A stretch of DNA of 64,000 nt from Oikopleura dioica (GCA_907165135.1 OU015568.1:16131208-16195207), one strand, 5' to 3'; numbered from the stretch's first letter, positions 1 through 64,000 are shown. The notes: generated by a model from the letters alone, not told the origin. Made by a program: numbers and translations.

Positions 1-598
1 TGGGATAATTGAGGAAAGTACTGGAAGGGAGAGCTATCGACGAATGGGCTACGCGAGGGAAGGGAGCAAATATAGATATTGTAAATATTTATGTAAGTTT
101 TGAATTGAAATTATTTGAAAATAATTTGCTCGTGTTTAATTTTTTCTCAGATGCTGGATCTGCTGCCTTTTCGGTAAGTTATCAACTTTGTAAAAGATTG
201 GGAGTAGGAAGAATAGACGAGTATTCACCACTTCACGTTTTGATTCTATGTGATTGGAAAACTGCCTGGAGTCTTCTTTTCAAACCGATCGAAAGAGACG
301 GAAGAGAGAAAATTGAAGAAGAACTTAAGGTAAGAGCTTGTTTCTGCAATTGAAGAAATATCAAGGCGTGCAATGCTGAGTGGCTCTCGAGAGGAAATCC
401 ATTAACCGAAGAAATCGTAAACGTGTCAAAAATAATTTCTCTAAAGAACACGGCTCCGGATTTTTGCCTGGACGATCCAAATTTAACGAAATCGACGGCA
501 ATGGCGAGTCTCAAGCAAAAACTGACGAGACAGATCAACTTCGACTTCAAAAATGTGACGAAAAGTGTTTTAAACCAAAAAGAAAGTAATCTTTGTGT
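1..598 (+). pseudogene. Kinase-like gene copy 1, 3' exons (1-92, 151-329, 366-598), interrupted by an LTR element
   Basis: Clear paralogy to 18.2-19.7 kb (GYAR.GSK, YAGSAAF, CDWKTAWSLLFKPIE, FCLDDPNLTKS.AMA.LKQKLTRQINFDF). GT-AG introns at 93-150 and 330-365. The frame ends at NQKESNLC-V, at the insertion site. Confidence 0.8.
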
Positions 599-913
599 TA
601 GAGATGTGCTGAATAAGGGTTTCACCAGCGCATAGGCGCACCCGAGCAAATGTCGTAAACTACATGTCCGCGAGTCCTCGGCACAACTCGACACTCTGAT
701 TCTGACACTCTGACTTTTGACACTCTGATACAAAGACAACCAAAAGATACTCCTTCTGAAACACTCCACCTTTTGATACACTCTGCTCTCTCCAGAGATC
801 AATACAATCAACTGTAAACTTAACCGTGTTTGACCATCATGAGGCATGAGCAACTACAGTAGCATAAGGCAACGCCGCCCGGCCAAATATCCAGCACATC
901 CGTTCAACTTCTA
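599..913 (+). repeat. 5' LTR of element 1 (315 bp, TAGAGA...CTTCTA)
   Basis: Matches 6836-7149 apart from a small difference near the 3' end (catccgttc vs catcattc). Contains short internal GACACTCTGA repeats. Confidence 0.9.
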
Positions 914-915
914 TC

Positions 916-922
916 TGGTGAC
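916..922 (+). other. Primer-binding site core TGGTGAC (tRNA-Trp-like)
   Basis: Starts 3 nt after the 5' LTR. Complementary to the ...GUCACCA 3' end of eukaryotic tRNA-Trp. The same heptamer follows the 5' LTR of element 2. Confidence 0.65.
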
Positions 923-937
923 TTCGAGAAAACAACA

Positions 938-2719
938 ATGGTGCCCACAAGTAAGTCAGTAAGGTATGAGATACAAAGACTGAAAATCTATGGAATTCCG
1001 GATGCTCTTATTTCTCAAATAAAAGCTCATTACAAAATCGAATCAAAAAGAAATTTTCAAAGTGGACTCTTTGAATATTTCTTTAACATTCATGGAGAAG
1101 AAATCAGACCGCACTTATTAGCATGTCCTTTTTATCTGAAAGATAAAAATAAAAACGAACCCTACGCGAATCTTTACCTGGCTCTTGCCTTTCCCGACAA
1201 AAATCAAGTAACGGATGACCAATTTATGAAATTATATTCCTATGACGAACTATGGGAAAAAGTTCCGGAGAATATTGACAATATCCCAATATTTGATCCG
1301 AGAAATATTGGAACTGTCGAGAAAAACATCGAAAATTCTTTAGTTTTTCTGTATAAAAGACATATCATTGATAGGAAAACAATTTCAAATTTCAAATTTG
1401 GGCAATCTGATGAAATTTTTGATCCAGCTCAGACAGAAATTAAAACAGAATATTTTGGGGACAAAAGCTCAATAATTTCAATGATTCAATTGACTGATAA
1501 AAACCAATCCAATGCTTCAAAATTTAAGAGAACGAGGGATATTGAAAGTGAAAAATTAGCCAAAATCACAAGGTCTAAAATAAACTCGAACCCCGCGAAA
1601 ATTTCGTATGACATAAATTTTCTTAGTTCTTCTGAAGATGAATCAGATTCTGGGTCATCAGTCATTCAGATGGGAACCGATGGTCCTGGTTCTCGGGGAA
1701 AATATTTTTCAGAAAGAGATGCGTTAGTGAACAACATTGAGCATTCAGAAGAAATGAAAATGAGTCAAATAAAGAAATTTTCGGCTAACGACGATACTGA
1801 TGGCCTGCTCTTGTGGGCGGAAAATCAGATTTTTAATCTAAAATTGCAAAACTGCAATAAGACATTATCTGATAGTGTGATTATAGGCTCTCTTATCTCA
1901 AAAATTGAAAATAGATCAGTAGCAGATGGAATTTCATCGAAATTACAGGATTTACAGAAACGAGGGATGCAAATTACGATAAAGAGATTTACCGCTTTAA
2001 TAGAGGAAATAACTAGAAAAAGTGATGAGCTCATTATGACGGAAATAGAACTTATCAAATTTTATCCTGAAACAGAAACGGTTGATGCATTTTATCGACG
2101 ACTTTTACGCAAAGTAAGAGCTTCGAAAATTTTTCCAGGAGACGGGGGGAAGAAATTTTGCGAAATGAACTTCCGTAAAAAAGTAGTTCAAGATAACAGT
2201 ACGTTCCAAATTTTATCCATGGGATACCAAGGAGAAGAACTTATTCGTTTTACCGAAAACTTCCTTTCTCAAACGAGATTAGCGGATTTAAATAACATCC
2301 ATGTCACAGACTATGGTGGTGAGAACCAAGACTTTTATGATCCTGTGAACGAACAAGATCAATGGCAATTAGGAGGTTATAATAATTATGAGCATTTTTC
2401 TGAAGGTCAGGAAAATTATTGCGCTCCGGAAGGTCAGCGGAACTCACATCAAAGAGCTGGAGATAATTGCGATAGCTTCGCACGAGATCAAAGCGGTGAT
2501 AATTATATTCAGCCTTTCCCAGGGTCAGAGGAAAATCCAAATAGTCAGCATGAATATTATAATAATCTTGAGTATTTCCCGCGAAGAAATAAAATCAAAC
2601 AATGTTATCACTGTTGGAGTAGACTCCATCTAATCAAGGATTGTCCGGACCTTCCACAAAAAGAAGGACAGAATGACAATGAATTCGAACCAGATGCTTT
2701 CCCGTTTAATGCATATTAG
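938..2719 (+). CDS. gag: Gag-like protein (593 aa) with C-terminal CCHC zinc knuckle
   Basis: First ORF after the PBS. Motif CYHCWSRLHLIKDC fits C-x2-C-x4-H-x4-C. Confidence 0.8.
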   Translation: MVPTSKSVRYEIQRLKIYGIPDALISQIKAHYKIESKRNFQSGLFEYFFNIHGEEIRPHLLACPFYLKDKNKNEPYANLYLALAFPDKNQVTDDQFMKLYSYDELWEKVPENIDNIPIFDPRNIGTVEKNIENSLVFLYKRHIIDRKTISNFKFGQSDEIFDPAQTEIKTEYFGDKSSIISMIQLTDKNQSNASKFKRTRDIESEKLAKITRSKINSNPAKISYDINFLSSSEDESDSGSSVIQMGTDGPGSRGKYFSERDALVNNIEHSEEMKMSQIKKFSANDDTDGLLLWAENQIFNLKLQNCNKTLSDSVIIGSLISKIENRSVADGISSKLQDLQKRGMQITIKRFTALIEEITRKSDELIMTEIELIKFYPETETVDAFYRRLLRKVRASKIFPGDGGKKFCEMNFRKKVVQDNSTFQILSMGYQGEELIRFTENFLSQTRLADLNNIHVTDYGGENQDFYDPVNEQDQWQLGGYNNYEHFSEGQENYCAPEGQRNSHQRAGDNCDSFARDQSGDNYIQPFPGSEENPNSQHEYYNNLEYFPRRNKIKQCYHCWSRLHLIKDCPDLPQKEGQNDNEFEPDAFPFNAY

Positions 2720-3259
2720 TATAATTCAATACTGGTGGACAAGTTCTTTTTAATTAGTTATTTGTATTTATATTGAAATAAAATAATAAAGATCTACGGT
2801 TTTAAGAGGGCAAATAAAAAGGCCTTAATTGCTTTATAAAAGGTACATAATGGAACATAGACTTTAAGCGAAAGAAAGAAAATTTGGGTGAGAATTTTCA
2901 TGAAATTCAGATTAAAGATTCTTTTCGGAACAAAAATTATTCAAGATCAGATATCGAAACGTACGGGGCCCAAAGTACAATCAAGGTTTTTTCAAAGGAA
3001 AAACACAACATCGAAGAAATTCCGAATAAAAAAGGTGTTAGCTGACGAGCTAGAATTTTTGAATTTATTTTTTGCCCATCTTTTTCTTTTATTTCTTATG
3101 CGCGCAAGGATCTTAAAAAGGAAGAAATAAGTTAAAAAAAAATACCAAAATGATGTATAAAGATATTCGCATAACCAGAAAAAGAGTTTGCGTTTATTGA
3201 TTTGAGCCAAAGGAAGGCAAATAAAGTAGAGAATTTTTGTCAGCAGGGCACTGACATTA

Positions 3260-5604
<2,345 letters not shown>

Positions 5605-6820
5605 TACCTGTTTAAGCCAAGGAAGGGCTTAATAAATGTTGAAAATGGTCAACATGGAAATTTAAAAAGTAACAGCCATAGAGGGGCTGATAAATTTCGG
5701 TCAACACGGGAGTTGACGCTAGTGCTTAAGCCAAGGAGGGCGAAAATGGGATTAATTGACCCATAAAGGTAAACGGAGAATTTTGTGAAGTGCTAGTAAG
5801 AGCACAAAAAGCCAATAAGGGGCTCAGTTAAAATAAAATTCGGGTCAACAAGAGGAATGAGTTGACGGTCATAAAAATAGCCAGGGGATGGCTACATGTA
5901 AAATTAATAATGACTTTCACTGATGAGTGAGAGGAAATTTATTTTTGAGTATCTTAATATAATAAAATAATAGAATTATCCGCCAGTTCGAGTTTATCAC
6001 AAAAATGCAAAACTATGCCAGAATCCGTAATTGACATCAAAGGACCCATTAAGTTATTATTCTTCAACTTTAAATTTATATATTACTTCCACCGCAAAGT
6101 CATAAAACAATAAAAATAAATTACCGCTTTGCGATTGATCTTGACAATAATTATACACGTAATTGACATCTTAATGGAATGCGTGAAAATGCTTGTCCGG
6201 ACCAATTCATTGATTTAAATTTGCTTTCTGAGACAAAATCAACCCTGTTATATTTTTGTCGGTATAACAGTGTTTTAGACACAATTGTTTATATCCAGGC
6301 TTTAGTTTTAAAACGACATCTGACCTGACTTGTATATAATTTTAATTAATTACTGCACAAACTTTCAACACGAAATATTAAAAAGAAAATGATTGTCTTT
6401 GTTAAAGGCAAATGAAAAAAAAATATCTAAAATGAAAAAGACCGGGAGTTATTCCCGCAACAAAAAAAAAATGAATTAAATCAATAAGAAACTGTATAAT
6501 TCTGATTTTTTTTTGTTAAATTCGCTGTTAATACTTCACTGCAAAATTCTTAATTTTTTAAGATTATAACAACTAATTATTTCTGTTAAAAATATTCAAA
6601 TTTTTTCTGCTTAATTAATCGATAATCTTTTTTAGCTGTCACACATTTATTCTTGTAATGAAAAATTTAATTATCTGTACAAAAATCTTAATTAATTTTG
6701 AATCAAACTCAAATTCTTTGGGAGGGAGGGATAAATGTATCTCAAAAAATCAAAAGAAACGATCAAAAATTGAAGTATCGAATGTCATCACAACGCATCA
6801 AGAAATTCATCAAAAACAAC

Positions 6821-6835
6821 GAAGAGGGGGTTGGA
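6821..6835 (+). other. Polypurine tract of LTR element 1
   Basis: GAAGAGGGGGTTGGA lies immediately before the 3' LTR. Confidence 0.6.
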
Positions 6836-7149
6836 TAGAGATGTGCTGAATAAGGGTTTCACCAGCGCATAGGCGCACCCGAGCAAATGTCGTAAACTAC
6901 ATGTCCGCGAGTCCTCGGCACAACTCGACACTCTGATTCTGACACTCTGACTTTTGACACTCTGATACAAAGACAACCAAAAGATACTCCTTCTGAAACA
7001 CTCCACCTTTTGATACACTCTGCTCTCTCCAGAGATCAATACAATCAACTGTAAACTTAACCGTGTTTGACCATCATGAGGCATGAGCAACTACAGTAGC
7101 ATAAGGCAACGCCGCCCGGCCAAATATCCAGCACATCATTCAACTTCTA
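6836..7149 (+). repeat. 3' LTR of element 1 (314 bp)
   Basis: Direct repeat of 599-913, followed by the GTGT TSD. Confidence 0.9.
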
Positions 7150-7868
7150 GTGTCCCCATTTCAGTTTCAGTTCTTTTGAGATGGGCACTCGAAAATGATT
7201 TGAAAGTTAATGATTTGGAAATGGAAAGTGATTTTACTCTCGAAAAAATCTTCACTCTTCTGACGATGATAATTTATCCGCGCAGTTTGGCTGGCTTCAA
7301 TCTCAACCCAAAAAAAGAAGAACAAGAATTTCAAGAAAACGGAATTAAATTGCTTCTCAGAAGAATGAAATTCAAAACTTATTTGAATAAAAGTGGATGG
7401 GAAATTTTAAAACCACACTCGATAGACGCGAACTTTGATTTTGAAAGAGGTTTTTATAAATACCTAAATTCACCAGTCATAAAATATCTAGTCCTCCTGC
7501 ATCCCAACTTCGCCTTCTCCCGCCCCCTTACTGTCACCGGCGCCTTTCTGAATCCCGACGGGTCAATATTATTCCACCAAATGGTGCTGGACCGAATCGA
7601 AAACTCCGGATTCGTTCTCCAAAACACTTTAATCGCTCATTCCGGCTCTCAAATCAGAATTCCTCTTTCCAGAGAATTCTACGCTTCTTACGAAATGATG
7701 GAAGATTGTTTCAACTTCTACAACGATTTTGTATATTTTGGAGACAACAACGAGTATTTGGATTTAGTCAACGAACAATTTAACATGGAAAGAGAAAAAT
7801 GGTATCTTCTGCCTCAAGCTTATTCAATTACTCTTACTCCGACTCAAAAAGATTCAGTAAGCTTTTAA
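7150..7868 (+). pseudogene. C-terminal exon part of kinase-like gene copy 1: papain-like cysteine-protease domain
   Basis: Continues the frame from 598 once the element and one TSD are removed. Q-x5-C (NQKESNLC) and H-x15-N (FHQMVLDRIENSGFVLQNT) match papain Q19/C25 and H159/N175 spacing. Confidence 0.7.
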
Positions 7869-8544
7869 AGTTCGGATTCAGAAAATCAGCTTCAATCTAG
7901 CTTTTATATTCTAATTTCAATCTCTAGGCGTCAACTTTTCGAAAAGGAAAAAAGAAACTTCAATCAGCAGGCCGCCGCCTCAAAAAGTTTTTTCATTAAA
8001 AGATATTAAATAAAACACTGAAAAGAAAGATAATTTTTATAAAGCTTTATTCTGCACTGCAGAATCTGCAGTAATTATCAAACGTCATAATTACTTTTGA
8101 ATTTTGCCTTTTATTTTCTCTACTCTGCAGTTCGTTTTCGTAAAAATAAATATTCATTTGACATTTTTTAATCATAAATAATATTTATTAAAGAGCCGGG
8201 AAAAGGTAAAATTGCAGCAAAAAGCAATGAAAAAAGTACTATCTTCTCACATCGTAGCGTGAAAACTGTTTCGAAAGCTCTAGCTTCGTATTTCGACTGA
8301 CATCTCCAAGTCGCCTCGAGAGCGAGCCCTTCTTGTCCAGCGTGAAACTCCGCGCCTCCTGGACGTTGCAAACGAGCGATTCTAGCGTCGAAACGGGAAC
8401 TTTGCGTTCGCTCTGTCGGGGGCGCGTTATTTCGTGGCTTTTGCTTCGCTGGGGCGGCGCTGGTTTCTGCGCTTTTCCGTCCTGCTCTTTTATCGGATGC
8501 AGCTTGCGCAGACGATGGCACACCGTCGCACTAGATAGAGCGTA

Positions 8545-8910
8545 TGTAGTGCTTTTATTATTTGGAATGCCTTTTGCATCATGTTTTAAATCGACGCTGA
8601 TCGCGGAGCGCGCTGGGCGCACCTACTACACCATTACAGTACAGCGACACTAGCCTGGCCGCGAGCGCGCGGCCTGTAAAACCAAACTCCTTCGTTTTCC
8701 GTGCTCCTCCTTGGTTTATAATGCTCCTCCTCGGATTTTAAAGCTCCTCCACGGAATTCCGTCCTCCTCCACGGATCTCTATATAAACTGTTCACTGTGC
8801 ACACTTTCTCAGAACACTCACAGAGATAACTTAGAGTGCCAATAAACTACAAAACACAAACTTTTGTTTACTTTTTCTTTGTCCCTTGCAAAATAATAGC
8901 AAGCAGTACA
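8545..8910 (+). repeat. 5' LTR of element 2 (366 bp)
   Basis: TGTAGT...AGTACA termini, TATA-like TATATAAA near 8780, AATAAA at 8841 and four CTCCTCC-containing repeats. Confidence 0.95.
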
Positions 8911-8914
8911 AATT

Positions 8915-8921
8915 TGGTGAC
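8915..8921 (+). other. Primer-binding site core TGGTGAC (tRNA-Trp-like)
   Basis: Starts 5 nt after the 5' LTR. Same heptamer as in element 1. Confidence 0.7.
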
Positions 8922-9238
8922 TGATACAAACGGCGAGAATTTACAGCGACAACAACTGTAAATTACAATTCCCTGAATACGATTGAAAAGAGCTGCTGTC
9001 ACGATCGAAGAGAGCTGCTGTCACGATCGAAGAGAGCTGCTGATACGATTTTTGCTGATTTATTCTAAGGACAGGTTATAAGGTCCTTAATTATCAATTT
9101 ATCCAGGGTAAACCTAAGCAAGCGGAGTTTAACCATAAGTTGAACCACCGACAAGTGAACCTTTAGGATCAGTTTTTGCACTTAAAAACGGACCTATTTT
9201 TTTTTCAAAAAGACTTAATTTTTCTGAACGCTTCAACA

Positions 9239-10585
9239 ATGGCTGAAACTTATTTCAAACTTGTTGTCGATTTGAACAGAACGGAACTCGTGAAAATTTA
9301 CGATTCACTTGATGGGCGAGTCTTCCCAACCCCCATCCCTATAAGTGACAAAGCTTCCGTTGCTGCGAATATCCTTCATTTGGACGACTCTATCCTTGCT
9401 CGCGGAAAGAAATACTTTTTCAAAAAAGACAAAGAAGCCTTTATTGAATATCTACCCACCTTTGCCACTGATCATCCAAATGTTGCAGATTCGGTTGAAC
9501 AAAAATTTGCGAAAAGACATCACCGACTGGATCTCGATCGAATCAAGACATCAAAAGCGGCTAAAGATATTAACTCCTTGATGGCGAACCTACCCATCAC
9601 GGACAGTGACATCGAGGACGAGCTCGATCTTTCCGACGACGAATCTGTCAATGAGGCGGATGCTACGGTTATTCCGAATGCACAGAACACAGATCCTCGC
9701 CCGAATATTAAGAAGGAAAAATCAGAATCAAAGCCACGAGTGCAAAAACCAAAATCTGCAGCGAAATCGGCTCCAACAATGTCGACGCCGATGCGAACAT
9801 CATCAACATTGAAAGTCAAGCCGCCAAAATATGATGGAACTATCCCTATCGCTTCCTGGCTGAAAAACCTCGAAATATACGCCCGCTGCTCAAAATTGCA
9901 AGACAACGAGATAATTACAGTGGCGCTTACTACCTTACTGAATGAGTCAGAAGGAAGTCACATAATCGAGAGCTTGGAAGAAGAAGAACTGAACGACTGG
10001 GCAAAGTTTAAAGAGCGACTTGTCACAATGCTAGGAAAAACAGCGGACTTCTACAAAAGTGAGTTCAAGTCCTACAATCGCGGCTCAGACAGCTTCGGAA
10101 TGTGCCTCAGCAAATTGATTAGCCTCTACAAACAAGGCTATGGTCAGAAAAATCTCGGCGAAAACGACAAATTGCTGATTATTGAGCGTTTTGCTGAAGC
10201 TCAAGATCCGAAAATCCGCGAACTGCTAATGCGAGAGAAATCGGCACTGACCCTTGAAAATATCGCAGTCCGATCGAGTGAAATCGAAAATAGCATGCCC
10301 AAACGTGACCTGAATTTCAGCATCAAAGCTGAATCCAAAAACGACAAAATGCAAGAATACATCAACCAAATGAAGGAGCTCCTCAAGAAAAACTCAAACA
10401 AGGATGACAAAAATCCTAAAAGCAAGAGGAGAGGAAAACGAGCTCGCCTTGATTTCGAGAAACTCAAAGGCCACTGCTTTTCCTACTCCAAAAACAAGAC
10501 ATGCCGGTACAAATCCAACTGCAAGTATGTCCACTCAGACACGGTGCCAAAGGATGTTATGGAGTACATAAACAAATTGGAGTGA
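9239..10585 (+). CDS. gag: Gag with C-terminal CCCH zinc finger
   Basis: First ATG at 9239. Capsid-like region KPPKYDG...WLKNLEIY. CFSYSKNKTCRYKSNCKYVH fits C-x8-C-x5-C-x3-H. Confidence 0.9.
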   Translation: MAETYFKLVVDLNRTELVKIYDSLDGRVFPTPIPISDKASVAANILHLDDSILARGKKYFFKKDKEAFIEYLPTFATDHPNVADSVEQKFAKRHHRLDLDRIKTSKAAKDINSLMANLPITDSDIEDELDLSDDESVNEADATVIPNAQNTDPRPNIKKEKSESKPRVQKPKSAAKSAPTMSTPMRTSSTLKVKPPKYDGTIPIASWLKNLEIYARCSKLQDNEIITVALTTLLNESEGSHIIESLEEEELNDWAKFKERLVTMLGKTADFYKSEFKSYNRGSDSFGMCLSKLISLYKQGYGQKNLGENDKLLIIERFAEAQDPKIRELLMREKSALTLENIAVRSSEIENSMPKRDLNFSIKAESKNDKMQEYINQMKELLKKNSNKDDKNPKSKRRGKRARLDFEKLKGHCFSYSKNKTCRYKSNCKYVHSDTVPKDVMEYINKLE

Positions 10586-11110
10586 CTAGATTGCCCTGAA
10601 AAAGCGAAAATCTTTATGTGTCCAAACTCCAACTCCGCACCTAATAGTCTGAAATTTATTCTTGTCACCGTCGAAAATCTACAGTATCCGGCTATGCTAG
10701 ACACCGGATGCTCTCGTACCTGTATCAAAAGCGACCTTCCTTTCGTTCGAAAAACTGAAAATTCCGATGTTGAACTAATGTGCGCAAATAACGAGATTAT
10801 TCGCCCAAAAACGATGTGCTCTAAAGTGGAACTTCAAATCAACTCACCGGATGGATATTTTACCTTGAATTGCTCGCCTTTGGTGGTTAACGACCTTAGT
10901 GTACCGATTATACTCGGACTCGATTGCTTGAAAAGCTTGTCCTTCAATGCTGGAGAGAATTACGTAACGCTGGAAAATCACAGAGTCAATACAGTAACTC
11001 CAGAAAACGCGTCAAATCTTATCAAAATTTCAGCAATTATTGAAGTGGACCTCAAATCTGAATCAGAAGCCGCTTCACTTAAAAATTCCGAAAAACACGC
11101 GAGTCTCTAG
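10586..11110 (+). CDS. pro: Retropepsin (aspartic protease), in frame with gag past a TGA
   Basis: AMLDTGCSRT active site and IILGLDCL motif. Same frame as gag, with no stop between the gag TGA and the protease. Confidence 0.9.
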   Translation, partial: LDCPEKAKIFMCPNSNSAPNSLKFILVTVENLQYPAMLDTGCSRTCIKSDLPFVRKTENSDVELMCANNEIIRPKTMCSKVELQINSPDGYFTLNCSPLVVNDLSVPIILGLDCLKSLSFNAGENYVTLENHRVNTVTPENASNLIKISAIIEVDLKSESEAASLKNSEKHASL

Positions 11111-14109
11111 CTAATGAAGTCAATTTTTCTCCGAAAATTGGAAGCTTTGGCGCCGCAACTGACGTCGAAAAAGCGATTCTTACTGAACTTGTTGAGAAGT
11201 ATCGTCTCTCATTCTCAATGTCAAGTGACGATCTTGGTAAACTTCACGGATTCAGGTTCGCTTTACCAACTCACGACGAATCAAAATCGAGCCACCAACC
11301 ACCACGACCGATTCCAGTGCACATCCGAGACCAAGTTGAAAACGAAATTGACAGTTGGAAAGCATTGGGAATTATCGAAGAGACACAATCTGATTTTAAC
11401 ATACCGCTGATTATTTTGAAGAAACCAGATTCAAGCATAAGAATAAGCCTTGACGCTAGAGGGTTAAATAAAATGCTTATCAAGGACAGATATCCCTTAC
11501 CCCACATGCTCACTGTATTCAACAGAATTGGCGAAAAACTCACTTCCGGCGATGCGTGCTACATCAGTTCTCTTGATTATCACCGAGGTTACTGGCAAAT
11601 TCAGTGTGCAGCAGAAGATTCTCACAAACTTGCGTTCTCCTTCGGAAATAAGCACTATCAAGCTAACAGAATGCTGTATGGCACCGCTACTGCGCCAAGT
11701 GCTTTTTCGCGGATAATGTCAAAGCTGATGAATCACCCTTCAATAATAATCTATCTCGATGATCTTATCTGCATCGACAGTGATTTCCAAAGCCACATGA
11801 AAACCCTAGAATTCATCCTGAAGCAATGTCAAGAACATGGACTTTTATTGTCCGCATCAAAATGTAACCTTTGCATGCGCGAAACAGAATTCCTTGGTCA
11901 CAAAATCTCAAGAGCAGGAATCCAGCCCACAGATAAACACATCGATGCAATCAACAAAATAACAGTTCCAACATCAAGAAAAGAATTGAAGAGATATCTC
12001 GGAATGGTCACTTTTAACGCAAAATACGTCAAGGATGCGTCAATAATTCTAGCGCCTTTATACGAGCTCACCAGCCTGAAGAAAGAGTTTATCTGGACTG
12101 ATCGACACCAGAACGCGTTTTCAAAAATGAACTCTGAGCTCACTAAAAAACCGACACTTGGCCATTTCAAACTAGGCTCAAAGCTCTTACTGGTAACAGA
12201 CAGCTCTGGAAAAAGTGTCGGAGGAACATTGTACCAGTACCAAGATGACAAGCTCATTACCCTTGGATACTTCTCAAAAGCTCTTACTGGTCCTGATCTT
12301 AAAAGAAGTATGCGCGTAAAAGAGTTATTCGCACTTACTTGGGCAATAAAACACTTCGAATTCTACCTTCTCAACACCCATTTTGAAGCATACGTCGACC
12401 ACAAATCATTACTGTTTTTATTCAAAGAGCAGCAACAATCAAAGCTAGATATCAAGCTCTGCAATATACAGTGCTACTTGACCCAATTCGACTTCACAAT
12501 AATCCACAAACCTGGCAATAGTGATGTCATGGCAAGTGCAGATTACTTCAGCCGATTACCCAGGTCAAAAAGCTCTTCACTGGACGACGACGCTACTCGA
12601 TTCGAAGACATTCCAGAGCGAGTGTACATGTTCCATCTCAAATCGCAAGACGATGAAAACATTGTTTTCTCATATGGATCCGAGAAAATAACAAGTGAGA
12701 AAATGAGACAACTGCAAGACAGCTGTAATCTCACTAAAAACAAAATTGTCAAAGCAAAAAAGCATAAGAAAACAAGATTTTCTTTCAAAAATGACATTTT
12801 GTACGCACAAAACAGACTTGTCCTACCCGACCATGTTGCAACCAAATTTTTACAGTATCTTCACATTATAACAGGACATGGTGGTTCAAAAGCGCTGACT
12901 CATATGTGCTCGAAATTTTTCATCAGCAACATTCAAGAAAAAGTCCGTGCGATTACAAGCTCCTGTCCTGTCTGCATTCAAGTGAAACCTGTCAAGAAGC
13001 TAAAACCGTCAATGATCGAAAAACGCAATTTCGAGTCTGTCCCCTTCGAAAAAACGTTTTTGGATTTAGTGGACTATGGTTCTAAGGATGGCAATAATAT
13101 GCGCTACTTGTTAACTTGCTGCGACTCACTTACCGGATTTTTGGATGGGGTGCCACTTGCATCAAAATGCGATAAATTGGTTGCAAGAGCGATTTTAACC
13201 CTTGTTCTCCGACATGGCATCACCGAAACCGCTGTCACCGACAACGGCCGTGAATTTGGTCCTTTAACCCGGCAAATCTTCGAACGATTCCAAATAAGGC
13301 ATGTTACAACGACAGCGTATCGATCTTGCTCAAATGGCAAAGTCGAAAGACTCCACCGCGAAATTCACATTCACTTGAAAAATATGAATGCAAACGATCG
13401 AAACTGGTCACAAAAATGGGAAGAAGCCAAATATTACATCAACAATCTGCCGAAAGAAACACTAGATGGTCTTTCCAGCAATGAAGCCCTTTATGGTCGA
13501 GCTTTTCACGTTCCATTCAAAATTGGACAATCTGAAGATGGTGCTAAAGAGCCTTTTATAAAAGCTCTCAATAACTACATCACAAAATTACATCCTGCTA
13601 TCCAACGATTCCAAGTGGAACGATACCAAAAACAGCTCCGACGCGACAAAAACAACTGCCCTCTTTTAGAAATAGGTACAGTAGTGCTCGTTTGGAAGCC
13701 GAATATTTCTAATGGGAAGCTCGGGACCAATTGGACTGGACCTTTTTTTGTCCACAAGAGAATCTCTAAAGACTCGTACATTGTCAAGTGTGACCTTACA
13801 AAACGTGAATATAGAAGGCACATATCGCTCATACGCCCCTTAAAAAATATGGTTGGCGATTCGACAGAATTCAAGACAATCAGAAACGAGCAAGAAACCA
13901 AATCACCACAAGATGATGATAAGAAAATAATCGACTCTTTGCAAGACAAAAAGTCAGATTCACACAACAAGACTGAAGAAATTGAAAAATCAACAGACAC
14001 TGTAACTTCTGAGCCAGCTACAAATGCACTCTCACAAGATGAAAAAGAAGATGATGCTCAGACAAATGCCTGGTCAAAAAGACTTAGACCACGAAAATCC
14101 CAAAACTAA
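11083..14109 (+). CDS. pol: Pol: reverse transcriptase, RNase H and integrase (-1 frame relative to pro)
   Basis: RT YLDD, RNase H VTDSS...RVKELFAL, integrase H..H..CPVC and D-D-E (LDLVD, VTDNGREF, KVERLH). The frame is open from 11083. Confidence 0.95.
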   Translation, partial: KFRKTRESLANEVNFSPKIGSFGAATDVEKAILTELVEKYRLSFSMSSDDLGKLHGFRFALPTHDESKSSHQPPRPIPVHIRDQVENEIDSWKALGIIEETQSDFNIPLIILKKPDSSIRISLDARGLNKMLIKDRYPLPHMLTVFNRIGEKLTSGDACYISSLDYHRGYWQIQCAAEDSHKLAFSFGNKHYQANRMLYGTATAPSAFSRIMSKLMNHPSIIIYLDDLICIDSDFQSHMKTLEFILKQCQEHGLLLSASKCNLCMRETEFLGHKISRAGIQPTDKHIDAINKITVPTSRKELKRYLGMVTFNAKYVKDASIILAPLYELTSLKKEFIWTDRHQNAFSKMNSELTKKPTLGHFKLGSKLLLVTDSSGKSVGGTLYQYQDDKLITLGYFSKALTGPDLKRSMRVKELFALTWAIKHFEFYLLNTHFEAYVDHKSLLFLFKEQQQSKLDIKLCNIQCYLTQFDFTIIHKPGNSDVMASADYFSRLPRSKSSSLDDDATRFEDIPERVYMFHLKSQDDENIVFSYGSEKITSEKMRQLQDSCNLTKNKIVKAKKHKKTRFSFKNDILYAQNRLVLPDHVATKFLQYLHIITGHGGSKALTHMCSKFFISNIQEKVRAITSSCPVCIQVKPVKKLKPSMIEKRNFESVPFEKTFLDLVDYGSKDGNNMRYLLTCCDSLTGFLDGVPLASKCDKLVARAILTLVLRHGITETAVTDNGREFGPLTRQIFERFQIRHVTTTAYRSCSNGKVERLHREIHIHLKNMNANDRNWSQKWEEAKYYINNLPKETLDGLSSNEALYGRAFHVPFKIGQSEDGAKEPFIKALNNYITKLHPAIQRFQVERYQKQLRRDKNNCPLLEIGTVVLVWKPNISNGKLGTNWTGPFFVHKRISKDSYIVKCDLTKREYRRHISLIRPLKNMVGDSTEFKTIRNEQETKSPQDDDKKIIDSLQDKKSDSHNKTEEIEKSTDTVTSEPATNALSQDEKEDDAQTNAWSKRLRPRKSQN

Positions 14110-14975
14110 AAGGGGAGAAGGGAGATGATAAAAATTCACCTCTTCAGTAGAGCCTAAAATTCAAAAATATGAGAGGGATGAATGCTTGTTGGTTCCATTC
14201 AGTAAGGCCTACTCGAAAATCAAATGAGACGCGAAAAAAAAAAAAGAAGCTTATAAATAGCCAAAATTTGATCTTGAAAAAACTGTTATTCTAGCGCCAC
14301 CTCAAAAGCGCAAGGATCTTTTTCAAAATTCAAATACTAATGAGATACAAATTCTCTAAATCGATAACTAAGAGGAAGAAGTTTTACTGTGAGACAACCT
14401 AGCGAAACAAAACCAACAACGAACTTACAGTATGTCAAAGAATATCTTCTTGGCCTTTCAGCACTAGATGCCGACTGTATGAAGAAAGTCCATCAAAACA
14501 GCTAGCTACAATAAATTCAAATGTGCCATGGATCTCGTTAAGTCCATGATTTCAAAACGAACTGCGACTAGTCAGCTTTAATGCAGAGGGAACCTGCTTG
14601 AGATTAAACCCGGTCATGGCCCGCACAAGCCCAATTGGATGGCTATTCGACTCATTGGACCTCTTTTTGTATTCAATATTTGCACTCACCGCATGCACTC
14701 GAGTTCAAATTATTCTCTACAAAAATGCTCATCGACGAGAATAGGAGCTAAAATTGCTTGCTCCCCATACAGCTTTGTTATCCCAATAAAAGGACGCGAC
14801 AAGATCGTGCATCGCTCAAGAAGCAAAAGAAATCAATTTTCAGAAGAATCTGGACAATAAATCGGACGAGCGATCGAAGCGCCTCACGTGATTGGCCGCG
14901 CAAAACTGCACCGCACGGCCCGGAGCGCAGCACACTCACTCGCCGCAAAAAAGAGAGAAAAAGAAAATAGAGAAA

Positions 14976-15503
14976 ATGCCGCTAAATTACACGTCGAGCA
15001 AACAAACCGTTTATCACTTTTTCGATGGAACTTCAAAGGAAATGGTGTTACGATATATACTTCCACAAGTCTTAAATATCGACCCGCCAACGGAGTACGT
15101 TGACCCGTCAAAGTGGGCACGGATTTTCGAAATAATTGATTTCGTCAAAAATATCCGACTCGAAACCCTTAAATTTCTGGAAACCTATGAGTACTCAATC
15201 CAAGATTCCAGAGCCGTTTACAACTTTTGGCGCGAAAGATATTCAAAAAACGACAGCTTTATCTATTGGCTTGCTAAAACGACCGTAATTTGTGAGATTT
15301 GGCGGAATAACGAGAGCCTTAAAATAATTGGCCCTAAGGTTCTTGAGACTTTCGATAATATGTTCATATCGAAAAGATTACTCTGGAACGAGCTCCTTAC
15401 CTTTGATCTTAAAAATGAGATCAAAATCGTTCGAAAAACTCTAGAATTATTTCTAGAAGAAACTCGCAAACCTGGCTACAAAAGTCAACCTTGCTCAATC
15501 TGA
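14976..15503 (+). CDS. Extra ORF3 inside element 2 (175 aa), unknown function, not env-like
   Basis: ATG-initiated ORF between pol and the 3' LTR, with no signal peptide or TM segment. Preceded by a CACGTG/ATTGG/GC-rich promoter-like stretch at 14880-14940. Confidence 0.6.
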   Translation: MPLNYTSSKQTVYHFFDGTSKEMVLRYILPQVLNIDPPTEYVDPSKWARIFEIIDFVKNIRLETLKFLETYEYSIQDSRAVYNFWRERYSKNDSFIYWLAKTTVICEIWRNNESLKIIGPKVLETFDNMFISKRLLWNELLTFDLKNEIKIVRKTLELFLEETRKPGYKSQPCSI

Positions 15504-15762
15504 ATTTCATTCTCAGACACCATTTTATGAGCCCTTTACATCACCTGGGAACGTGGACGATCGACAAACAGGCACTCCTGCTGACGCTGATGGATCTATC
15601 GCTCAAAGCCCGCTTACTTATGTTTCTGATGACCCTGTCACTGCTGATATTCCAACTAATCCGCAAGTCGACTTATCAGAAATCAACGCTTCCGACCTGC
15701 TTGATTTTACTCCATCGCAAACAACAGACTTCTATCCTTCAATCGACGATTTGCTCTCTTAA
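15457..15762 (+). CDS. Acidic ORF4 or frameshifted tail of ORF3 (no ATG)
   Basis: Open frame of about 100 codons, D/S/T/P-rich, overlapping the end of ORF3 in the +1 frame. Confidence 0.35.
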   Translation, partial: KKLANLATKVNLAQSEFHSQTPFYEPFTSPGNVDDRQTGTPADADGSIAQSPLTYVSDDPVTADIPTNPQVDLSEINASDLLDFTPSQTTDFYPSIDDLLS

Positions 15763-15785
15763 AACCGTGCAAAAGTCATTTTCTC

Positions 15786-15797
15786 AGAAGGGAAGGA
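15786..15797 (+). other. Polypurine tract of element 2
   Basis: AGAAGGGAAGGA lies just before the 3' LTR. Confidence 0.8.
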
Positions 15798-15799
15798 TT

Positions 15800-16163
15800 T
15801 GTAGTGCTTTTATTATTTGGAATGCCTTTTGCATCATGTTTTAAATCGACGCTGATCGCGGAGCGCGCTGGGCGCACCTACTACACCATTACAGTACAGC
15901 GACACTAGCCTGGCCGCGAGCGCGCGGCCTGTAAAAACCAAACTCCTTCGTTTTCCGTGCTCCTCCTTGGTTTATAATGCTCCTCCTCGGATTTTAAAGC
16001 TCCTCCACGGAATTCCGTCCTCCTCCACGGATCTCTATATAAACTGTTCACTGTGCACACTTTCTCAGAACACTCACAGAGATAACTTAGAGTGCCAATA
16101 AACTACAAAACACAAACTTTTGTTTACTTTTTTGTCCCTTGCAAAATAATAGCAAGCAGTACA
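15800..16163 (+). repeat. 3' LTR of element 2 (364 bp)
   Basis: Direct repeat of 8545-8910, followed by the CGTA TSD. Confidence 0.95.
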
Positions 16164-17637
16164 CGTAGTTACAGTAAAGTTTCAAGCCACTGGCACTTAC
16201 GGTGGCCACTGATGGATGATATTCAAGTTGCCATTGGCGTCGCCCGCCATCTTCGTCTTCGGCGGCAACATAACATTACTCTCCTCCTTCATCAAATACT
16301 CATTTTAGGTCAAAACATGCTTTTATTCCACGAAAATTGTACATAAACTGCAAGAGCAAAAAATAATTTAATACGTTCTTCGCGTGAGATTCGCCAAGAC
16401 TTTGTATTTGTTCTGACCCAAACGTGGCTTGGAGTGGATCTCTTTGCTTGTGTGCGATTGCCGTGGCGATTGTTTTGATACTTTTTCCAGGTAAGAAATT
16501 ACGGCCTTTATACTGTATTCTGTGCTCGGCACGGGGAGTTGGAAGTTGCATAGGCCAAATATGCCCAGATTTTCAAAATGATAACATGCAAAACGTGCGC
16601 AGCTTGCGAGAAATTATGATGAAAGGGATAGAAACTTGTCTCGAAATTCAAAAGAGAGGTACGTTTAAAATTAGCGATAATGAGCATGCGAAAAAGATGC
16701 ATCAAAATATAAGTGCCTGTTTTTTGAAGAAAATTTTCTTATCATAAATTATATTTGTTAAAGATATCAATATAATAAGTACTGGAATTTCTCCGGCACC
16801 TTGAGGAGTTCAAAGAAAGTGAGCTTCTCGTTTTCATGAGAATTTATTTTGTTTGTAAGAGGCAAGAAGAGTAGGAAGGATGGGCTCGGAGACGATTCTT
16901 ACCTATTACTAATAATTGAGTCCGATTTCGATTGTCTAATAGCCTATAAGACTATTGCTGTGTGTCCTTGGCGCGAGAGGTGGCTGGATGGTCCTCCATT
17001 GACTGAGTAAATATATTTAATGTATATTATTTTAGTAATTCTTGGGCGGATTTATTAGCATTTTATACGGGTTTTTTGCTCTGAGACGTATCACATTTGA
17101 AAAAATGCAAGTTTCAACGCATCCAAAAGAATTAACAAGAGAAGCTGTTGAAAAATGGCTGGAAGATTTTAAAAAGAAGTTGAATAGAACGACGAGCAGA
17201 GATGATTTGGACAGATTGATTTTGTCGGTGGAGAGATTCGAGTTTAAAAATATTGATCGTGCTAGATGGGAGGAAGTTATTTTTGAAAATGGAAAAGGAA
17301 AAGTTTCTGGAATATATGTAGAAGAAGAATGGGCTATTACTTCATTTCAAAAAATGATCCTCGACCAAAATCCGCAACTAGAAGGTCGAATAATTCAACG
17401 CTCAGAACTCAATGAAGAAACTGGAGAATGGATTATCGATGAATTTCTTGAGCAAAAATTAATTTCAGCTGGAGGAGAAGCGATTGTTTTGGAGGAAACA
17501 TTTGGAGAATTAAAATTTGCGGTTCGGTTTCAAGCTTTTGATTCGGCGCTTTTTACGGGGAAGACTGAAGAAATGGAATATGAAATTAATCTTTCCAAAG
17601 GTATTTTTATTTTTTTTTAAATAGTTTCTCCTTTTTA

Positions 17638-17913
17638 GGGTGTCGGGCGCTGAGGTTATGCCATAACCAGGTTATGCATTTTCGATTTAAATTGGAGCAA
17701 TTTGAGGCTAAATTGGTTCCAAAAGACTTATAAACGATGTTTTCTCTAAGATCAGGCGCGATGCGCACTTGAACTATCTGTTACATATCGATTAATATGA
17801 TTTTTATTAAGAGTGCATAACAAATAGAGGTGTTCAGGTCGACGATTCAAAAAAGGGATGAAAACCCATGTCGGGACCTAGTTATGCATGCATAACCTCA
17901 GCGCCATACACCC
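17638..17913. mobile_element. MITE (276 bp) with GG-starting TIRs and 8-bp TSD (Merlin-like)
   Basis: 24-bp TIR GGGTGT(CG/AT)GGCGCTGAGGTTATGC. CCTTTTTA duplicated at 17630-17637 and 17914-17921. Lies inside a kinase intron. Confidence 0.8.
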
Positions 17914-18584
17914 CCTTTTTAAGACTACGATACCGCTCATAACGACGAAAAAGATGACGCTAAAGTTATCCCTGTTCATCAAAACGTGATTAAAAACTTC
18001 TGCAACATCGAAATCTTCTCGAGCAAAGACGAGAAAAGACAGGACTGCCTCGGATGGATTACGATTATGGAGAAATGCGACACAGATTTGAGAAGCAGAT
18101 TGAAGAAGGGAGATTTGAGCTTGAAAGAGAGGAGGAGAATTGCGAATGAAGTGAGAGAGGGGAGAAAGTATTTGGGGAGCATTGGAATTTACCATCAAGA
18201 TCAGAAGCCGGAAAATATTTTATTGAAAAATGGAGAATGTAAATGGATCGATTTTGGAACTATTTGGGAATTAACTGGAAGGAAGAGCTACAGAAGAATG
18301 GGCTACGCGAGGAAAGGGAGCAAGTGTAGATTTATTGATTATTTATGTAAGTTATTAATTGAAATTAGTTGAAAATAATTTGCTCGCGTTTTTATTTTCT
18401 TCTCAGATGCTGGATCTTCTGCCTTTACGGGAAGTAATCAACTTTGTGGAGGAGGAGGAGGAAGAAGATCACCACTTCACGTATTTATTCTTTGTGATTG
18501 GAAAACAGCGTGGAGTCTTCTTTTCAAGCCGATCGAAGAAGAAGAAAAAGAGAAAATCAAAAAGAACTCAAGGTAAGAGCTTAA

Positions 18585-19394
18585 GGGATCCCCCCCCCCG
18601 TTTTTTCAAATCTTCATGACGGGTGTCTATGTGGCATATTTAGATTCCTCGTGCTCTGAGGATCATTTTGATATATTACATGACCCCTTTATGGGCATCT
18701 TTACCCAAAATTTCGACCCTCGAAAATCGTAACAATGCATGTAATTTGTACTTAGCGTGAAAATCGCAATTTTTTTCGACTTTTCGATGTCATCGAAAAT
18801 AGACATATAAGGGGTCCATCGAACGCTTAAAATGCACTGAGTAAGAATTTAGTAACCGCATTAGGATTTTTGGCCATATATTGGCGCTAGAGAGCAATTT
18901 GGAACCAAAAAGGGCCAAAATGGCATCTTAAAGTTTTTTTTAAGAAAAAATTTTTCTTACTTGACCAAACAATTTCTCTGTACTAGAGATTAAAGATCAG
19001 GCTTTACTCTTTCTAAATCTAGTCGCAGATTTATTCTAGCTAAGCCCAAAAAAAAGAAGTTCGCCGTTGAAAATGGCCAAAAACGGCGTTTTTTCGAAAA
19101 ACACTAACTTCAGCGCCCCCGTGTGCTAGGTTTGCGTCTATGTATTTTTTTCTCTGTACTAGACAGGGGTGGATATTTTGATTTCAAACCTCATTTCAAA
19201 CCCCGAAATTTCCGTTCTCGACCAATCAGGATGGCCAAATTGGAGTTGAAATGAGGAGTTGAAATCAAAATATCCACCCCTGGTACTAGAGAATTAGCCG
19301 CTATGAACGAGCTTTCATTTGCGCTATTGCACGCAAAAATTGGTAAGTGCAAAAAAGTAGTTTGCCATTGAAAATGGCGAAATCGGGGGATCCC
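18585..19394. mobile_element. Non-autonomous TTAA-targeting element (Kolobok-like)
   Basis: TTAA TSD at 18581-18584 and 19395-19398. Termini GGGATCCCCC...GGGGGATCCC. Homologous, in opposite orientation, to 22971-23634 and 24781-25444. Confidence 0.85.
19164..19282. mobile_element. hAT-like MITE (119 bp) nested in the Kolobok-like element
   Basis: TIR CAGGGGTGGATATTTTGATTTCAA and 8-bp TSD GTACTAGA on both sides. Absent from the other two family copies. Confidence 0.85.
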
Positions 19395-19838
19395 TTAATA
19401 AGAAATAATATTTCTGCAATGAAAGAAAAATTTGAAGGCGTGCAATGCTGAGTGGCTCTCAGAATGGTATACTCCATCAACCAAAGAAATCGAAAACTTG
19501 TCGAAAATAATTTCTCTAAAAACGCGTCTTCTGCTTTTTGCCTCGACGATCCAAATTTGACTAAGTCATCGGCAATGGCCAATCTCAAACAGAAACTGAC
19601 AAGACAGATTAATTTCGACTTCGAAAATTTGACGAAAAATGTTTTAAACCAAAAAGAAAGCGATCTTTGGGCTCAGGTCAATATTCGGAGTTACCATGGA
19701 TTGGAGCATTTTTTTTGGAGTGAGTTCTGTTTTCGTTTCTAAAGTGGAGGAACTTTTTTGGAGTTACACCGCAAAAAATTTTAAGGCGACGTTAGACGGA
19801 TTTTTATTTTCTCAGTGGAATTTTTGGACCTTCTTCTT

Positions 19839-20090
19839 TATCCGCGGTTCTATTTTTTGATGGGTTTCATTTGGACTTGTTTATATATCCGTGGTTTTAT
19901 TTTTTGATGGGTTTCATTTGGACTTGTTTATCTATCCGCGGTTCTATTTTTTTCATTTATTTTATTTGGACTTGTTAATTTATCCGCGTTTCTATTTTTT
20001 TGGTTGGTTTCATTTGGACGAGTTTTATTATCCGCGGTTGTATTTTTTTAATTGGATTCATTTGGACTAGTTTTTTATCCGCGGTTACTA
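19839..20090. repeat. Tandem array, ~47-bp unit x6
   Basis: Recurrent TATCCGCGGTTCTATTTTTT...CATTTGGAC starting at about 19839, 19886, 19933, 19981, 20029 and 20076. Confidence 0.85.
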
Positions 20091-22970
20091 TTATTTTAAT
20101 CGATTCGATTTAATGGAATGTTAATAGTGATGAATAGCCAAAAAAGTGAGGTAAATGTCAATGAAAAAATTCAGTGTATAAGCAGGGTTTTTGGGCCCGG
20201 GAGGGCCGCGCGCGCGATTGGCTGAAAATGGCTAATTCTCTTCTTCTGTTTCCGCGGTTTGCGCTTCAGCGACGGCTATCTTCTATGTTATGGGGGCTCT
20301 ATGGGGTACATAAACGTCGACTGTTCCATCATTGCTACGAAATAAGCTCCGGTAACGTTTGTCAACATTTATTTTTAGGGGATTGAGAATACTTGCTTTT
20401 TTCCGCGATTGTTTGGTCGATGAAGCTGGATTTTTCGTCGTCGTTTTCTTCATGAAACTTTTTTTCTATGTTATTAAGGGAGCTCTACGGGGTTCATAAA
20501 CGTCGACTGTAACATCACTGCTACCAAATAAGCACCGGTTACGATAGTCAACATTTATTTTGAGGGGGGTGTGAATACTTGCTATTTTCCGCGGTTGTTT
20601 GGTTGATGGAGCTGGTTTGTGAATGTCGCCATCTAAATGAACGTTATTTTCTGTGTGTAAAAAAATTTTGGGGTTTCTATGGGGTGCATAAACGTCGACT
20701 GTTCCATCATTGCTACGAATCTAGCACCGGTAACGTTTGTCAACGTTTATATCTAGGGGTTACGAATACTTGCTATTTTCCGCGGTTGTTTGGTTGATCG
20801 AGCTGGTTTCGTTTTCGTCGTCATCTAAATGAAGGTTATTTTCTGTGGTATATAAATTTTGGGGGCTCTATGGGGTGCATAAACGTCGACTGTTCCATCA
20901 TTGCTACGAATCTAGCACCGGTAACGTTTGTCAACGCTTATATCTAGGGGTTAAGAATACTTGCTATTTTCCGCGGTTGTTTGGTTGATCGAGCTGGTTT
21001 CGTTTTCGTCGTCATCTAAATGAAGGTTATTTTCTGTGGTATATAAATTTTGGGGGCTCTATGGGGTGCATAAACGTCGACTGTTCCATCATTGCTACGA
21101 ATCTAGCACCGGTAACGTTTGTCAACGTTTATATCTAGGGGTTAAGAATACTTGCTATTTTCCGCGGTTTTTTGGTTGATCGAGCTGGTTTCGTTTTCGT
21201 CGTCATCTAAATGAAGGTTATTTTATGTTTGTTTAAAAAATTTTGGGGGCTCTATGGGGTGCATAAACGTCGACTGTTCCATCATTGCTACGAATCTAGC
21301 ACCGGTAACGTTTGTCAACGTTTATTTTTAGGGGGTGTGAATACTTGCTATTTTCCGCGGTTGTTTGGGTGATGGAGCTGGTTTGTTGTTGTCGCCATCT
21401 AAATGAACGTTATTTTCTATGTGTAAAAAAATTTTGGGGTTTCTAAGGGGTGCATAAACGTCGACTGTTCCATCATTGCTACGAATCTAGCACCGGTAAC
21501 GTTTGTCAACGTTTATATCTAGGGGTTAAGAATACTTGCTATTTTCCGCGGTTGTTAGGTTGATCGAGTTGGTTTCGTTTTCGTCGTCATCTAAATGAAG
21601 GTTATTTTCTGTGTGTAAAAAAATTTTTGGGGGCTCACGGGGTACATAAACGTCGACTGTTCCATCATTGCTACGAATCTAGCACCAGTAACGTTTGTCA
21701 ACGTTTATTTTTAGGGGGTTTGAGAATACTTGCTATTTCCGCGGTCGTTTGGTCGATGGAGCTGGTTTCGTTTTCGTCGCTTTCTAAATGATGGTTATTT
21801 TCGGTCTGTTTGTGAATTTTGGGGGCTCACGGGGTACATAAACGTCGACTGTTCCATCATTGCTACGAATTTAGCACCGGTAACGTTTGTCAACGTTTAT
21901 TATTAGGGGTTGAGAATACTTGCTATTTTCCGCGGTTGTTAGGTTGATCGAGTTGGTTTCGTTTTCGTCGTCATCTAAATAAAGGTTATTTTCTGTGTGT
22001 AAAAAAATTTTTGGGGGGTCTACGGGGTGCATAAACGTCGACTGTTCCATCATTGCTACGAATCTAGCAGCGGTAACGTTTGTCAACGTTTATTTTTAGG
22101 GGGTGAGAATACTTGCTATTTTCCGCGGTTGTTAGGTTGATCGATTTGGTTTCGTTTTCGTCGTCATCTAAATGAAGGTTATTTTCTGTGTGTTTATGAA
22201 TTTTTGGGGGCTCTACGGGGTACATAAACGTCGACTGTTCCATCATTGCTACGAATCTAGCACCGGTAACGTTTGTCAACGTTTATTTCTAGGGGGTGAG
22301 AATACTTGTTATTTTCCGCGGTCAATTGGTCGATGAAGCTGGTTTCAATTTCGTTGTTTTCTAAATGAAGGTTATTTTCGGTGTGTTTATGAATTTTGGG
22401 GGCTCACGGGGTACATAAACGTCGACTGTTCCATCATTGCTACGAATCTAGCACCGGTAACGTTTGTCAACGTTTATTTTTAGGGGGTTTGAGAATACGT
22501 GCTATTTCTGCGGTCGTTTGGTCGATGGAGTTGGTTTCGTTTTCGTCGTCATCTAAATGAAGGTTATTTTCTGTGTGTAAAAAAATTTTTGGGGGGTCTA
22601 CGGGGTGCATAAACGTCGACTGTTCCATCATTGCTACGAATCTAGCACCGGTAACGTTTGTCAACGTTTATTTTTAGGGGGTGAGAATACTTGTTATTTT
22701 CCGCGGTCGATTGGTCGATGAAGCTGGTTTCAATTTCGTTGTTTTCTAAATGAAGGTTATTTTCGGTGTGTTTATGAATTTTTGGGGCTCACGGGGTACA
22801 TAAACGTCGACTGTTCCATCATTGCTACGAATCTAGCACCGGTAACGTTTGTCAACATTTATTTTTAGGGGGTGAGAATACTTGCTTTTTCCGCGGTCGA
22901 TTGGTCGATGGAGCTGGTTTCGTTTTCGTTGTTTTCTAAATGATGGTTATTTTCTGTGTTTTGAATTTAA

Positions 22971-23634
22971 GGGATCCCCCCTCCGTTTTCGTCATTTTCA
23001 ACGGCGAATTTCTTTTTTCTGGGCTTACAATTTTATGCTTGCAATAGTGCAAATGAAAGCTCGTTCATTTAGGTTTATTCTCTAGTACAGAGATAAAAAT
23101 CCATAGACGCAATTCTACCACAGGGGGCCTTGAAGTTTGTGTATTTTGAAAAAACGCTGTTTTTGGCCATTTTCACCGGCAAACTACTTTTTTTAGAGCT
23201 TAGCTAGAATTAAGCGGAGTTTAAATTCAGAAAGAGTAAAGCTTAATCTTAAAACTCTAGTACAGAGAAGTCATTTGGTCTAGTAAATAAAATTTTCTTT
23301 TAAACGACCTAGTGTACCCATATTTTGCGTTTTTTGGTTTTTTTTTGCTCTCTAGCGCCAACATTAGGCCGAAATTTCTAGTTCGGTTATTTTTATTAAG
23401 GAAGTTTTAAGCTTTCGAAAGACCCCTTGTATGTCTTATTTCGATGACATTGAAAAACCGAAAAAATTCCGACAAATTTCATGCATTTTTGAAATTTTTG
23501 AAGGCTAAAATTCTGAGGAAAGATGTTCATAAGGGGATCATATGATACATCAAAATGATCCTTAGAACACGAGGAATCTGAAAATATCAAATTAAGACCC
23601 TTATCCAGTTATTAAAAAGACAGGGAGAAATCCC
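22971..23634. mobile_element. Kolobok-like non-autonomous element in satellite (copy A)
   Basis: TTAA TSD at 22967-22970 and 23635-23638, GGGAT...ATCCC termini, 664 bp. Confidence 0.85.
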
Positions 23635-24780
23635 TTAAGGGACTCTACGAGGTACATAAACGTCGACTGTTCCATCATTGCTACGAATTTAGCACCGGTA
23701 ACGTTTGTCAACGTTTATTTTTAGGGGTTGAGAGTACTTGCTATTTTCCGCGGTTGTAAGGTCGATCGAGTTGGTTTCGTTTTCGTCGTCATCTAAATGA
23801 AGGTTATTTTCTGTGTGTTTATGAATTTTTGGGGCTCACGGGGTACATAAACGTCGACTGTTCCATCATTGCTACGAATTAAGCACCGGTAACGTTTGTC
23901 AACGTTTATTTTTAGGGGTTGAGAATACTTGCTATTTTCCGCGGTTGTTAGGTTGATCGAGTTGGTTTCGTTTTCGTCGTCATCTAAATGAAGGTTATTT
24001 TCTGTGTGTAAAAAAATTTTTGGGGGGTCTACGGGGTGCATAAACGTCGACTGTTCCGTCATTGCTACGAATCTAGCACCGGTAACGTTTGTCAACGTTT
24101 ATTTCTAGGGGGTGAGAATACTTGTTATTTTCCGCGGTCGATTGGTCGATGAAGCTGGTTTCAATTTCGTTGTTTTCTAAATGAAGGTTATTTTCGGTGT
24201 GTTTATGAATTTTGGGGGCTCACGGGGTACATAAACGTCGACTGTTCCATCATTGCTACGAATCTAGCACCGGTAACGTTTGCCAACGTTTATTTTTAGG
24301 GGGTTTGAGAATACTTGCTTTTTCCGCGGTCGTTTGGTCGATGGAGCTGGTTCTGTTTTCGTCGTTTTCTAAATGACGGTTATTTTCTGTGTTATGAATT
24401 TAAGGGGCTCTACGGGGTTCATAAACGTCGACTGTTCCATCATTGCTACGAATCTAGCACCGGTAACGTTTGTCAACGTTTATTTTTAGGGGGTTTGAGA
24501 ATACTTGCTATTTCCGCGGTCGTTTGGTCGATGGAGCTGGTTTCGTTTTTGTCGTTTACTAAATGAAGGTTATTTTCTGTGTTATGACTTAAGGGGCTCT
24601 ACGGGGTTCATAAACGTCGACTGTTCCATCATTGCTACGAATCTAGCACCGGTAACGTTTGTCAACGTTTATTTTTAGGGGGTGAGAATACTTGCTATTT
24701 CCGCGGTCGTTTGGTCAATGAAGCTGGTTTCGTTTTCGTCGTTTTTTAAATGAACGTTTTTTTCTGTGTTTTGAATTTAA

Positions 24781-25444
24781 GGGATCCCCCCTCCGTTTTC
24801 GTCATTTTCAACGGCGAACTTCTTTTTTCTGGGCTTACAATTTTATGCGTGCAATAGTGCAAATGAAAGCTTGTTCATTTCGGTTTATTCTCTAGTACAG
24901 AAATAAAAATCCATAGACGCAAACCTACCACAGGGGGGCGCTGAAGTTTGTGTATTTTGAAAAAACGCTGTTTTTGGCCATTTTCACCGGCAAACTACTT
25001 TTTTAGAGCTTAGCTAGAATTAAGCGGAGTTTAAATTCAGAAAGAGTAAAGCTTAATCTTAAAACTCTAGTACAGAGAAGTCATTTGGTCTAGTAAATAA
25101 AATTTTCTTTTAAACGACCTAGTGTACCCATATTCTGCGTTTTTGGTTTTTTTTTTCTCTCTAGCGCCAATATTAGACCGAAATTTCTAGTTCGGTTATT
25201 CTTATTAAGGAAGTTTTAAGCTTTCGAAAGACCCCTTGTATGTCTTATTTCGATGACATTGAAAAACCGTAAAAAATTCCGACAAATTTCATGCATTTTT
25301 GAAATTTTTGAAGGCTAAAATTCTGAGGAAAGATGTTCATAAGGGGATCATATGATACATCAAAATGATCCTTAGAACACGAGGAATCTGAAAATATCAA
25401 ATTAAGACCCTTATCCAGTAATTGAAAAAACAGGGAGAAATCCC
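24781..25444. mobile_element. Kolobok-like non-autonomous element in satellite (copy B)
   Basis: TTAA TSD, 664 bp, near-identical to copy A and with the same flanking monomer variant. Confidence 0.85.
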
Positions 25445-26441
25445 TTAAGGGACTCTACGAGGTACATAAACGTCGACTGTTCCATCATTGCTACAAATCA
25501 AGCACCGGTAACGTTTGTCAACGTTTATTTTTAGGGAAGAGAATACTTGCTTTTTTCGCGATCGATTGGTGGATGAAGCTGGTTTCGTTTTCGTCGTTTT
25601 CTAAATGATGGTTATTTTCGGTCTGTTTGTGAATTTCGGGGGCTCACGGGGTACATAAACGTCGACTGTTCCATCATTGCTACGAATCTAGCACCGGTAA
25701 CGTTTGTCAACGTTTATTTCTAGGGGGTGAGAATACTTGTTATTTTCCGCGTCGATTTGTCGATGAAGCTGGTTTCAATTTCGTTGTTTTCTAAATGAAG
25801 GTTATTTTCGGTGTGTTTATGAATTTTGGGGGCTCACGGGGTACATAAACGTCGACTGTTCCATCATTGCTACGAATCTAGCACCGGTAACGTTTGTCAC
25901 TGTTTATTTTTAGGGGGTGAGAATACTTGCTATTTTCCGCGGTTGTTTGGTTGATCGAGTTGGTTTCGTTTTCGTCGTCATCTAAATGAAGGTTATTTTC
26001 TGTGTGTAAAAAAATTTTTGGGGGCTTTACGGGGTGCATAAACGTCGACTGTTCCATCATTGCTACGAATCTAGCACCGGTTACGTTTGTCAACGTTTAT
26101 TTTTAGGGGTTCAGAATACTTGCTATTTTCCGCGGTTGTTTGGTTGATGGAGCTTGTTTGTTGTTGTCGTCATTTAAATGAAGGTTACTTTTCTGGGATA
26201 TAAAATTTTTGGGGGCTCTACGGGTTGCATAAACGTCGACTGTTCCATCATTGCTACGAAACTAGCACCGCTAACGTTTGTCAACGTTTATTTGAAGGGG
26301 GTTAGAATACTTGCTATTTTCCGCGGTTTTTCGGTTGATTGAGCTGGTTTGTTGCTAGGTTAATTTATTTAATGAAGCCTAGTTGGCGAAAGAATGAGAA
26401 GTGCAAGAAGAAATATCATCGAAAATTCATGAGAGCAATTC

Positions 26442-26621
26442 GAAAATCGTTAAGGGTATCCCTTCAATCGTTGGATAAAAAAGTCAAGTTATGAGGGACC
26501 AGGGCGGACAAAGATCATTTGAAAATATTTCTCCATAAAAGATTTTTTCTGTCCTCGGCATCCCTTTTTTCTTATCTGATTTTTTAATCGAAGGATTGAA
26601 GGGACACCCTTAACGATTTTC
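26442..26621. mobile_element. Small inverted-repeat element (MITE-like)
   Basis: GAAAATCGTTAAGGGTATCCCTTCAATC ... GATTGAAGGGACACCCTTAACGATTTTC. May instead be a TTAA-flanked GG...CC element at 26454-26609; ends uncertain. Confidence 0.65.
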
Positions 26622-28823
26622 AAATAACTTCAGTCGAGCCATCTTTTGAAACAAGAAAACAAGGAAAAGTCAGAGGGTTTTCGCCCCGATATAAGGATCT
26701 TTATTAGCCGCGATGTTGCAAATTTTATTGGCCGCTAAAAGTTGTGTATTTATCCTTTATTGTGGCTCATGATACCGCGCTATTACAAGCGTTTTACGCG
26801 AAGAGGAGGAAAGCGTGTGCAAGCAGATGCATGCGCTCGCCGCCTGAAAAAGGGATCATCAAATCAAAACGCCGCGCCAAAATCAAAGTGGCGAGTTTGA
26901 GCACTTTCCGAGAATAACTGCGTTTTGAAAAAGAGGTAGACAAGTTCAAGGGCGTTATTAGGTCGGAAGAATATACAAAAACCAAGGCGATCATTCTGAG
27001 AATATGATGAAAAAGAACATGAAAAATTTTTACAGCTTCTCTTCACTATAAGACCACCCATAAATAAGACTAGAAAGTCAAAAAGGAAACATCAAAATTA
27101 AACTATGTTCTAAACATGAAAAGCTCCAACATTGAGCAGAATCATTATTTTTTAGACAATCTCAGCGGTAGTGCTCAATTGACCTTATTTTAGCAGAGAA
27201 AAAAATTCATCTCCTTTCCTGAAATTCTTGTAAATCGAATCTCTCTTCCAGCAGACAACTAGCAGTAGCTTATTAATAGTAGTATCAGTAGAGTTCCGCT
27301 ACTGTAACGATCTTCGAAACGTGACGCTTTCGATTATCCTCTCTGCTGCTAAAAGAACAAAGTTCATTTTTTTCGTTCTCTCACAGAATTCGTCATAGTT
27401 TCGTAATGACTCATCGGCTCATTCGAAATTCGCGGAAACTGGGAAGGGTCTATTTTCGTTAAAACCGTCTGATAGACTTCTGCGGAAGCCCTAGAGCAGC
27501 CGGCCAATCACCGGCCGCTCATTCGTCGACCGCATGTGACCCGACGAAATTTATTAATTTCTCTAGCTGACTCTACCTGTCATAAACTGTAACCAAGGTA
27601 CTGTTAGCAAAATGGCTCTGTCTCTCGGTAATGCCCAGAAAAAAGTTGATATGGTCGAATTTTGGATTTTTTTTTCTTAAAAATGAGCTAAATCAGAGGA
27701 AGTTCTAGCGGATGTGTGATTGGCTGAATTAGGTACAAAATCGCCCCATACTTTTTGGCAATAAATAAGAGAGGTAAACCTACTGGGGAAGAATTGGGGA
27801 AGGGGAGGAAGAGGAAAAGTGGGCGTTAGTAGTAATAGTAGTGACTGACCATTTGACAATTTTCCTGGTTCTCGATTGGATAAGAGCAGTGGAGCACTGA
27901 ACCGGAAGACTCACGGCTCAGTGCGGGGGGAAGGCCCCTCAGGGCCTTCTTGCCACACCTTCAGACATATGATGAGAGCATTTTACACCACCACCACCAG
28001 TGAATATGCACATGCATAATATGCATGCAACAAATATACACTGTAGGGCGCGGCGCTTTTTCGGCCACTCCACTGTAGCCATTTTTAACCACTTTTAATG
28101 GTCAGTCACTACTATTTTAGCTGTTTTAAACAAAAAAAATTATTTTTTTCACTCTACCCCCGTTTTAAACGCTACTTAACGCTATTCTGCTATTCCCTTA
28201 CTCTTAAATTAACTCTAACCCTAGCTAAACAACTTTCAGTGGTAGAAAATACGCTACTTGAGCGTCTGAGCTCTTTCTCTCGCGGCCCGCGGTTCAGTGC
28301 ACCAATCCCAGCGCTCGCTTTCACGCGCCGATCCACGCCCGAGGATTAGCCGCCCCTTTGTCCTCTCATCGATCCAGCTTTCCCTTCTCTCATCCGCATC
28401 TAGAACATTCGGTAAGTTTTCTCCTTCTCGAACATTCCATTTACTTTCTATTCAGCTCTGCCTGGGCCGCGCCCGCGCGTTCAGACTCAAGCCACGCCGC
28501 TGCCGCATGATTGCCACTTCTATCTTTCGCTCTCAAAAACCGTAAACCTTTTTTCTACTCAATCAAACCTACCAACTAATAAACCTCAAAATATTTGTAT
28601 TAAAATGAAACTTTATAAAATCACTTGGCTTTCTTGACGCAAGCATCTTTCGACGTTCAATTCGATTATCAAAACTTAAAAACCGTAAACCCTTTTTCAA
28701 CTGAGACCTGCCACTAACTAATAAAAAAGTTGATTATTTGTAAAATATAACTTTAAAATGAGTCTTTATTTTTCTTTATTAAAAGTTCTTAAAAAGACAT
28801 TATTATTTTTTTAAAATTTATTT

Positions 28824-28970
28824 TCAAAATGAAGCAGGGATAAGACTGGCAAAGAATAAGTTGAACTTGACAATGGCAAAGCAGGTAGCAGCGAGGAGTC
28901 CAAAAGCGCAAACCAAGGCGAAGATGTAGAAGAGGACGAGGAGAGCAAGGGCGAAGATGAGAAAATTCAT
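28824..28970 (-). CDS. Small hydrophobic protein (48 aa, one long TM stretch)
   Basis: MNFLIFALALLVLFYIFALVCAFGLLAATCFAIVKF...; ATG start. Confidence 0.45.
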   Translation of the reverse strand: MNFLIFALALLVLFYIFALVCAFGLLAATCFAIVKFNLFFASLIPASF

Positions 28971-29411
28971 TTTTGGTTTTTCAAAATTTTGATTTTTTGA
29001 TTTATGAAATTTCAGAGCTGGAGTCAACCCTTTTATACGCGCAGATGTTCATGGCCGGAAATACCAGCTGCGCTTGGTTTGATCTAGAATCTAAATTACT
29101 CTTGATAAATTGAATATCAATTTTGTGTATCTCCAATTTTACACTAGAATAAACATCAGATTCATTCGCACCTTGTTTATCAATTAAAATCAAGTGCGAA
29201 CGTTTTGTACTTGAGAAAGCGCAGCTGATTTTACCGGATATTGTTATTGTTTTATGGGCCGTTTTATCTTTCGGCAGTACTTGTCGGCGGCAGCTATTGA
29301 TACTTCTGAAGCTCCTAGTTGGCGCACCTAGCTCAGGTTTTGATATAAAAATGAGCACTTTCTTGCAACAACCATCAAATCAATCATCAAACCAACCACA
29401 ACAACAACAAA

Positions 29412-29765
29412 ATGATCGTGCCAATCGAACAAATCAAGCCAAAGAAGAAGACCATCACCAAGAAAATGGCAAACTTTTTCAAACGCCAATTCACCACCTA
29501 CCAGTATCCCGTCAAAGAGATCAACCAGAAGGCCCTCTGGATCGACACAAATACCAAGACCAACCTTGGTGCGATGACAAAGGCCTCCGTCAACTCTGTC
29601 ATGCATTGCCCACCTCCGCCGTACCCAAAATCCGTTGGATTGACAGCCTTGGCCACCAAAGAAGAACCGCCAATGTACTCGCACTTTTCCGATGAAACTT
29701 TGAAGTACGCTACAATCCGACGATCGTACTCTGTCCGCTACCGAACCGCCTCCAGATTTTACTAA
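29412..29765 (+). CDS. Basic 117-aa orphan protein with two PPxY motifs
   Basis: PPPPY and PPMY motifs. TATA-like GATATAAAA at 29342 and AATAAA near 29845. Confidence 0.6.
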   Translation: MIVPIEQIKPKKKTITKKMANFFKRQFTTYQYPVKEINQKALWIDTNTKTNLGAMTKASVNSVMHCPPPPYPKSVGLTALATKEEPPMYSHFSDETLKYATIRRSYSVRYRTASRFY

Positions 29766-29942
29766 AAAATGATCCTACTGCCGCGCATTCTTTCATGATT
29801 TCTTTCCTTGCCACTCTTTTGCTCATAATCTTATTTATCGCCAAATAAAATAGAAAAATTTCAGTTTGGTTTTTTATTTAACAAGTCAATTTTAATTTTC
29901 AACGCAGGTAAAAGCCAGGATGTGAGTATTTTTTGTTTATTT

Positions 29943-30199
29943 TTAAAAACACATTTTTGTAGAACAAGTGGAGGTCACAAAGTAATCCATGTCTTCTACT
30001 TCGTCGTCTGATTTCTCGTTCATATCCCAATTGATATGAAAGTTTTTTAATCTTCTAGCTAAATCCTCAAAAACAGAATCATCTATTATGGGAATATTTA
30101 AGGCTTGAAACAGACTTTGTTTCTGCCCGAGTTTATACTCTCCTTTATGATCTAAGCAATAAAAATCAAAATTTAATAATTAGTCTTACCTCTTTTCAT
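29943..30199 (-). CDS. Small spliced orphan ORF (~70 aa)
   Basis: ATG AAA AGA G|GTAAG...TTAG|AT gives MKRDHKGEYKLGQKQSLFQALNIPIIDDSVFEDLARRLKNF... Confidence 0.3.
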
Positions 30200-31698
30200 G
30201 TTTTCTTTATTCTGAATAAAACACGAGAATCGATCGCTTTTATAGTAATTTACTGTATTTATTCAAATATCACGACACACGAATGTTTCGCTACTTTTCA
30301 GGTGGCATTTTATTACTGTAGTTATTGCACACACGCAGGGCGTATCCTTGAGGATTCAAATGCTCAAGTTTCATTTTATTACAGTAGATATTGAATTCAT
30401 TAAAGACAGTCTTGGTTGTTCGATTTAAGTTCCATTTTAGTTCCATTTTATTTTATTGAGTTATTTGAGAAGTTAAGGAGGAAACTGGTGAGTGGATTTA
30501 TGTTTCATTTTATCAGGTATAAAGAAATCATATAGAAGATTATTAGGTATTGATAGCATTTTATAATTTATTAAAAACATATTCGGGAAAAAATGTTTGA
30601 CGCTAGAATTTAAGAATCATTTAAAAAAGTCCAAATCCATCACGAATGAAAGAAGGTGTGCAAACGTGGATCTTCTTGAGTCTAAAATCTTTAAATAAAA
30701 CATGGGCTGATTCTAAGGGCTTACCATTTTATATTTCTATCGCGTGTTTATTAAAGTTTCATTTGATAACAGGGGTGATCATCAATGTTGCAACGGCGGC
30801 AATTGAACATGCGGCTAGAATTGTTGGCACTTAAAACGCTATCATTTGTTCGAAGGAATTCTCTTACTTCCTACCATTTTAGATTTCTTAGATTAGAAGT
30901 TCATTTAATTTTAAAAAGCTCGTTCGATGTTTATATTTTTAGTTTCTTTGGCGCTCTTGGAGCCACTAAAGGGTGCTGTTTGAGGAGCTGTTTTTAGAAT
31001 CGATTTCAAAAAAGGATAGTTTTTCTAAATGACATGACAGTTTGATCATGTCCTCGAATAAGAAAACACACGAAAAATTTGCCCATTCTCTTGAGTTACT
31101 TTCGGCAGCTTGGGGAAGTCTACCCTTGTGGAACGTTCTTGCGGAAGCAGGTAAGTCGAGCGCTCAAATACATTCAATCATTCCCCAGGTTCAGTATTAT
31201 AGTTAAAAAATATTACTGGACACTAGCGAAGGTATGTCATATTATTGTTGATTGCGAAAGATGACAAGGCAACTCCAACCCTTGCTTATATTGATTTTTA
31301 AAAAATGTCATCATTTAAAACAATGCGGAGTTTTTGACACTTTCCGATATCTACACTATATCTGACGATTTACGGCCGCTATGGCGCTGATGAGAATTTA
31401 AATATGTTCTGATCAGGCGCGCTCTAGTCCATCGATGAGGGCGCAATTTTTTTCTTGCACTGAAATCTTCAATATATTCAGCAAGCTTAACTGGTTTGAT
31501 TACTTTATGCATTACTCGCTTAATAATGGCAAAATAACAATTGCCATTCTTCAGCGAGTTCTTTTTAGAAAAGCGCGGGGAAATAAAGCAGTGTGATGAT
31601 CCGGAGGCGGCGGAGTTAGCCCTTCAAAATGAACAAGGTAGCAGAGTTTATTTTTCAGTTATTCATTTTAAGTCATTTTTGAAACTCTCTCCCACGAA

Positions 31699-32415
31699 TT
31701 GCACCTTTCTCGAGAACGCCTATTACGTCTCATCGACCAGTTCTATTCGGCTAGCGCTGCAAAAGGAGACTATATGATGTTTTCGGATGGTGTTCATCGC
31801 AAACGCAGCTCGGACGACCGTGATATCCCTCAATCGCCAAGCCCGCAATCAACAACGACTTCGAACTCCGACTCCGCGTCGTCTTTATCAATAGATCATC
31901 CCATTCTAAATGATAAGGCTGATGATTTAGCTGGAGCTTTTGAAACGTTAAAAGTTGCCACGGGCAAAGATGGGCCAGAAATTAACAGTTCTCGTCGGAG
32001 ATTTGAATTTCTCAATCTTCTCAAAAAAATTGATGACAATCCTGTTGGAACTGCTTCTGCTCAAGTTTTGTATGTTTTATGTAAAACCGAAGCTGAATAC
32101 AAGGTGAAGTTCGGAATCCCTCTTACAACAAAGCAAATCTTCGAATGCAAGCGGGCTGCAAAGTTCGCTGGAAAAGATGGTGCAATATTTGACGAATTGT
32201 TTCGCAAGAGTTATGTGAAGGAGTGCAGTGAGCGGTCAAGAGGGTCCACTTCATCATCAGTGGGAAATGATGATGGTTATGTTCACGGCTCCGAAATCAA
32301 CGCTCGAAGTCTTCCCATTCATCCGCTTTCTTTTATCGGTAGAGCACTGACTGATCAAATGAATCCGATTGAAAAAGAAGACCAAAAGCCGAAGAAAGAC
32401 GAGTCGACAAACTAG
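31699..32415 (+). CDS. Orphan protein (~238 aa; true start uncertain)
   Basis: Long ORF with a Ser-rich N-part and a helical-looking core; no family recognised. Confidence 0.55.
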   Translation: MHLSRERLLRLIDQFYSASAAKGDYMMFSDGVHRKRSSDDRDIPQSPSPQSTTTSNSDSASSLSIDHPILNDKADDLAGAFETLKVATGKDGPEINSSRRRFEFLNLLKKIDDNPVGTASAQVLYVLCKTEAEYKVKFGIPLTTKQIFECKRAAKFAGKDGAIFDELFRKSYVKECSERSRGSTSSSVGNDDGYVHGSEINARSLPIHPLSFIGRALTDQMNPIEKEDQKPKKDESTN

Positions 32416-33189
32416 AATGGGCGAATTGATAGTTAAATCTTGGTTCGGTATCTTGCCAAGGCATAAAGTCAACGTTGATTTCTTATTTTATTTTTTTGTT
32501 TTTTTTACATTTAACGTTATTTTTATTTCATCTTCCGTTTACCAACTTAATATTTTTCTTTGACGTATTTTCACTTACTTGTTTCTTTTCTTGCTTATTT
32601 TCAGTGAATTAATTAGTGTTATCCTAAGTTGAACTTTTGACGCGCAGCGTAGTTTCATATTGATCTCCTCTTTGATTGCTGTATAAATATTTATAGTGAG
32701 GAAAATGTCTATACAGTAATCGTATCGATGTTTCGTTTAATCTGCCTCTAATCTATCCTACAATTAACAATATTTCCGTAAAACAGCCAGTGTGATAAAA
32801 TTTGAAATGTGAATATGAATTATTATCTTCAGTTTCAGTAAATCAAGCTTTGACTATTTTTAACAATTGAAAGAACAGTTGGACCTATCTGGTAGCCGCC
32901 AAGAAAACCTCAGTTTTTTGCTTTGTTGAAATATGAAAAGTTGAGCTAATGTAGGGATTAGTGAAAACTTTTTCTATATCAACTTTTATTTTTTTCTGTT
33001 TATTAATACAACATCAAACATACAAATTTCTAGTTACTCTTGTGTTTCTTTGCAAAAAGTGAAAAAATGTTTCTAGAAGTATTGTTTTTCTCAAGCATTT
33101 CTATATAAACGGCGGTTGCAGGCGGTTCAACTCAGTTTTGCATTTGACAGCAAAAGGCAAAGTCACTTGTGGAGTTTTTTGTTTGCGCG

Positions 33190-34058
33190 ATGGGAAGAAA
33201 AAAGGTTTGATTAGTACAAAAGCGTATGAGTCTAAAATAGTCGCAGCAAGCGCAGCAGAAACGCAGCAGCGGCTGTCGGACCGAGATCGCGCGCCAACGA
33301 ACTCCACCAAAACCATATCGTGGTCTTCCTCCAGCATCTCCTCCGCTATCACCTCGGGAGTATCTTGAGGTGCATTCGTTGGACGCATTGGACTCCTTTT
33401 TTCGAGGGAACGAGACGGTTGCTCTGGACGAAAGTGCGTTGAACGACACTATCGTCGGTGGCGAAAATCGCGTGCCGATTGAAGCTGCGCCGAAATCTCG
33501 CACTTATCGCCAGCTCTTCTTCACCGATGACGAGTCGACTGACGGAGAACTTGACCAAGCGTTCATCGAAGAGCCCGAGCATGGTCGTAGACGAGCAAAC
33601 TTTTGCTACACCTATCGGGGGCTCATAAAAAAAAAGGGCCGCAAAAATCCTGCCGAAGTCATTCGGTACGTAGATGACAAGGGCAATTCAAGCCGGTGGT
33701 TCTTTCGCCCTTTGTACGCCCGTTTCTGCAGTACCAGCCACGGCTACTTAAAATTCGACGAGTCTCGTAAGTCTTTATTTCTTTATGTTTTCAAACTTGA
33801 AATTTAGGGTATGAAGGGACTGGCGAAGATCTTGACAGAATCTTAAAGATTCTTGATAAGGTCTCCCGAAATCGAGTCTTCGAAATGGCGGAGCTGGAGA
33901 AGGAATTAGAGAATGAAGAATATGGGGTATTGGTCGAAACAAAGGATTATCTTTTGCCTCTGCGCAACATCCAGTTTGGAATTGCCAACCTCAAGAAAGA
34001 CGATCCTGACCGAGCTCCAGAGCACGATGAACCTCCAGCATACGTTTTCGAACCTTGA
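33190..34058 (+). CDS. Spliced orphan protein with C-terminal PPAY
   Basis: TATATAAA at ~33102. Exons 33190-33204, 33241-33766 and ~33809-34058, joined in frame by GT-AG introns. Ends DEPPAYVFEP*. Confidence 0.6.
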
Positions 34059-34522
34059 AGACTGCTAAAAAGCTTGTTGTCAAATAAAAAACTTGTACTC
34101 TTTTTATTGATGTCATTTTTTAGCATTTTCTAGCGTTATTTAAATATTGAAGTTTAAATAGAATTAAGTAAATGTGTTAATTTGATCAATCTAGAAATAT
34201 TAGCGCGTGAGCAGGAGCGAAGAGCGTCCAGCCGGCGAGCGGCGAAATCATTTCCAGAAGTGAGGGTTTTCATTTCGAGATTTGGAAATCAAAAAATGCG
34301 GAGGTTTTCGCTCACATGGGAAAATCTCTGCTATCAAATCACAGCGGAGAAAGAATTTCTAAATCAGAGAAGAAAATAAAATTTATCGAAAAGAGAATTT
34401 ATTTTATGACTGACCGCTATCAAAGTAAATGTTTCTCACACGCGCGTGTATAACCGATAGCCTGCCGGCTTTTATTATCAATAATTCCTCCCTTTTTTCA
34501 GAAGGTCGGCGTAAGTGAGTTT

Positions 34523-35773
34523 ATGTTTGTGTACGATGGCGCCCAACCGGGAACTCCACGCTCAGTTCACAATCATCCACCAGCGAACGCGAGTAGAACA
34601 TCGAGTCTCCGGCTTTCCCCGACTCCGAGCTCCAGGACGCTCGACGATTTCACGTTTGCGAAGCCCGCTCTTCCGTCTCGGTAAGTTTTAACAGAGAGAT
34701 ATTTAATTACAAAAAATATAGTTCGATGCAAATGGCAACGAACGATCTTCAAGGTCCAGATGAAGCTCAAACGCGGCCAGTAGCTGAGCCAGCTTTTACC
34801 GCGTACGAAACAACAAGCTTTGGTAACGCTCCTCCGAGTACCACTTTGCCAGAGCCTGTTGGAACTGGTCGGTATCAACCGATGCATGCGCCATCTTCGC
34901 CCCCACCCGCTTCACCTCGCCGATTATCCGCTGGCCCATCTCAGAAACGGGTACGATTCATGTATTTTTTTGAATTTTTATTCAAATTATTTTCAGGTCA
35001 ATAACTGCGGCGGTTCTCCGAGATTTGACCTTTACTGTCTTCTCACGGCTATGGTTGCCAGCGGACTTTGCGCAGTCGCTGTTTACGTCCTCTTCGCGTC
35101 TGCGCAGCAATGTTTGCCAACCCTCGCCATGGACTCTGGAAATGTCGCTCCTCCGCTCAACCATGCTCGCCGACGTCGATCTCTCACCAGGGATGATTGC
35201 ATTTGCTCCTGCTCGTTCGACCCCCGCGATAAGGGCTGGCTTATCTCCCTTGAAACATCAAAGCCCCTTCCTACCTGCGACGTTGAGAATTACACCATCT
35301 CCGTCAACGGGAAGAAGGTGGCAAATCCTGATCAATTGGAGTTGGAATTCGCTCGGGATTTGCTTGATCTCTTGAGCGCTGTTCTTCTGAAAGACGAAGA
35401 AAACGCTCATCACGACAACGGCAGCGCCGGTAACTCGGAACCGATGACATCCACAACTGCACTCCAGACTACTTCCCGCGCTCCAACCACCACATTCGCC
35501 CCTGCTGTCGGTGAACAGGACGAGATCGTCGTCGATGAACAGAAGGAGATCGACGATCTTTTTGTCAATCCCGGTAAATATTCGCATATTTTTCAAATTT
35601 TAATAATAAAAAAAGAAGTTGCGATTCTTGAACCGCTTGGAGAAATTGACATCGGAAGTGGCGACGATTTCTGGGGCTCCGTTCCAGCAGGTAAAAGCTC
35701 CTTTATAAAACTTTTACAAATACAAATTATAGTTGAGTACACTCTTCCCATCGACGAAAACGAAGAATTCTAA
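34523..35773 (+). CDS. Predicted type II membrane glycoprotein with furin site (5 exons)
   Basis: Pro/Ser-rich N-tail, TM segment LYCLLTAMVASGLCAVAVYVLFASA, RRRRS, CICSC...C ectodomain, NYT sequon and Thr-rich stalk. Introns at 34681-34721, 34951-34996, 35574-35618 and near 35691-35732. Confidence 0.65.
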
Positions 35774-36103
35774 GTATCCTTCTTAAAACTAACCGTTGAT
35801 GTATCTCGCTTACTGTTAACAAATTCACGCTTCATCAAATTTTTCTGCTCACATTGAAACTTTACGCATTCCCACCCTCTTAATCATTTAGACGCACCTT
35901 CTATCACTTGTTATGCTATTATGATCTATTTTAAAACTGCCCTTTTAATGCACCCTTATCGACACTTTAACAGTTTGGTAATATTTGACTGAGCTGTAGC
36001 TTTGCACTTATTCGACCGACAACCATTTTCGAACTGTTTTTGTCAATGAAGCTTTTTCTCCTTTTATTGTTTCGTTTTTTATCTAGCAAGTTTAAGCAAG
36101 GCA

Positions 36104-39100
36104 ATGGCAAAGAAAAAAGCAGTCGCGCGGCCAGGAACTCCGATTCCTTCCTGGTTAAAAAACCAGATGAAACATGTGCCAGTCCCGGATGTAGTCAAAC
36201 GAAAAGCACATCAAAGCGCGAGGTAAATTAATCGAATCGTACCAATTTAAATTTGTTTATTTAGAGCGCTTTTTGCGCAAGCAGAAAAAGCCGCTAGCGG
36301 CGCTTCTTTTTCAACACTGCCACGACCCCGCTTGCCCGTCGTTTACGAGACTCGAGGTACTTGTAGACAGAAGATTAAGTACTTATCAAATTAGCTGGTA
36401 AACGGAAGCGTATTTCCTCCCCTCGAAACTCTCCTGGCGCCGTCAGAATGTCTCCTGAAAAGAAAAAACGCAACATCATCAAGCGATGTAAGAACAAAGC
36501 GATACTTTGGGGGAAAAAAACGGCAAATACTGCAAAAGGTAATTTTTTAGTTTATTGTAGCGTTTAAGTAAACTGTTTTAGCAATTGCCAAAAATCCTCC
36601 GAAACTGACCACTTCCATCTTGATGGGAGCGTACACTGCTACCTTCGAATTGACGCCAACAAAATATCGAGCTCTTGAGCAAGAAGTTATTTCTGCGAAG
36701 ACTCCACCGCCGCCTTTCAAGATCGACTCACCAAAAACACCTGCACCGTCTCAGCGAGTGAGTGAACTCCTCGCGCAGGATAAAACCCCGATCACCTCTC
36801 GCACGCCGAGAATTATCAAGGGCCGAGGAGTATTGGTTCCTTTCGGCGGGTTCGTGTCCACTGAAGAATTCGTCAAAGATCAAGGTAGGTTTTTGTTAAT
36901 CATCGGTTTATTTCATCGTTAAATTTGATAATTCAGGAACGACCACAATTGGAGAGGCGTTGGACGCCTTTCACTACTCCCCAAAGCCGTGTGCTCGATA
37001 CGCGGCTGTTATCGACAATCTCAAGGCCAAATTCGGCGAATGCTAGATTTGAAATGAGTCTCAAAAAGTTCACCTGCTTCTTTCACCTTCGCCTGCATTT
37101 TATGTAGGCATTTATTGAAACGTTCACTGCTATTAATCAAGCCTTTTAAGGCTACACGTTACTTTTTGGCGCTTAAAAAAATTGTTATGTTTTAGACAAC
37201 TCGAAATGTTTACGCACGGCGAAGGTTGTTATCGTAAGAAGACAAAATCGTCTGCTAGCGCTAAGAATAATGGGTCTAGCAAGCTCACTCCGAGAGAATA
37301 CATCGATGGCGGGCGCGGCGCGAATGACTTTAAAACTCCGTCTCCAAAGCCCAAGGAATCTTCTCCTCCGCCGTTGTCCCCTCTTGAAGGAAGGTGCTTT
37401 TGATGATTTATGATTTTTTACTTTCAAGATCATCTAAGCATCCTATAGATCCATTCAATCCTGGTACTAGCGGTTTCATCGAGCCTCCCTTGCGGATCTC
37501 GAAAAAGAAAACGTCGACTTCTGCGCGCCGAGTGAAATTCGACAATCTTCCAATTTCGGAGCGTCAGCCGCGCCGTCAAAAGCGCGAAAAGAAGGATTGG
37601 TTTTATTTTTAATATTTTAAATAGTTAATATAATAATTAAACCAAAAACAGATTGTACCTGAAGCGATCAAAAAGCTAGCTGAAAGGAAGCCCTCACCAA
37701 CTCGACGACGCGGCGAATATCATATTGGTGTTAAAGACTGCTTCGGTCTCGGCTACGAATACCGAGATGCCCCGGATGAGCCCATCTCTTCAATTGCAGT
37801 GTTCCAAGCCAACGCCACTCACCCGTCTTTGCAGCTCAATTGGCAAGAGGAAAAGCTTGTCAATGATATGCTCAAAGGGATCGAAACGGCGCCGTATATT
37901 GCTCAAGCAGCGTCGAACCCTGATCGATCTTTCATTATCGCGAAAGAAGATGACGGCTGCGTTCGATACGTTATTCGAACTACTCACGGCGAAAACAAAT
38001 GTCGCCAAATTTCTGTCGCGCCGGCAGCTGCCCAGAAGAACGATTCCGAGACGGAGGAGATTTTTACACCAACTCCAAAACAACGACAACGGCGATATTC
38101 GGTCTCTTTTACTTCTCGCTGCGCTGCCCCTCAAAAAACATCAAATGCTTGCTTGCGAAAAGATCTCCCATTTTGCGCCGGCGAGAAGCTTCGACGAAAT
38201 GATCCACGCGCGTCTGACATCGACAGCAAGGCGGCTACAGTTCAACCCCTGTATCACGGCGTTGCTCGATTTGAGCAGAAGATCGTGAAAGACCTTGGCA
38301 GCTCGGCAGATCCTGAAGCGTCGAAAGAAGAGGCTAAGGAATTTGCTGATGAAGGAAGCTCCTGGTGCTTGAACCGCCGCGAGCTCAAAAGTATTTGTGC
38401 TACAGCGGCGGACAGCGTGCGCGGCCTTCGCCCTTCTCTAGCCCAAACTGGTTTTGGAAAGTTTCTTCAGCGAAGTTCTTTTATCGTCTCAAGCGATAGC
38501 GACGATGTGGAAAACATTCGCCAGAAGATCATTTCGTCGCAAATCGACAACATTCCAGAGGACAAGTACTGGACGGAACCTGGCAAATACGCGGGACCAA
38601 AAAAATCCTGGGAAGTCTTGGCTGGCTTCCACGCACGATTTTCTCAGGATCTATTCGACAATGTGTACATTGAAACGCTCTATGTTTGGGTAAAAATTAG
38701 TTGTTTATTTGAAAAATTAAAATTAATTATAGGTTCGCTTTGGGAAATCAACATGGAAGCTACTCGACATCAACGATCCTTTGCTTGGCCCGCAATCGAT
38801 CCTCATGACGGCTATCAATGAGTTCAAGATGAAGCCGTTCTTCCCATGGCCAACCTTTTTCAAGGATGACTTCGCCGTTGACAAGGCTCGTCTTCTCTTG
38901 GCCCTGGACTTTGTACCACTGCCTACGGAGCCTCCTGCTGAAATGGTCTGGCCAGAATACACGGTAATACTAAAAGTTTAGCATGTTTTTGATTTTTTTA
39001 TTTAGACCTCCGTTCTTCTCGACCGCGCCGACGAAATTTACCATCCGTCATCGCCGGCGCAAGTCCAAGCGTTGTCCGATGTTATCGAGATAAAACTGTT

Positions 39101-39927
39101 CCGAGGAATCCGTGCTCTCCCGGATCATGAAATGACAGCTTTTCTCGGCAGCTCGGACGACGAGGACGTGATCCTCCTCGAACGTTTCGCAATTCTACGA
39201 GACCGATTCGATCAGTACTTTGGCCGCGACCGCGTCCAATCAACTGCGGTTAGAGGATCATCTACGTTCGTCGAAGTCCTCAAAAGCCTGCGCGCCGTCC
39301 TCCCCGAAATCTTTCGGGAGAACGTCGACTACATCCCCACAAATGAGGCATTGCAAATATATCTGATCCGCGCTGCTCAAACTCCTGCCAGTGAGGATGG
39401 AGCTTTTCTCGCCTTGGTAAAATTTTCTTTTTATATTTATTTTAAAATAAATTTAGTTCGGCCTCTCCTCCCCAATTCCAGCAAAATTCTTCAAGCAGCA
39501 TTCGTTTGAGGTATTTCCACAATCTCAAAAACGCGAAACATTTTTGCCATTCGCTGTAAAATCTCGACAAGAGATTATTACAGCCTTCAAGGCAAAATCA
39601 CCAGAACTTCTCAAGGTCTTGGGCGAGGATGCTGAGCCGTTCCTCGAATCAAAATTCAAGTACGACCCCGTTCGCCGCTTGCCCGAGCACAAGCCAGCCG
39701 ACGATAAAAAAGAAGCTTCGGACGTAAAAGACGACAGCAACAATAACAATGGCGACATTGTGTACATCAGTAGCGATGATGCTCCCGCGAAGCATCTCAG
39801 CGATGACGATGACCGCTCCGACAGCGCTTTCTTCCTTGATTGTCCGTCAACAAGCAGCGAAGATGAAATCGTGGCTCCGAAAATCGGCGGGCGCTTTGCT
39901 CTTCTTTCCTCTGAAGAGGAGCTCTGA
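36104..39927 (+). CDS. Large multi-exon orphan gene (possibly more than one gene), basic/Pro-rich N-part and acidic tail
   Basis: Chain of ORFs separated by ~40-60-nt AT-rich GT-AG introns. Contains RRVKF and DIVYISSDD motifs. Exon structure only partly resolved. Confidence 0.5.
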
Positions 39928-40020
39928 AAATTTTTTTCGATGTAGACAGTCTGTTTTTCCAGTATTAACTGATGTAATAGCTGTTTTTTCCGACTTATTG
40001 TTTTCAATCCCTTGTTTCAG

Positions 40021-41302
40021 ATAATTGAAAAGGGATGCGGGCGATCGTTTTTGACAGGGTTTCTTGGTGCTTACGATGAATGGGATTGTGAAATCATTCA
40101 CCCCTTTTATCAGCACGACGATTGGTGCTCACGAGGTCATTTCTATAACATTCACTGCCTGGACGAGCCATTATCTACAAGTACCGACACGCCGATCGTA
40201 AAATCTACTCAATCTGTCTCTTCTTTGCCCACAAAAAGAATACGATTGAGCCTCTGGCAACAAGTGAGTCAACGGAATCAACGACGGCTACTACGGCTGA
40301 AACGTCGACATCCATCGCTTCTACAGATGCACAGACGACAAACAGCGTCAGTACCGAACAGTTGGTTACTCTGCCAAATTCAACCGCGCCGTCAAATATT
40401 ACGCAGTTGGCAAGCACAGTCGAAGAAAAAAATCGACTCAAGGTAGGGTAAACTTGCAGGGTATCCTTTTGTTTGTGGTAGCAACTAATTTCTAGGTATG
40501 GTTAAAATTTGGTCAGATCTAAATTGTGCTACTTAATTTTTGTATTTTACAGTTGCTACCATAAAAATTTTGGTACCATGCGATTTTTTGCCACCATGAA
40601 AATTTTGCTACCCTGCAACTTTAAAATTTAATTTTTCTACTTTTAAATCCTAGCTAAAACTCAAATGAGGTGAATTCTCTGGGCGTTTCCTTTTATGCAA
40701 ATTACCAGCGCATTCTTTTGTGTAAATGTTAATCCGCGCGCGTCGACCGTGTCTTCTAGTGTTCGCGCGACCGGAAGGTCATTAAATGTCAACCCGATTT
40801 TCGCGGAAAACCAGTGCATCTTTTTTCGAAAACCGGAAGTTTTGAACTTTTAATCCGATTTTCATGGAAAACTAGTGATATGTTTTCTAAGAACCGGAAA
40901 TAAACGACTAATTTCTCAGAAATTTATTTCAGGGTGCCAACATGGAAGATTTTACTGCTTTTCGTCGCGGCTTTGCTCAGTCTCTACTTGATTGCCTCCT
41001 GTGTCATCAAATACCGGAACCAAAATGAAAATTGTGGCTTAATTCGAGTCATTATTTTCAAACACGTCCGCGACTTCATCTTTGATTTACTATTCTTTTT
41101 GGTGGATCTTATTCGATACTGTTGCGGTTGCATGCGAGAACATCAACGCCCGCGCTGGGGAATGCTTCACGATCAACGGGTCCAGCGTTGGTGCCCGTCA
41201 TATTGCAGAGGTAAGTTTCGGAGTTAATTATCCGAATTATGATTATACGGCTCCTAATTGAGCTGTTAGATATTCGTGATTGAAAACCCAACAGGTTTGT
41301 AA
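40021..41302 (+). CDS. Predicted type I membrane glycoprotein (Cys domain, mucin-like stalk, TM, Cys-rich tail); 5' end unresolved
   Basis: Cys-containing exon from 40021. Thr/Ser-rich stalk with NST/NIT in the -1 frame between two A-runs. Intron 40443-40932, TM KILLLFVAALLSLYLIASCVI and a YCCGC tail. Confidence 0.5.
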
Positions 41303-41308
41303 GAGCGA

Positions 41309-43982
41309 ATGACGGCCAGGGAACTTCTTTTGGACAGGGATAATGTTGTAAACTTTTCTCGAAACAGCTCTCAATATGGAAGCGGCTCGCGAATTTATAA
41401 TGGAACTTTTGGCGCTAGCTCGTACTCATGTTAGTTACTTAATTTTATTAAGTTAATAAGTAAACAATAAGCTATTTCAAAAGTTGTACGTTTTTTAGCC
41501 AGCCGAAACGATCACGACGCTGCGAAGAACACTCAGTATTTTCAAGAGCAGCAACGGAAAAACAAGCGACGAACGGAGCAGTGGCACCGTGCGAATGCGC
41601 AGGCTGAAAGACTTGCAATGCAGGAACGAGAGCAACGTCGGGAATGGCATTTATTTGATCAACAACGTCGACGGCAGCACTCACAACAACCAGAACCACA
41701 CTTTCATCCAACTCGCCCTGTTCAAACTCAGCCGACGTCGCGGCAGCAGCAACAGCAGCAACGATCGCGAGAACAATGCGCGCCTCCACCAAGCTACGCT
41801 CAAGTGTCGCGCGATCCGGACGATGATGAAAATCAGGGTCGTAGAGAGCCTTTGCGACGCAAACGATCTTTGCGAGAATTGGTTTTTGGGAAATCTCCAA
41901 AGAAGAAAAGCCCTTCAAGCGGCGCAAATGTTCAAACAACTCAACTGCCCATGGGAGATATCGTAATCGATTCTGGCGATGCCAATAATAACGAACCTTC
42001 ACCGCCCAATTACGATTTTACTGAGAAAGGAAGCCTTACTTCCATTGCAGAAGAAGAGGAGCCCTTGACAGAGGAAGAACAAGCAGCGAAATGGTTAGAC
42101 ACCAACTATTCTGCTTTGCCTGCTACGTCTGGCTCTTCTTCTTCGTCTGATAGCGATGATGAAATTGATCCTTCGACGCTGATTGAGCTCAAAAAGCTTA
42201 ATCCCAAGGTTGAAGTTTCTTCAATCAGTGAAAAACCCGTGGCGCCCGCATCTGTGGTACAGACGAATCCTCAGTTAAGTCATCTCGTGCGCAAAGGTTC
42301 GATTCGACGTAAACAACCCTGCCCTGCTCATCCTCTGGCTACTCACAGCGTCGATAGCTCGTCCTTTCAATCGAAGGCGGTCAAAGAAGAGCCTTCCGTT
42401 GCAGATGAGGTAAAAAGAGCGTAGAACCCCTGACCGCGCGGAAGCGTGACGGATATTCGACCGGACGAGCGCACGGATGTTTTCCGCAGTCACGATCCTA
42501 GAATTCCAGTCGTCTGGCAGCTGCACAGATGTCATTTTTATTTCCTGAGTTCATGCGTTCGAGGGACCGTTTGGGTCAAATTTTTGTCGGTCTAGCAAGT
42601 GGCGATCACTTCCTTTTTGACGCGTTGACCGTTCCGGAGACGATATCCGGCGGGTTCCGGCTTAACTTCATTCGCGTCGTAATTTTTCCAGTTGAATTGA
42701 CGATGACGACGCTCGTTTTTGCTTCCGGTCGATATCTGTGCACGCTCCAGTTTTTAGCCCCGATTTTCCGCTTCAATTTTTGTGTTTATATCCGTAAAAA
42801 TGAAAATTTAGGAAATCGATCCGGCTGTCGGCCCGACGAAAAAACCGCCAAAATCTACGGTGTATGCGGAAGAAGACGGTGACTCGCCAACCTTTGTTCA
42901 GGCTGTCGGCAGCCTTCGCAAAAAATACGAACTCATGAAGCTAGTTAATAAAGATCTTAAAATCCAGGACGTTAATTTTCAATATGAGCCTGGTCCAATG
43001 AGTCCGATGTCCAAGATATTTCAAGAACGACCTGTTCAAGAAACACGAATTTGGGGTCCGCCGGGCCGCAACGCCGCTTCAGCCCCAAGAAAAGATCAAC
43101 CGGAAAAAAAGGGCGCCCTGGACACTACCGGCAAACATGATTGCCCTTCCTCTGCTAAAGAGACTTCATTTATTCCCGTATCGCTCACGAAAGAAGAAGG
43201 GAACGAATCGATGTCTTTGGCAGAGCAAAAAATTGACCTTGATGAAAGCGCTGCCTCTTTTCATAGCGCAATTTCAATGCCGTACGACTCCCCGGTTGAA
43301 ATTATGAAGAGGTTTTTTAAAATAAATTTTCATATTTAAAACGTTTTTAGCTTCAAGTCATACGATCGATTTGGCAAAAGTTCTGACAACTCCAACCACT
43401 CCGACGATATCAAAATCGTCGACGAAGTCGAAATCAAAGTGGAAGTTCCAAAAGAGCATCCAAAAATCGAAAACGACGAAGATCTTCCCCGAGCTCCTGC
43501 GTCGGAGCCTGCTTCAGTTGACGACGATGTTGACAGTGAGGAATACAGCGACGACGATGTTTTCGAAAGCATTCCCCAAGATCGGCACGTAGTTGTGACT
43601 ACTACAACATCCTCCGTGTCATCGTACGCGTCATCCCTTCTCTCCCAAAGCACGGTTACAACGACAACGTCCGGCTCCTCAGTCTCAAGCGGACAGTCGG
43701 GGTCGACTTCATCCAGTGGCTACCAATCGTCCGACCCTGCCCCAAAAGGAGACACTGTTGACGTTGAAAATGAGCTGATCGATGGCAAAAAGTAATAATC
43801 AATTAGTTTTCGCATTAATAATTGTTTATAGGAGCAAGAGAGTCAATAAGTCTGCGCCAACGTCAAAGACGACAAAAAAGAAAAACACAGCGGAAGCCGA
43901 AGAGGAACGCCCACGACGTTATCCAAAGCGCAGCTGCCGAAAAACTGATCGATTTAGCTACAACCATGGCGATCTTTTTTAA
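41309..43982 (+). CDS. Multi-exon disordered protein with PPSY and PPNY motifs
   Basis: ATG at 41309, spliced into the 41618 frame. Probable further exons at ~42812-43310, ~43351-43791 and ~43831-43982, ending RPRRYPKRSCRKTDRF... Confidence 0.5.
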
Positions 43983-44236
43983 ATCTGTCTTTCAAATTCT
44001 TAGGATCTCACTTAAGTTCTAAATTTTAGCGCTCCGATAGTTTGTTATCAACTTTTGTTTTCAAAAGCCTTGCTCCATCTATCTCAGTGTCGCTCTCACA
44101 CTCCTTTATTTAAATTTGCGCTGTCTTAGTTAGTTCACTTAGAAAAATTGGAAAAATAAAATTTCTTTTTTGCTTAAAATGTCTCTTATTTGAATGACTA
44201 AAAACAGCAACAGCGGCCGTTTAGTTAGAAATAAAG

Positions 44237-45215
44237 ATGACGAAAGTGACGAGGAGTTCGTCGTTGTCGCCGCAGACTCTTTTAATTCCCAGTACAAATC
44301 GCCAAAAAGAGCAAAAGTTGATAACGCAGTCAAAGCAACGACGAAAGTCATTGCTAGGGAAATTGATGGCGGAAATGCCGCCGTTGCCCGAAGCTCCGTC
44401 GACTCTCAGCAGCGGACTAACACCGAAGCTTATCCCCGAACTCATCAATATGAAAAACGAAAAGTCGAAACCTTATCTCATCCCTCAACTTCGGCCCAAG
44501 TGTCAACAAATGACAAAGCCGTTTGTTCACAGCTCCGTAAAGAAATCAATGCAGAATCAGACTCTCATACAGCTTCCTTCGACTCCTCCACTTCATCCAG
44601 TGATTCACCGAATGCCCGCTCCACCAGCTTATCAGGTTTAAATCTAGTGTATTTTTGGGCCAGGCGTAAAAATCTTTTAGCAAGCACCGCAACAGAGAGC
44701 TTTGACGCAGGACCCGATTCAACTGACCATTTTCGGGCGTTTACCTCAAGACGAAACCCTGCAGTCATCGGAAGCGGAAACAACAGAGCAAACGTCGACG
44801 GACAGCGCCAGTGTAACTACAACTACGAATACGAGTACGAGACGGCAGCCATCTTTTCTTCAGAATCTTCTATGTCCTCTCAGAATTCCGATTCATCAGA
44901 TGTTTCTTATTATCCTGGGAATAACTATTCTACTAACGCTTTTACTGATTCTTCTCGGTTTACTTTTTGCGAAAAGCTTCAGCGAGAGCTCCTTGTCACC
45001 GAAAATAGTACTGCCTCCGACCGATCCAGAAGAAATTCGTCCGATGAAGCAAGAAGCAATTCTCATTCACAGAGCGCCAGACGGGGCAATTCTGATTCCT
45101 CAAGAATTCACGGAAGTACTGATCAATTTTCTCAACAGCCTTCAAGACGGTAATTTTGGCTTCTTTTTAAAAATTTATGGATTTTTTAGAGTACGAGTGG
45201 GCGAATCCGCGTTAA
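44237..45215 (+). CDS. Single-pass membrane protein with PPAY in the N-terminal tail
   Basis: Exon 44237-44635 ends PAPPAYQ. A 45-nt intron (44636-44680) removes a stop. TM MFLIILGITILLTLLLILLGLLFA. Intron 45150-45189 gives the end YEWANPR*; the alternative acceptor at 45191 would fuse it to the next ORF. Confidence 0.6.
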
Positions 45216-45307
45216 CCTCCAAATTCGAGCGATCTAGTAATTCCGAACAAGCAGTAGAATTTGCAGTGTACGAAGAATGTTTTCAACGTCGTGGTATTTT
45301 TGGAGAT

Positions 45308-48127
45308 ATGAACTTCATGGATTTCGATTTACCTGATCAACTTACGCATTTCTCTTCGTCTCCGTACATGGATGGGCAATGGAGAGATCTTATTTTACTT
45401 GAAGTAAAAGCGAAGGATTGGCAGAAAGTCAAAAACAGAATACTGAACAATCCACCACCTTTAATTCTTCCATTCGAAAAGTCTTCTCCGACGACAACTT
45501 TGAGGAAACAAACAATGGAGTCTTTTCAAACCTTAGAAAGCCGCATTCTTCCAACTCTTGCAAACGATAAAAATGCACAGATTTACACAACTTATCCTGA
45601 GAACGCTCCACTACTTACTGCGGGAGATGTTGCGCCGAATCCTCGATCATACAAAGCGAATCCTGAATATTTTGATGCTGATTACATTTCAGTTGACAGT
45701 TTGCTTGGAGATGTAAATTTTACAAATCCTTCGGGTGCTCTTGCCGCACTTGAATTTACGTTTTCTATCCTGGACATTGATTACAGAGTCGTACAAGATC
45801 CTCAGACAGGCGTTCAATCTACAAAGCTCGTTTCAAGAGCGTTTCGACTAATCAATCCAAACATTTCGGAAGTTATGTATCGAAATCGATTTGCTAACGA
45901 CTCAGCAGTCTTTGATCAAGAAGAATTCGTTTTAAACAATTTCGATGACGAAGTTGATTTAACGGTAGAGTTGACAACGTTACTTGGGGCCTTCTCTTGC
46001 GAAAGCTATAATTTTTCGAAAAAATTTCTTGCAGATGCCGCTTCATTATCAAAAGAATCGCAAAAAATTGTTCCGCCGCCCGTTGAGACAACTCAAACGA
46101 ATCCTGAAGTAAATAACGCCAATGAAGATGAATTTGCCAAGCCTCGCAAAAGTGAAAGAATTCGAAATCAGAAATTGAACACAATTCCGAAGTGCGACGA
46201 TGATGAAGAATTCGAATATATGACAGTACCACTAGAAAAGCGCGTCTACAATTTTGATGCTAACAACTTTCGTATGCGCAGCAAGTTTTTTAATCAGACA
46301 GATCTTTTTAAATATTTGACGCTCTTGGGGAAAACGATCTATTACATGGCGCCCTACTACAAACACTGCCCGCTTCTCTTGGCCAATGATGCTTCAAGTC
46401 TGGACCTGGAGAAAAAAATCCCTCAAGCGCTTCTATCTGACTGGCGAATTGGAAATGTTTCTAAGAAGAAAGTGCGATCCGGAGATAATACAACCAGTTT
46501 TGCTTCATCTTTTGGACCTCAAACTTGTGAAGGAAACATTAGCCTGGCGAAGAGCAAGCTGTTTAATCAAGATGTTTTCCGGATTTTTTGTTTAAAAAAT
46601 CAAACTGACAATAGCGCAGTGCAGTTGCTTATGTCGATAAAAAAGTATTTCAACGACTTCGCTCAGGAGCTCTTTTTACAGGCTCAACAAGCTATCCTTT
46701 TTTCGCCGAGAGAAGTCGAAGAGTTATCAACTTGGAAAAACGGCGCTAGGGAAACTTTACAACAACGTCGAACTCGATTTCGATTGATGCGACTACATTT
46801 ACGATCAAGAAAACAGCTCCTTCTCCATCAAAAACGCCAGATCAAGAGTTTATTGACAAAGTTGCGCATTCTCTATACAGATTTCTGCACTGATTGTCCG
46901 TCTCAGCTCGACAAAAAGTTTCCGACTAAACTAAAATGTTCGTATGAAGATCAACAGTTTCTACAAGCAACTTTTATTCATCAATTTGAAGAAAGAAATA
47001 TCCCAAGCGATGCATTAACTTGTAGCCGATGTTCAAGCCGCTTGAATAATCCATTTTATCGAATTCGTCTCTTTCAAAATTTTGAAAGCACTGTCTCGAG
47101 CACATACTTGCACCACAAACAAGTACAAATGGCGGAAGTTATGAATTTCATGGAACTTGCGTTTAATTTGTGCCCCGACACATTCCTAATTTTTGGTATT
47201 GATCGATTCGACATGAACAGTAAAAAAGGTAATTCATTGATTTACTAGGAGATTATAATTACTAATTATTCTTAGCCGTTGAAAACCCGGACGACTTACA
47301 AACAACTCATCAAGAAGAAGACGTCGCTCTCACTGACGCCTTTATTGTAAGATCGTGCACCATCTAGTATTCTAACGTATAAATTAGCTTCCCTCGAATG
47401 AAATTCGTCAGCAGAATCGAGAGCGGTTGCAAAATGAGCACTCAGGTAATTTACATTTAAGAATTATAGAAGCTTAATGATTATTGTAGCCGGCGCCGGA
47501 TCAGCAAGAGAAGACGTACAACAACTCTCCCGAATTGACGACGACGTTTCAGGACGAGTTGCTGTCAACAAGTTCAGAGGAACCTCGCACGCCAAGCCCG
47601 ATACACTTCCCACCAATCGAATCGTTGGTCTCGAAGAAACCTACAGAGACGCAAACGGACCAGGTTGTCCCCGATTTGGAGTCAGCCAGCCTTCTAAGAC
47701 ACAAGAATCCGGGCACGCTCATTCATACGATAGGCCCGTGTACCGTCAATTACCACACGACACCAGCCGTCGACCAGAATCAATCGTATTGGGCTCACCC
47801 CAATCCACCGGCACAATGGGCGCCTCAAGCATGTACAACTCCTTGGAGACCGCCGCAGAACCTCTCTCCAGAAGAATTACAGTCGACGATGTCGTTTCCT
47901 ATATCAGGGAAATCGTTGATCCACTTGAGCGCATCCGGGCGGCTCTTGCGGATCGAACCTCTGTGCAACTGCTGCCAGCTGCCCTGGATGTCTTCAACGA
48001 GCTCCGCGTCCCATCATCAACCGCCCCCACAAGCGCATTCTCAACCGCCGTCTCCGTGTCAGCCGGCGAGTCCAACTCAGCTACCTCAAGCAACCGACCT
48101 TCGCATCCATCGACGCGTCAATTTTGA
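45308..48127 (+). CDS. Large orphan protein with two CxxC pairs; spliced 3' exons
   Basis: Long exon to 47229 with FCTDC...LTCSRC and RKSERIRNQK. In-frame introns lead to the 47490-48127 exon. Confidence 0.6.
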
Positions 48128-48173
48128 TGAACCGTCCAAGAAAAAATCCAGAGGCGCTATCAACAAACGCTAA
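47398..48173 (+). CDS. Overlapping alternative-frame gene sharing intron 47446-47489
   Basis: ATG at 47398 or 47434 (MSTQ|PAPDQQ...) reads a second frame to 48173 with no stop and contains RRVNF near the end. Confidence 0.5.
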
Positions 48174-48363
48174 AAAGGTAGTTTTTCAAGTAAAAAAACA
48201 TCTAACAAAAATTTTAGCTTTCAATCTTTGCCACTTCCAGCGACACCGATCTCCCGAGCTACAATTTAAATGTTTCCTGTTAAATGTTTCATGTTCTTTC
48301 TTTACTTTTTTGTGCTATTTTCAAAATAAATCAAAGTTTTTTAACCACTTTTTAATTGTGTTT

Positions 48364-49307
48364 TTATTTAAAAAGCCAGGCAGTAGGGTATTGTTTTAGA
48401 ACTATTTGAAAGGCAAGTAAACGGTGAACTCTAACATTACTTTCTGAAAAAACATCTCTTGTATGATAAGTGTTTGTTAATAATTGTGCGCCAAACTCTT
48501 TCGGGTTAAGTTCAGCGCAGAGATCATCGAGGTCTTTTTGATTACGAATGAATTCAGTAATCGTTACAGATCCCCAACCGTTCGGATAGGCTATTTGCGT
48601 TTGAGTTACAGTTTCTGGCTCGCCTGTTTTATAATTGTAGACAGTAGCAGTAGACTTAGTACTATAAAAGGCGTCTACGCTTATACGAAGTAATCCAGAA
48701 AAAACGCTTACTAAATTACGGATAAGTTTGACAATATCACGATTATTTAATACAGTGATAACATATCTATTGCACAAGTCCTTCCATCTTCCCATGCTGT
48801 CGGCGCCAGGATTGAGTGGATAATGTTGCCATCCCTGCTCTAAAAATCGGTAAAATAAACATCAACTGAACAATAATTACTGATAAGATGTCTGACTGGC
48901 GCTCGTATAGGATGGTCTTTTCCAATAAGAGCGTCAAGTTCTTCGGGTTCAAAATAATCATCAGTTGGAAAAATAGGCGGAACAAGTCGTCGCAGTTGAT
49001 TTTGCTCATGAATAACGTTTGGTTTTAGAGCTTCCTCAGAAAAATTAAAATCTTCTTGAATTCTCGCTTTAGGGTAAAACCATTGAATTTGTTCTGGCGT
49101 TAATGCGTATTCTGAGCGCTGAGCTTTAAAAGCTGCCATGAAATCTTCCAGGGGCTCTCCAGAACGAGGAGGATTGTTTTCCATTCCAGCGTAGTACCTT
49201 CGTTTTGTTCTTCGTATTTGAGCCGCTGTAGCAAAAACATCTTCCACATAATTTTCAACTGCGTCATTAATCACACTCGATTCAACATTTAAACTGTCTG
49301 CATCCAT
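48364..49307 (-). CDS. Spliced orphan gene immediately downstream of pPolB (~300 aa)
   Basis: Two same-strand ORFs joined by a short AT-rich intron near 48840-48885. ATG preceded by TTTAG. Confidence 0.6.
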
Positions 49308-49360
49308 TCTAAATATTTATCTCATCAAGTTTTTTAGCCAGTGTAAAAATTGAAATAAAA

Positions 49361-52300
49361 TTAATAATATGTTCCGTCAGCTTTTTTCAAGGCATAAGTA
49401 CGAATCTTGTCTTTATCAATTATGCGCTTTTTCAGAGCGCCGTTTATAACTCGCTTCGAAAGAACTTTCGTTTTGATTTGCTTGTTTACTTGATCGAACA
49501 TAAACAAGGGCATATTTTTCACAACGCTATCTTCCATGTTGTCCGAAAACAGGGCCGCAAGATAATCCAAGTAACGAAGTTTAATTTTTTTTGCGCAACC
49601 TTTGGCGGATCGCTTGACATTTGTTTCATTTAAAACGGCTTGATTATATTCCTCTAGCACTTCAAACACTCGATGACGATTTTCAGGAGCTACGATTGCT
49701 TCATCTATTCTATTGGGCTCGCATTCGGTCATTATATAGCATTTAGCGCTGAGCGCTATAAACCATCCACTCTTAAGTTTCGCCTCTACTTTTAAAAGAC
49801 CTGGTTCTTTCTGGGAAGCTGGAGTGTCTGTAGCAAACCACTTCGGCTTTATTTTCGTTTCCCATTCATCTTTCAACGAAGCTTTGACACATTCATCCAA
49901 CGTTTCTTCTCCCAATGCGAGAACAAATGAATCTGTATCGCAATAACATATTTGAACCATCCCCTCTTCCATGTATTCATCAAGAACATCGCGAAATTTG
50001 AAAAATAGTAGCTTACTGTTTTGATAAACAAAGAGCTGAACTTGAAGAGCGGTACTATGGTTGACCACCTTTTTACTAAATGTAGCTTCATGAAGTGGAT
50101 CGCATTTCGTCTTTTCGGCCTGGAGAGTAGACAGCGATTTTAGTCGAGGATTTCGAAGCGCTGTATACAAATCGCTTGATGATAAGATTCGTGTTTTTAG
50201 AAACTTAGATCGATTAATTGCAAAGTAACCCACCGCTGAGTTGAGAATAAATTTTATCCAGTTTTGACCTGCTTGATCCCCTTTTGCTGCCGCCTTCACT
50301 CGATCAGCGACAAGATCGTTCACGAAATTCTCAAAAGGTTTACCTCGGTAATAGGACAGAAAATATTTGACTCTGTACTCAATCCCCATTTTTGCATAAT
50401 AATGAAGCATCTGCGAAGAAATAAAGTAATTGTCCACGTTAAAACAAAATACGTTTTCCTCACAAGGAAACATTCGTTTTTTCTGATTATCTGAGAGAGT
50501 TTCGTTTAAATCACCTTGTAAATCTTCCCGATAAATCTTCTTACGAGCAAAAATAGGCGGCATATACTTATATTTTTCAATGACTGATCGAGGTGAACGT
50601 AGATCCACCATTGCAAATCCGAAAAACTTACTTTCACCATTTTCATCTTCTTCGAGAACCAGTTTTTTAAATTCGGCTTCAGTAACACCTTCTTGACCAG
50701 AAGCCAATCCTGAGGGGTTTTTCGCACCCTTGAATAAAAATGGGTAGGATTTAGAATAAGGGCTTTTATTAGTCGACTCCAAAATTTTCCACTCTCTTTT
50801 CCACTCGCAAGCCATTATGATTGTAATACAGTGAGGAAAATTCTGAGGTCCTTCTGTTTCTTCCCATTCACTACCGTTCCAGTGTTTAAGAGGTTTTCCC
50901 CAATTTTCAATACCGTCCATTTTGCGAACATCCTCAATAATCTTCTGCATCCTTGAATCTTCTTTTTTCAGTAAGCCGTCTTTCGTAAAGGGGATGTAAA
51001 TTTTTGTGCCGGTCGCAGGATCGGTAAGTTCTTTTTTCTCTGCACGACTTGGTTTTATTTTGCATTTCTGGTTTGTACAGGGATGAAACGCGCATCCTCG
51101 GTACTCAAAAAAATATCGCTTTTTGATCAGTCGTATTGGCGAATTTTCTTCATCATTCGATTGAATTAAGATGTGTTCATCTTTACTCTCCGCATAGCCG
51201 TCAATATAATAATTACCAATTTTCTTTTCTTCCAAATTATACGAATGCTCAATCGATCCATTAAAAGAAAACTCATCCGACCAATTTAAGTATTCCAACC
51301 ATCGAATAGACTCCAGTGAAGTATTTTGACGCTGATGAAACATTCCCTTGCTAAAAAATCGCTCCTCATCGGCATAACACAACGAGGAAGAATAGCCCAT
51401 TTTCTGTAGAGTGTATTTTATACCCGGCCCGCAAGGAAGATCCCCTCGAAAAGACTGTGGATATAAACTGTTAAAATCGTAAGTTATAACAGCTTTAATT
51501 ATTTTTCCAAGTCTCGTTTTCCATGCAAATTCAGGAATAGCAGGATTTGGCCCATTCAAATACACCGCTCTATGAAGAACTTGAACGATCCCTCCTGTAA
51601 GATTATTCCGCATGTCTCGCAGTAATTCTGGAAAGGCAGGAGAGATGGAGTAAATTGGCGGACATTTTCTATCATATTTCAAGAAGGCGATTTTATGAGC
51701 AAGTTGAGAAATGCTTAATTCGGAATGAATGCCTAATCCAAATCGTCGTTGATTTGATAAAGCAAATGAAGAAATGGACCCCTGCAAAAGCACACAGTCG
51801 TTGTAATTATAATCAATAAGAAAATCCAACATCGTGATCGGCTTTTCATTTGTACTCTTTTCTTCAAGCGCGTACCATCGATCAACAGAAGCCCTGTACA
51901 TTTTCGGTGAAAAACGGAAAAAAGCGCAAGTGGCTTCGTCGTCTGCGTCCAGATGCCAGCGATTTTTATCGTCGCTCCAAGAAATAAACTTGTCAATCTT
52001 AGTTGTCCATTTAACATAAAGATCAATAGTATCGCGGTCTTGTAAAAAACTTTCACCAGCAGAAGATTCATCAACAGGAGGAAGATTATCATAATGACCA
52101 TTTGCGACAGGATCGTCGAAAATATGCGTCAATTTCAAGAACCGACATATTTGGCTCGCAAGTTCTTTTCGCTCGTTTTTCCACTTACCTTCTTGGATCT
52201 TAGTCGCAATAATGTTGTCCATTTCAATAACGTATTCATTCGTTGCAACAGACATAGTAGAATAAAAACAAGGGTACGCTGGGAGTTCTTTTGCTTTCCT

Positions 52301-54811
52301 TATTTGGTCAAGTTTGTTGTACCATTCATAACAAAATGAGCCTTTTGCAAAAAGTTCTTCATCAAGACCACACGATCTTGCGAGCTTTTCCAGCGCCATC
52401 GGACAAGTGTAATTTTTGAAATCTCGAAAACTGAGATTGAGCGCTTCCAAAACCATATATCCAGTTGCTCGTTTTATGAAGCTAATGAGCTTCGTATTTC
52501 CGCCAACAAAGAAGAATAAAACAGAAACCAGGGTTGGGAAAAGAACTACCATGTCGTATCGTTCGCCGACCCAAGAATAAATTTTCAACTTGTAAAAGTC
52601 TTTCAGATATTTGAGTTTTTTACGATACGCAGCCAACAGATAAGGATTACTACCTTGTCCAGCTTCTTTTTTCTTATTTTCATCCTCAATAAGTTTCTCA
52701 TAATGTTGAACGCCTTGAAATATGCAACTAGGAATCTTGCTTTCCATTTTCTTCTGAAGAGTAAGAAGATAATTAATGAGCTCAGTGATCATTATTAAAG
52801 TTCCCTCGACTTCATCCGTTTTACGAACGAAGCACTCTCGCTCACCGCTACTAGTGATAGTCGCCAAAGTAGCCAATTTATGAAATTTTTCTCCAGTTGA
52901 AAAACCGTTACAGTTCATTGTGCACTCAATATCGTAAACGACGAAATATTCTTGCACATAGTCGAACGCTGGCAGGTACTCTTCAGCAACTAGCTCGTGC
53001 ACATGATCCATAATCCGATGAGATTCGACAGTCTGATTTATAATATCAATAGTGTCAAGATTGCAGGATGCTTCATGCTTCTTCATTTTTCTTTTATTGG
53101 CGTGAGTATACAAACAATTAGGGGTTTTACACTTAGGAAGCTCTATAACCATTCGATCAGGTAAAATTCGAACAAGTGTTTGGTCGTTGAAAACGTTCGG
53201 TATCAGCGTAAGAACGTTACGTACTGGCATATATTCAGCATAAAGTGACGATTCAACACTATCGTTCGTATTTTGCAACGGTGAAATTGCATCAGTATTA
53301 TCGTCGGAAGAAGCAGATTCCAGCGGAGCCTCCGGCAACAAATCATCATCATCCTGATAAAGCAAATCATCATTCGACCGTAGTTCTGACGAACTCTCCT
53401 CGTTGTTTTTTGATACAGTGCATTGATTTTCGACGAATGGGTTTATTTCACGACTTTTTTCAGTACTCGCATTCTCGGTCAATTTATCGAAATCAACAAA
53501 TGATAAATCGTCATCATTCGTTTCTGCAGCAGTTGTTCCTAAAAGTTCTTGCATGTCCTCTTCGTCGCTCTGCAATACTTCTGTGGCGTCGTGTAGATTA
53601 TGTTTATGATTTTTTGTCCACCGTAGAATTTGAGCAGTCTTTTTTCTGCTTAAAAATCGTGAACATTTACTGTAACGCCGCTGATAATCCTTATTCGCCG
53701 CGTAAAGCGGTAACAATCCAGGATAATTATCGAACTCTCTGTAGGTAAGATTCGTCAGTCGTTTAAATTCTCTTGCAAACTCATCTTCTTGCATAGGAGC
53801 AGCCAAAATATTCATATTTACGCAATCTGAAGTTCCCATCGCCGCGTAAACACAGCGCTTCAGATTGACATTGTCGTTTATGATTTTACCGACGAAAAGT
53901 CGAATATTGACTTTGTATTTGTTCCTTATTTTTTGAAAAATACCATCTGCAATCGAAAATTGTTTGTCGGCGTGCGCTTCCCCAAACAGCTCTTTTTTTA
54001 TCTCCGCAATTTTGAGATTATATTCGCAAGAAGGTAATTTAGGCCATCGAACTTTGACCAGTGCGTTCCAAATACTTACCCAGTTTTTATCACGATCCTC
54101 GAAAGTGCGCCTAGTAGGCAAAAGATGAAATGTTCCAAGACGCCAAAAGTAGGGACGCGCGCTTTGAAGAACGACACAAGGTCGAGTTGACATTGGATTC
54201 GCAGACTCTAATCTGCCAATGACCTCTCCAACATTTTCGCGACATCCAACTCGATGCGGTCGATAACTAATACCAAGAGGACGAAAATAGCCACCATACA
54301 ACGCATAAATATCAATGTCCAAAAATCGTTCTAGTTTCGGTAAATCTGCTCTTGTTGGCGACAAACCAAACTTTTTAACCAGTTCACTTGTATCTACTTT
54401 TGAAAGCGATTCCCTTAGTTCTTGATTTAATTTTGTTGGAACTTTTGGATAAATCTGTTTCAAATAGTTCCACCAGTTAATTCCCAGCAGAATTGTATCG
54501 TAGACATTCGACTGATTTCGCTCATCTTCCGGATTTGCGGGAGAATACTCATCGCTGGAAATACTCAAAGTGCGAGTTCGGCTCTCATCTTGCTCGTTGT
54601 TGTCATCAGAATCTTCATCGCTTTCCAATGGATCGGGCCTCTGGCGAGGTATTTTTACCACTTCTTCGGATTCACTTTCATAATTTTCTCCTGCAAAGAA
54701 AGCACTTTCTGCAGATTTTTGATTATTTGCTGATGCTAATAAATGTCTTCGTTTTTTTTGGTAGTTAGTTTTTGATAAGCCTTTTGCTCTATTAGGCAAA
54801 AAACGCTTCAT
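49361..54811 (-). CDS. polB: Protein-primed family B DNA polymerase (1816 aa, intronless)
   Basis: Exo motifs YDIEC, RYD and YNYNDC. Pol motifs YDFNSLYP, KFILNSAVG and YCDTDS. NLTGG TPR-type region, inserted endonuclease-like segment (IDGY...EYRGCAFH) and a C2HC finger. TATATAA ~35 nt upstream of ATG 54811. Confidence 0.95.
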   Translation of the reverse strand: MKRFLPNRAKGLSKTNYQKKRRHLLASANNQKSAESAFFAGENYESESEEVVKIPRQRPDPLESDEDSDDNNEQDESRTRTLSISSDEYSPANPEDERNQSNVYDTILLGINWWNYLKQIYPKVPTKLNQELRESLSKVDTSELVKKFGLSPTRADLPKLERFLDIDIYALYGGYFRPLGISYRPHRVGCRENVGEVIGRLESANPMSTRPCVVLQSARPYFWRLGTFHLLPTRRTFEDRDKNWVSIWNALVKVRWPKLPSCEYNLKIAEIKKELFGEAHADKQFSIADGIFQKIRNKYKVNIRLFVGKIINDNVNLKRCVYAAMGTSDCVNMNILAAPMQEDEFAREFKRLTNLTYREFDNYPGLLPLYAANKDYQRRYSKCSRFLSRKKTAQILRWTKNHKHNLHDATEVLQSDEEDMQELLGTTAAETNDDDLSFVDFDKLTENASTEKSREINPFVENQCTVSKNNEESSSELRSNDDLLYQDDDDLLPEAPLESASSDDNTDAISPLQNTNDSVESSLYAEYMPVRNVLTLIPNVFNDQTLVRILPDRMVIELPKCKTPNCLYTHANKRKMKKHEASCNLDTIDIINQTVESHRIMDHVHELVAEEYLPAFDYVQEYFVVYDIECTMNCNGFSTGEKFHKLATLATITSSGERECFVRKTDEVEGTLIMITELINYLLTLQKKMESKIPSCIFQGVQHYEKLIEDENKKKEAGQGSNPYLLAAYRKKLKYLKDFYKLKIYSWVGERYDMVVLFPTLVSVLFFFVGGNTKLISFIKRATGYMVLEALNLSFRDFKNYTCPMALEKLARSCGLDEELFAKGSFCYEWYNKLDQIRKAKELPAYPCFYSTMSVATNEYVIEMDNIIATKIQEGKWKNERKELASQICRFLKLTHIFDDPVANGHYDNLPPVDESSAGESFLQDRDTIDLYVKWTTKIDKFISWSDDKNRWHLDADDEATCAFFRFSPKMYRASVDRWYALEEKSTNEKPITMLDFLIDYNYNDCVLLQGSISSFALSNQRRFGLGIHSELSISQLAHKIAFLKYDRKCPPIYSISPAFPELLRDMRNNLTGGIVQVLHRAVYLNGPNPAIPEFAWKTRLGKIIKAVITYDFNSLYPQSFRGDLPCGPGIKYTLQKMGYSSSLCYADEERFFSKGMFHQRQNTSLESIRWLEYLNWSDEFSFNGSIEHSYNLEEKKIGNYYIDGYAESKDEHILIQSNDEENSPIRLIKKRYFFEYRGCAFHPCTNQKCKIKPSRAEKKELTDPATGTKIYIPFTKDGLLKKEDSRMQKIIEDVRKMDGIENWGKPLKHWNGSEWEETEGPQNFPHCITIIMACEWKREWKILESTNKSPYSKSYPFLFKGAKNPSGLASGQEGVTEAEFKKLVLEEDENGESKFFGFAMVDLRSPRSVIEKYKYMPPIFARKKIYREDLQGDLNETLSDNQKKRMFPCEENVFCFNVDNYFISSQMLHYYAKMGIEYRVKYFLSYYRGKPFENFVNDLVADRVKAAAKGDQAGQNWIKFILNSAVGYFAINRSKFLKTRILSSSDLYTALRNPRLKSLSTLQAEKTKCDPLHEATFSKKVVNHSTALQVQLFVYQNSKLLFFKFRDVLDEYMEEGMVQICYCDTDSFVLALGEETLDECVKASLKDEWETKIKPKWFATDTPASQKEPGLLKVEAKLKSGWFIALSAKCYIMTECEPNRIDEAIVAPENRHRVFEVLEEYNQAVLNETNVKRSAKGCAKKIKLRYLDYLAALFSDNMEDSVVKNMPLFMFDQVNKQIKTKVLSKRVINGALKKRIIDKDKIRTYALKKADGTYY

Positions 54812-54919
54812 AAAAAAGTTAACACAAGATTTATTCACAGCTAGCGTTATATATAAAAAAATTGTCAGCAGAGAGTAACACGTTCAAGTACGCCATTCGC
54901 AGCGCTGTCAGTGGAGTCG

Positions 54920-56814
54920 CTAACGCGACAGTTTAGCTCGTTTGGCTGGCGATCGTCCGATTTGTTCCGTATTGTCCAGATGTATTGAAGGAGTTTGATT
55001 GTCTGGCGTTGCCTTGCACATCACAGTCGATCTTGAAATGACGGAAGCTTCTAAAATTTTTTTAATACAGTAATTTTAACTTTTAAAACTAACCATTTCT
55101 TGACGCATCTAAAACTAGATTATCCACCGGAAATCGCATGATGAACGGAGCCCAGCCCTTTTTTAAAGCAGTCCTGAACGTTATTCGGATTTGCACTGTT
55201 CCCATCATATCTCGACGATCGCCAAAATAAATGGGAACAAACCAGTTTTGATTACAAAACTGAAAAAAATCAAGGCCTTCCCCCACAGTTTTATTTGCAT
55301 AGCGTCCGTTATGTCGAAGAAAATTAAGATAGTGATCTTGAGCAGAATTCCAGGGAGTACCGTGAGCGTGCTCGTTATCAACTAAGATTTCAAACTGCTC
55401 AATTTCAAATCCCTCCTCAAAAAGGGATGTTTTTGTAATACATCTGTCAAATGAAGGAGTTTTACGCTCCTCGCTCATTCCCGTAAATATCAACATATCC
55501 GGAAATAAGCCTCGAGAACATTCAACGATATATGTTCGATACCCTGGGGCCCATGTTCCAACGCACAATCGGGGGTGATAAAAGGGAATTTTAGCCTGTT
55601 TCTTACCAATCATCAAAGGTCGCTCATCCTTCGTTGGAGTGCAGAAAACACTTTCAAATTGAAGATGTCTAAGCATATCCGTAGTTAACGAAAAGTTAAT
55701 TGCGCTCTTCTTCCAAAATATTACATATTTGGTTTCACCGTCAATGACTCTATCGTACTTTGGAACTCTTCGATAGATCTTGTGAGCTCTCCAGGTTCCT
55801 GCAACTGCCGTTATGTTGTTTTCTTTGTCTTCAGGCGTACCTTTGTCGTAGAGCTCCTTTCGTTTATTTTCAGGTAAGTAAGGACCGCCGATACTTTCAA
55901 TTTGAAGATATTCAGGAGGTTGACCTTCTTCTGGGCTTTTAAACTTATCATCCGAACAGTCGCAAGAAGCTTCTGTTAAATGTTCGACCCATTCACTCAC
56001 TAGTTGAATGTCCTTATTAAAAGGATAATTCATTTTGGTACTAATGACGTTTCCTTTAACATCTGTCTCGTAAATATTGCTCTGTAAAGTCCTGAACTTT
56101 TGGTATTCGCTCCATTTCATTGCCATTCGCCGAGGAGTCTCCGATTTATCTTGATCCACGCTAGTTTGAGTAAGGAGCTCAAATTTAACTCGTGAGTCTG
56201 CAGGTAAAACTCGTTGTTGTCTCGCCAATCCGTGGCTAATTGGCGATCGAACAAGGTACCGATGATACAGCATTTCACATTTAACAGCTTTCTCGTCTTT
56301 TGAGATTTTAATGGACGTCTCCATTTCTTTCCACTCTTCCATCGCGTATTGTTGCCGATTTTCAACAAGATTGTAACCATTATGCTTGCACGTTAGAGTA
56401 AGCAATTCGTCAGCATCCGCATCGTAAGAATCGTAATGCCCCTCTGGAAATAATTCCACTTCCTGAGCTTTTGGCGAGTAGTTGAGTTTTTATAAAATTG
56501 TTGAAAAACAAGTATTCCAATCCATTTGTCCAAGTTGAAAAGATGCATTCATCCAAAATATAGAAATTCAATTTATCTATTATTTTCGACGCAAAACTGT
56601 TATCAGGAACAAAGTTAGAAGGCATTTTTAGTTGAAATAAAATCGCACATCTGTCCAATTTGATTGGCAATTTATCAGGAGGCATAGCAAATGTTATTTT
56701 TCCGTTACCAGTCGAGAAGTCGCCCAAAGTGTGAAGCACTTTATATCCAGCGTAGGGATCTGGATTCTTCTTAGGCTTCTTGTAATAAAGTAGGTTTCCA
56801 AAATTTTCTTCCAT
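54920..56814 (-). CDS. Major capsid protein (Polinton-type double jelly-roll), with one frameshift near 56480 and one intron (55051-55093)
   Basis: PDNSFASKIIDKLNF, LNYSPKAQEVELFPEGHYD, VLPADSRVKFEL and GLFPDMLIF...FEILVDN resemble Polinton capsid motifs in the expected order. The last exon ends SPAKRAKLSR. Confidence 0.75.
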
Positions 56815-57069
56815 AGTTGAACACTAAAATTTTATTACAACAAATAGTGAACAAAGATTCCTAGCCAAAAAGATCGCTTAGTTTATGTTTAGTAAGCAAT
56901 TGTATCATAATCCCTAATTTTAACGATAAAATGTTTATGTGAGCATAAATGAACGCAACTAAAAGAAGTTGAGTAAAAAAAATAGCGAATAAAATAATAA
57001 AAAAAATAGTTTTTTTCAGTGTTGATATGTTGCAATGCGAGCATGGTGCGCATTTTGACGAGAAGTTGT

Positions 57070-57267
57070 TTATGTTCGTCGCCTTCTTCGGCGCTTTCTC
57101 CGTTTTCGATTCGGTCTTCTTCGACGTCTCAATCGACGAGTTCGAGGTGCTCGCCGACGTCTTCGAGGCCGTCGTCGACGTTTTCGTTGACGAGTCGAAG
57201 GGGAAGCTAGAACCAAATTTCGTAATCGTGATAATCGCGGTTTTACAAGGTAAGATCTGCTTGTCAT
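57070..57267 (-). CDS. Protamine-like Arg-rich protein (65 aa, 32 Arg), candidate DNA-condensing core protein
   Basis: ATG preceded by TTTTTTTGTTTAG. Arg runs use mixed CGA/CGT/CGG/CGC/AGA/AGG codons. Lies between the integrase and capsid genes. Confidence 0.75.
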   Translation of the reverse strand: MTSRSYLVKPRLSRLRNLVLASPSTRQRKRRRRPRRRRRAPRTRRLRRRRRPNRKRRKRRRRRRT

Positions 57268-57292
57268 CTAAACAAAAAAATAAATGAAATCT

Positions 57293-59416
57293 TTATCGTT
57301 GGCGAGCGCGTCGTTGTTTCAGTTCAGAAAGAGTCATAACAAGATTTAATTCTTTTTCATAATAACGCCTATCTAATTTAACGCCTTTAGAATTAATAAG
57401 GGTAAATGAAAATACTCTAGCACCGTGATGAATTTGATAAATTTGATAAAGTTCAGTGGACCACTTTGGTGTAAAACCTTTTTCGAAACGTTTGATATTT
57501 TTACGTGGAATCCTCACAACATCCCCAACGTGAAGCTTGCTCCACGTTTGGCGATATTGCTTTGATCTTTTTGATTCTAAATAGTCAAATAATTGACGAG
57601 CGTTATTACGATTTACATCTGAAGGTTTAACATTAGTAGCTGAATGCACAGTATTATTTATAGCAGTATTTACAGATTGTAAAATGTGAACCCAACGTTT
57701 TACGTTTCCTTGACTTGTGAAAGCTCTTCCAAGACGGGCTTCCAGGGTTTTACTAAAATAAAATGCTCATCTGTAACTGTGAATAAAACGAACTTACTTG
57801 AAACGCTCAACTATCGCTGCTTTATGAGGACCTGTATTAAACACACGAGTCATCCCCCATTTTGCAAGAAGAACTGGGACTTCTTGTTGAAATTCAGAAC
57901 CTTGATCGGTCACAAAAAATGTGTGCCCGGGCAAGTCAAGTGATTGAAAGATAGATTGCAGATTTTTCGCTACTTCTCCAGACTCTTTTGTTATTAATTT
58001 TCGAACAAAACTTTGTCTTGATAAAGCGTCAACAACACACAAAATATATTTGTAATTGTTATTGAATTCACCAAAGTTTTGATAAGCTAAAATAGTATCG
58101 GCAAAAAGACACGAATATAAATCAGTAGCTATAATAGGGTTTCGCGCAAAATTTCTATGAAGTGGCTTATGAAGAGAAATAGACTCATTCATACGCTTGA
58201 AACGATCCACATTAAGACCGCTATAAAATGACGGTTGTTCAGGATTATAAAATAAATCTAAAGTATATGGAAGTTTATTAGCGGGACCAGAAGTTTGAGG
58301 TTGATTCGAGGACTGGTTCTTCGTCGTCGTTGTTGTCTCCCGTGTCGGAAGTAACTGCGTCGCCCTCGCTAAATTCAGGGGAGATTCGTTTGCGTTTTGC
58401 GGCGGCCCGTTTTGTTGGAGCTGAGTTATTAGCTCGACCCCTTTTCTGGATTTTGGAAGTTCTTCAGATTTTCCGGCATGTTTGGGTTTTCGTACTGTAA
58501 TAACTCGTCCAGCGGGAGCCCGATTTTTTTCTGTCTTTCGTTTATTGAAGTTGTACGCGGGATTCTCGACAATGACGGATTGTTCTCTTGGATTTCTTGA
58601 ATTTTTTCTTCCATTCCGGGCGTTTCGTTGGTCATTATCATCGGTTGAGTACTGAGATTCGTCGGCGCTTTTTGAACCAGTCCCGGTTGAAGATCCGTCA
58701 TCTTGATCGTTGAAGTCGGAAACTTGTTCACTATCAGTTCCTGAGGAAATTTCAACTCTCCGGTTTTTGGGTTTCTTGCTGCGATGAGTTGTGTCATAAA
58801 TTGAATCCCTGAATTTTCTGAAATCATCGCTGGTGATAGTATAGCCATCGTTGTTTTTTCGCTTCCTTTGTCGTACTTGTTTAGGCGCTTCAATTCTTCC
58901 TCGTTTACGCCGCGTAACTGGTTGACTTTCTTCGAAACTGTCGTTGTCCATTGATCTATTTCTCCTCCTTTTACGAGCGCTTGATTTAACATCGGGTCGT
59001 CTGGACGGTTTTGAGTAGACGCTGCTGATATCGGAGTCATAGTCGTCAAAGTTGTTGGCTCCGTAGAGGGTAGTTTCACTTTTCGCGGTCGGCCCCTTTT
59101 CTTCTTCGAAGGAAGAATCGAACTCACTGGCTTCCTCGCTTCGGATTGCAGGCGGTTGACCTCGTATTCGTCTAGACCGTCTAGCTTGTCCTCTAGGTAT
59201 TTTCCGGTTGCAAAGTCCCGCAAGTAGCTTGGCGGTACCCTCTTCCTCGGTATCATAATCAGGATAAGGTTCCGCTTTCGTTTTTGGGGCCCGAACTCTC
59301 ACTCTATTAGTCAGAGGATTAATTTCCCAAAAAGAGCAAATGTTCAACATCTGCGACAGTGAAAAATAACAACCTCCATTCAAGGGTATTTTATTGAGGT
59401 CAATTTGACCAGCCAT
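57293..59416 (-). CDS. Retroviral-type (RVE) integrase with ~400-aa N-terminal extension; intron 57753-57797; 692 aa
   Basis: FADT, VVDALSR, VTDQGSEF and, after splicing, VERFNKTL...NNTVHSATNVKP...GDVVRI...KGFTPKWS. Confidence 0.92.
58429..59256 (-). CDS. Nested alternative-frame ORF (275 aa) with AT-hook and PPSY inside the integrase gene
   Basis: ATG start and 828 nt stop-free in a second frame. Contains KKRGRPRK and VPPSY. Confidence 0.55.
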   Translation of the reverse strand: MIPRKRVPPSYLRDFATGKYLEDKLDGLDEYEVNRLQSEARKPVSSILPSKKKRGRPRKVKLPSTEPTTLTTMTPISAASTQNRPDDPMLNQALVKGGEIDQWTTTVSKKVNQLRGVNEEELKRLNKYDKGSEKTTMAILSPAMISENSGIQFMTQLIAARNPKTGELKFPQELIVNKFPTSTIKMTDLQPGLVQKAPTNLSTQPMIMTNETPGMEEKIQEIQENNPSLSRIPRTTSINERQKKIGLPLDELLQYENPNMPENLKNFQNPEKGSS

Positions 59417-59674
59417 ATCTTTAAAAATGAAACGTTACATTCATGCTCACATAAACATTAATTAACACTGAGTTAACATCTAAAATTAAATCGCGCATAA
59501 ATACCTGATAAAAATGTTTCTCTTCTTTTGCTGTTACTGTAGGAATAACAATTATAAGATTAAAGAAAAGCTGTTACGGTATCCGGTTTTATACGCGCGG
59601 CACTAGCGCCCTTTAGTGGAAACATGGAAACTGGAGTATAAAAACGAGAGACCGTATTAAAAAACATCAGAACA
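59417..59674. promoter_or_regulatory. Probable bidirectional promoter between integrase and the ORF122/ATPase unit
   Basis: Short AT-rich gap between divergent genes, with TATAA-like boxes on both strands (about 59588 and 59637). Confidence 0.45.
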
Positions 59675-60043
59675 ATGGACGAACTAGCAAAAAGAGCTGA
59701 ATCCTTCACCCAAGTTAAAATTGAGAACTTGAACGTCCAAAATTGGATAAGCGGTGGGACTCATAAGGTCACCGGAAAAATCAAGAAATTTACGCTCGGA
59801 GATATAACATTTCCAGGGCAAGAGAAACTGGAGACGAATCGCGAAGCCTTCTTTCATTTCAATCCAAAAATTGGAATCAAGAAGACGCGGAAATTCGGAA
59901 CTACTTTTACGAGCCGACAGGTCTACTTACTGATCTACAGGACAAAACAATCATCGTCTGTGTCAACGGATATACGCCTGCAGACAACAACACTCCAAAC
60001 TTTCAAGGAAAGATTCCCGGTCAATTCGAAGTCGCTTTCGTAA
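59675..60043 (+). CDS. Orphan 122-aa basic protein abutting the ATPase
   Basis: ATG start; its stop is 1 nt before the ATPase ATG (TAAAATG). Confidence 0.6.
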   Translation: MDELAKRAESFTQVKIENLNVQNWISGGTHKVTGKIKKFTLGDITFPGQEKLETNREAFFHFNPKIGIKKTRKFGTTFTSRQVYLLIYRTKQSSSVSTDIRLQTTTLQTFKERFPVNSKSLS

Positions 60044-60044
60044 A

Positions 60045-60781
60045 ATGCATCAACATTTAACGAAACTCGTCCCCGACTTCCGTTTCCGTCACCCCTGTTC
60101 ACTGCTCATTGCGGGCTCGACCGGCACAGGTAAAAGTAACTTTGTTAAAAATTTGATTGAGTGTGACGGAATCAACGGTGATATTGAATCCATTTATTAT
60201 TTTATGCCACGACTAGAACCGCTTCATATTACCCCTCATAGTCATCAACAACTATATTTAATGGAAGGGCTCCCCTCTCAAGACTGGGTAGACGACACTT
60301 TTCAAATAGAAGCAGATAGTAAGAGCCTTATAGTTGTAGACGATTTATGGTCATCGTCAGTCGAGAGTAACACTTGCGAATATTTACTCTCATATGGGCG
60401 TAGACATTTAGGTGTCTCGTTAGCATTTATAGCCCAGAATTTTTACGAAAAGGGTAAAAAGGCCATTACAGCAAGGTTTGTTTTAACTAATTTTTCTTTT
60501 TCAGAGCTAATGATTGTTTTAGAAATTGCATGACCAGCTTTGTTCTAATGAACAATCATACTGATTGCGGCATTAACAAGACGATTGCAACCAAGTGTGG
60601 CCTGGTCGAGCCTTTTAATCAAGCCATGAAGCTGTTCAAAGAAAGAAGAATCCCTAACTACAACTATGTCATCCTCCAACGAGACGTTCGACACGCGGAC
60701 CAACCTCGAGTAATTACGAATTATTTCGGGGAGGTGGCTGGGTTGGGTGGTGCACCATGGATGTTTGGCCTGTCACAGTAA
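60045..60781 (+). CDS. DNA-packaging ATPase (A32/FtsK-like), intron 60476-60522, 229 aa
   Basis: Walker A GSTGTGKS, Walker B IVVDD and GRRHLGVSLAFIAQN. Splicing restores ARNCMTSFVLMNN. AATAAA at 60815. Confidence 0.92.
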
Positions 60782-60964
60782 ATTTCCAATATAAATTTAT
60801 TGACAACTGACATGAATAAAAAAACTACATAAAAATACACGGAGTTTCTTTATGGCGGCAAAGTCGTTTATTGCAGTTGTTGTCGGCGCAGCAGCATCTT
60901 CGTTCAGCCTGATAATTTCGAAAATGAAGGGGGAAAGAGTTGTGATCAAGTGCAGGCGTCGGCA

Positions 60965-61795
60965 CTAAAAAAGTAAGACGAAGTTTTGAAGCGAAAACTT
61001 ACTTTTACTATCGAGCTCGGCAATCCATTTTTCCCCAAGATCCTTAAAGCCGCCAAAATACTGGCCTTGATCACGTTGCAGAAACATTTTAGCAGTGACA
61101 CAATAAAATTGAGCAGTAATTTTGCGCATTTCTGATACTAAATATTCTTTCGGTTTCATCTGAGCAGCGTTACAAAGCGCATAAACACGTTTGTCAATTT
61201 TTTTCTTATCAGACGAATACTTCGGATCCATTTCCAACAGTCCTCTTGCCCAAATTTGAGCGTATGCGGCGTACAGCGCTTTTTCGCACAAGAAAGCTTT
61301 ACCGTACAGATTCAAATTCCGAAAAAATATGTCTAAATTAGGATATTTATGGCATTGAACCGTACAAGAAAGAGAGCTGTTTTCGTAAACAAATTCTCGT
61401 TTGATAAGGCCATTTCTTATTTTCTTATAACCTAAGCAATAAGGGGCTCCTTCGTGGCGTTCATCGTTCAAATATTCTTTGACAGTTTTCGTCTTATGTT
61501 TAACCACTTCGTTTGGCGATGGATGGATATTCGAAGGCGGTCCGGGTGAGATGCATTCCTCCACTTGTCTTATTACGATTGAAGAAGATTTAACGCCCGT
61601 TTTTTCGTCAACGCTCTCTTTTACGAAAAACGTAATGGAGGACGAGAAGTCAGTTACTCCGTTGCATAAAAACTCGTAAAGAATGGGTTGATCATTTTGG
61701 AAGCGATTTTCATGAGTTACAACAACTCCGACGTCGTACTGATGCAGATTATCTCGAGAGAACACTTCAAAAATTTTTTTCATGATACTGATCAA
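60965..61795 (-). CDS. Orphan protein, paralogue A (ends probably spliced)
   Basis: Shares blocks with 62083-62985: ITFF..IVIRQ, REF.Y, YPNL, YAQIWARGLLE, FGG. Confidence 0.7.
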   Translation of the reverse strand: MISIMKKIFEVFSRDNLHQYDVGVVVTHENRFQNDQPILYEFLCNGVTDFSSSITFFVKESVDEKTGVKSSSIVIRQVEECISPGPPSNIHPSPNEVVKHKTKTVKEYLNDERHEGAPYCLGYKKIRNGLIKREFVYENSSLSCTVQCHKYPNLDIFFRNLNLYGKAFLCEKALYAAYAQIWARGLLEMDPKYSSDKKKIDKRVYALCNAAQMKPKEYLVSEMRKITAQFYCVTAKMFLQRDQGQYFGGFKDLGEKWIAELDSKSKFSLQNFVLLF

Positions 61796-62082
61796 ACAAC
61801 TTTAAGAAAGATTTTTTTATTACGCGCAGCGCAAGAGAGCACTTAAAAGTAAATCGATGAGCGATACGCCAGTCGACGGATGTAGATTCTTATTTTGCTT
61901 TCAATACAGATCTGTAACGTCGAAACAATCGCGGAAAATAATGACAGATGCTGGTCGTGGTTGTTGAAGCGCTGTTTTCCTGAAAATATTCAATTTTCCA
62001 ATTTCTTGCCGAGGAACGAAAGAATCGGCTGCAATTTCGAACACTTCGCTATTTGTCGAGAAAAACGGGTGAAACTAAATCA

Positions 62083-62985
62083 TTATTGAAGCGTTGGAAA
62101 AAAAGAGCTTACAAAAGTATAACCGAGCGCAAGCGCTTTTTCTTCTAACTCTTGAATATATTTTTGGAATCTTCTTTTACCACCAAACCAAGGCATATCA
62201 GGGTAGACGCCTCCATAGTAATAAGCCCGTCTCGAGCATTCTAATCGATAGTAATTTCCATAAACTAATCTGCAAATTGAAAGGTGATAAAGAAACTCAT
62301 CTTGGGTTCCAAGTTGAGGATAAATTTCGTCGTAGGGAATTCCAATTTCGACCAAAAGACTCTCGATAAATGAGTCGATCGCTTTAGTGTCAGGTTCATT
62401 GTCCAGTGTTTGGAAACGCGCATCTTTTTCCAACAACGAGCGAGCCCAAAGTTGTCCATATAGAACTATCAGTATACGAAACGGATACTCGGCATTTTTG
62501 CAGGGATTTAAAGAATGAAAGACTTCTTTTAAATTAGGATATATGATTTTTTGGATGTTACAAAACGCATCTTCAGCCAAACTGCCATCATAGAAGAACT
62601 CTCGCTGAACCATGCACATGTGTTCCGTTATGGCCCGCCGACCGAAATTTACTGCAGGACATCCGCTGTTGGCCACGCCGTAAGAAGTCATCGTTGGCAG
62701 ATTATCATAAATTTTATTCTGATGCATATGATGAATGCAAAAAGATGGTGAATACTCGATCAACCACTCATGCTGTCGAACAATTACTCTCTGTTCGATT
62801 TTTTTGGAGGTCTTATTATAGTAACTTTCAATAAAGAAAGATATTCGCTGCATTCGTTTAAGCACTCCTGTAGATTTTACGGATTGAAGGAGCGGATTGT
62901 GGCAGAAACGAGAAGGTCTCTCAACCAGAAAACAGGGAAAATCAGACTTTACGTCATCGAAAAACTCCAAATTTTTTATTAACAT
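62083..62985 (-). CDS. Orphan protein, paralogue B
   Basis: ISFF..VIVRQ, REFFY, YPNL, YGQLWARSLLE and FGG. Confidence 0.7.
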   Translation of the reverse strand: MLIKNLEFFDDVKSDFPCFLVERPSRFCHNPLLQSVKSTGVLKRMQRISFFIESYYNKTSKKIEQRVIVRQHEWLIEYSPSFCIHHMHQNKIYDNLPTMTSYGVANSGCPAVNFGRRAITEHMCMVQREFFYDGSLAEDAFCNIQKIIYPNLKEVFHSLNPCKNAEYPFRILIVLYGQLWARSLLEKDARFQTLDNEPDTKAIDSFIESLLVEIGIPYDEIYPQLGTQDEFLYHLSICRLVYGNYYRLECSRRAYYYGGVYPDMPWFGGKRRFQKYIQELEEKALALGYTFVSSFFPTLQ

Positions 62986-63205
62986 TTTGCGAAATGAGAG
63001 AAAGTAGAATAAAATTTAGTATCAAATTGGTCACTGCCCTCGAGCGCCATTAACTTTCAAACGTAGAATCTAATGGAAACTCTAAGTGAAAGTTTAGCCC
63101 AAACGATGAGTAGATTGAAAATCGCGCGTTTTCTGAAAAATTCGTGATAAATCAAGTAAGAGTATAAAGAGACGAGCGAAAACGAAATGACACCAGTCTT
63201 TCGAG

Positions 63206-64000
63206 ATGGCCGACTTATCAGAAGAAGAGCGAAAAGCTTACGAGGAACAATATACACAAGGACTGCGAAAAATGAGAGATTTTCGAATCTACACAAAAGA
63301 CTTTGTGGAAGAAGTCGAATTCATAAGCAACGTCTGGCCAGAGAAAGTGGTGTTGCTTGAGCACAAAATACCCGAAGTAAAGAACGAATGAATTTAATTT
63401 AACTTATTCTTTCTAGCACTGCAAGCGGCTTGACGGAATGAAGACCCTGTTCGATCAACGCATGTGGGACGGTGCAGAAGAGCGAAAAGACGACATCGGC
63501 CGGAAAGTGCGAGATATGCGGACGCTTATGCAAGAACTGGAGAACACTCTGAAGATTCATTTTCGAACAGCTTATGACCGCTACTATTTCACATTGATGA
63601 ACACCTCATTTTAGATCTACTCTTTCTTACTCCGTTTATTATTGTTAAATTTCTGCATGCTATCGATTAATAGTTTAATAAATAGGCAAATTAAAAAATT
63701 AACGGTTATTTTTCCAGATGAGTTGCTTGACCAGACACGAACTTAATGCTTATCGTCAAAAAGTGGCGCAAGACCTTCACCAAATGAAAACATTCAATTA
63801 CATATCAAGGCTTTTTATTAACACCGTTAGACTGGCGTTTATCTGCGCCAATGACGAAATGATGCTTTACGAGCATTTGGTGCCAAATGTAAGTGACCGA
63901 CAAAAAATAACTAACTATTCTCAAAAGCATTGCATGCGACTCGACAAAATAAGAAAGAAACTAAATGAGCCGCTGTGGAAAGCTGCCCTTTTACGCGAAG
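63206..64000 (+). CDS. Multi-exon orphan gene running off the window
   Basis: ATG at 63206, followed by coding-like segments separated by AT-rich stretches ending in TAG/CAG acceptors. Confidence 0.4.

Follow-up and report, generated by a model that had tools for sequence, protein, structure and literature searches.

Our analysis of a 64,000-nt window of the Oikopleura dioica genome (Okinawa OKI2018_I69, PAR) reveals a virus-like, largely intact Maverick/Polinton element that extends from 48.36 kb to beyond 64 kb. The element carries four hallmark genes, encoding a protein-primed PolB (pPolB), a retrovirus-like (rve) integrase, an A32-type ATPase and a double-jelly-roll major capsid protein (MCP), plus an Arg-rich 65-aa ORF. 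An earlier note on this DNA had listed the four hallmark genes, and they are supported by Pfam matches for pPolB, integrase and ATPase and by AlphaFold2 and Foldseek for MCP. Taken as a whole, the window probably (about 0.72) comprises this Maverick, running from 48.36 kb past 64 kb, and adjoining ordinary, fast-evolving host genes at 29–44 kb. The features are as follows.

29000..44100, plus strand: about six to seven spliced genes, approximately PAR.g13022–g13027 (annotation, composition)
44194..48124, plus strand: PAR.g13028 (P0012 maps here at 100%)
48364..49307, minus strand: small ORFs downstream of pPolB, ORF155 (48840–49307) and ORF143 (48364–48795) (P0008 match)
49361..54838, minus strand: pPolB (Pfam DNA_pol_B_2)
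55089..56814, minus strand: MCP, predicted double jelly roll (AlphaFold2 and Foldseek)
57070..57267, minus strand: protamine-like ORF, 65 aa (composition and position)
57293..59416, minus strand: rve integrase (Pfam rve)
59675..60043, plus strand: ORF122, just 5′ of the ATPase, its orientation diverging from that of the integrase
60045..60781, plus strand: A32/FtsK-HerA-type packaging ATPase (Pfam Pox_A32)
60965..61795, minus strand: ORF of 276 aa, tandem paralogue of the next
62083..62985, minus strand: ORF of 300 aa
63000..64000, plus strand: short ORFs, with the element continuing past the window

The genes lie in strand-coherent blocks, as described before, on the plus strand at 29–48 kb and on the minus strand at 48.36–59.4 kb, with a divergent 258-nt gap at 59.4–59.7 kb. 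Within the core, the genes are tightly packed and form two divergent modules, with ORF lengths of 5.5, 1.6 and 1.4 kb, a uniform GC content of 0.35–0.44 and a GC3 of 0.35. As simple ORFs, the core ORFs of the window are not in the protein collection.

The pPolB ORF comprises 1825 codons with no stop (1816 aa from the first ATG) and matches Pfam DNA_pol_B_2 with E=2.8e-14 and 53.3 bits (cut-off 25.8), with a second stretch at 3.3e-6. The polymerase proper begins at about residue 600, following on from a conserved N-terminal extension of about 600 aa, of which residues 100–400 are 35–55% identical in metagenome relatives. The 11 relatives of pPolB, 1.0–1.9 kaa in length, include O. dioica PAR.g12375 at 85–90% identity and metagenome proteins at 40–50%, and no HNH or VSR nuclease insertion in pPolB is detectable by Pfam or PDB sequence search. 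Downstream, ORF155 and ORF143 may be a single gene. The C-terminal 155 aa of P0008, an O. dioica pPolB fusion model (chr1.g1460), match 48373–48837 at 46%, and by sequence comparison 48364–49307 is the leftmost stretch assignable to conserved Maverick.

The MCP gene spans two reading frames, with one internal frame change that reflects a short intron or else a frameshift. Its relatives (40 among 1.84 billion representatives) are typically 540–620 aa long and colinear over both pieces. In addition, the gene models of three other O. dioica copies, built with RNA-seq hints, continue across the frame change, which fits an intron. The best Foldseek matches of the AlphaFold2 model (pLDDT 71.8) are nearly all double-jelly-roll capsid proteins. 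Hits in BFVD include a Cotesia bracovirus protein (3e-7), a MELD virus (9e-7) and an adintovirus capsid (2e-6), and hits in the PDB include PBCV-1, SGIV, PM2, PRD1 and mavirus (E=6e-4 for PBCV-1 and others), at low TM-scores of about 0.2–0.26. The predicted structure confirms MCP as a double-jelly-roll capsid protein.

The integrase matches Pfam rve with E=1.9e-5 and 25.3 bits, under the Pfam cut-off of 32.6 bits, and a chr1 relative with 51% identity, P0020, independently matches the same profile stretch with E=3.6e-5. Judged by these profile matches, the gene qualifies as an rve (DDE) integrase, with the caveat of its sub-cut-off score. Its N-terminal region of about 430 aa is of low complexity, and one candidate short canonical GT-AG intron lies near the end of the catalytic core; the P0020 alignment ends where the first window exon of the integrase ends. 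The ATPase matches Pox_A32 with E=6.4e-6 and 26.3 bits, over the 22.8-bit cut-off, and matches Adeno_IVa2 and FtsK_SpoIIIE more weakly. It likewise contains one candidate GT-AG intron, a very short one. Both junctions were read by eye, the introns being called from canonical signals and a relative's gene model rather than from transcripts. The claim that core genes are spliced finds support in these two candidate introns.

Beginning about 26 nt past the integrase stop, the protamine-like ORF reported previously contains 32 Arg and 4 Lys in 65 aa (55% Arg/Lys) and has no Pfam match; its composition and position suggest a DNA-condensing core protein. ORF122 shows a sub-threshold match to Pfam Gasdermin (E=0.023, 14.6 bits versus a 25-bit cut-off), which is a lead only. 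The 276-aa and 300-aa ORFs share 27% identity over 194 aa (BLASTP, E=4e-15), and the former has no Pfam or PDB match. No protease or penton gene is seen up to 64000; in particular, all ORF pieces of at least 60 aa in 48.3–64 kb lack Pfam matches to penton or adenain-like cysteine protease. Neither terminal inverted repeats nor a target duplication is found within the window, and the right end of the element falls outside it. The left boundary is inferred rather than directly observed, because the ends of the element are unseen in the window. As the element continues to the right of 64000, the protease, penton and terminal repeats are absent from the window, and the missing genes may lie farther on.

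Core genes have paralogues elsewhere in the same genome, at the annotated Maverick loci PAR.g12375, chr1.g1460–1462 and chr1.g2762. Read from chimeric NCBI gene models, the order INT-MCP-PolB-ORF143 recurs at other O. dioica loci: P0001 (PAR.g12375) fuses the N-terminal part of MCP with pPolB, P0020 (chr1.g1462) fuses integrase with MCP, and P0008 fuses pPolB with the ORF143 homologue. Copies were compared at the protein level and by gene numbering. Furthermore, an MCP relative and a pPolB relative occur together on a JGI metagenome contig of 18,234 bp.

The genes at 29–44 kb are most likely host genes that lie outside the element. Their exons are short and interrupted, their GC content is patchy (0.31–0.53), their GC3 is 0.44, versus 0.35 in the core, and the Jensen–Shannon divergence (JSD) of codon usage between block and core is 0.036, versus about 0.017 for same-size samples from one set. 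P0052, the O. dioica OKI2018_I69 PAR gene g13024, maps to 34523–35770 at about 100% and has a 54% paralogue, chr1.g431, and a 51–55% ENA relative. For chr1.g431, the sole g13024 paralogue found, the closest annotated Maverick gene on chr1 is about 1000 genes away, a count that gauges the distance to a Maverick only weakly, given the poor annotation of Maverick genes. Relatives were searched in the protein database for two of the about seven block genes, and for both of them the other annotated Maverick loci lack a neighbouring paralogue; judged by proteins and gene numbering, the co-occurrence of core and accessory genes in other copies, which had been proposed as a check, was not seen for these two genes.

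The earlier note had instead read the DNA as one element larger than 36 kb, running from 27.3 kb past 64 kb, with a 20-kb orphan block serving envelopment and host manipulation, a reading we regard as very improbable. In its favour, 29–48 kb is free of transposable-element decay or insertion, the block genes are all on the same strand, a few of them contain single hydrophobic segments, and nematode Mavericks carry fusogen and cargo genes (10.1101/2022.07.12.499685). The orphan status of the genes also holds at the Pfam level, since none of the 66 plus-strand ORF pieces in 27–48.4 kb matched. However, genes in the O. dioica genome occur at one per 3.7 kb, introns have a median length of 49 bp and many genes defy classification (PMC8008620), and the gene density and intron size of the block match these genome-wide values; density, strand coherence, short introns and orphan status are normal for this genome. 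The motifs said to be common to block and core did not materialize, as no enriched non-trivial k-mer spans the two and all-against-all BLASTP found no paralogy, either between block and core or within the block. The block ORFs yielded no fusogen-like or other viral domain, and neither these nor the 848-codon ORF described below gave a Pfam or PDB sequence match to a class III (gB-like) fusogen, leaving the suggested membrane budding or envelopment with a few hydrophobic stretches. Nothing marks an end at 27278, the proposed start, and no inverted repeat was found between 26.4–48.4 kb and 59.4–64 kb. The size of more than 36 kb had been an inference rather than an observation, and metagenome contigs bearing relatives are at most 26.7 kb long. 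Composition, codon usage and the position of the g13024 paralogue speak against assigning the 29–48 kb genes to the element.

Between this block and the core lies PAR.g13028, interpretable as a host orphan or as lineage-specific cargo. It contains an intron-free 848-codon ORF (44702–47248), the sole remaining possible cargo gene, flanked by GC-rich low-complexity exons. Tentatively, the Maverick could reach left to about 44.2 kb, with g13028 as an opposite-strand cargo or accessory gene and 29–44 kb still host. The ORF is intron-free over 2.5 kb, as core genes are, and its GC content of 0.39–0.40 is that of the core. For the codon usage of 45188–47245, the JSD is 0.023 relative to the core, within the core-sample expectation (0.011–0.023), and 0.042 relative to the block, outside the block expectation. 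In their low complexity, the flanks of the ORF are similar to the N-terminus of the integrase. Moreover, the gap from the 3′ end of g13028 to ORF143 measures just about 240 nt, scant space for a typical Maverick terminal repeat; this gap and the core-like codon usage suit an element that reaches at least 44 kb. Against this extension, the gene model of the ORF itself is the sole relative found, and the ORF has no domain, Pfam or PDB match. No copy lies near PAR.g12375, though that locus is 85–90% identical in the core, and no homologue occurs among the metagenome relatives. In addition, the annotation of g13028, made with RNA-seq hints, joins the ORF in one spliced gene to GC-rich exons that differ from the core in codon usage, and the predicted N-terminal hydrophobic stretch sits in a part unused by that model.

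A different question is whether the core is a fossil or domesticated gene set rather than a potentially autonomous element, which we consider unlikely. The protease and penton not found within the window, the frame change in MCP, the annotation of other loci as fused and possibly rearranged models, and the degradation of 96% of vertebrate Maverick loci (PMC8097293) would fit such a history. The polymerase ORF, however, runs for 1816 codons free of stops, the reading frames of integrase, ATPase and MCP are otherwise open, gene spacing is tight and virus-like, and the genome holds several copies; as noted above, the absent genes may sit beyond 64000, and the models of other copies fit an intron at the MCP frame change. 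We favour a largely intact Maverick, which looks young or constrained: the 5.5-kb ORF of its polymerase is uninterrupted, and PAR.g12375, another copy located on the same arm of the chromosome, is 85–90% identical.

The element shares pPolB, rve integrase, double-jelly-roll MCP and A32-type ATPase with vertebrate Mavericks/Polintons (Barreat & Katzourakis 2021, PMC8097293; Kapitonov & Jurka 2006), together with two compact gene modules, multiple genomic copies and an aquatic host of the chordate lineage. Unlike these, it has candidate short introns in at least two core genes, a polymerase of about 1.8 kaa whose 600-aa extension at the N-terminus is conserved, and an Arg-rich mini-gene between integrase and MCP, and its protease, penton and termini are not seen within the window. 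Nematode Mavericks (Widen et al., 10.1101/2022.07.12.499685; Jeong et al. 2023, PMC10748475) resemble it as animal Mavericks with possible non-core genes beside the core and with lineage-specific extra polymerase sequence. In contrast, their genes are intronless whereas the O. dioica core has candidate introns, the cargo status of the neighbouring O. dioica genes is unsupported, and no homologue of the class III fusogen, WASP protease or KRMA kinase was detected in the window. Adintoviruses and MELD viruses (Starrett et al. 2021, PMC8502044) are among the best viral structural matches of the MCP model. By its composition, the small Arg-rich protein is reminiscent of the adenovirus pX-like domains of adintovirus virion proteins, and the weak, sub-threshold gasdermin-like hint in ORF122 (E=0.023) is a further possible likeness, although adintoviruses carry the gasdermin C-terminal regulatory domain whereas ORF122 matches the pore-forming domain. 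No PLA2 gene, LXCXE 'Oncoid' motif or adenain was found within the window. A 'MAV' class is already among the transposable-element classes of the O. dioica genome (PMC5240408), and in the literature searched we found no description of the gene content, introns, polymerase size or copies of the O. dioica Maverick.

By analogy with the biology of the family, a linear dsDNA copy of the element would be replicated through protein priming and condensed by the Arg-rich protein, the ATPase would package the DNA into a capsid built of MCP, and the integrase would insert the element DNA. Such an insertion may have placed the element next to the 29–44 kb host genes, an adjacency that would be incidental. 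The previous description of a host-adapted endogenous virus stands in part: a little-decayed Maverick, short candidate introns and an Arg-rich gene speak for it, and membership of the 29–48 kb accessory genes is unsupported. The element is an endogenous one of the self-synthesising type, from a rare marine lineage, and the short host-style candidate introns in at least two of its core genes point to adaptation to its host.

The sequence from 48.37 kb to the window end is a real Maverick/Polinton, a member of a group regarded as the endogenous form of an old lineage of dsDNA viruses that infect animals and protists. The minus-strand genes of this core are tightly packed in the order integrase, arginine-rich ORF, capsid, polymerase and two small ORFs; the latter, ORF143 and ORF155, lie downstream of the polymerase gene.

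Genes and ORFs of the Maverick core (window positions, strand, identity)
48364-49307, minus: two small ORFs
49361-54838, minus: protein-primed polymerase (DNA_pol_B_2, E=2.8e-14; 1825 codons, stop-free)
55089-56814, minus: capsid gene (AF2 and Foldseek)
57070-57267, minus: Arg-rich ORF, 65 aa, 32 Arg and 4 Lys
57293-59416, minus: integrase (Pfam rve, E=1.9e-5, under the curated cut-off)
59675-60043, plus: ORF122, divergent from the integrase and beside the ATPase
60045-60781, plus: A32/FtsK-type ATPase (Pox_A32, 26.3 bits, over the cut-off)
60965-61795 and 62083-62985, minus: tandem paralogues, 27% identical to each other (E=4e-15), in the element's right arm
63000-64000 (window end), plus: short ORFs

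The integrase has an O. dioica relative of 51% identity, which independently matches the same stretch of the rve profile. Protease and penton genes were not found in the core up to 64000 and may sit past the window end; likewise, no ends of the element were seen within the window. In sequence searches of the PDB, neither the 300-aa paralogue nor the integrase core, the ATPase or the capsid profile had a significant match, and none of eight simple window ORFs was present in the protein collection by exact look-up; the core ORFs of the window are missing from it in this simple form. Rfam and tRNA scans gave no matches, and a scan for bacterial promoters and terminators was uninformative, since O. 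dioica is a eukaryote.

The capsid protein has few relatives: a full HMMER search recovered 40 among 1.84 billion representatives. The structural model obtained with 21 of these 40 (AF2, pLDDT 71.8) matches in Foldseek almost exclusively double-jelly-roll capsid proteins. Specifically, the PDB matches comprise PBCV-1, SGIV, PM2, PRD1, mavirus, STIV and ASFV p72, with E values from 6e-4, while the BFVD matches are headed by a Cotesia bracovirus protein (3e-7), a MELD virus protein (9e-7) and an adintovirus capsid (2e-6), with capsids of giant viruses and virophages ranking after them. The TM-scores of these matches are low (0.2-0.26), so the double-jelly-roll call rests on the agreement among the Foldseek matches. 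The capsid gene contains one reading-frame change. Because metagenome relatives are colinear across this position and three other O. dioica copies have RNA-seq-hinted gene models that continue through it, a short intron is more likely here than a frameshift.

The polymerase carries an N-terminal extension of ~600 aa (52979-54838, minus strand), which shows 35-55% identity in metagenome relatives. Neither an HNH nor a VSR nuclease nor any other domain was detected in the extension or insertion by Pfam on five pieces, by phmmer against the PDB or by a PDB profile search with an 8-sequence alignment, and an AF2 model of residues 95-620 built with 7 sequences gave no usable fold (pLDDT 42).

Two annotated proteins that map to the window, P0012 (PAR.g13028) and P0052 (PAR.g13024), place it in the pseudo-autosomal region (PAR) of the Okinawan assembly of O. 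dioica, a tunicate. Annotated proteins of O. dioica OKI2018_I69 include further copies of these genes. Three annotated "genes" are fusions of neighbouring Maverick genes: P0001 (PAR.g12375) joins the N-terminal part of a capsid protein (74-94% identity) to a polymerase (85%), P0008 (chr1.g1460) joins a polymerase to a homologue of ORF143, and P0020 (chr1.g1462) joins an integrase to a capsid protein; P0018 (chr1.g2762) is another capsid gene. Judging from these fusion models, two O. dioica families with no more than 35-50% identity share the conserved order integrase-capsid-polymerase-ORF143. Conserved Maverick sequence extends leftward as far as about 48.37 kb. Metagenome relatives show 40-50% identity, and the contigs that carry them do not exceed 26.7 kb; a contig of 18.2 kb has both a capsid and a polymerase relative.

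The polymerase gene has no breaks. The integrase and ATPase genes each consist of two ORFs separated by a short gap of about 30-45 nt with canonical GT...AG ends, compared with a host median intron of 49 nt (PMC8008620). Read by eye across the candidate integrase intron, the usual continuation of the catalytic-core motif would be restored, and the alignment of P0020 to the integrase ends at the end of the first exon. The spliced genes were searched exon by exon, without joined-exon models. Intact Mavericks of vertebrates (PMC8097293) and of nematodes (10.1101/2022.07.12.499685) are reported to be intronless; what would be unusual in the window element is its candidate introns.

An earlier note had extended the element leftward into a virus of more than 36 kb with a 20-kb accessory block, which is not borne out: composition, ORF structure, similarity and paralogue tests favour host genes in the plus-strand block at 29-44 kb but fall short of proof, with the paralogue search covering two genes only, Maverick genes being patchily annotated and no end of the element seen. 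The O. dioica genome is the smallest and fastest-evolving among chordates. It has one gene per 3.7 kb, a median exon of 152 bp, a median intron of 49 bp and 11% non-canonical introns (PMC8008620), and the traits that had been offered as arguments for viral cargo (dense genes, coherent strands, orphan status, absence of decay) are general ones of this genome. The block itself, counted by gene numbers, has about seven annotated genes over 19 kb. Its orphan status was confirmed, with Pfam matches in 0 of 66 plus-strand ORF pieces; a k-mer search for the motifs said to link it to the core yielded nothing but AT-rich trivia, and no such motif joins the block genes to one another.

Composition separates the two regions. 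GC3 of the ORFs is 0.35 in the core and 0.44 in the block, GC in 600-bp windows spans 0.35-0.44 in the core and 0.31-0.53, in an exon/intron-like pattern, in the block, and the codon-usage divergence (JSD) between them is 0.036. A tetranucleotide likelihood ratio mostly follows GC and gives no independent evidence of a boundary. In ORF structure, the block shows short interrupted ORFs, compared with ORF lengths of 5.5, 1.6 and 1.4 kb in the core. No protein similarity was found between block and core or among the block genes. One block gene, PAR.g13024 (protein P0052, mapping to 34523-35770), has ~170 nt of introns in 1.25 kb, an ENA relative at 51-55% identity and a paralogue, chr1.g431, at 54% identity, which lies ~1000 gene numbers from the annotated chr1 Maverick genes.

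Between block and core lies an 848-codon ORF (44702-47248, plus strand) inside gene PAR.g13028, and the chance that this ORF is Maverick cargo is about one in three. Searched against the annotated proteins, it returns a single one, P0012 (PAR.g13028), pieces of which map to 44194-48124 at 95-100% identity, and the gene ends only ~240 nt from ORF143. The segment 45188-47245 is intron-free with a GC of 0.39. In codon usage it is statistically like the core, with a JSD of 0.023 to the core (0.011-0.023 expected for a core sample) and of 0.042 to the block (0.010-0.024 expected for a block sample). Against cargo status, however, the ORF lacks both relatives and a recognisable domain, it is flanked by GC-rich low-complexity exons, and its sole hydrophobic stretch falls outside the portion used in the annotated model. 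No second copy was found, though core identity to the PAR.g12375 locus reaches 85-90%, and a PDB sequence search gave nothing significant. A paired CxxC...CxxC at 46900-47100 (residues ~729-777), unique within the 27-64 kb region, hints at a small zinc-binding module towards the C-terminal end; an LXCXE motif occurs nowhere in that region. Taken jointly, the boldest reading would be a larvacean Maverick with host-like gene structure (spliceosomal introns in the integrase, the ATPase and perhaps the capsid gene), a 1.8-kaa polymerase with a conserved, unclassified 600-aa N-terminal domain, its own protamine-like DNA-condensing protein and lineage-specific cargo comprising the 848-codon ORF at a minimum, or at the extreme the whole 20-kb block; as a package we consider it less likely than not.

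The leftmost 27 kb of the window forms an island of repeats. A complete Ty3/gypsy (Tor-like) LTR retrotransposon at 8545-16132 comprises a gag-like ORF, an aspartic protease and an RT-RNaseH-integrase polyprotein; the 99-100% identity of its LTRs of ~330 bp speaks for a very recent insertion. A 191-bp satellite with a 384-bp higher-order unit and strong GC and AT skew occupies 20277-26390, in three blocks with repeated 1.8-kb spacers between them; to its right, a near-perfect palindrome at 26438-26625 (49-nt arms, 88% complementary; 90-nt spacer) looks like a MITE. Direct repeats of 300 bp (599-898 and 6836-7135) are 100% identical and 6.2 kb apart, and enclose a 593-aa ORF without a Pfam match and a DDE_1 (pogo-like) transposase ORF, with coding sequence at 4285-5430 on the minus strand. 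Finally, repeated segments at 1-600 and 18255-19669 (81-88% identity, 18.2 kb apart) have the LTR element and other repeats between them.

The TE classes listed for O. dioica include Mavericks (PMC5240408), and no description beyond this listing was found in the literature searched. In nematodes, Mavericks bear cargo and a fusogen resembling gB (10.1101/2022.07.12.499685); nothing comparable was detected in the window element. Adintoviruses carry pX-like and gasdermin-like genes (PMC8502044); the corresponding leads in the O. dioica element are the Arg-rich ORF and ORF122, whose match to Pfam Gasdermin, a pore-forming domain, is a lead only at E=0.023 and 14.6 bits against a 25-bit cut-off.

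The element is well preserved and adjoins ordinary host genes; its kind is already known and the member is new. Its nearest relatives are marine metagenome sequences, and an apparently intact copy in O. dioica indicates that the lineage is active there now or was so recently. Where a genome averages one gene per 3.7 kb and abounds in orphans, tight packing and orphan status beside a provirus are no evidence of viral cargo. The core genes may have gained mini-introns of the host type, a feature absent from intact elements of vertebrates and nematodes.
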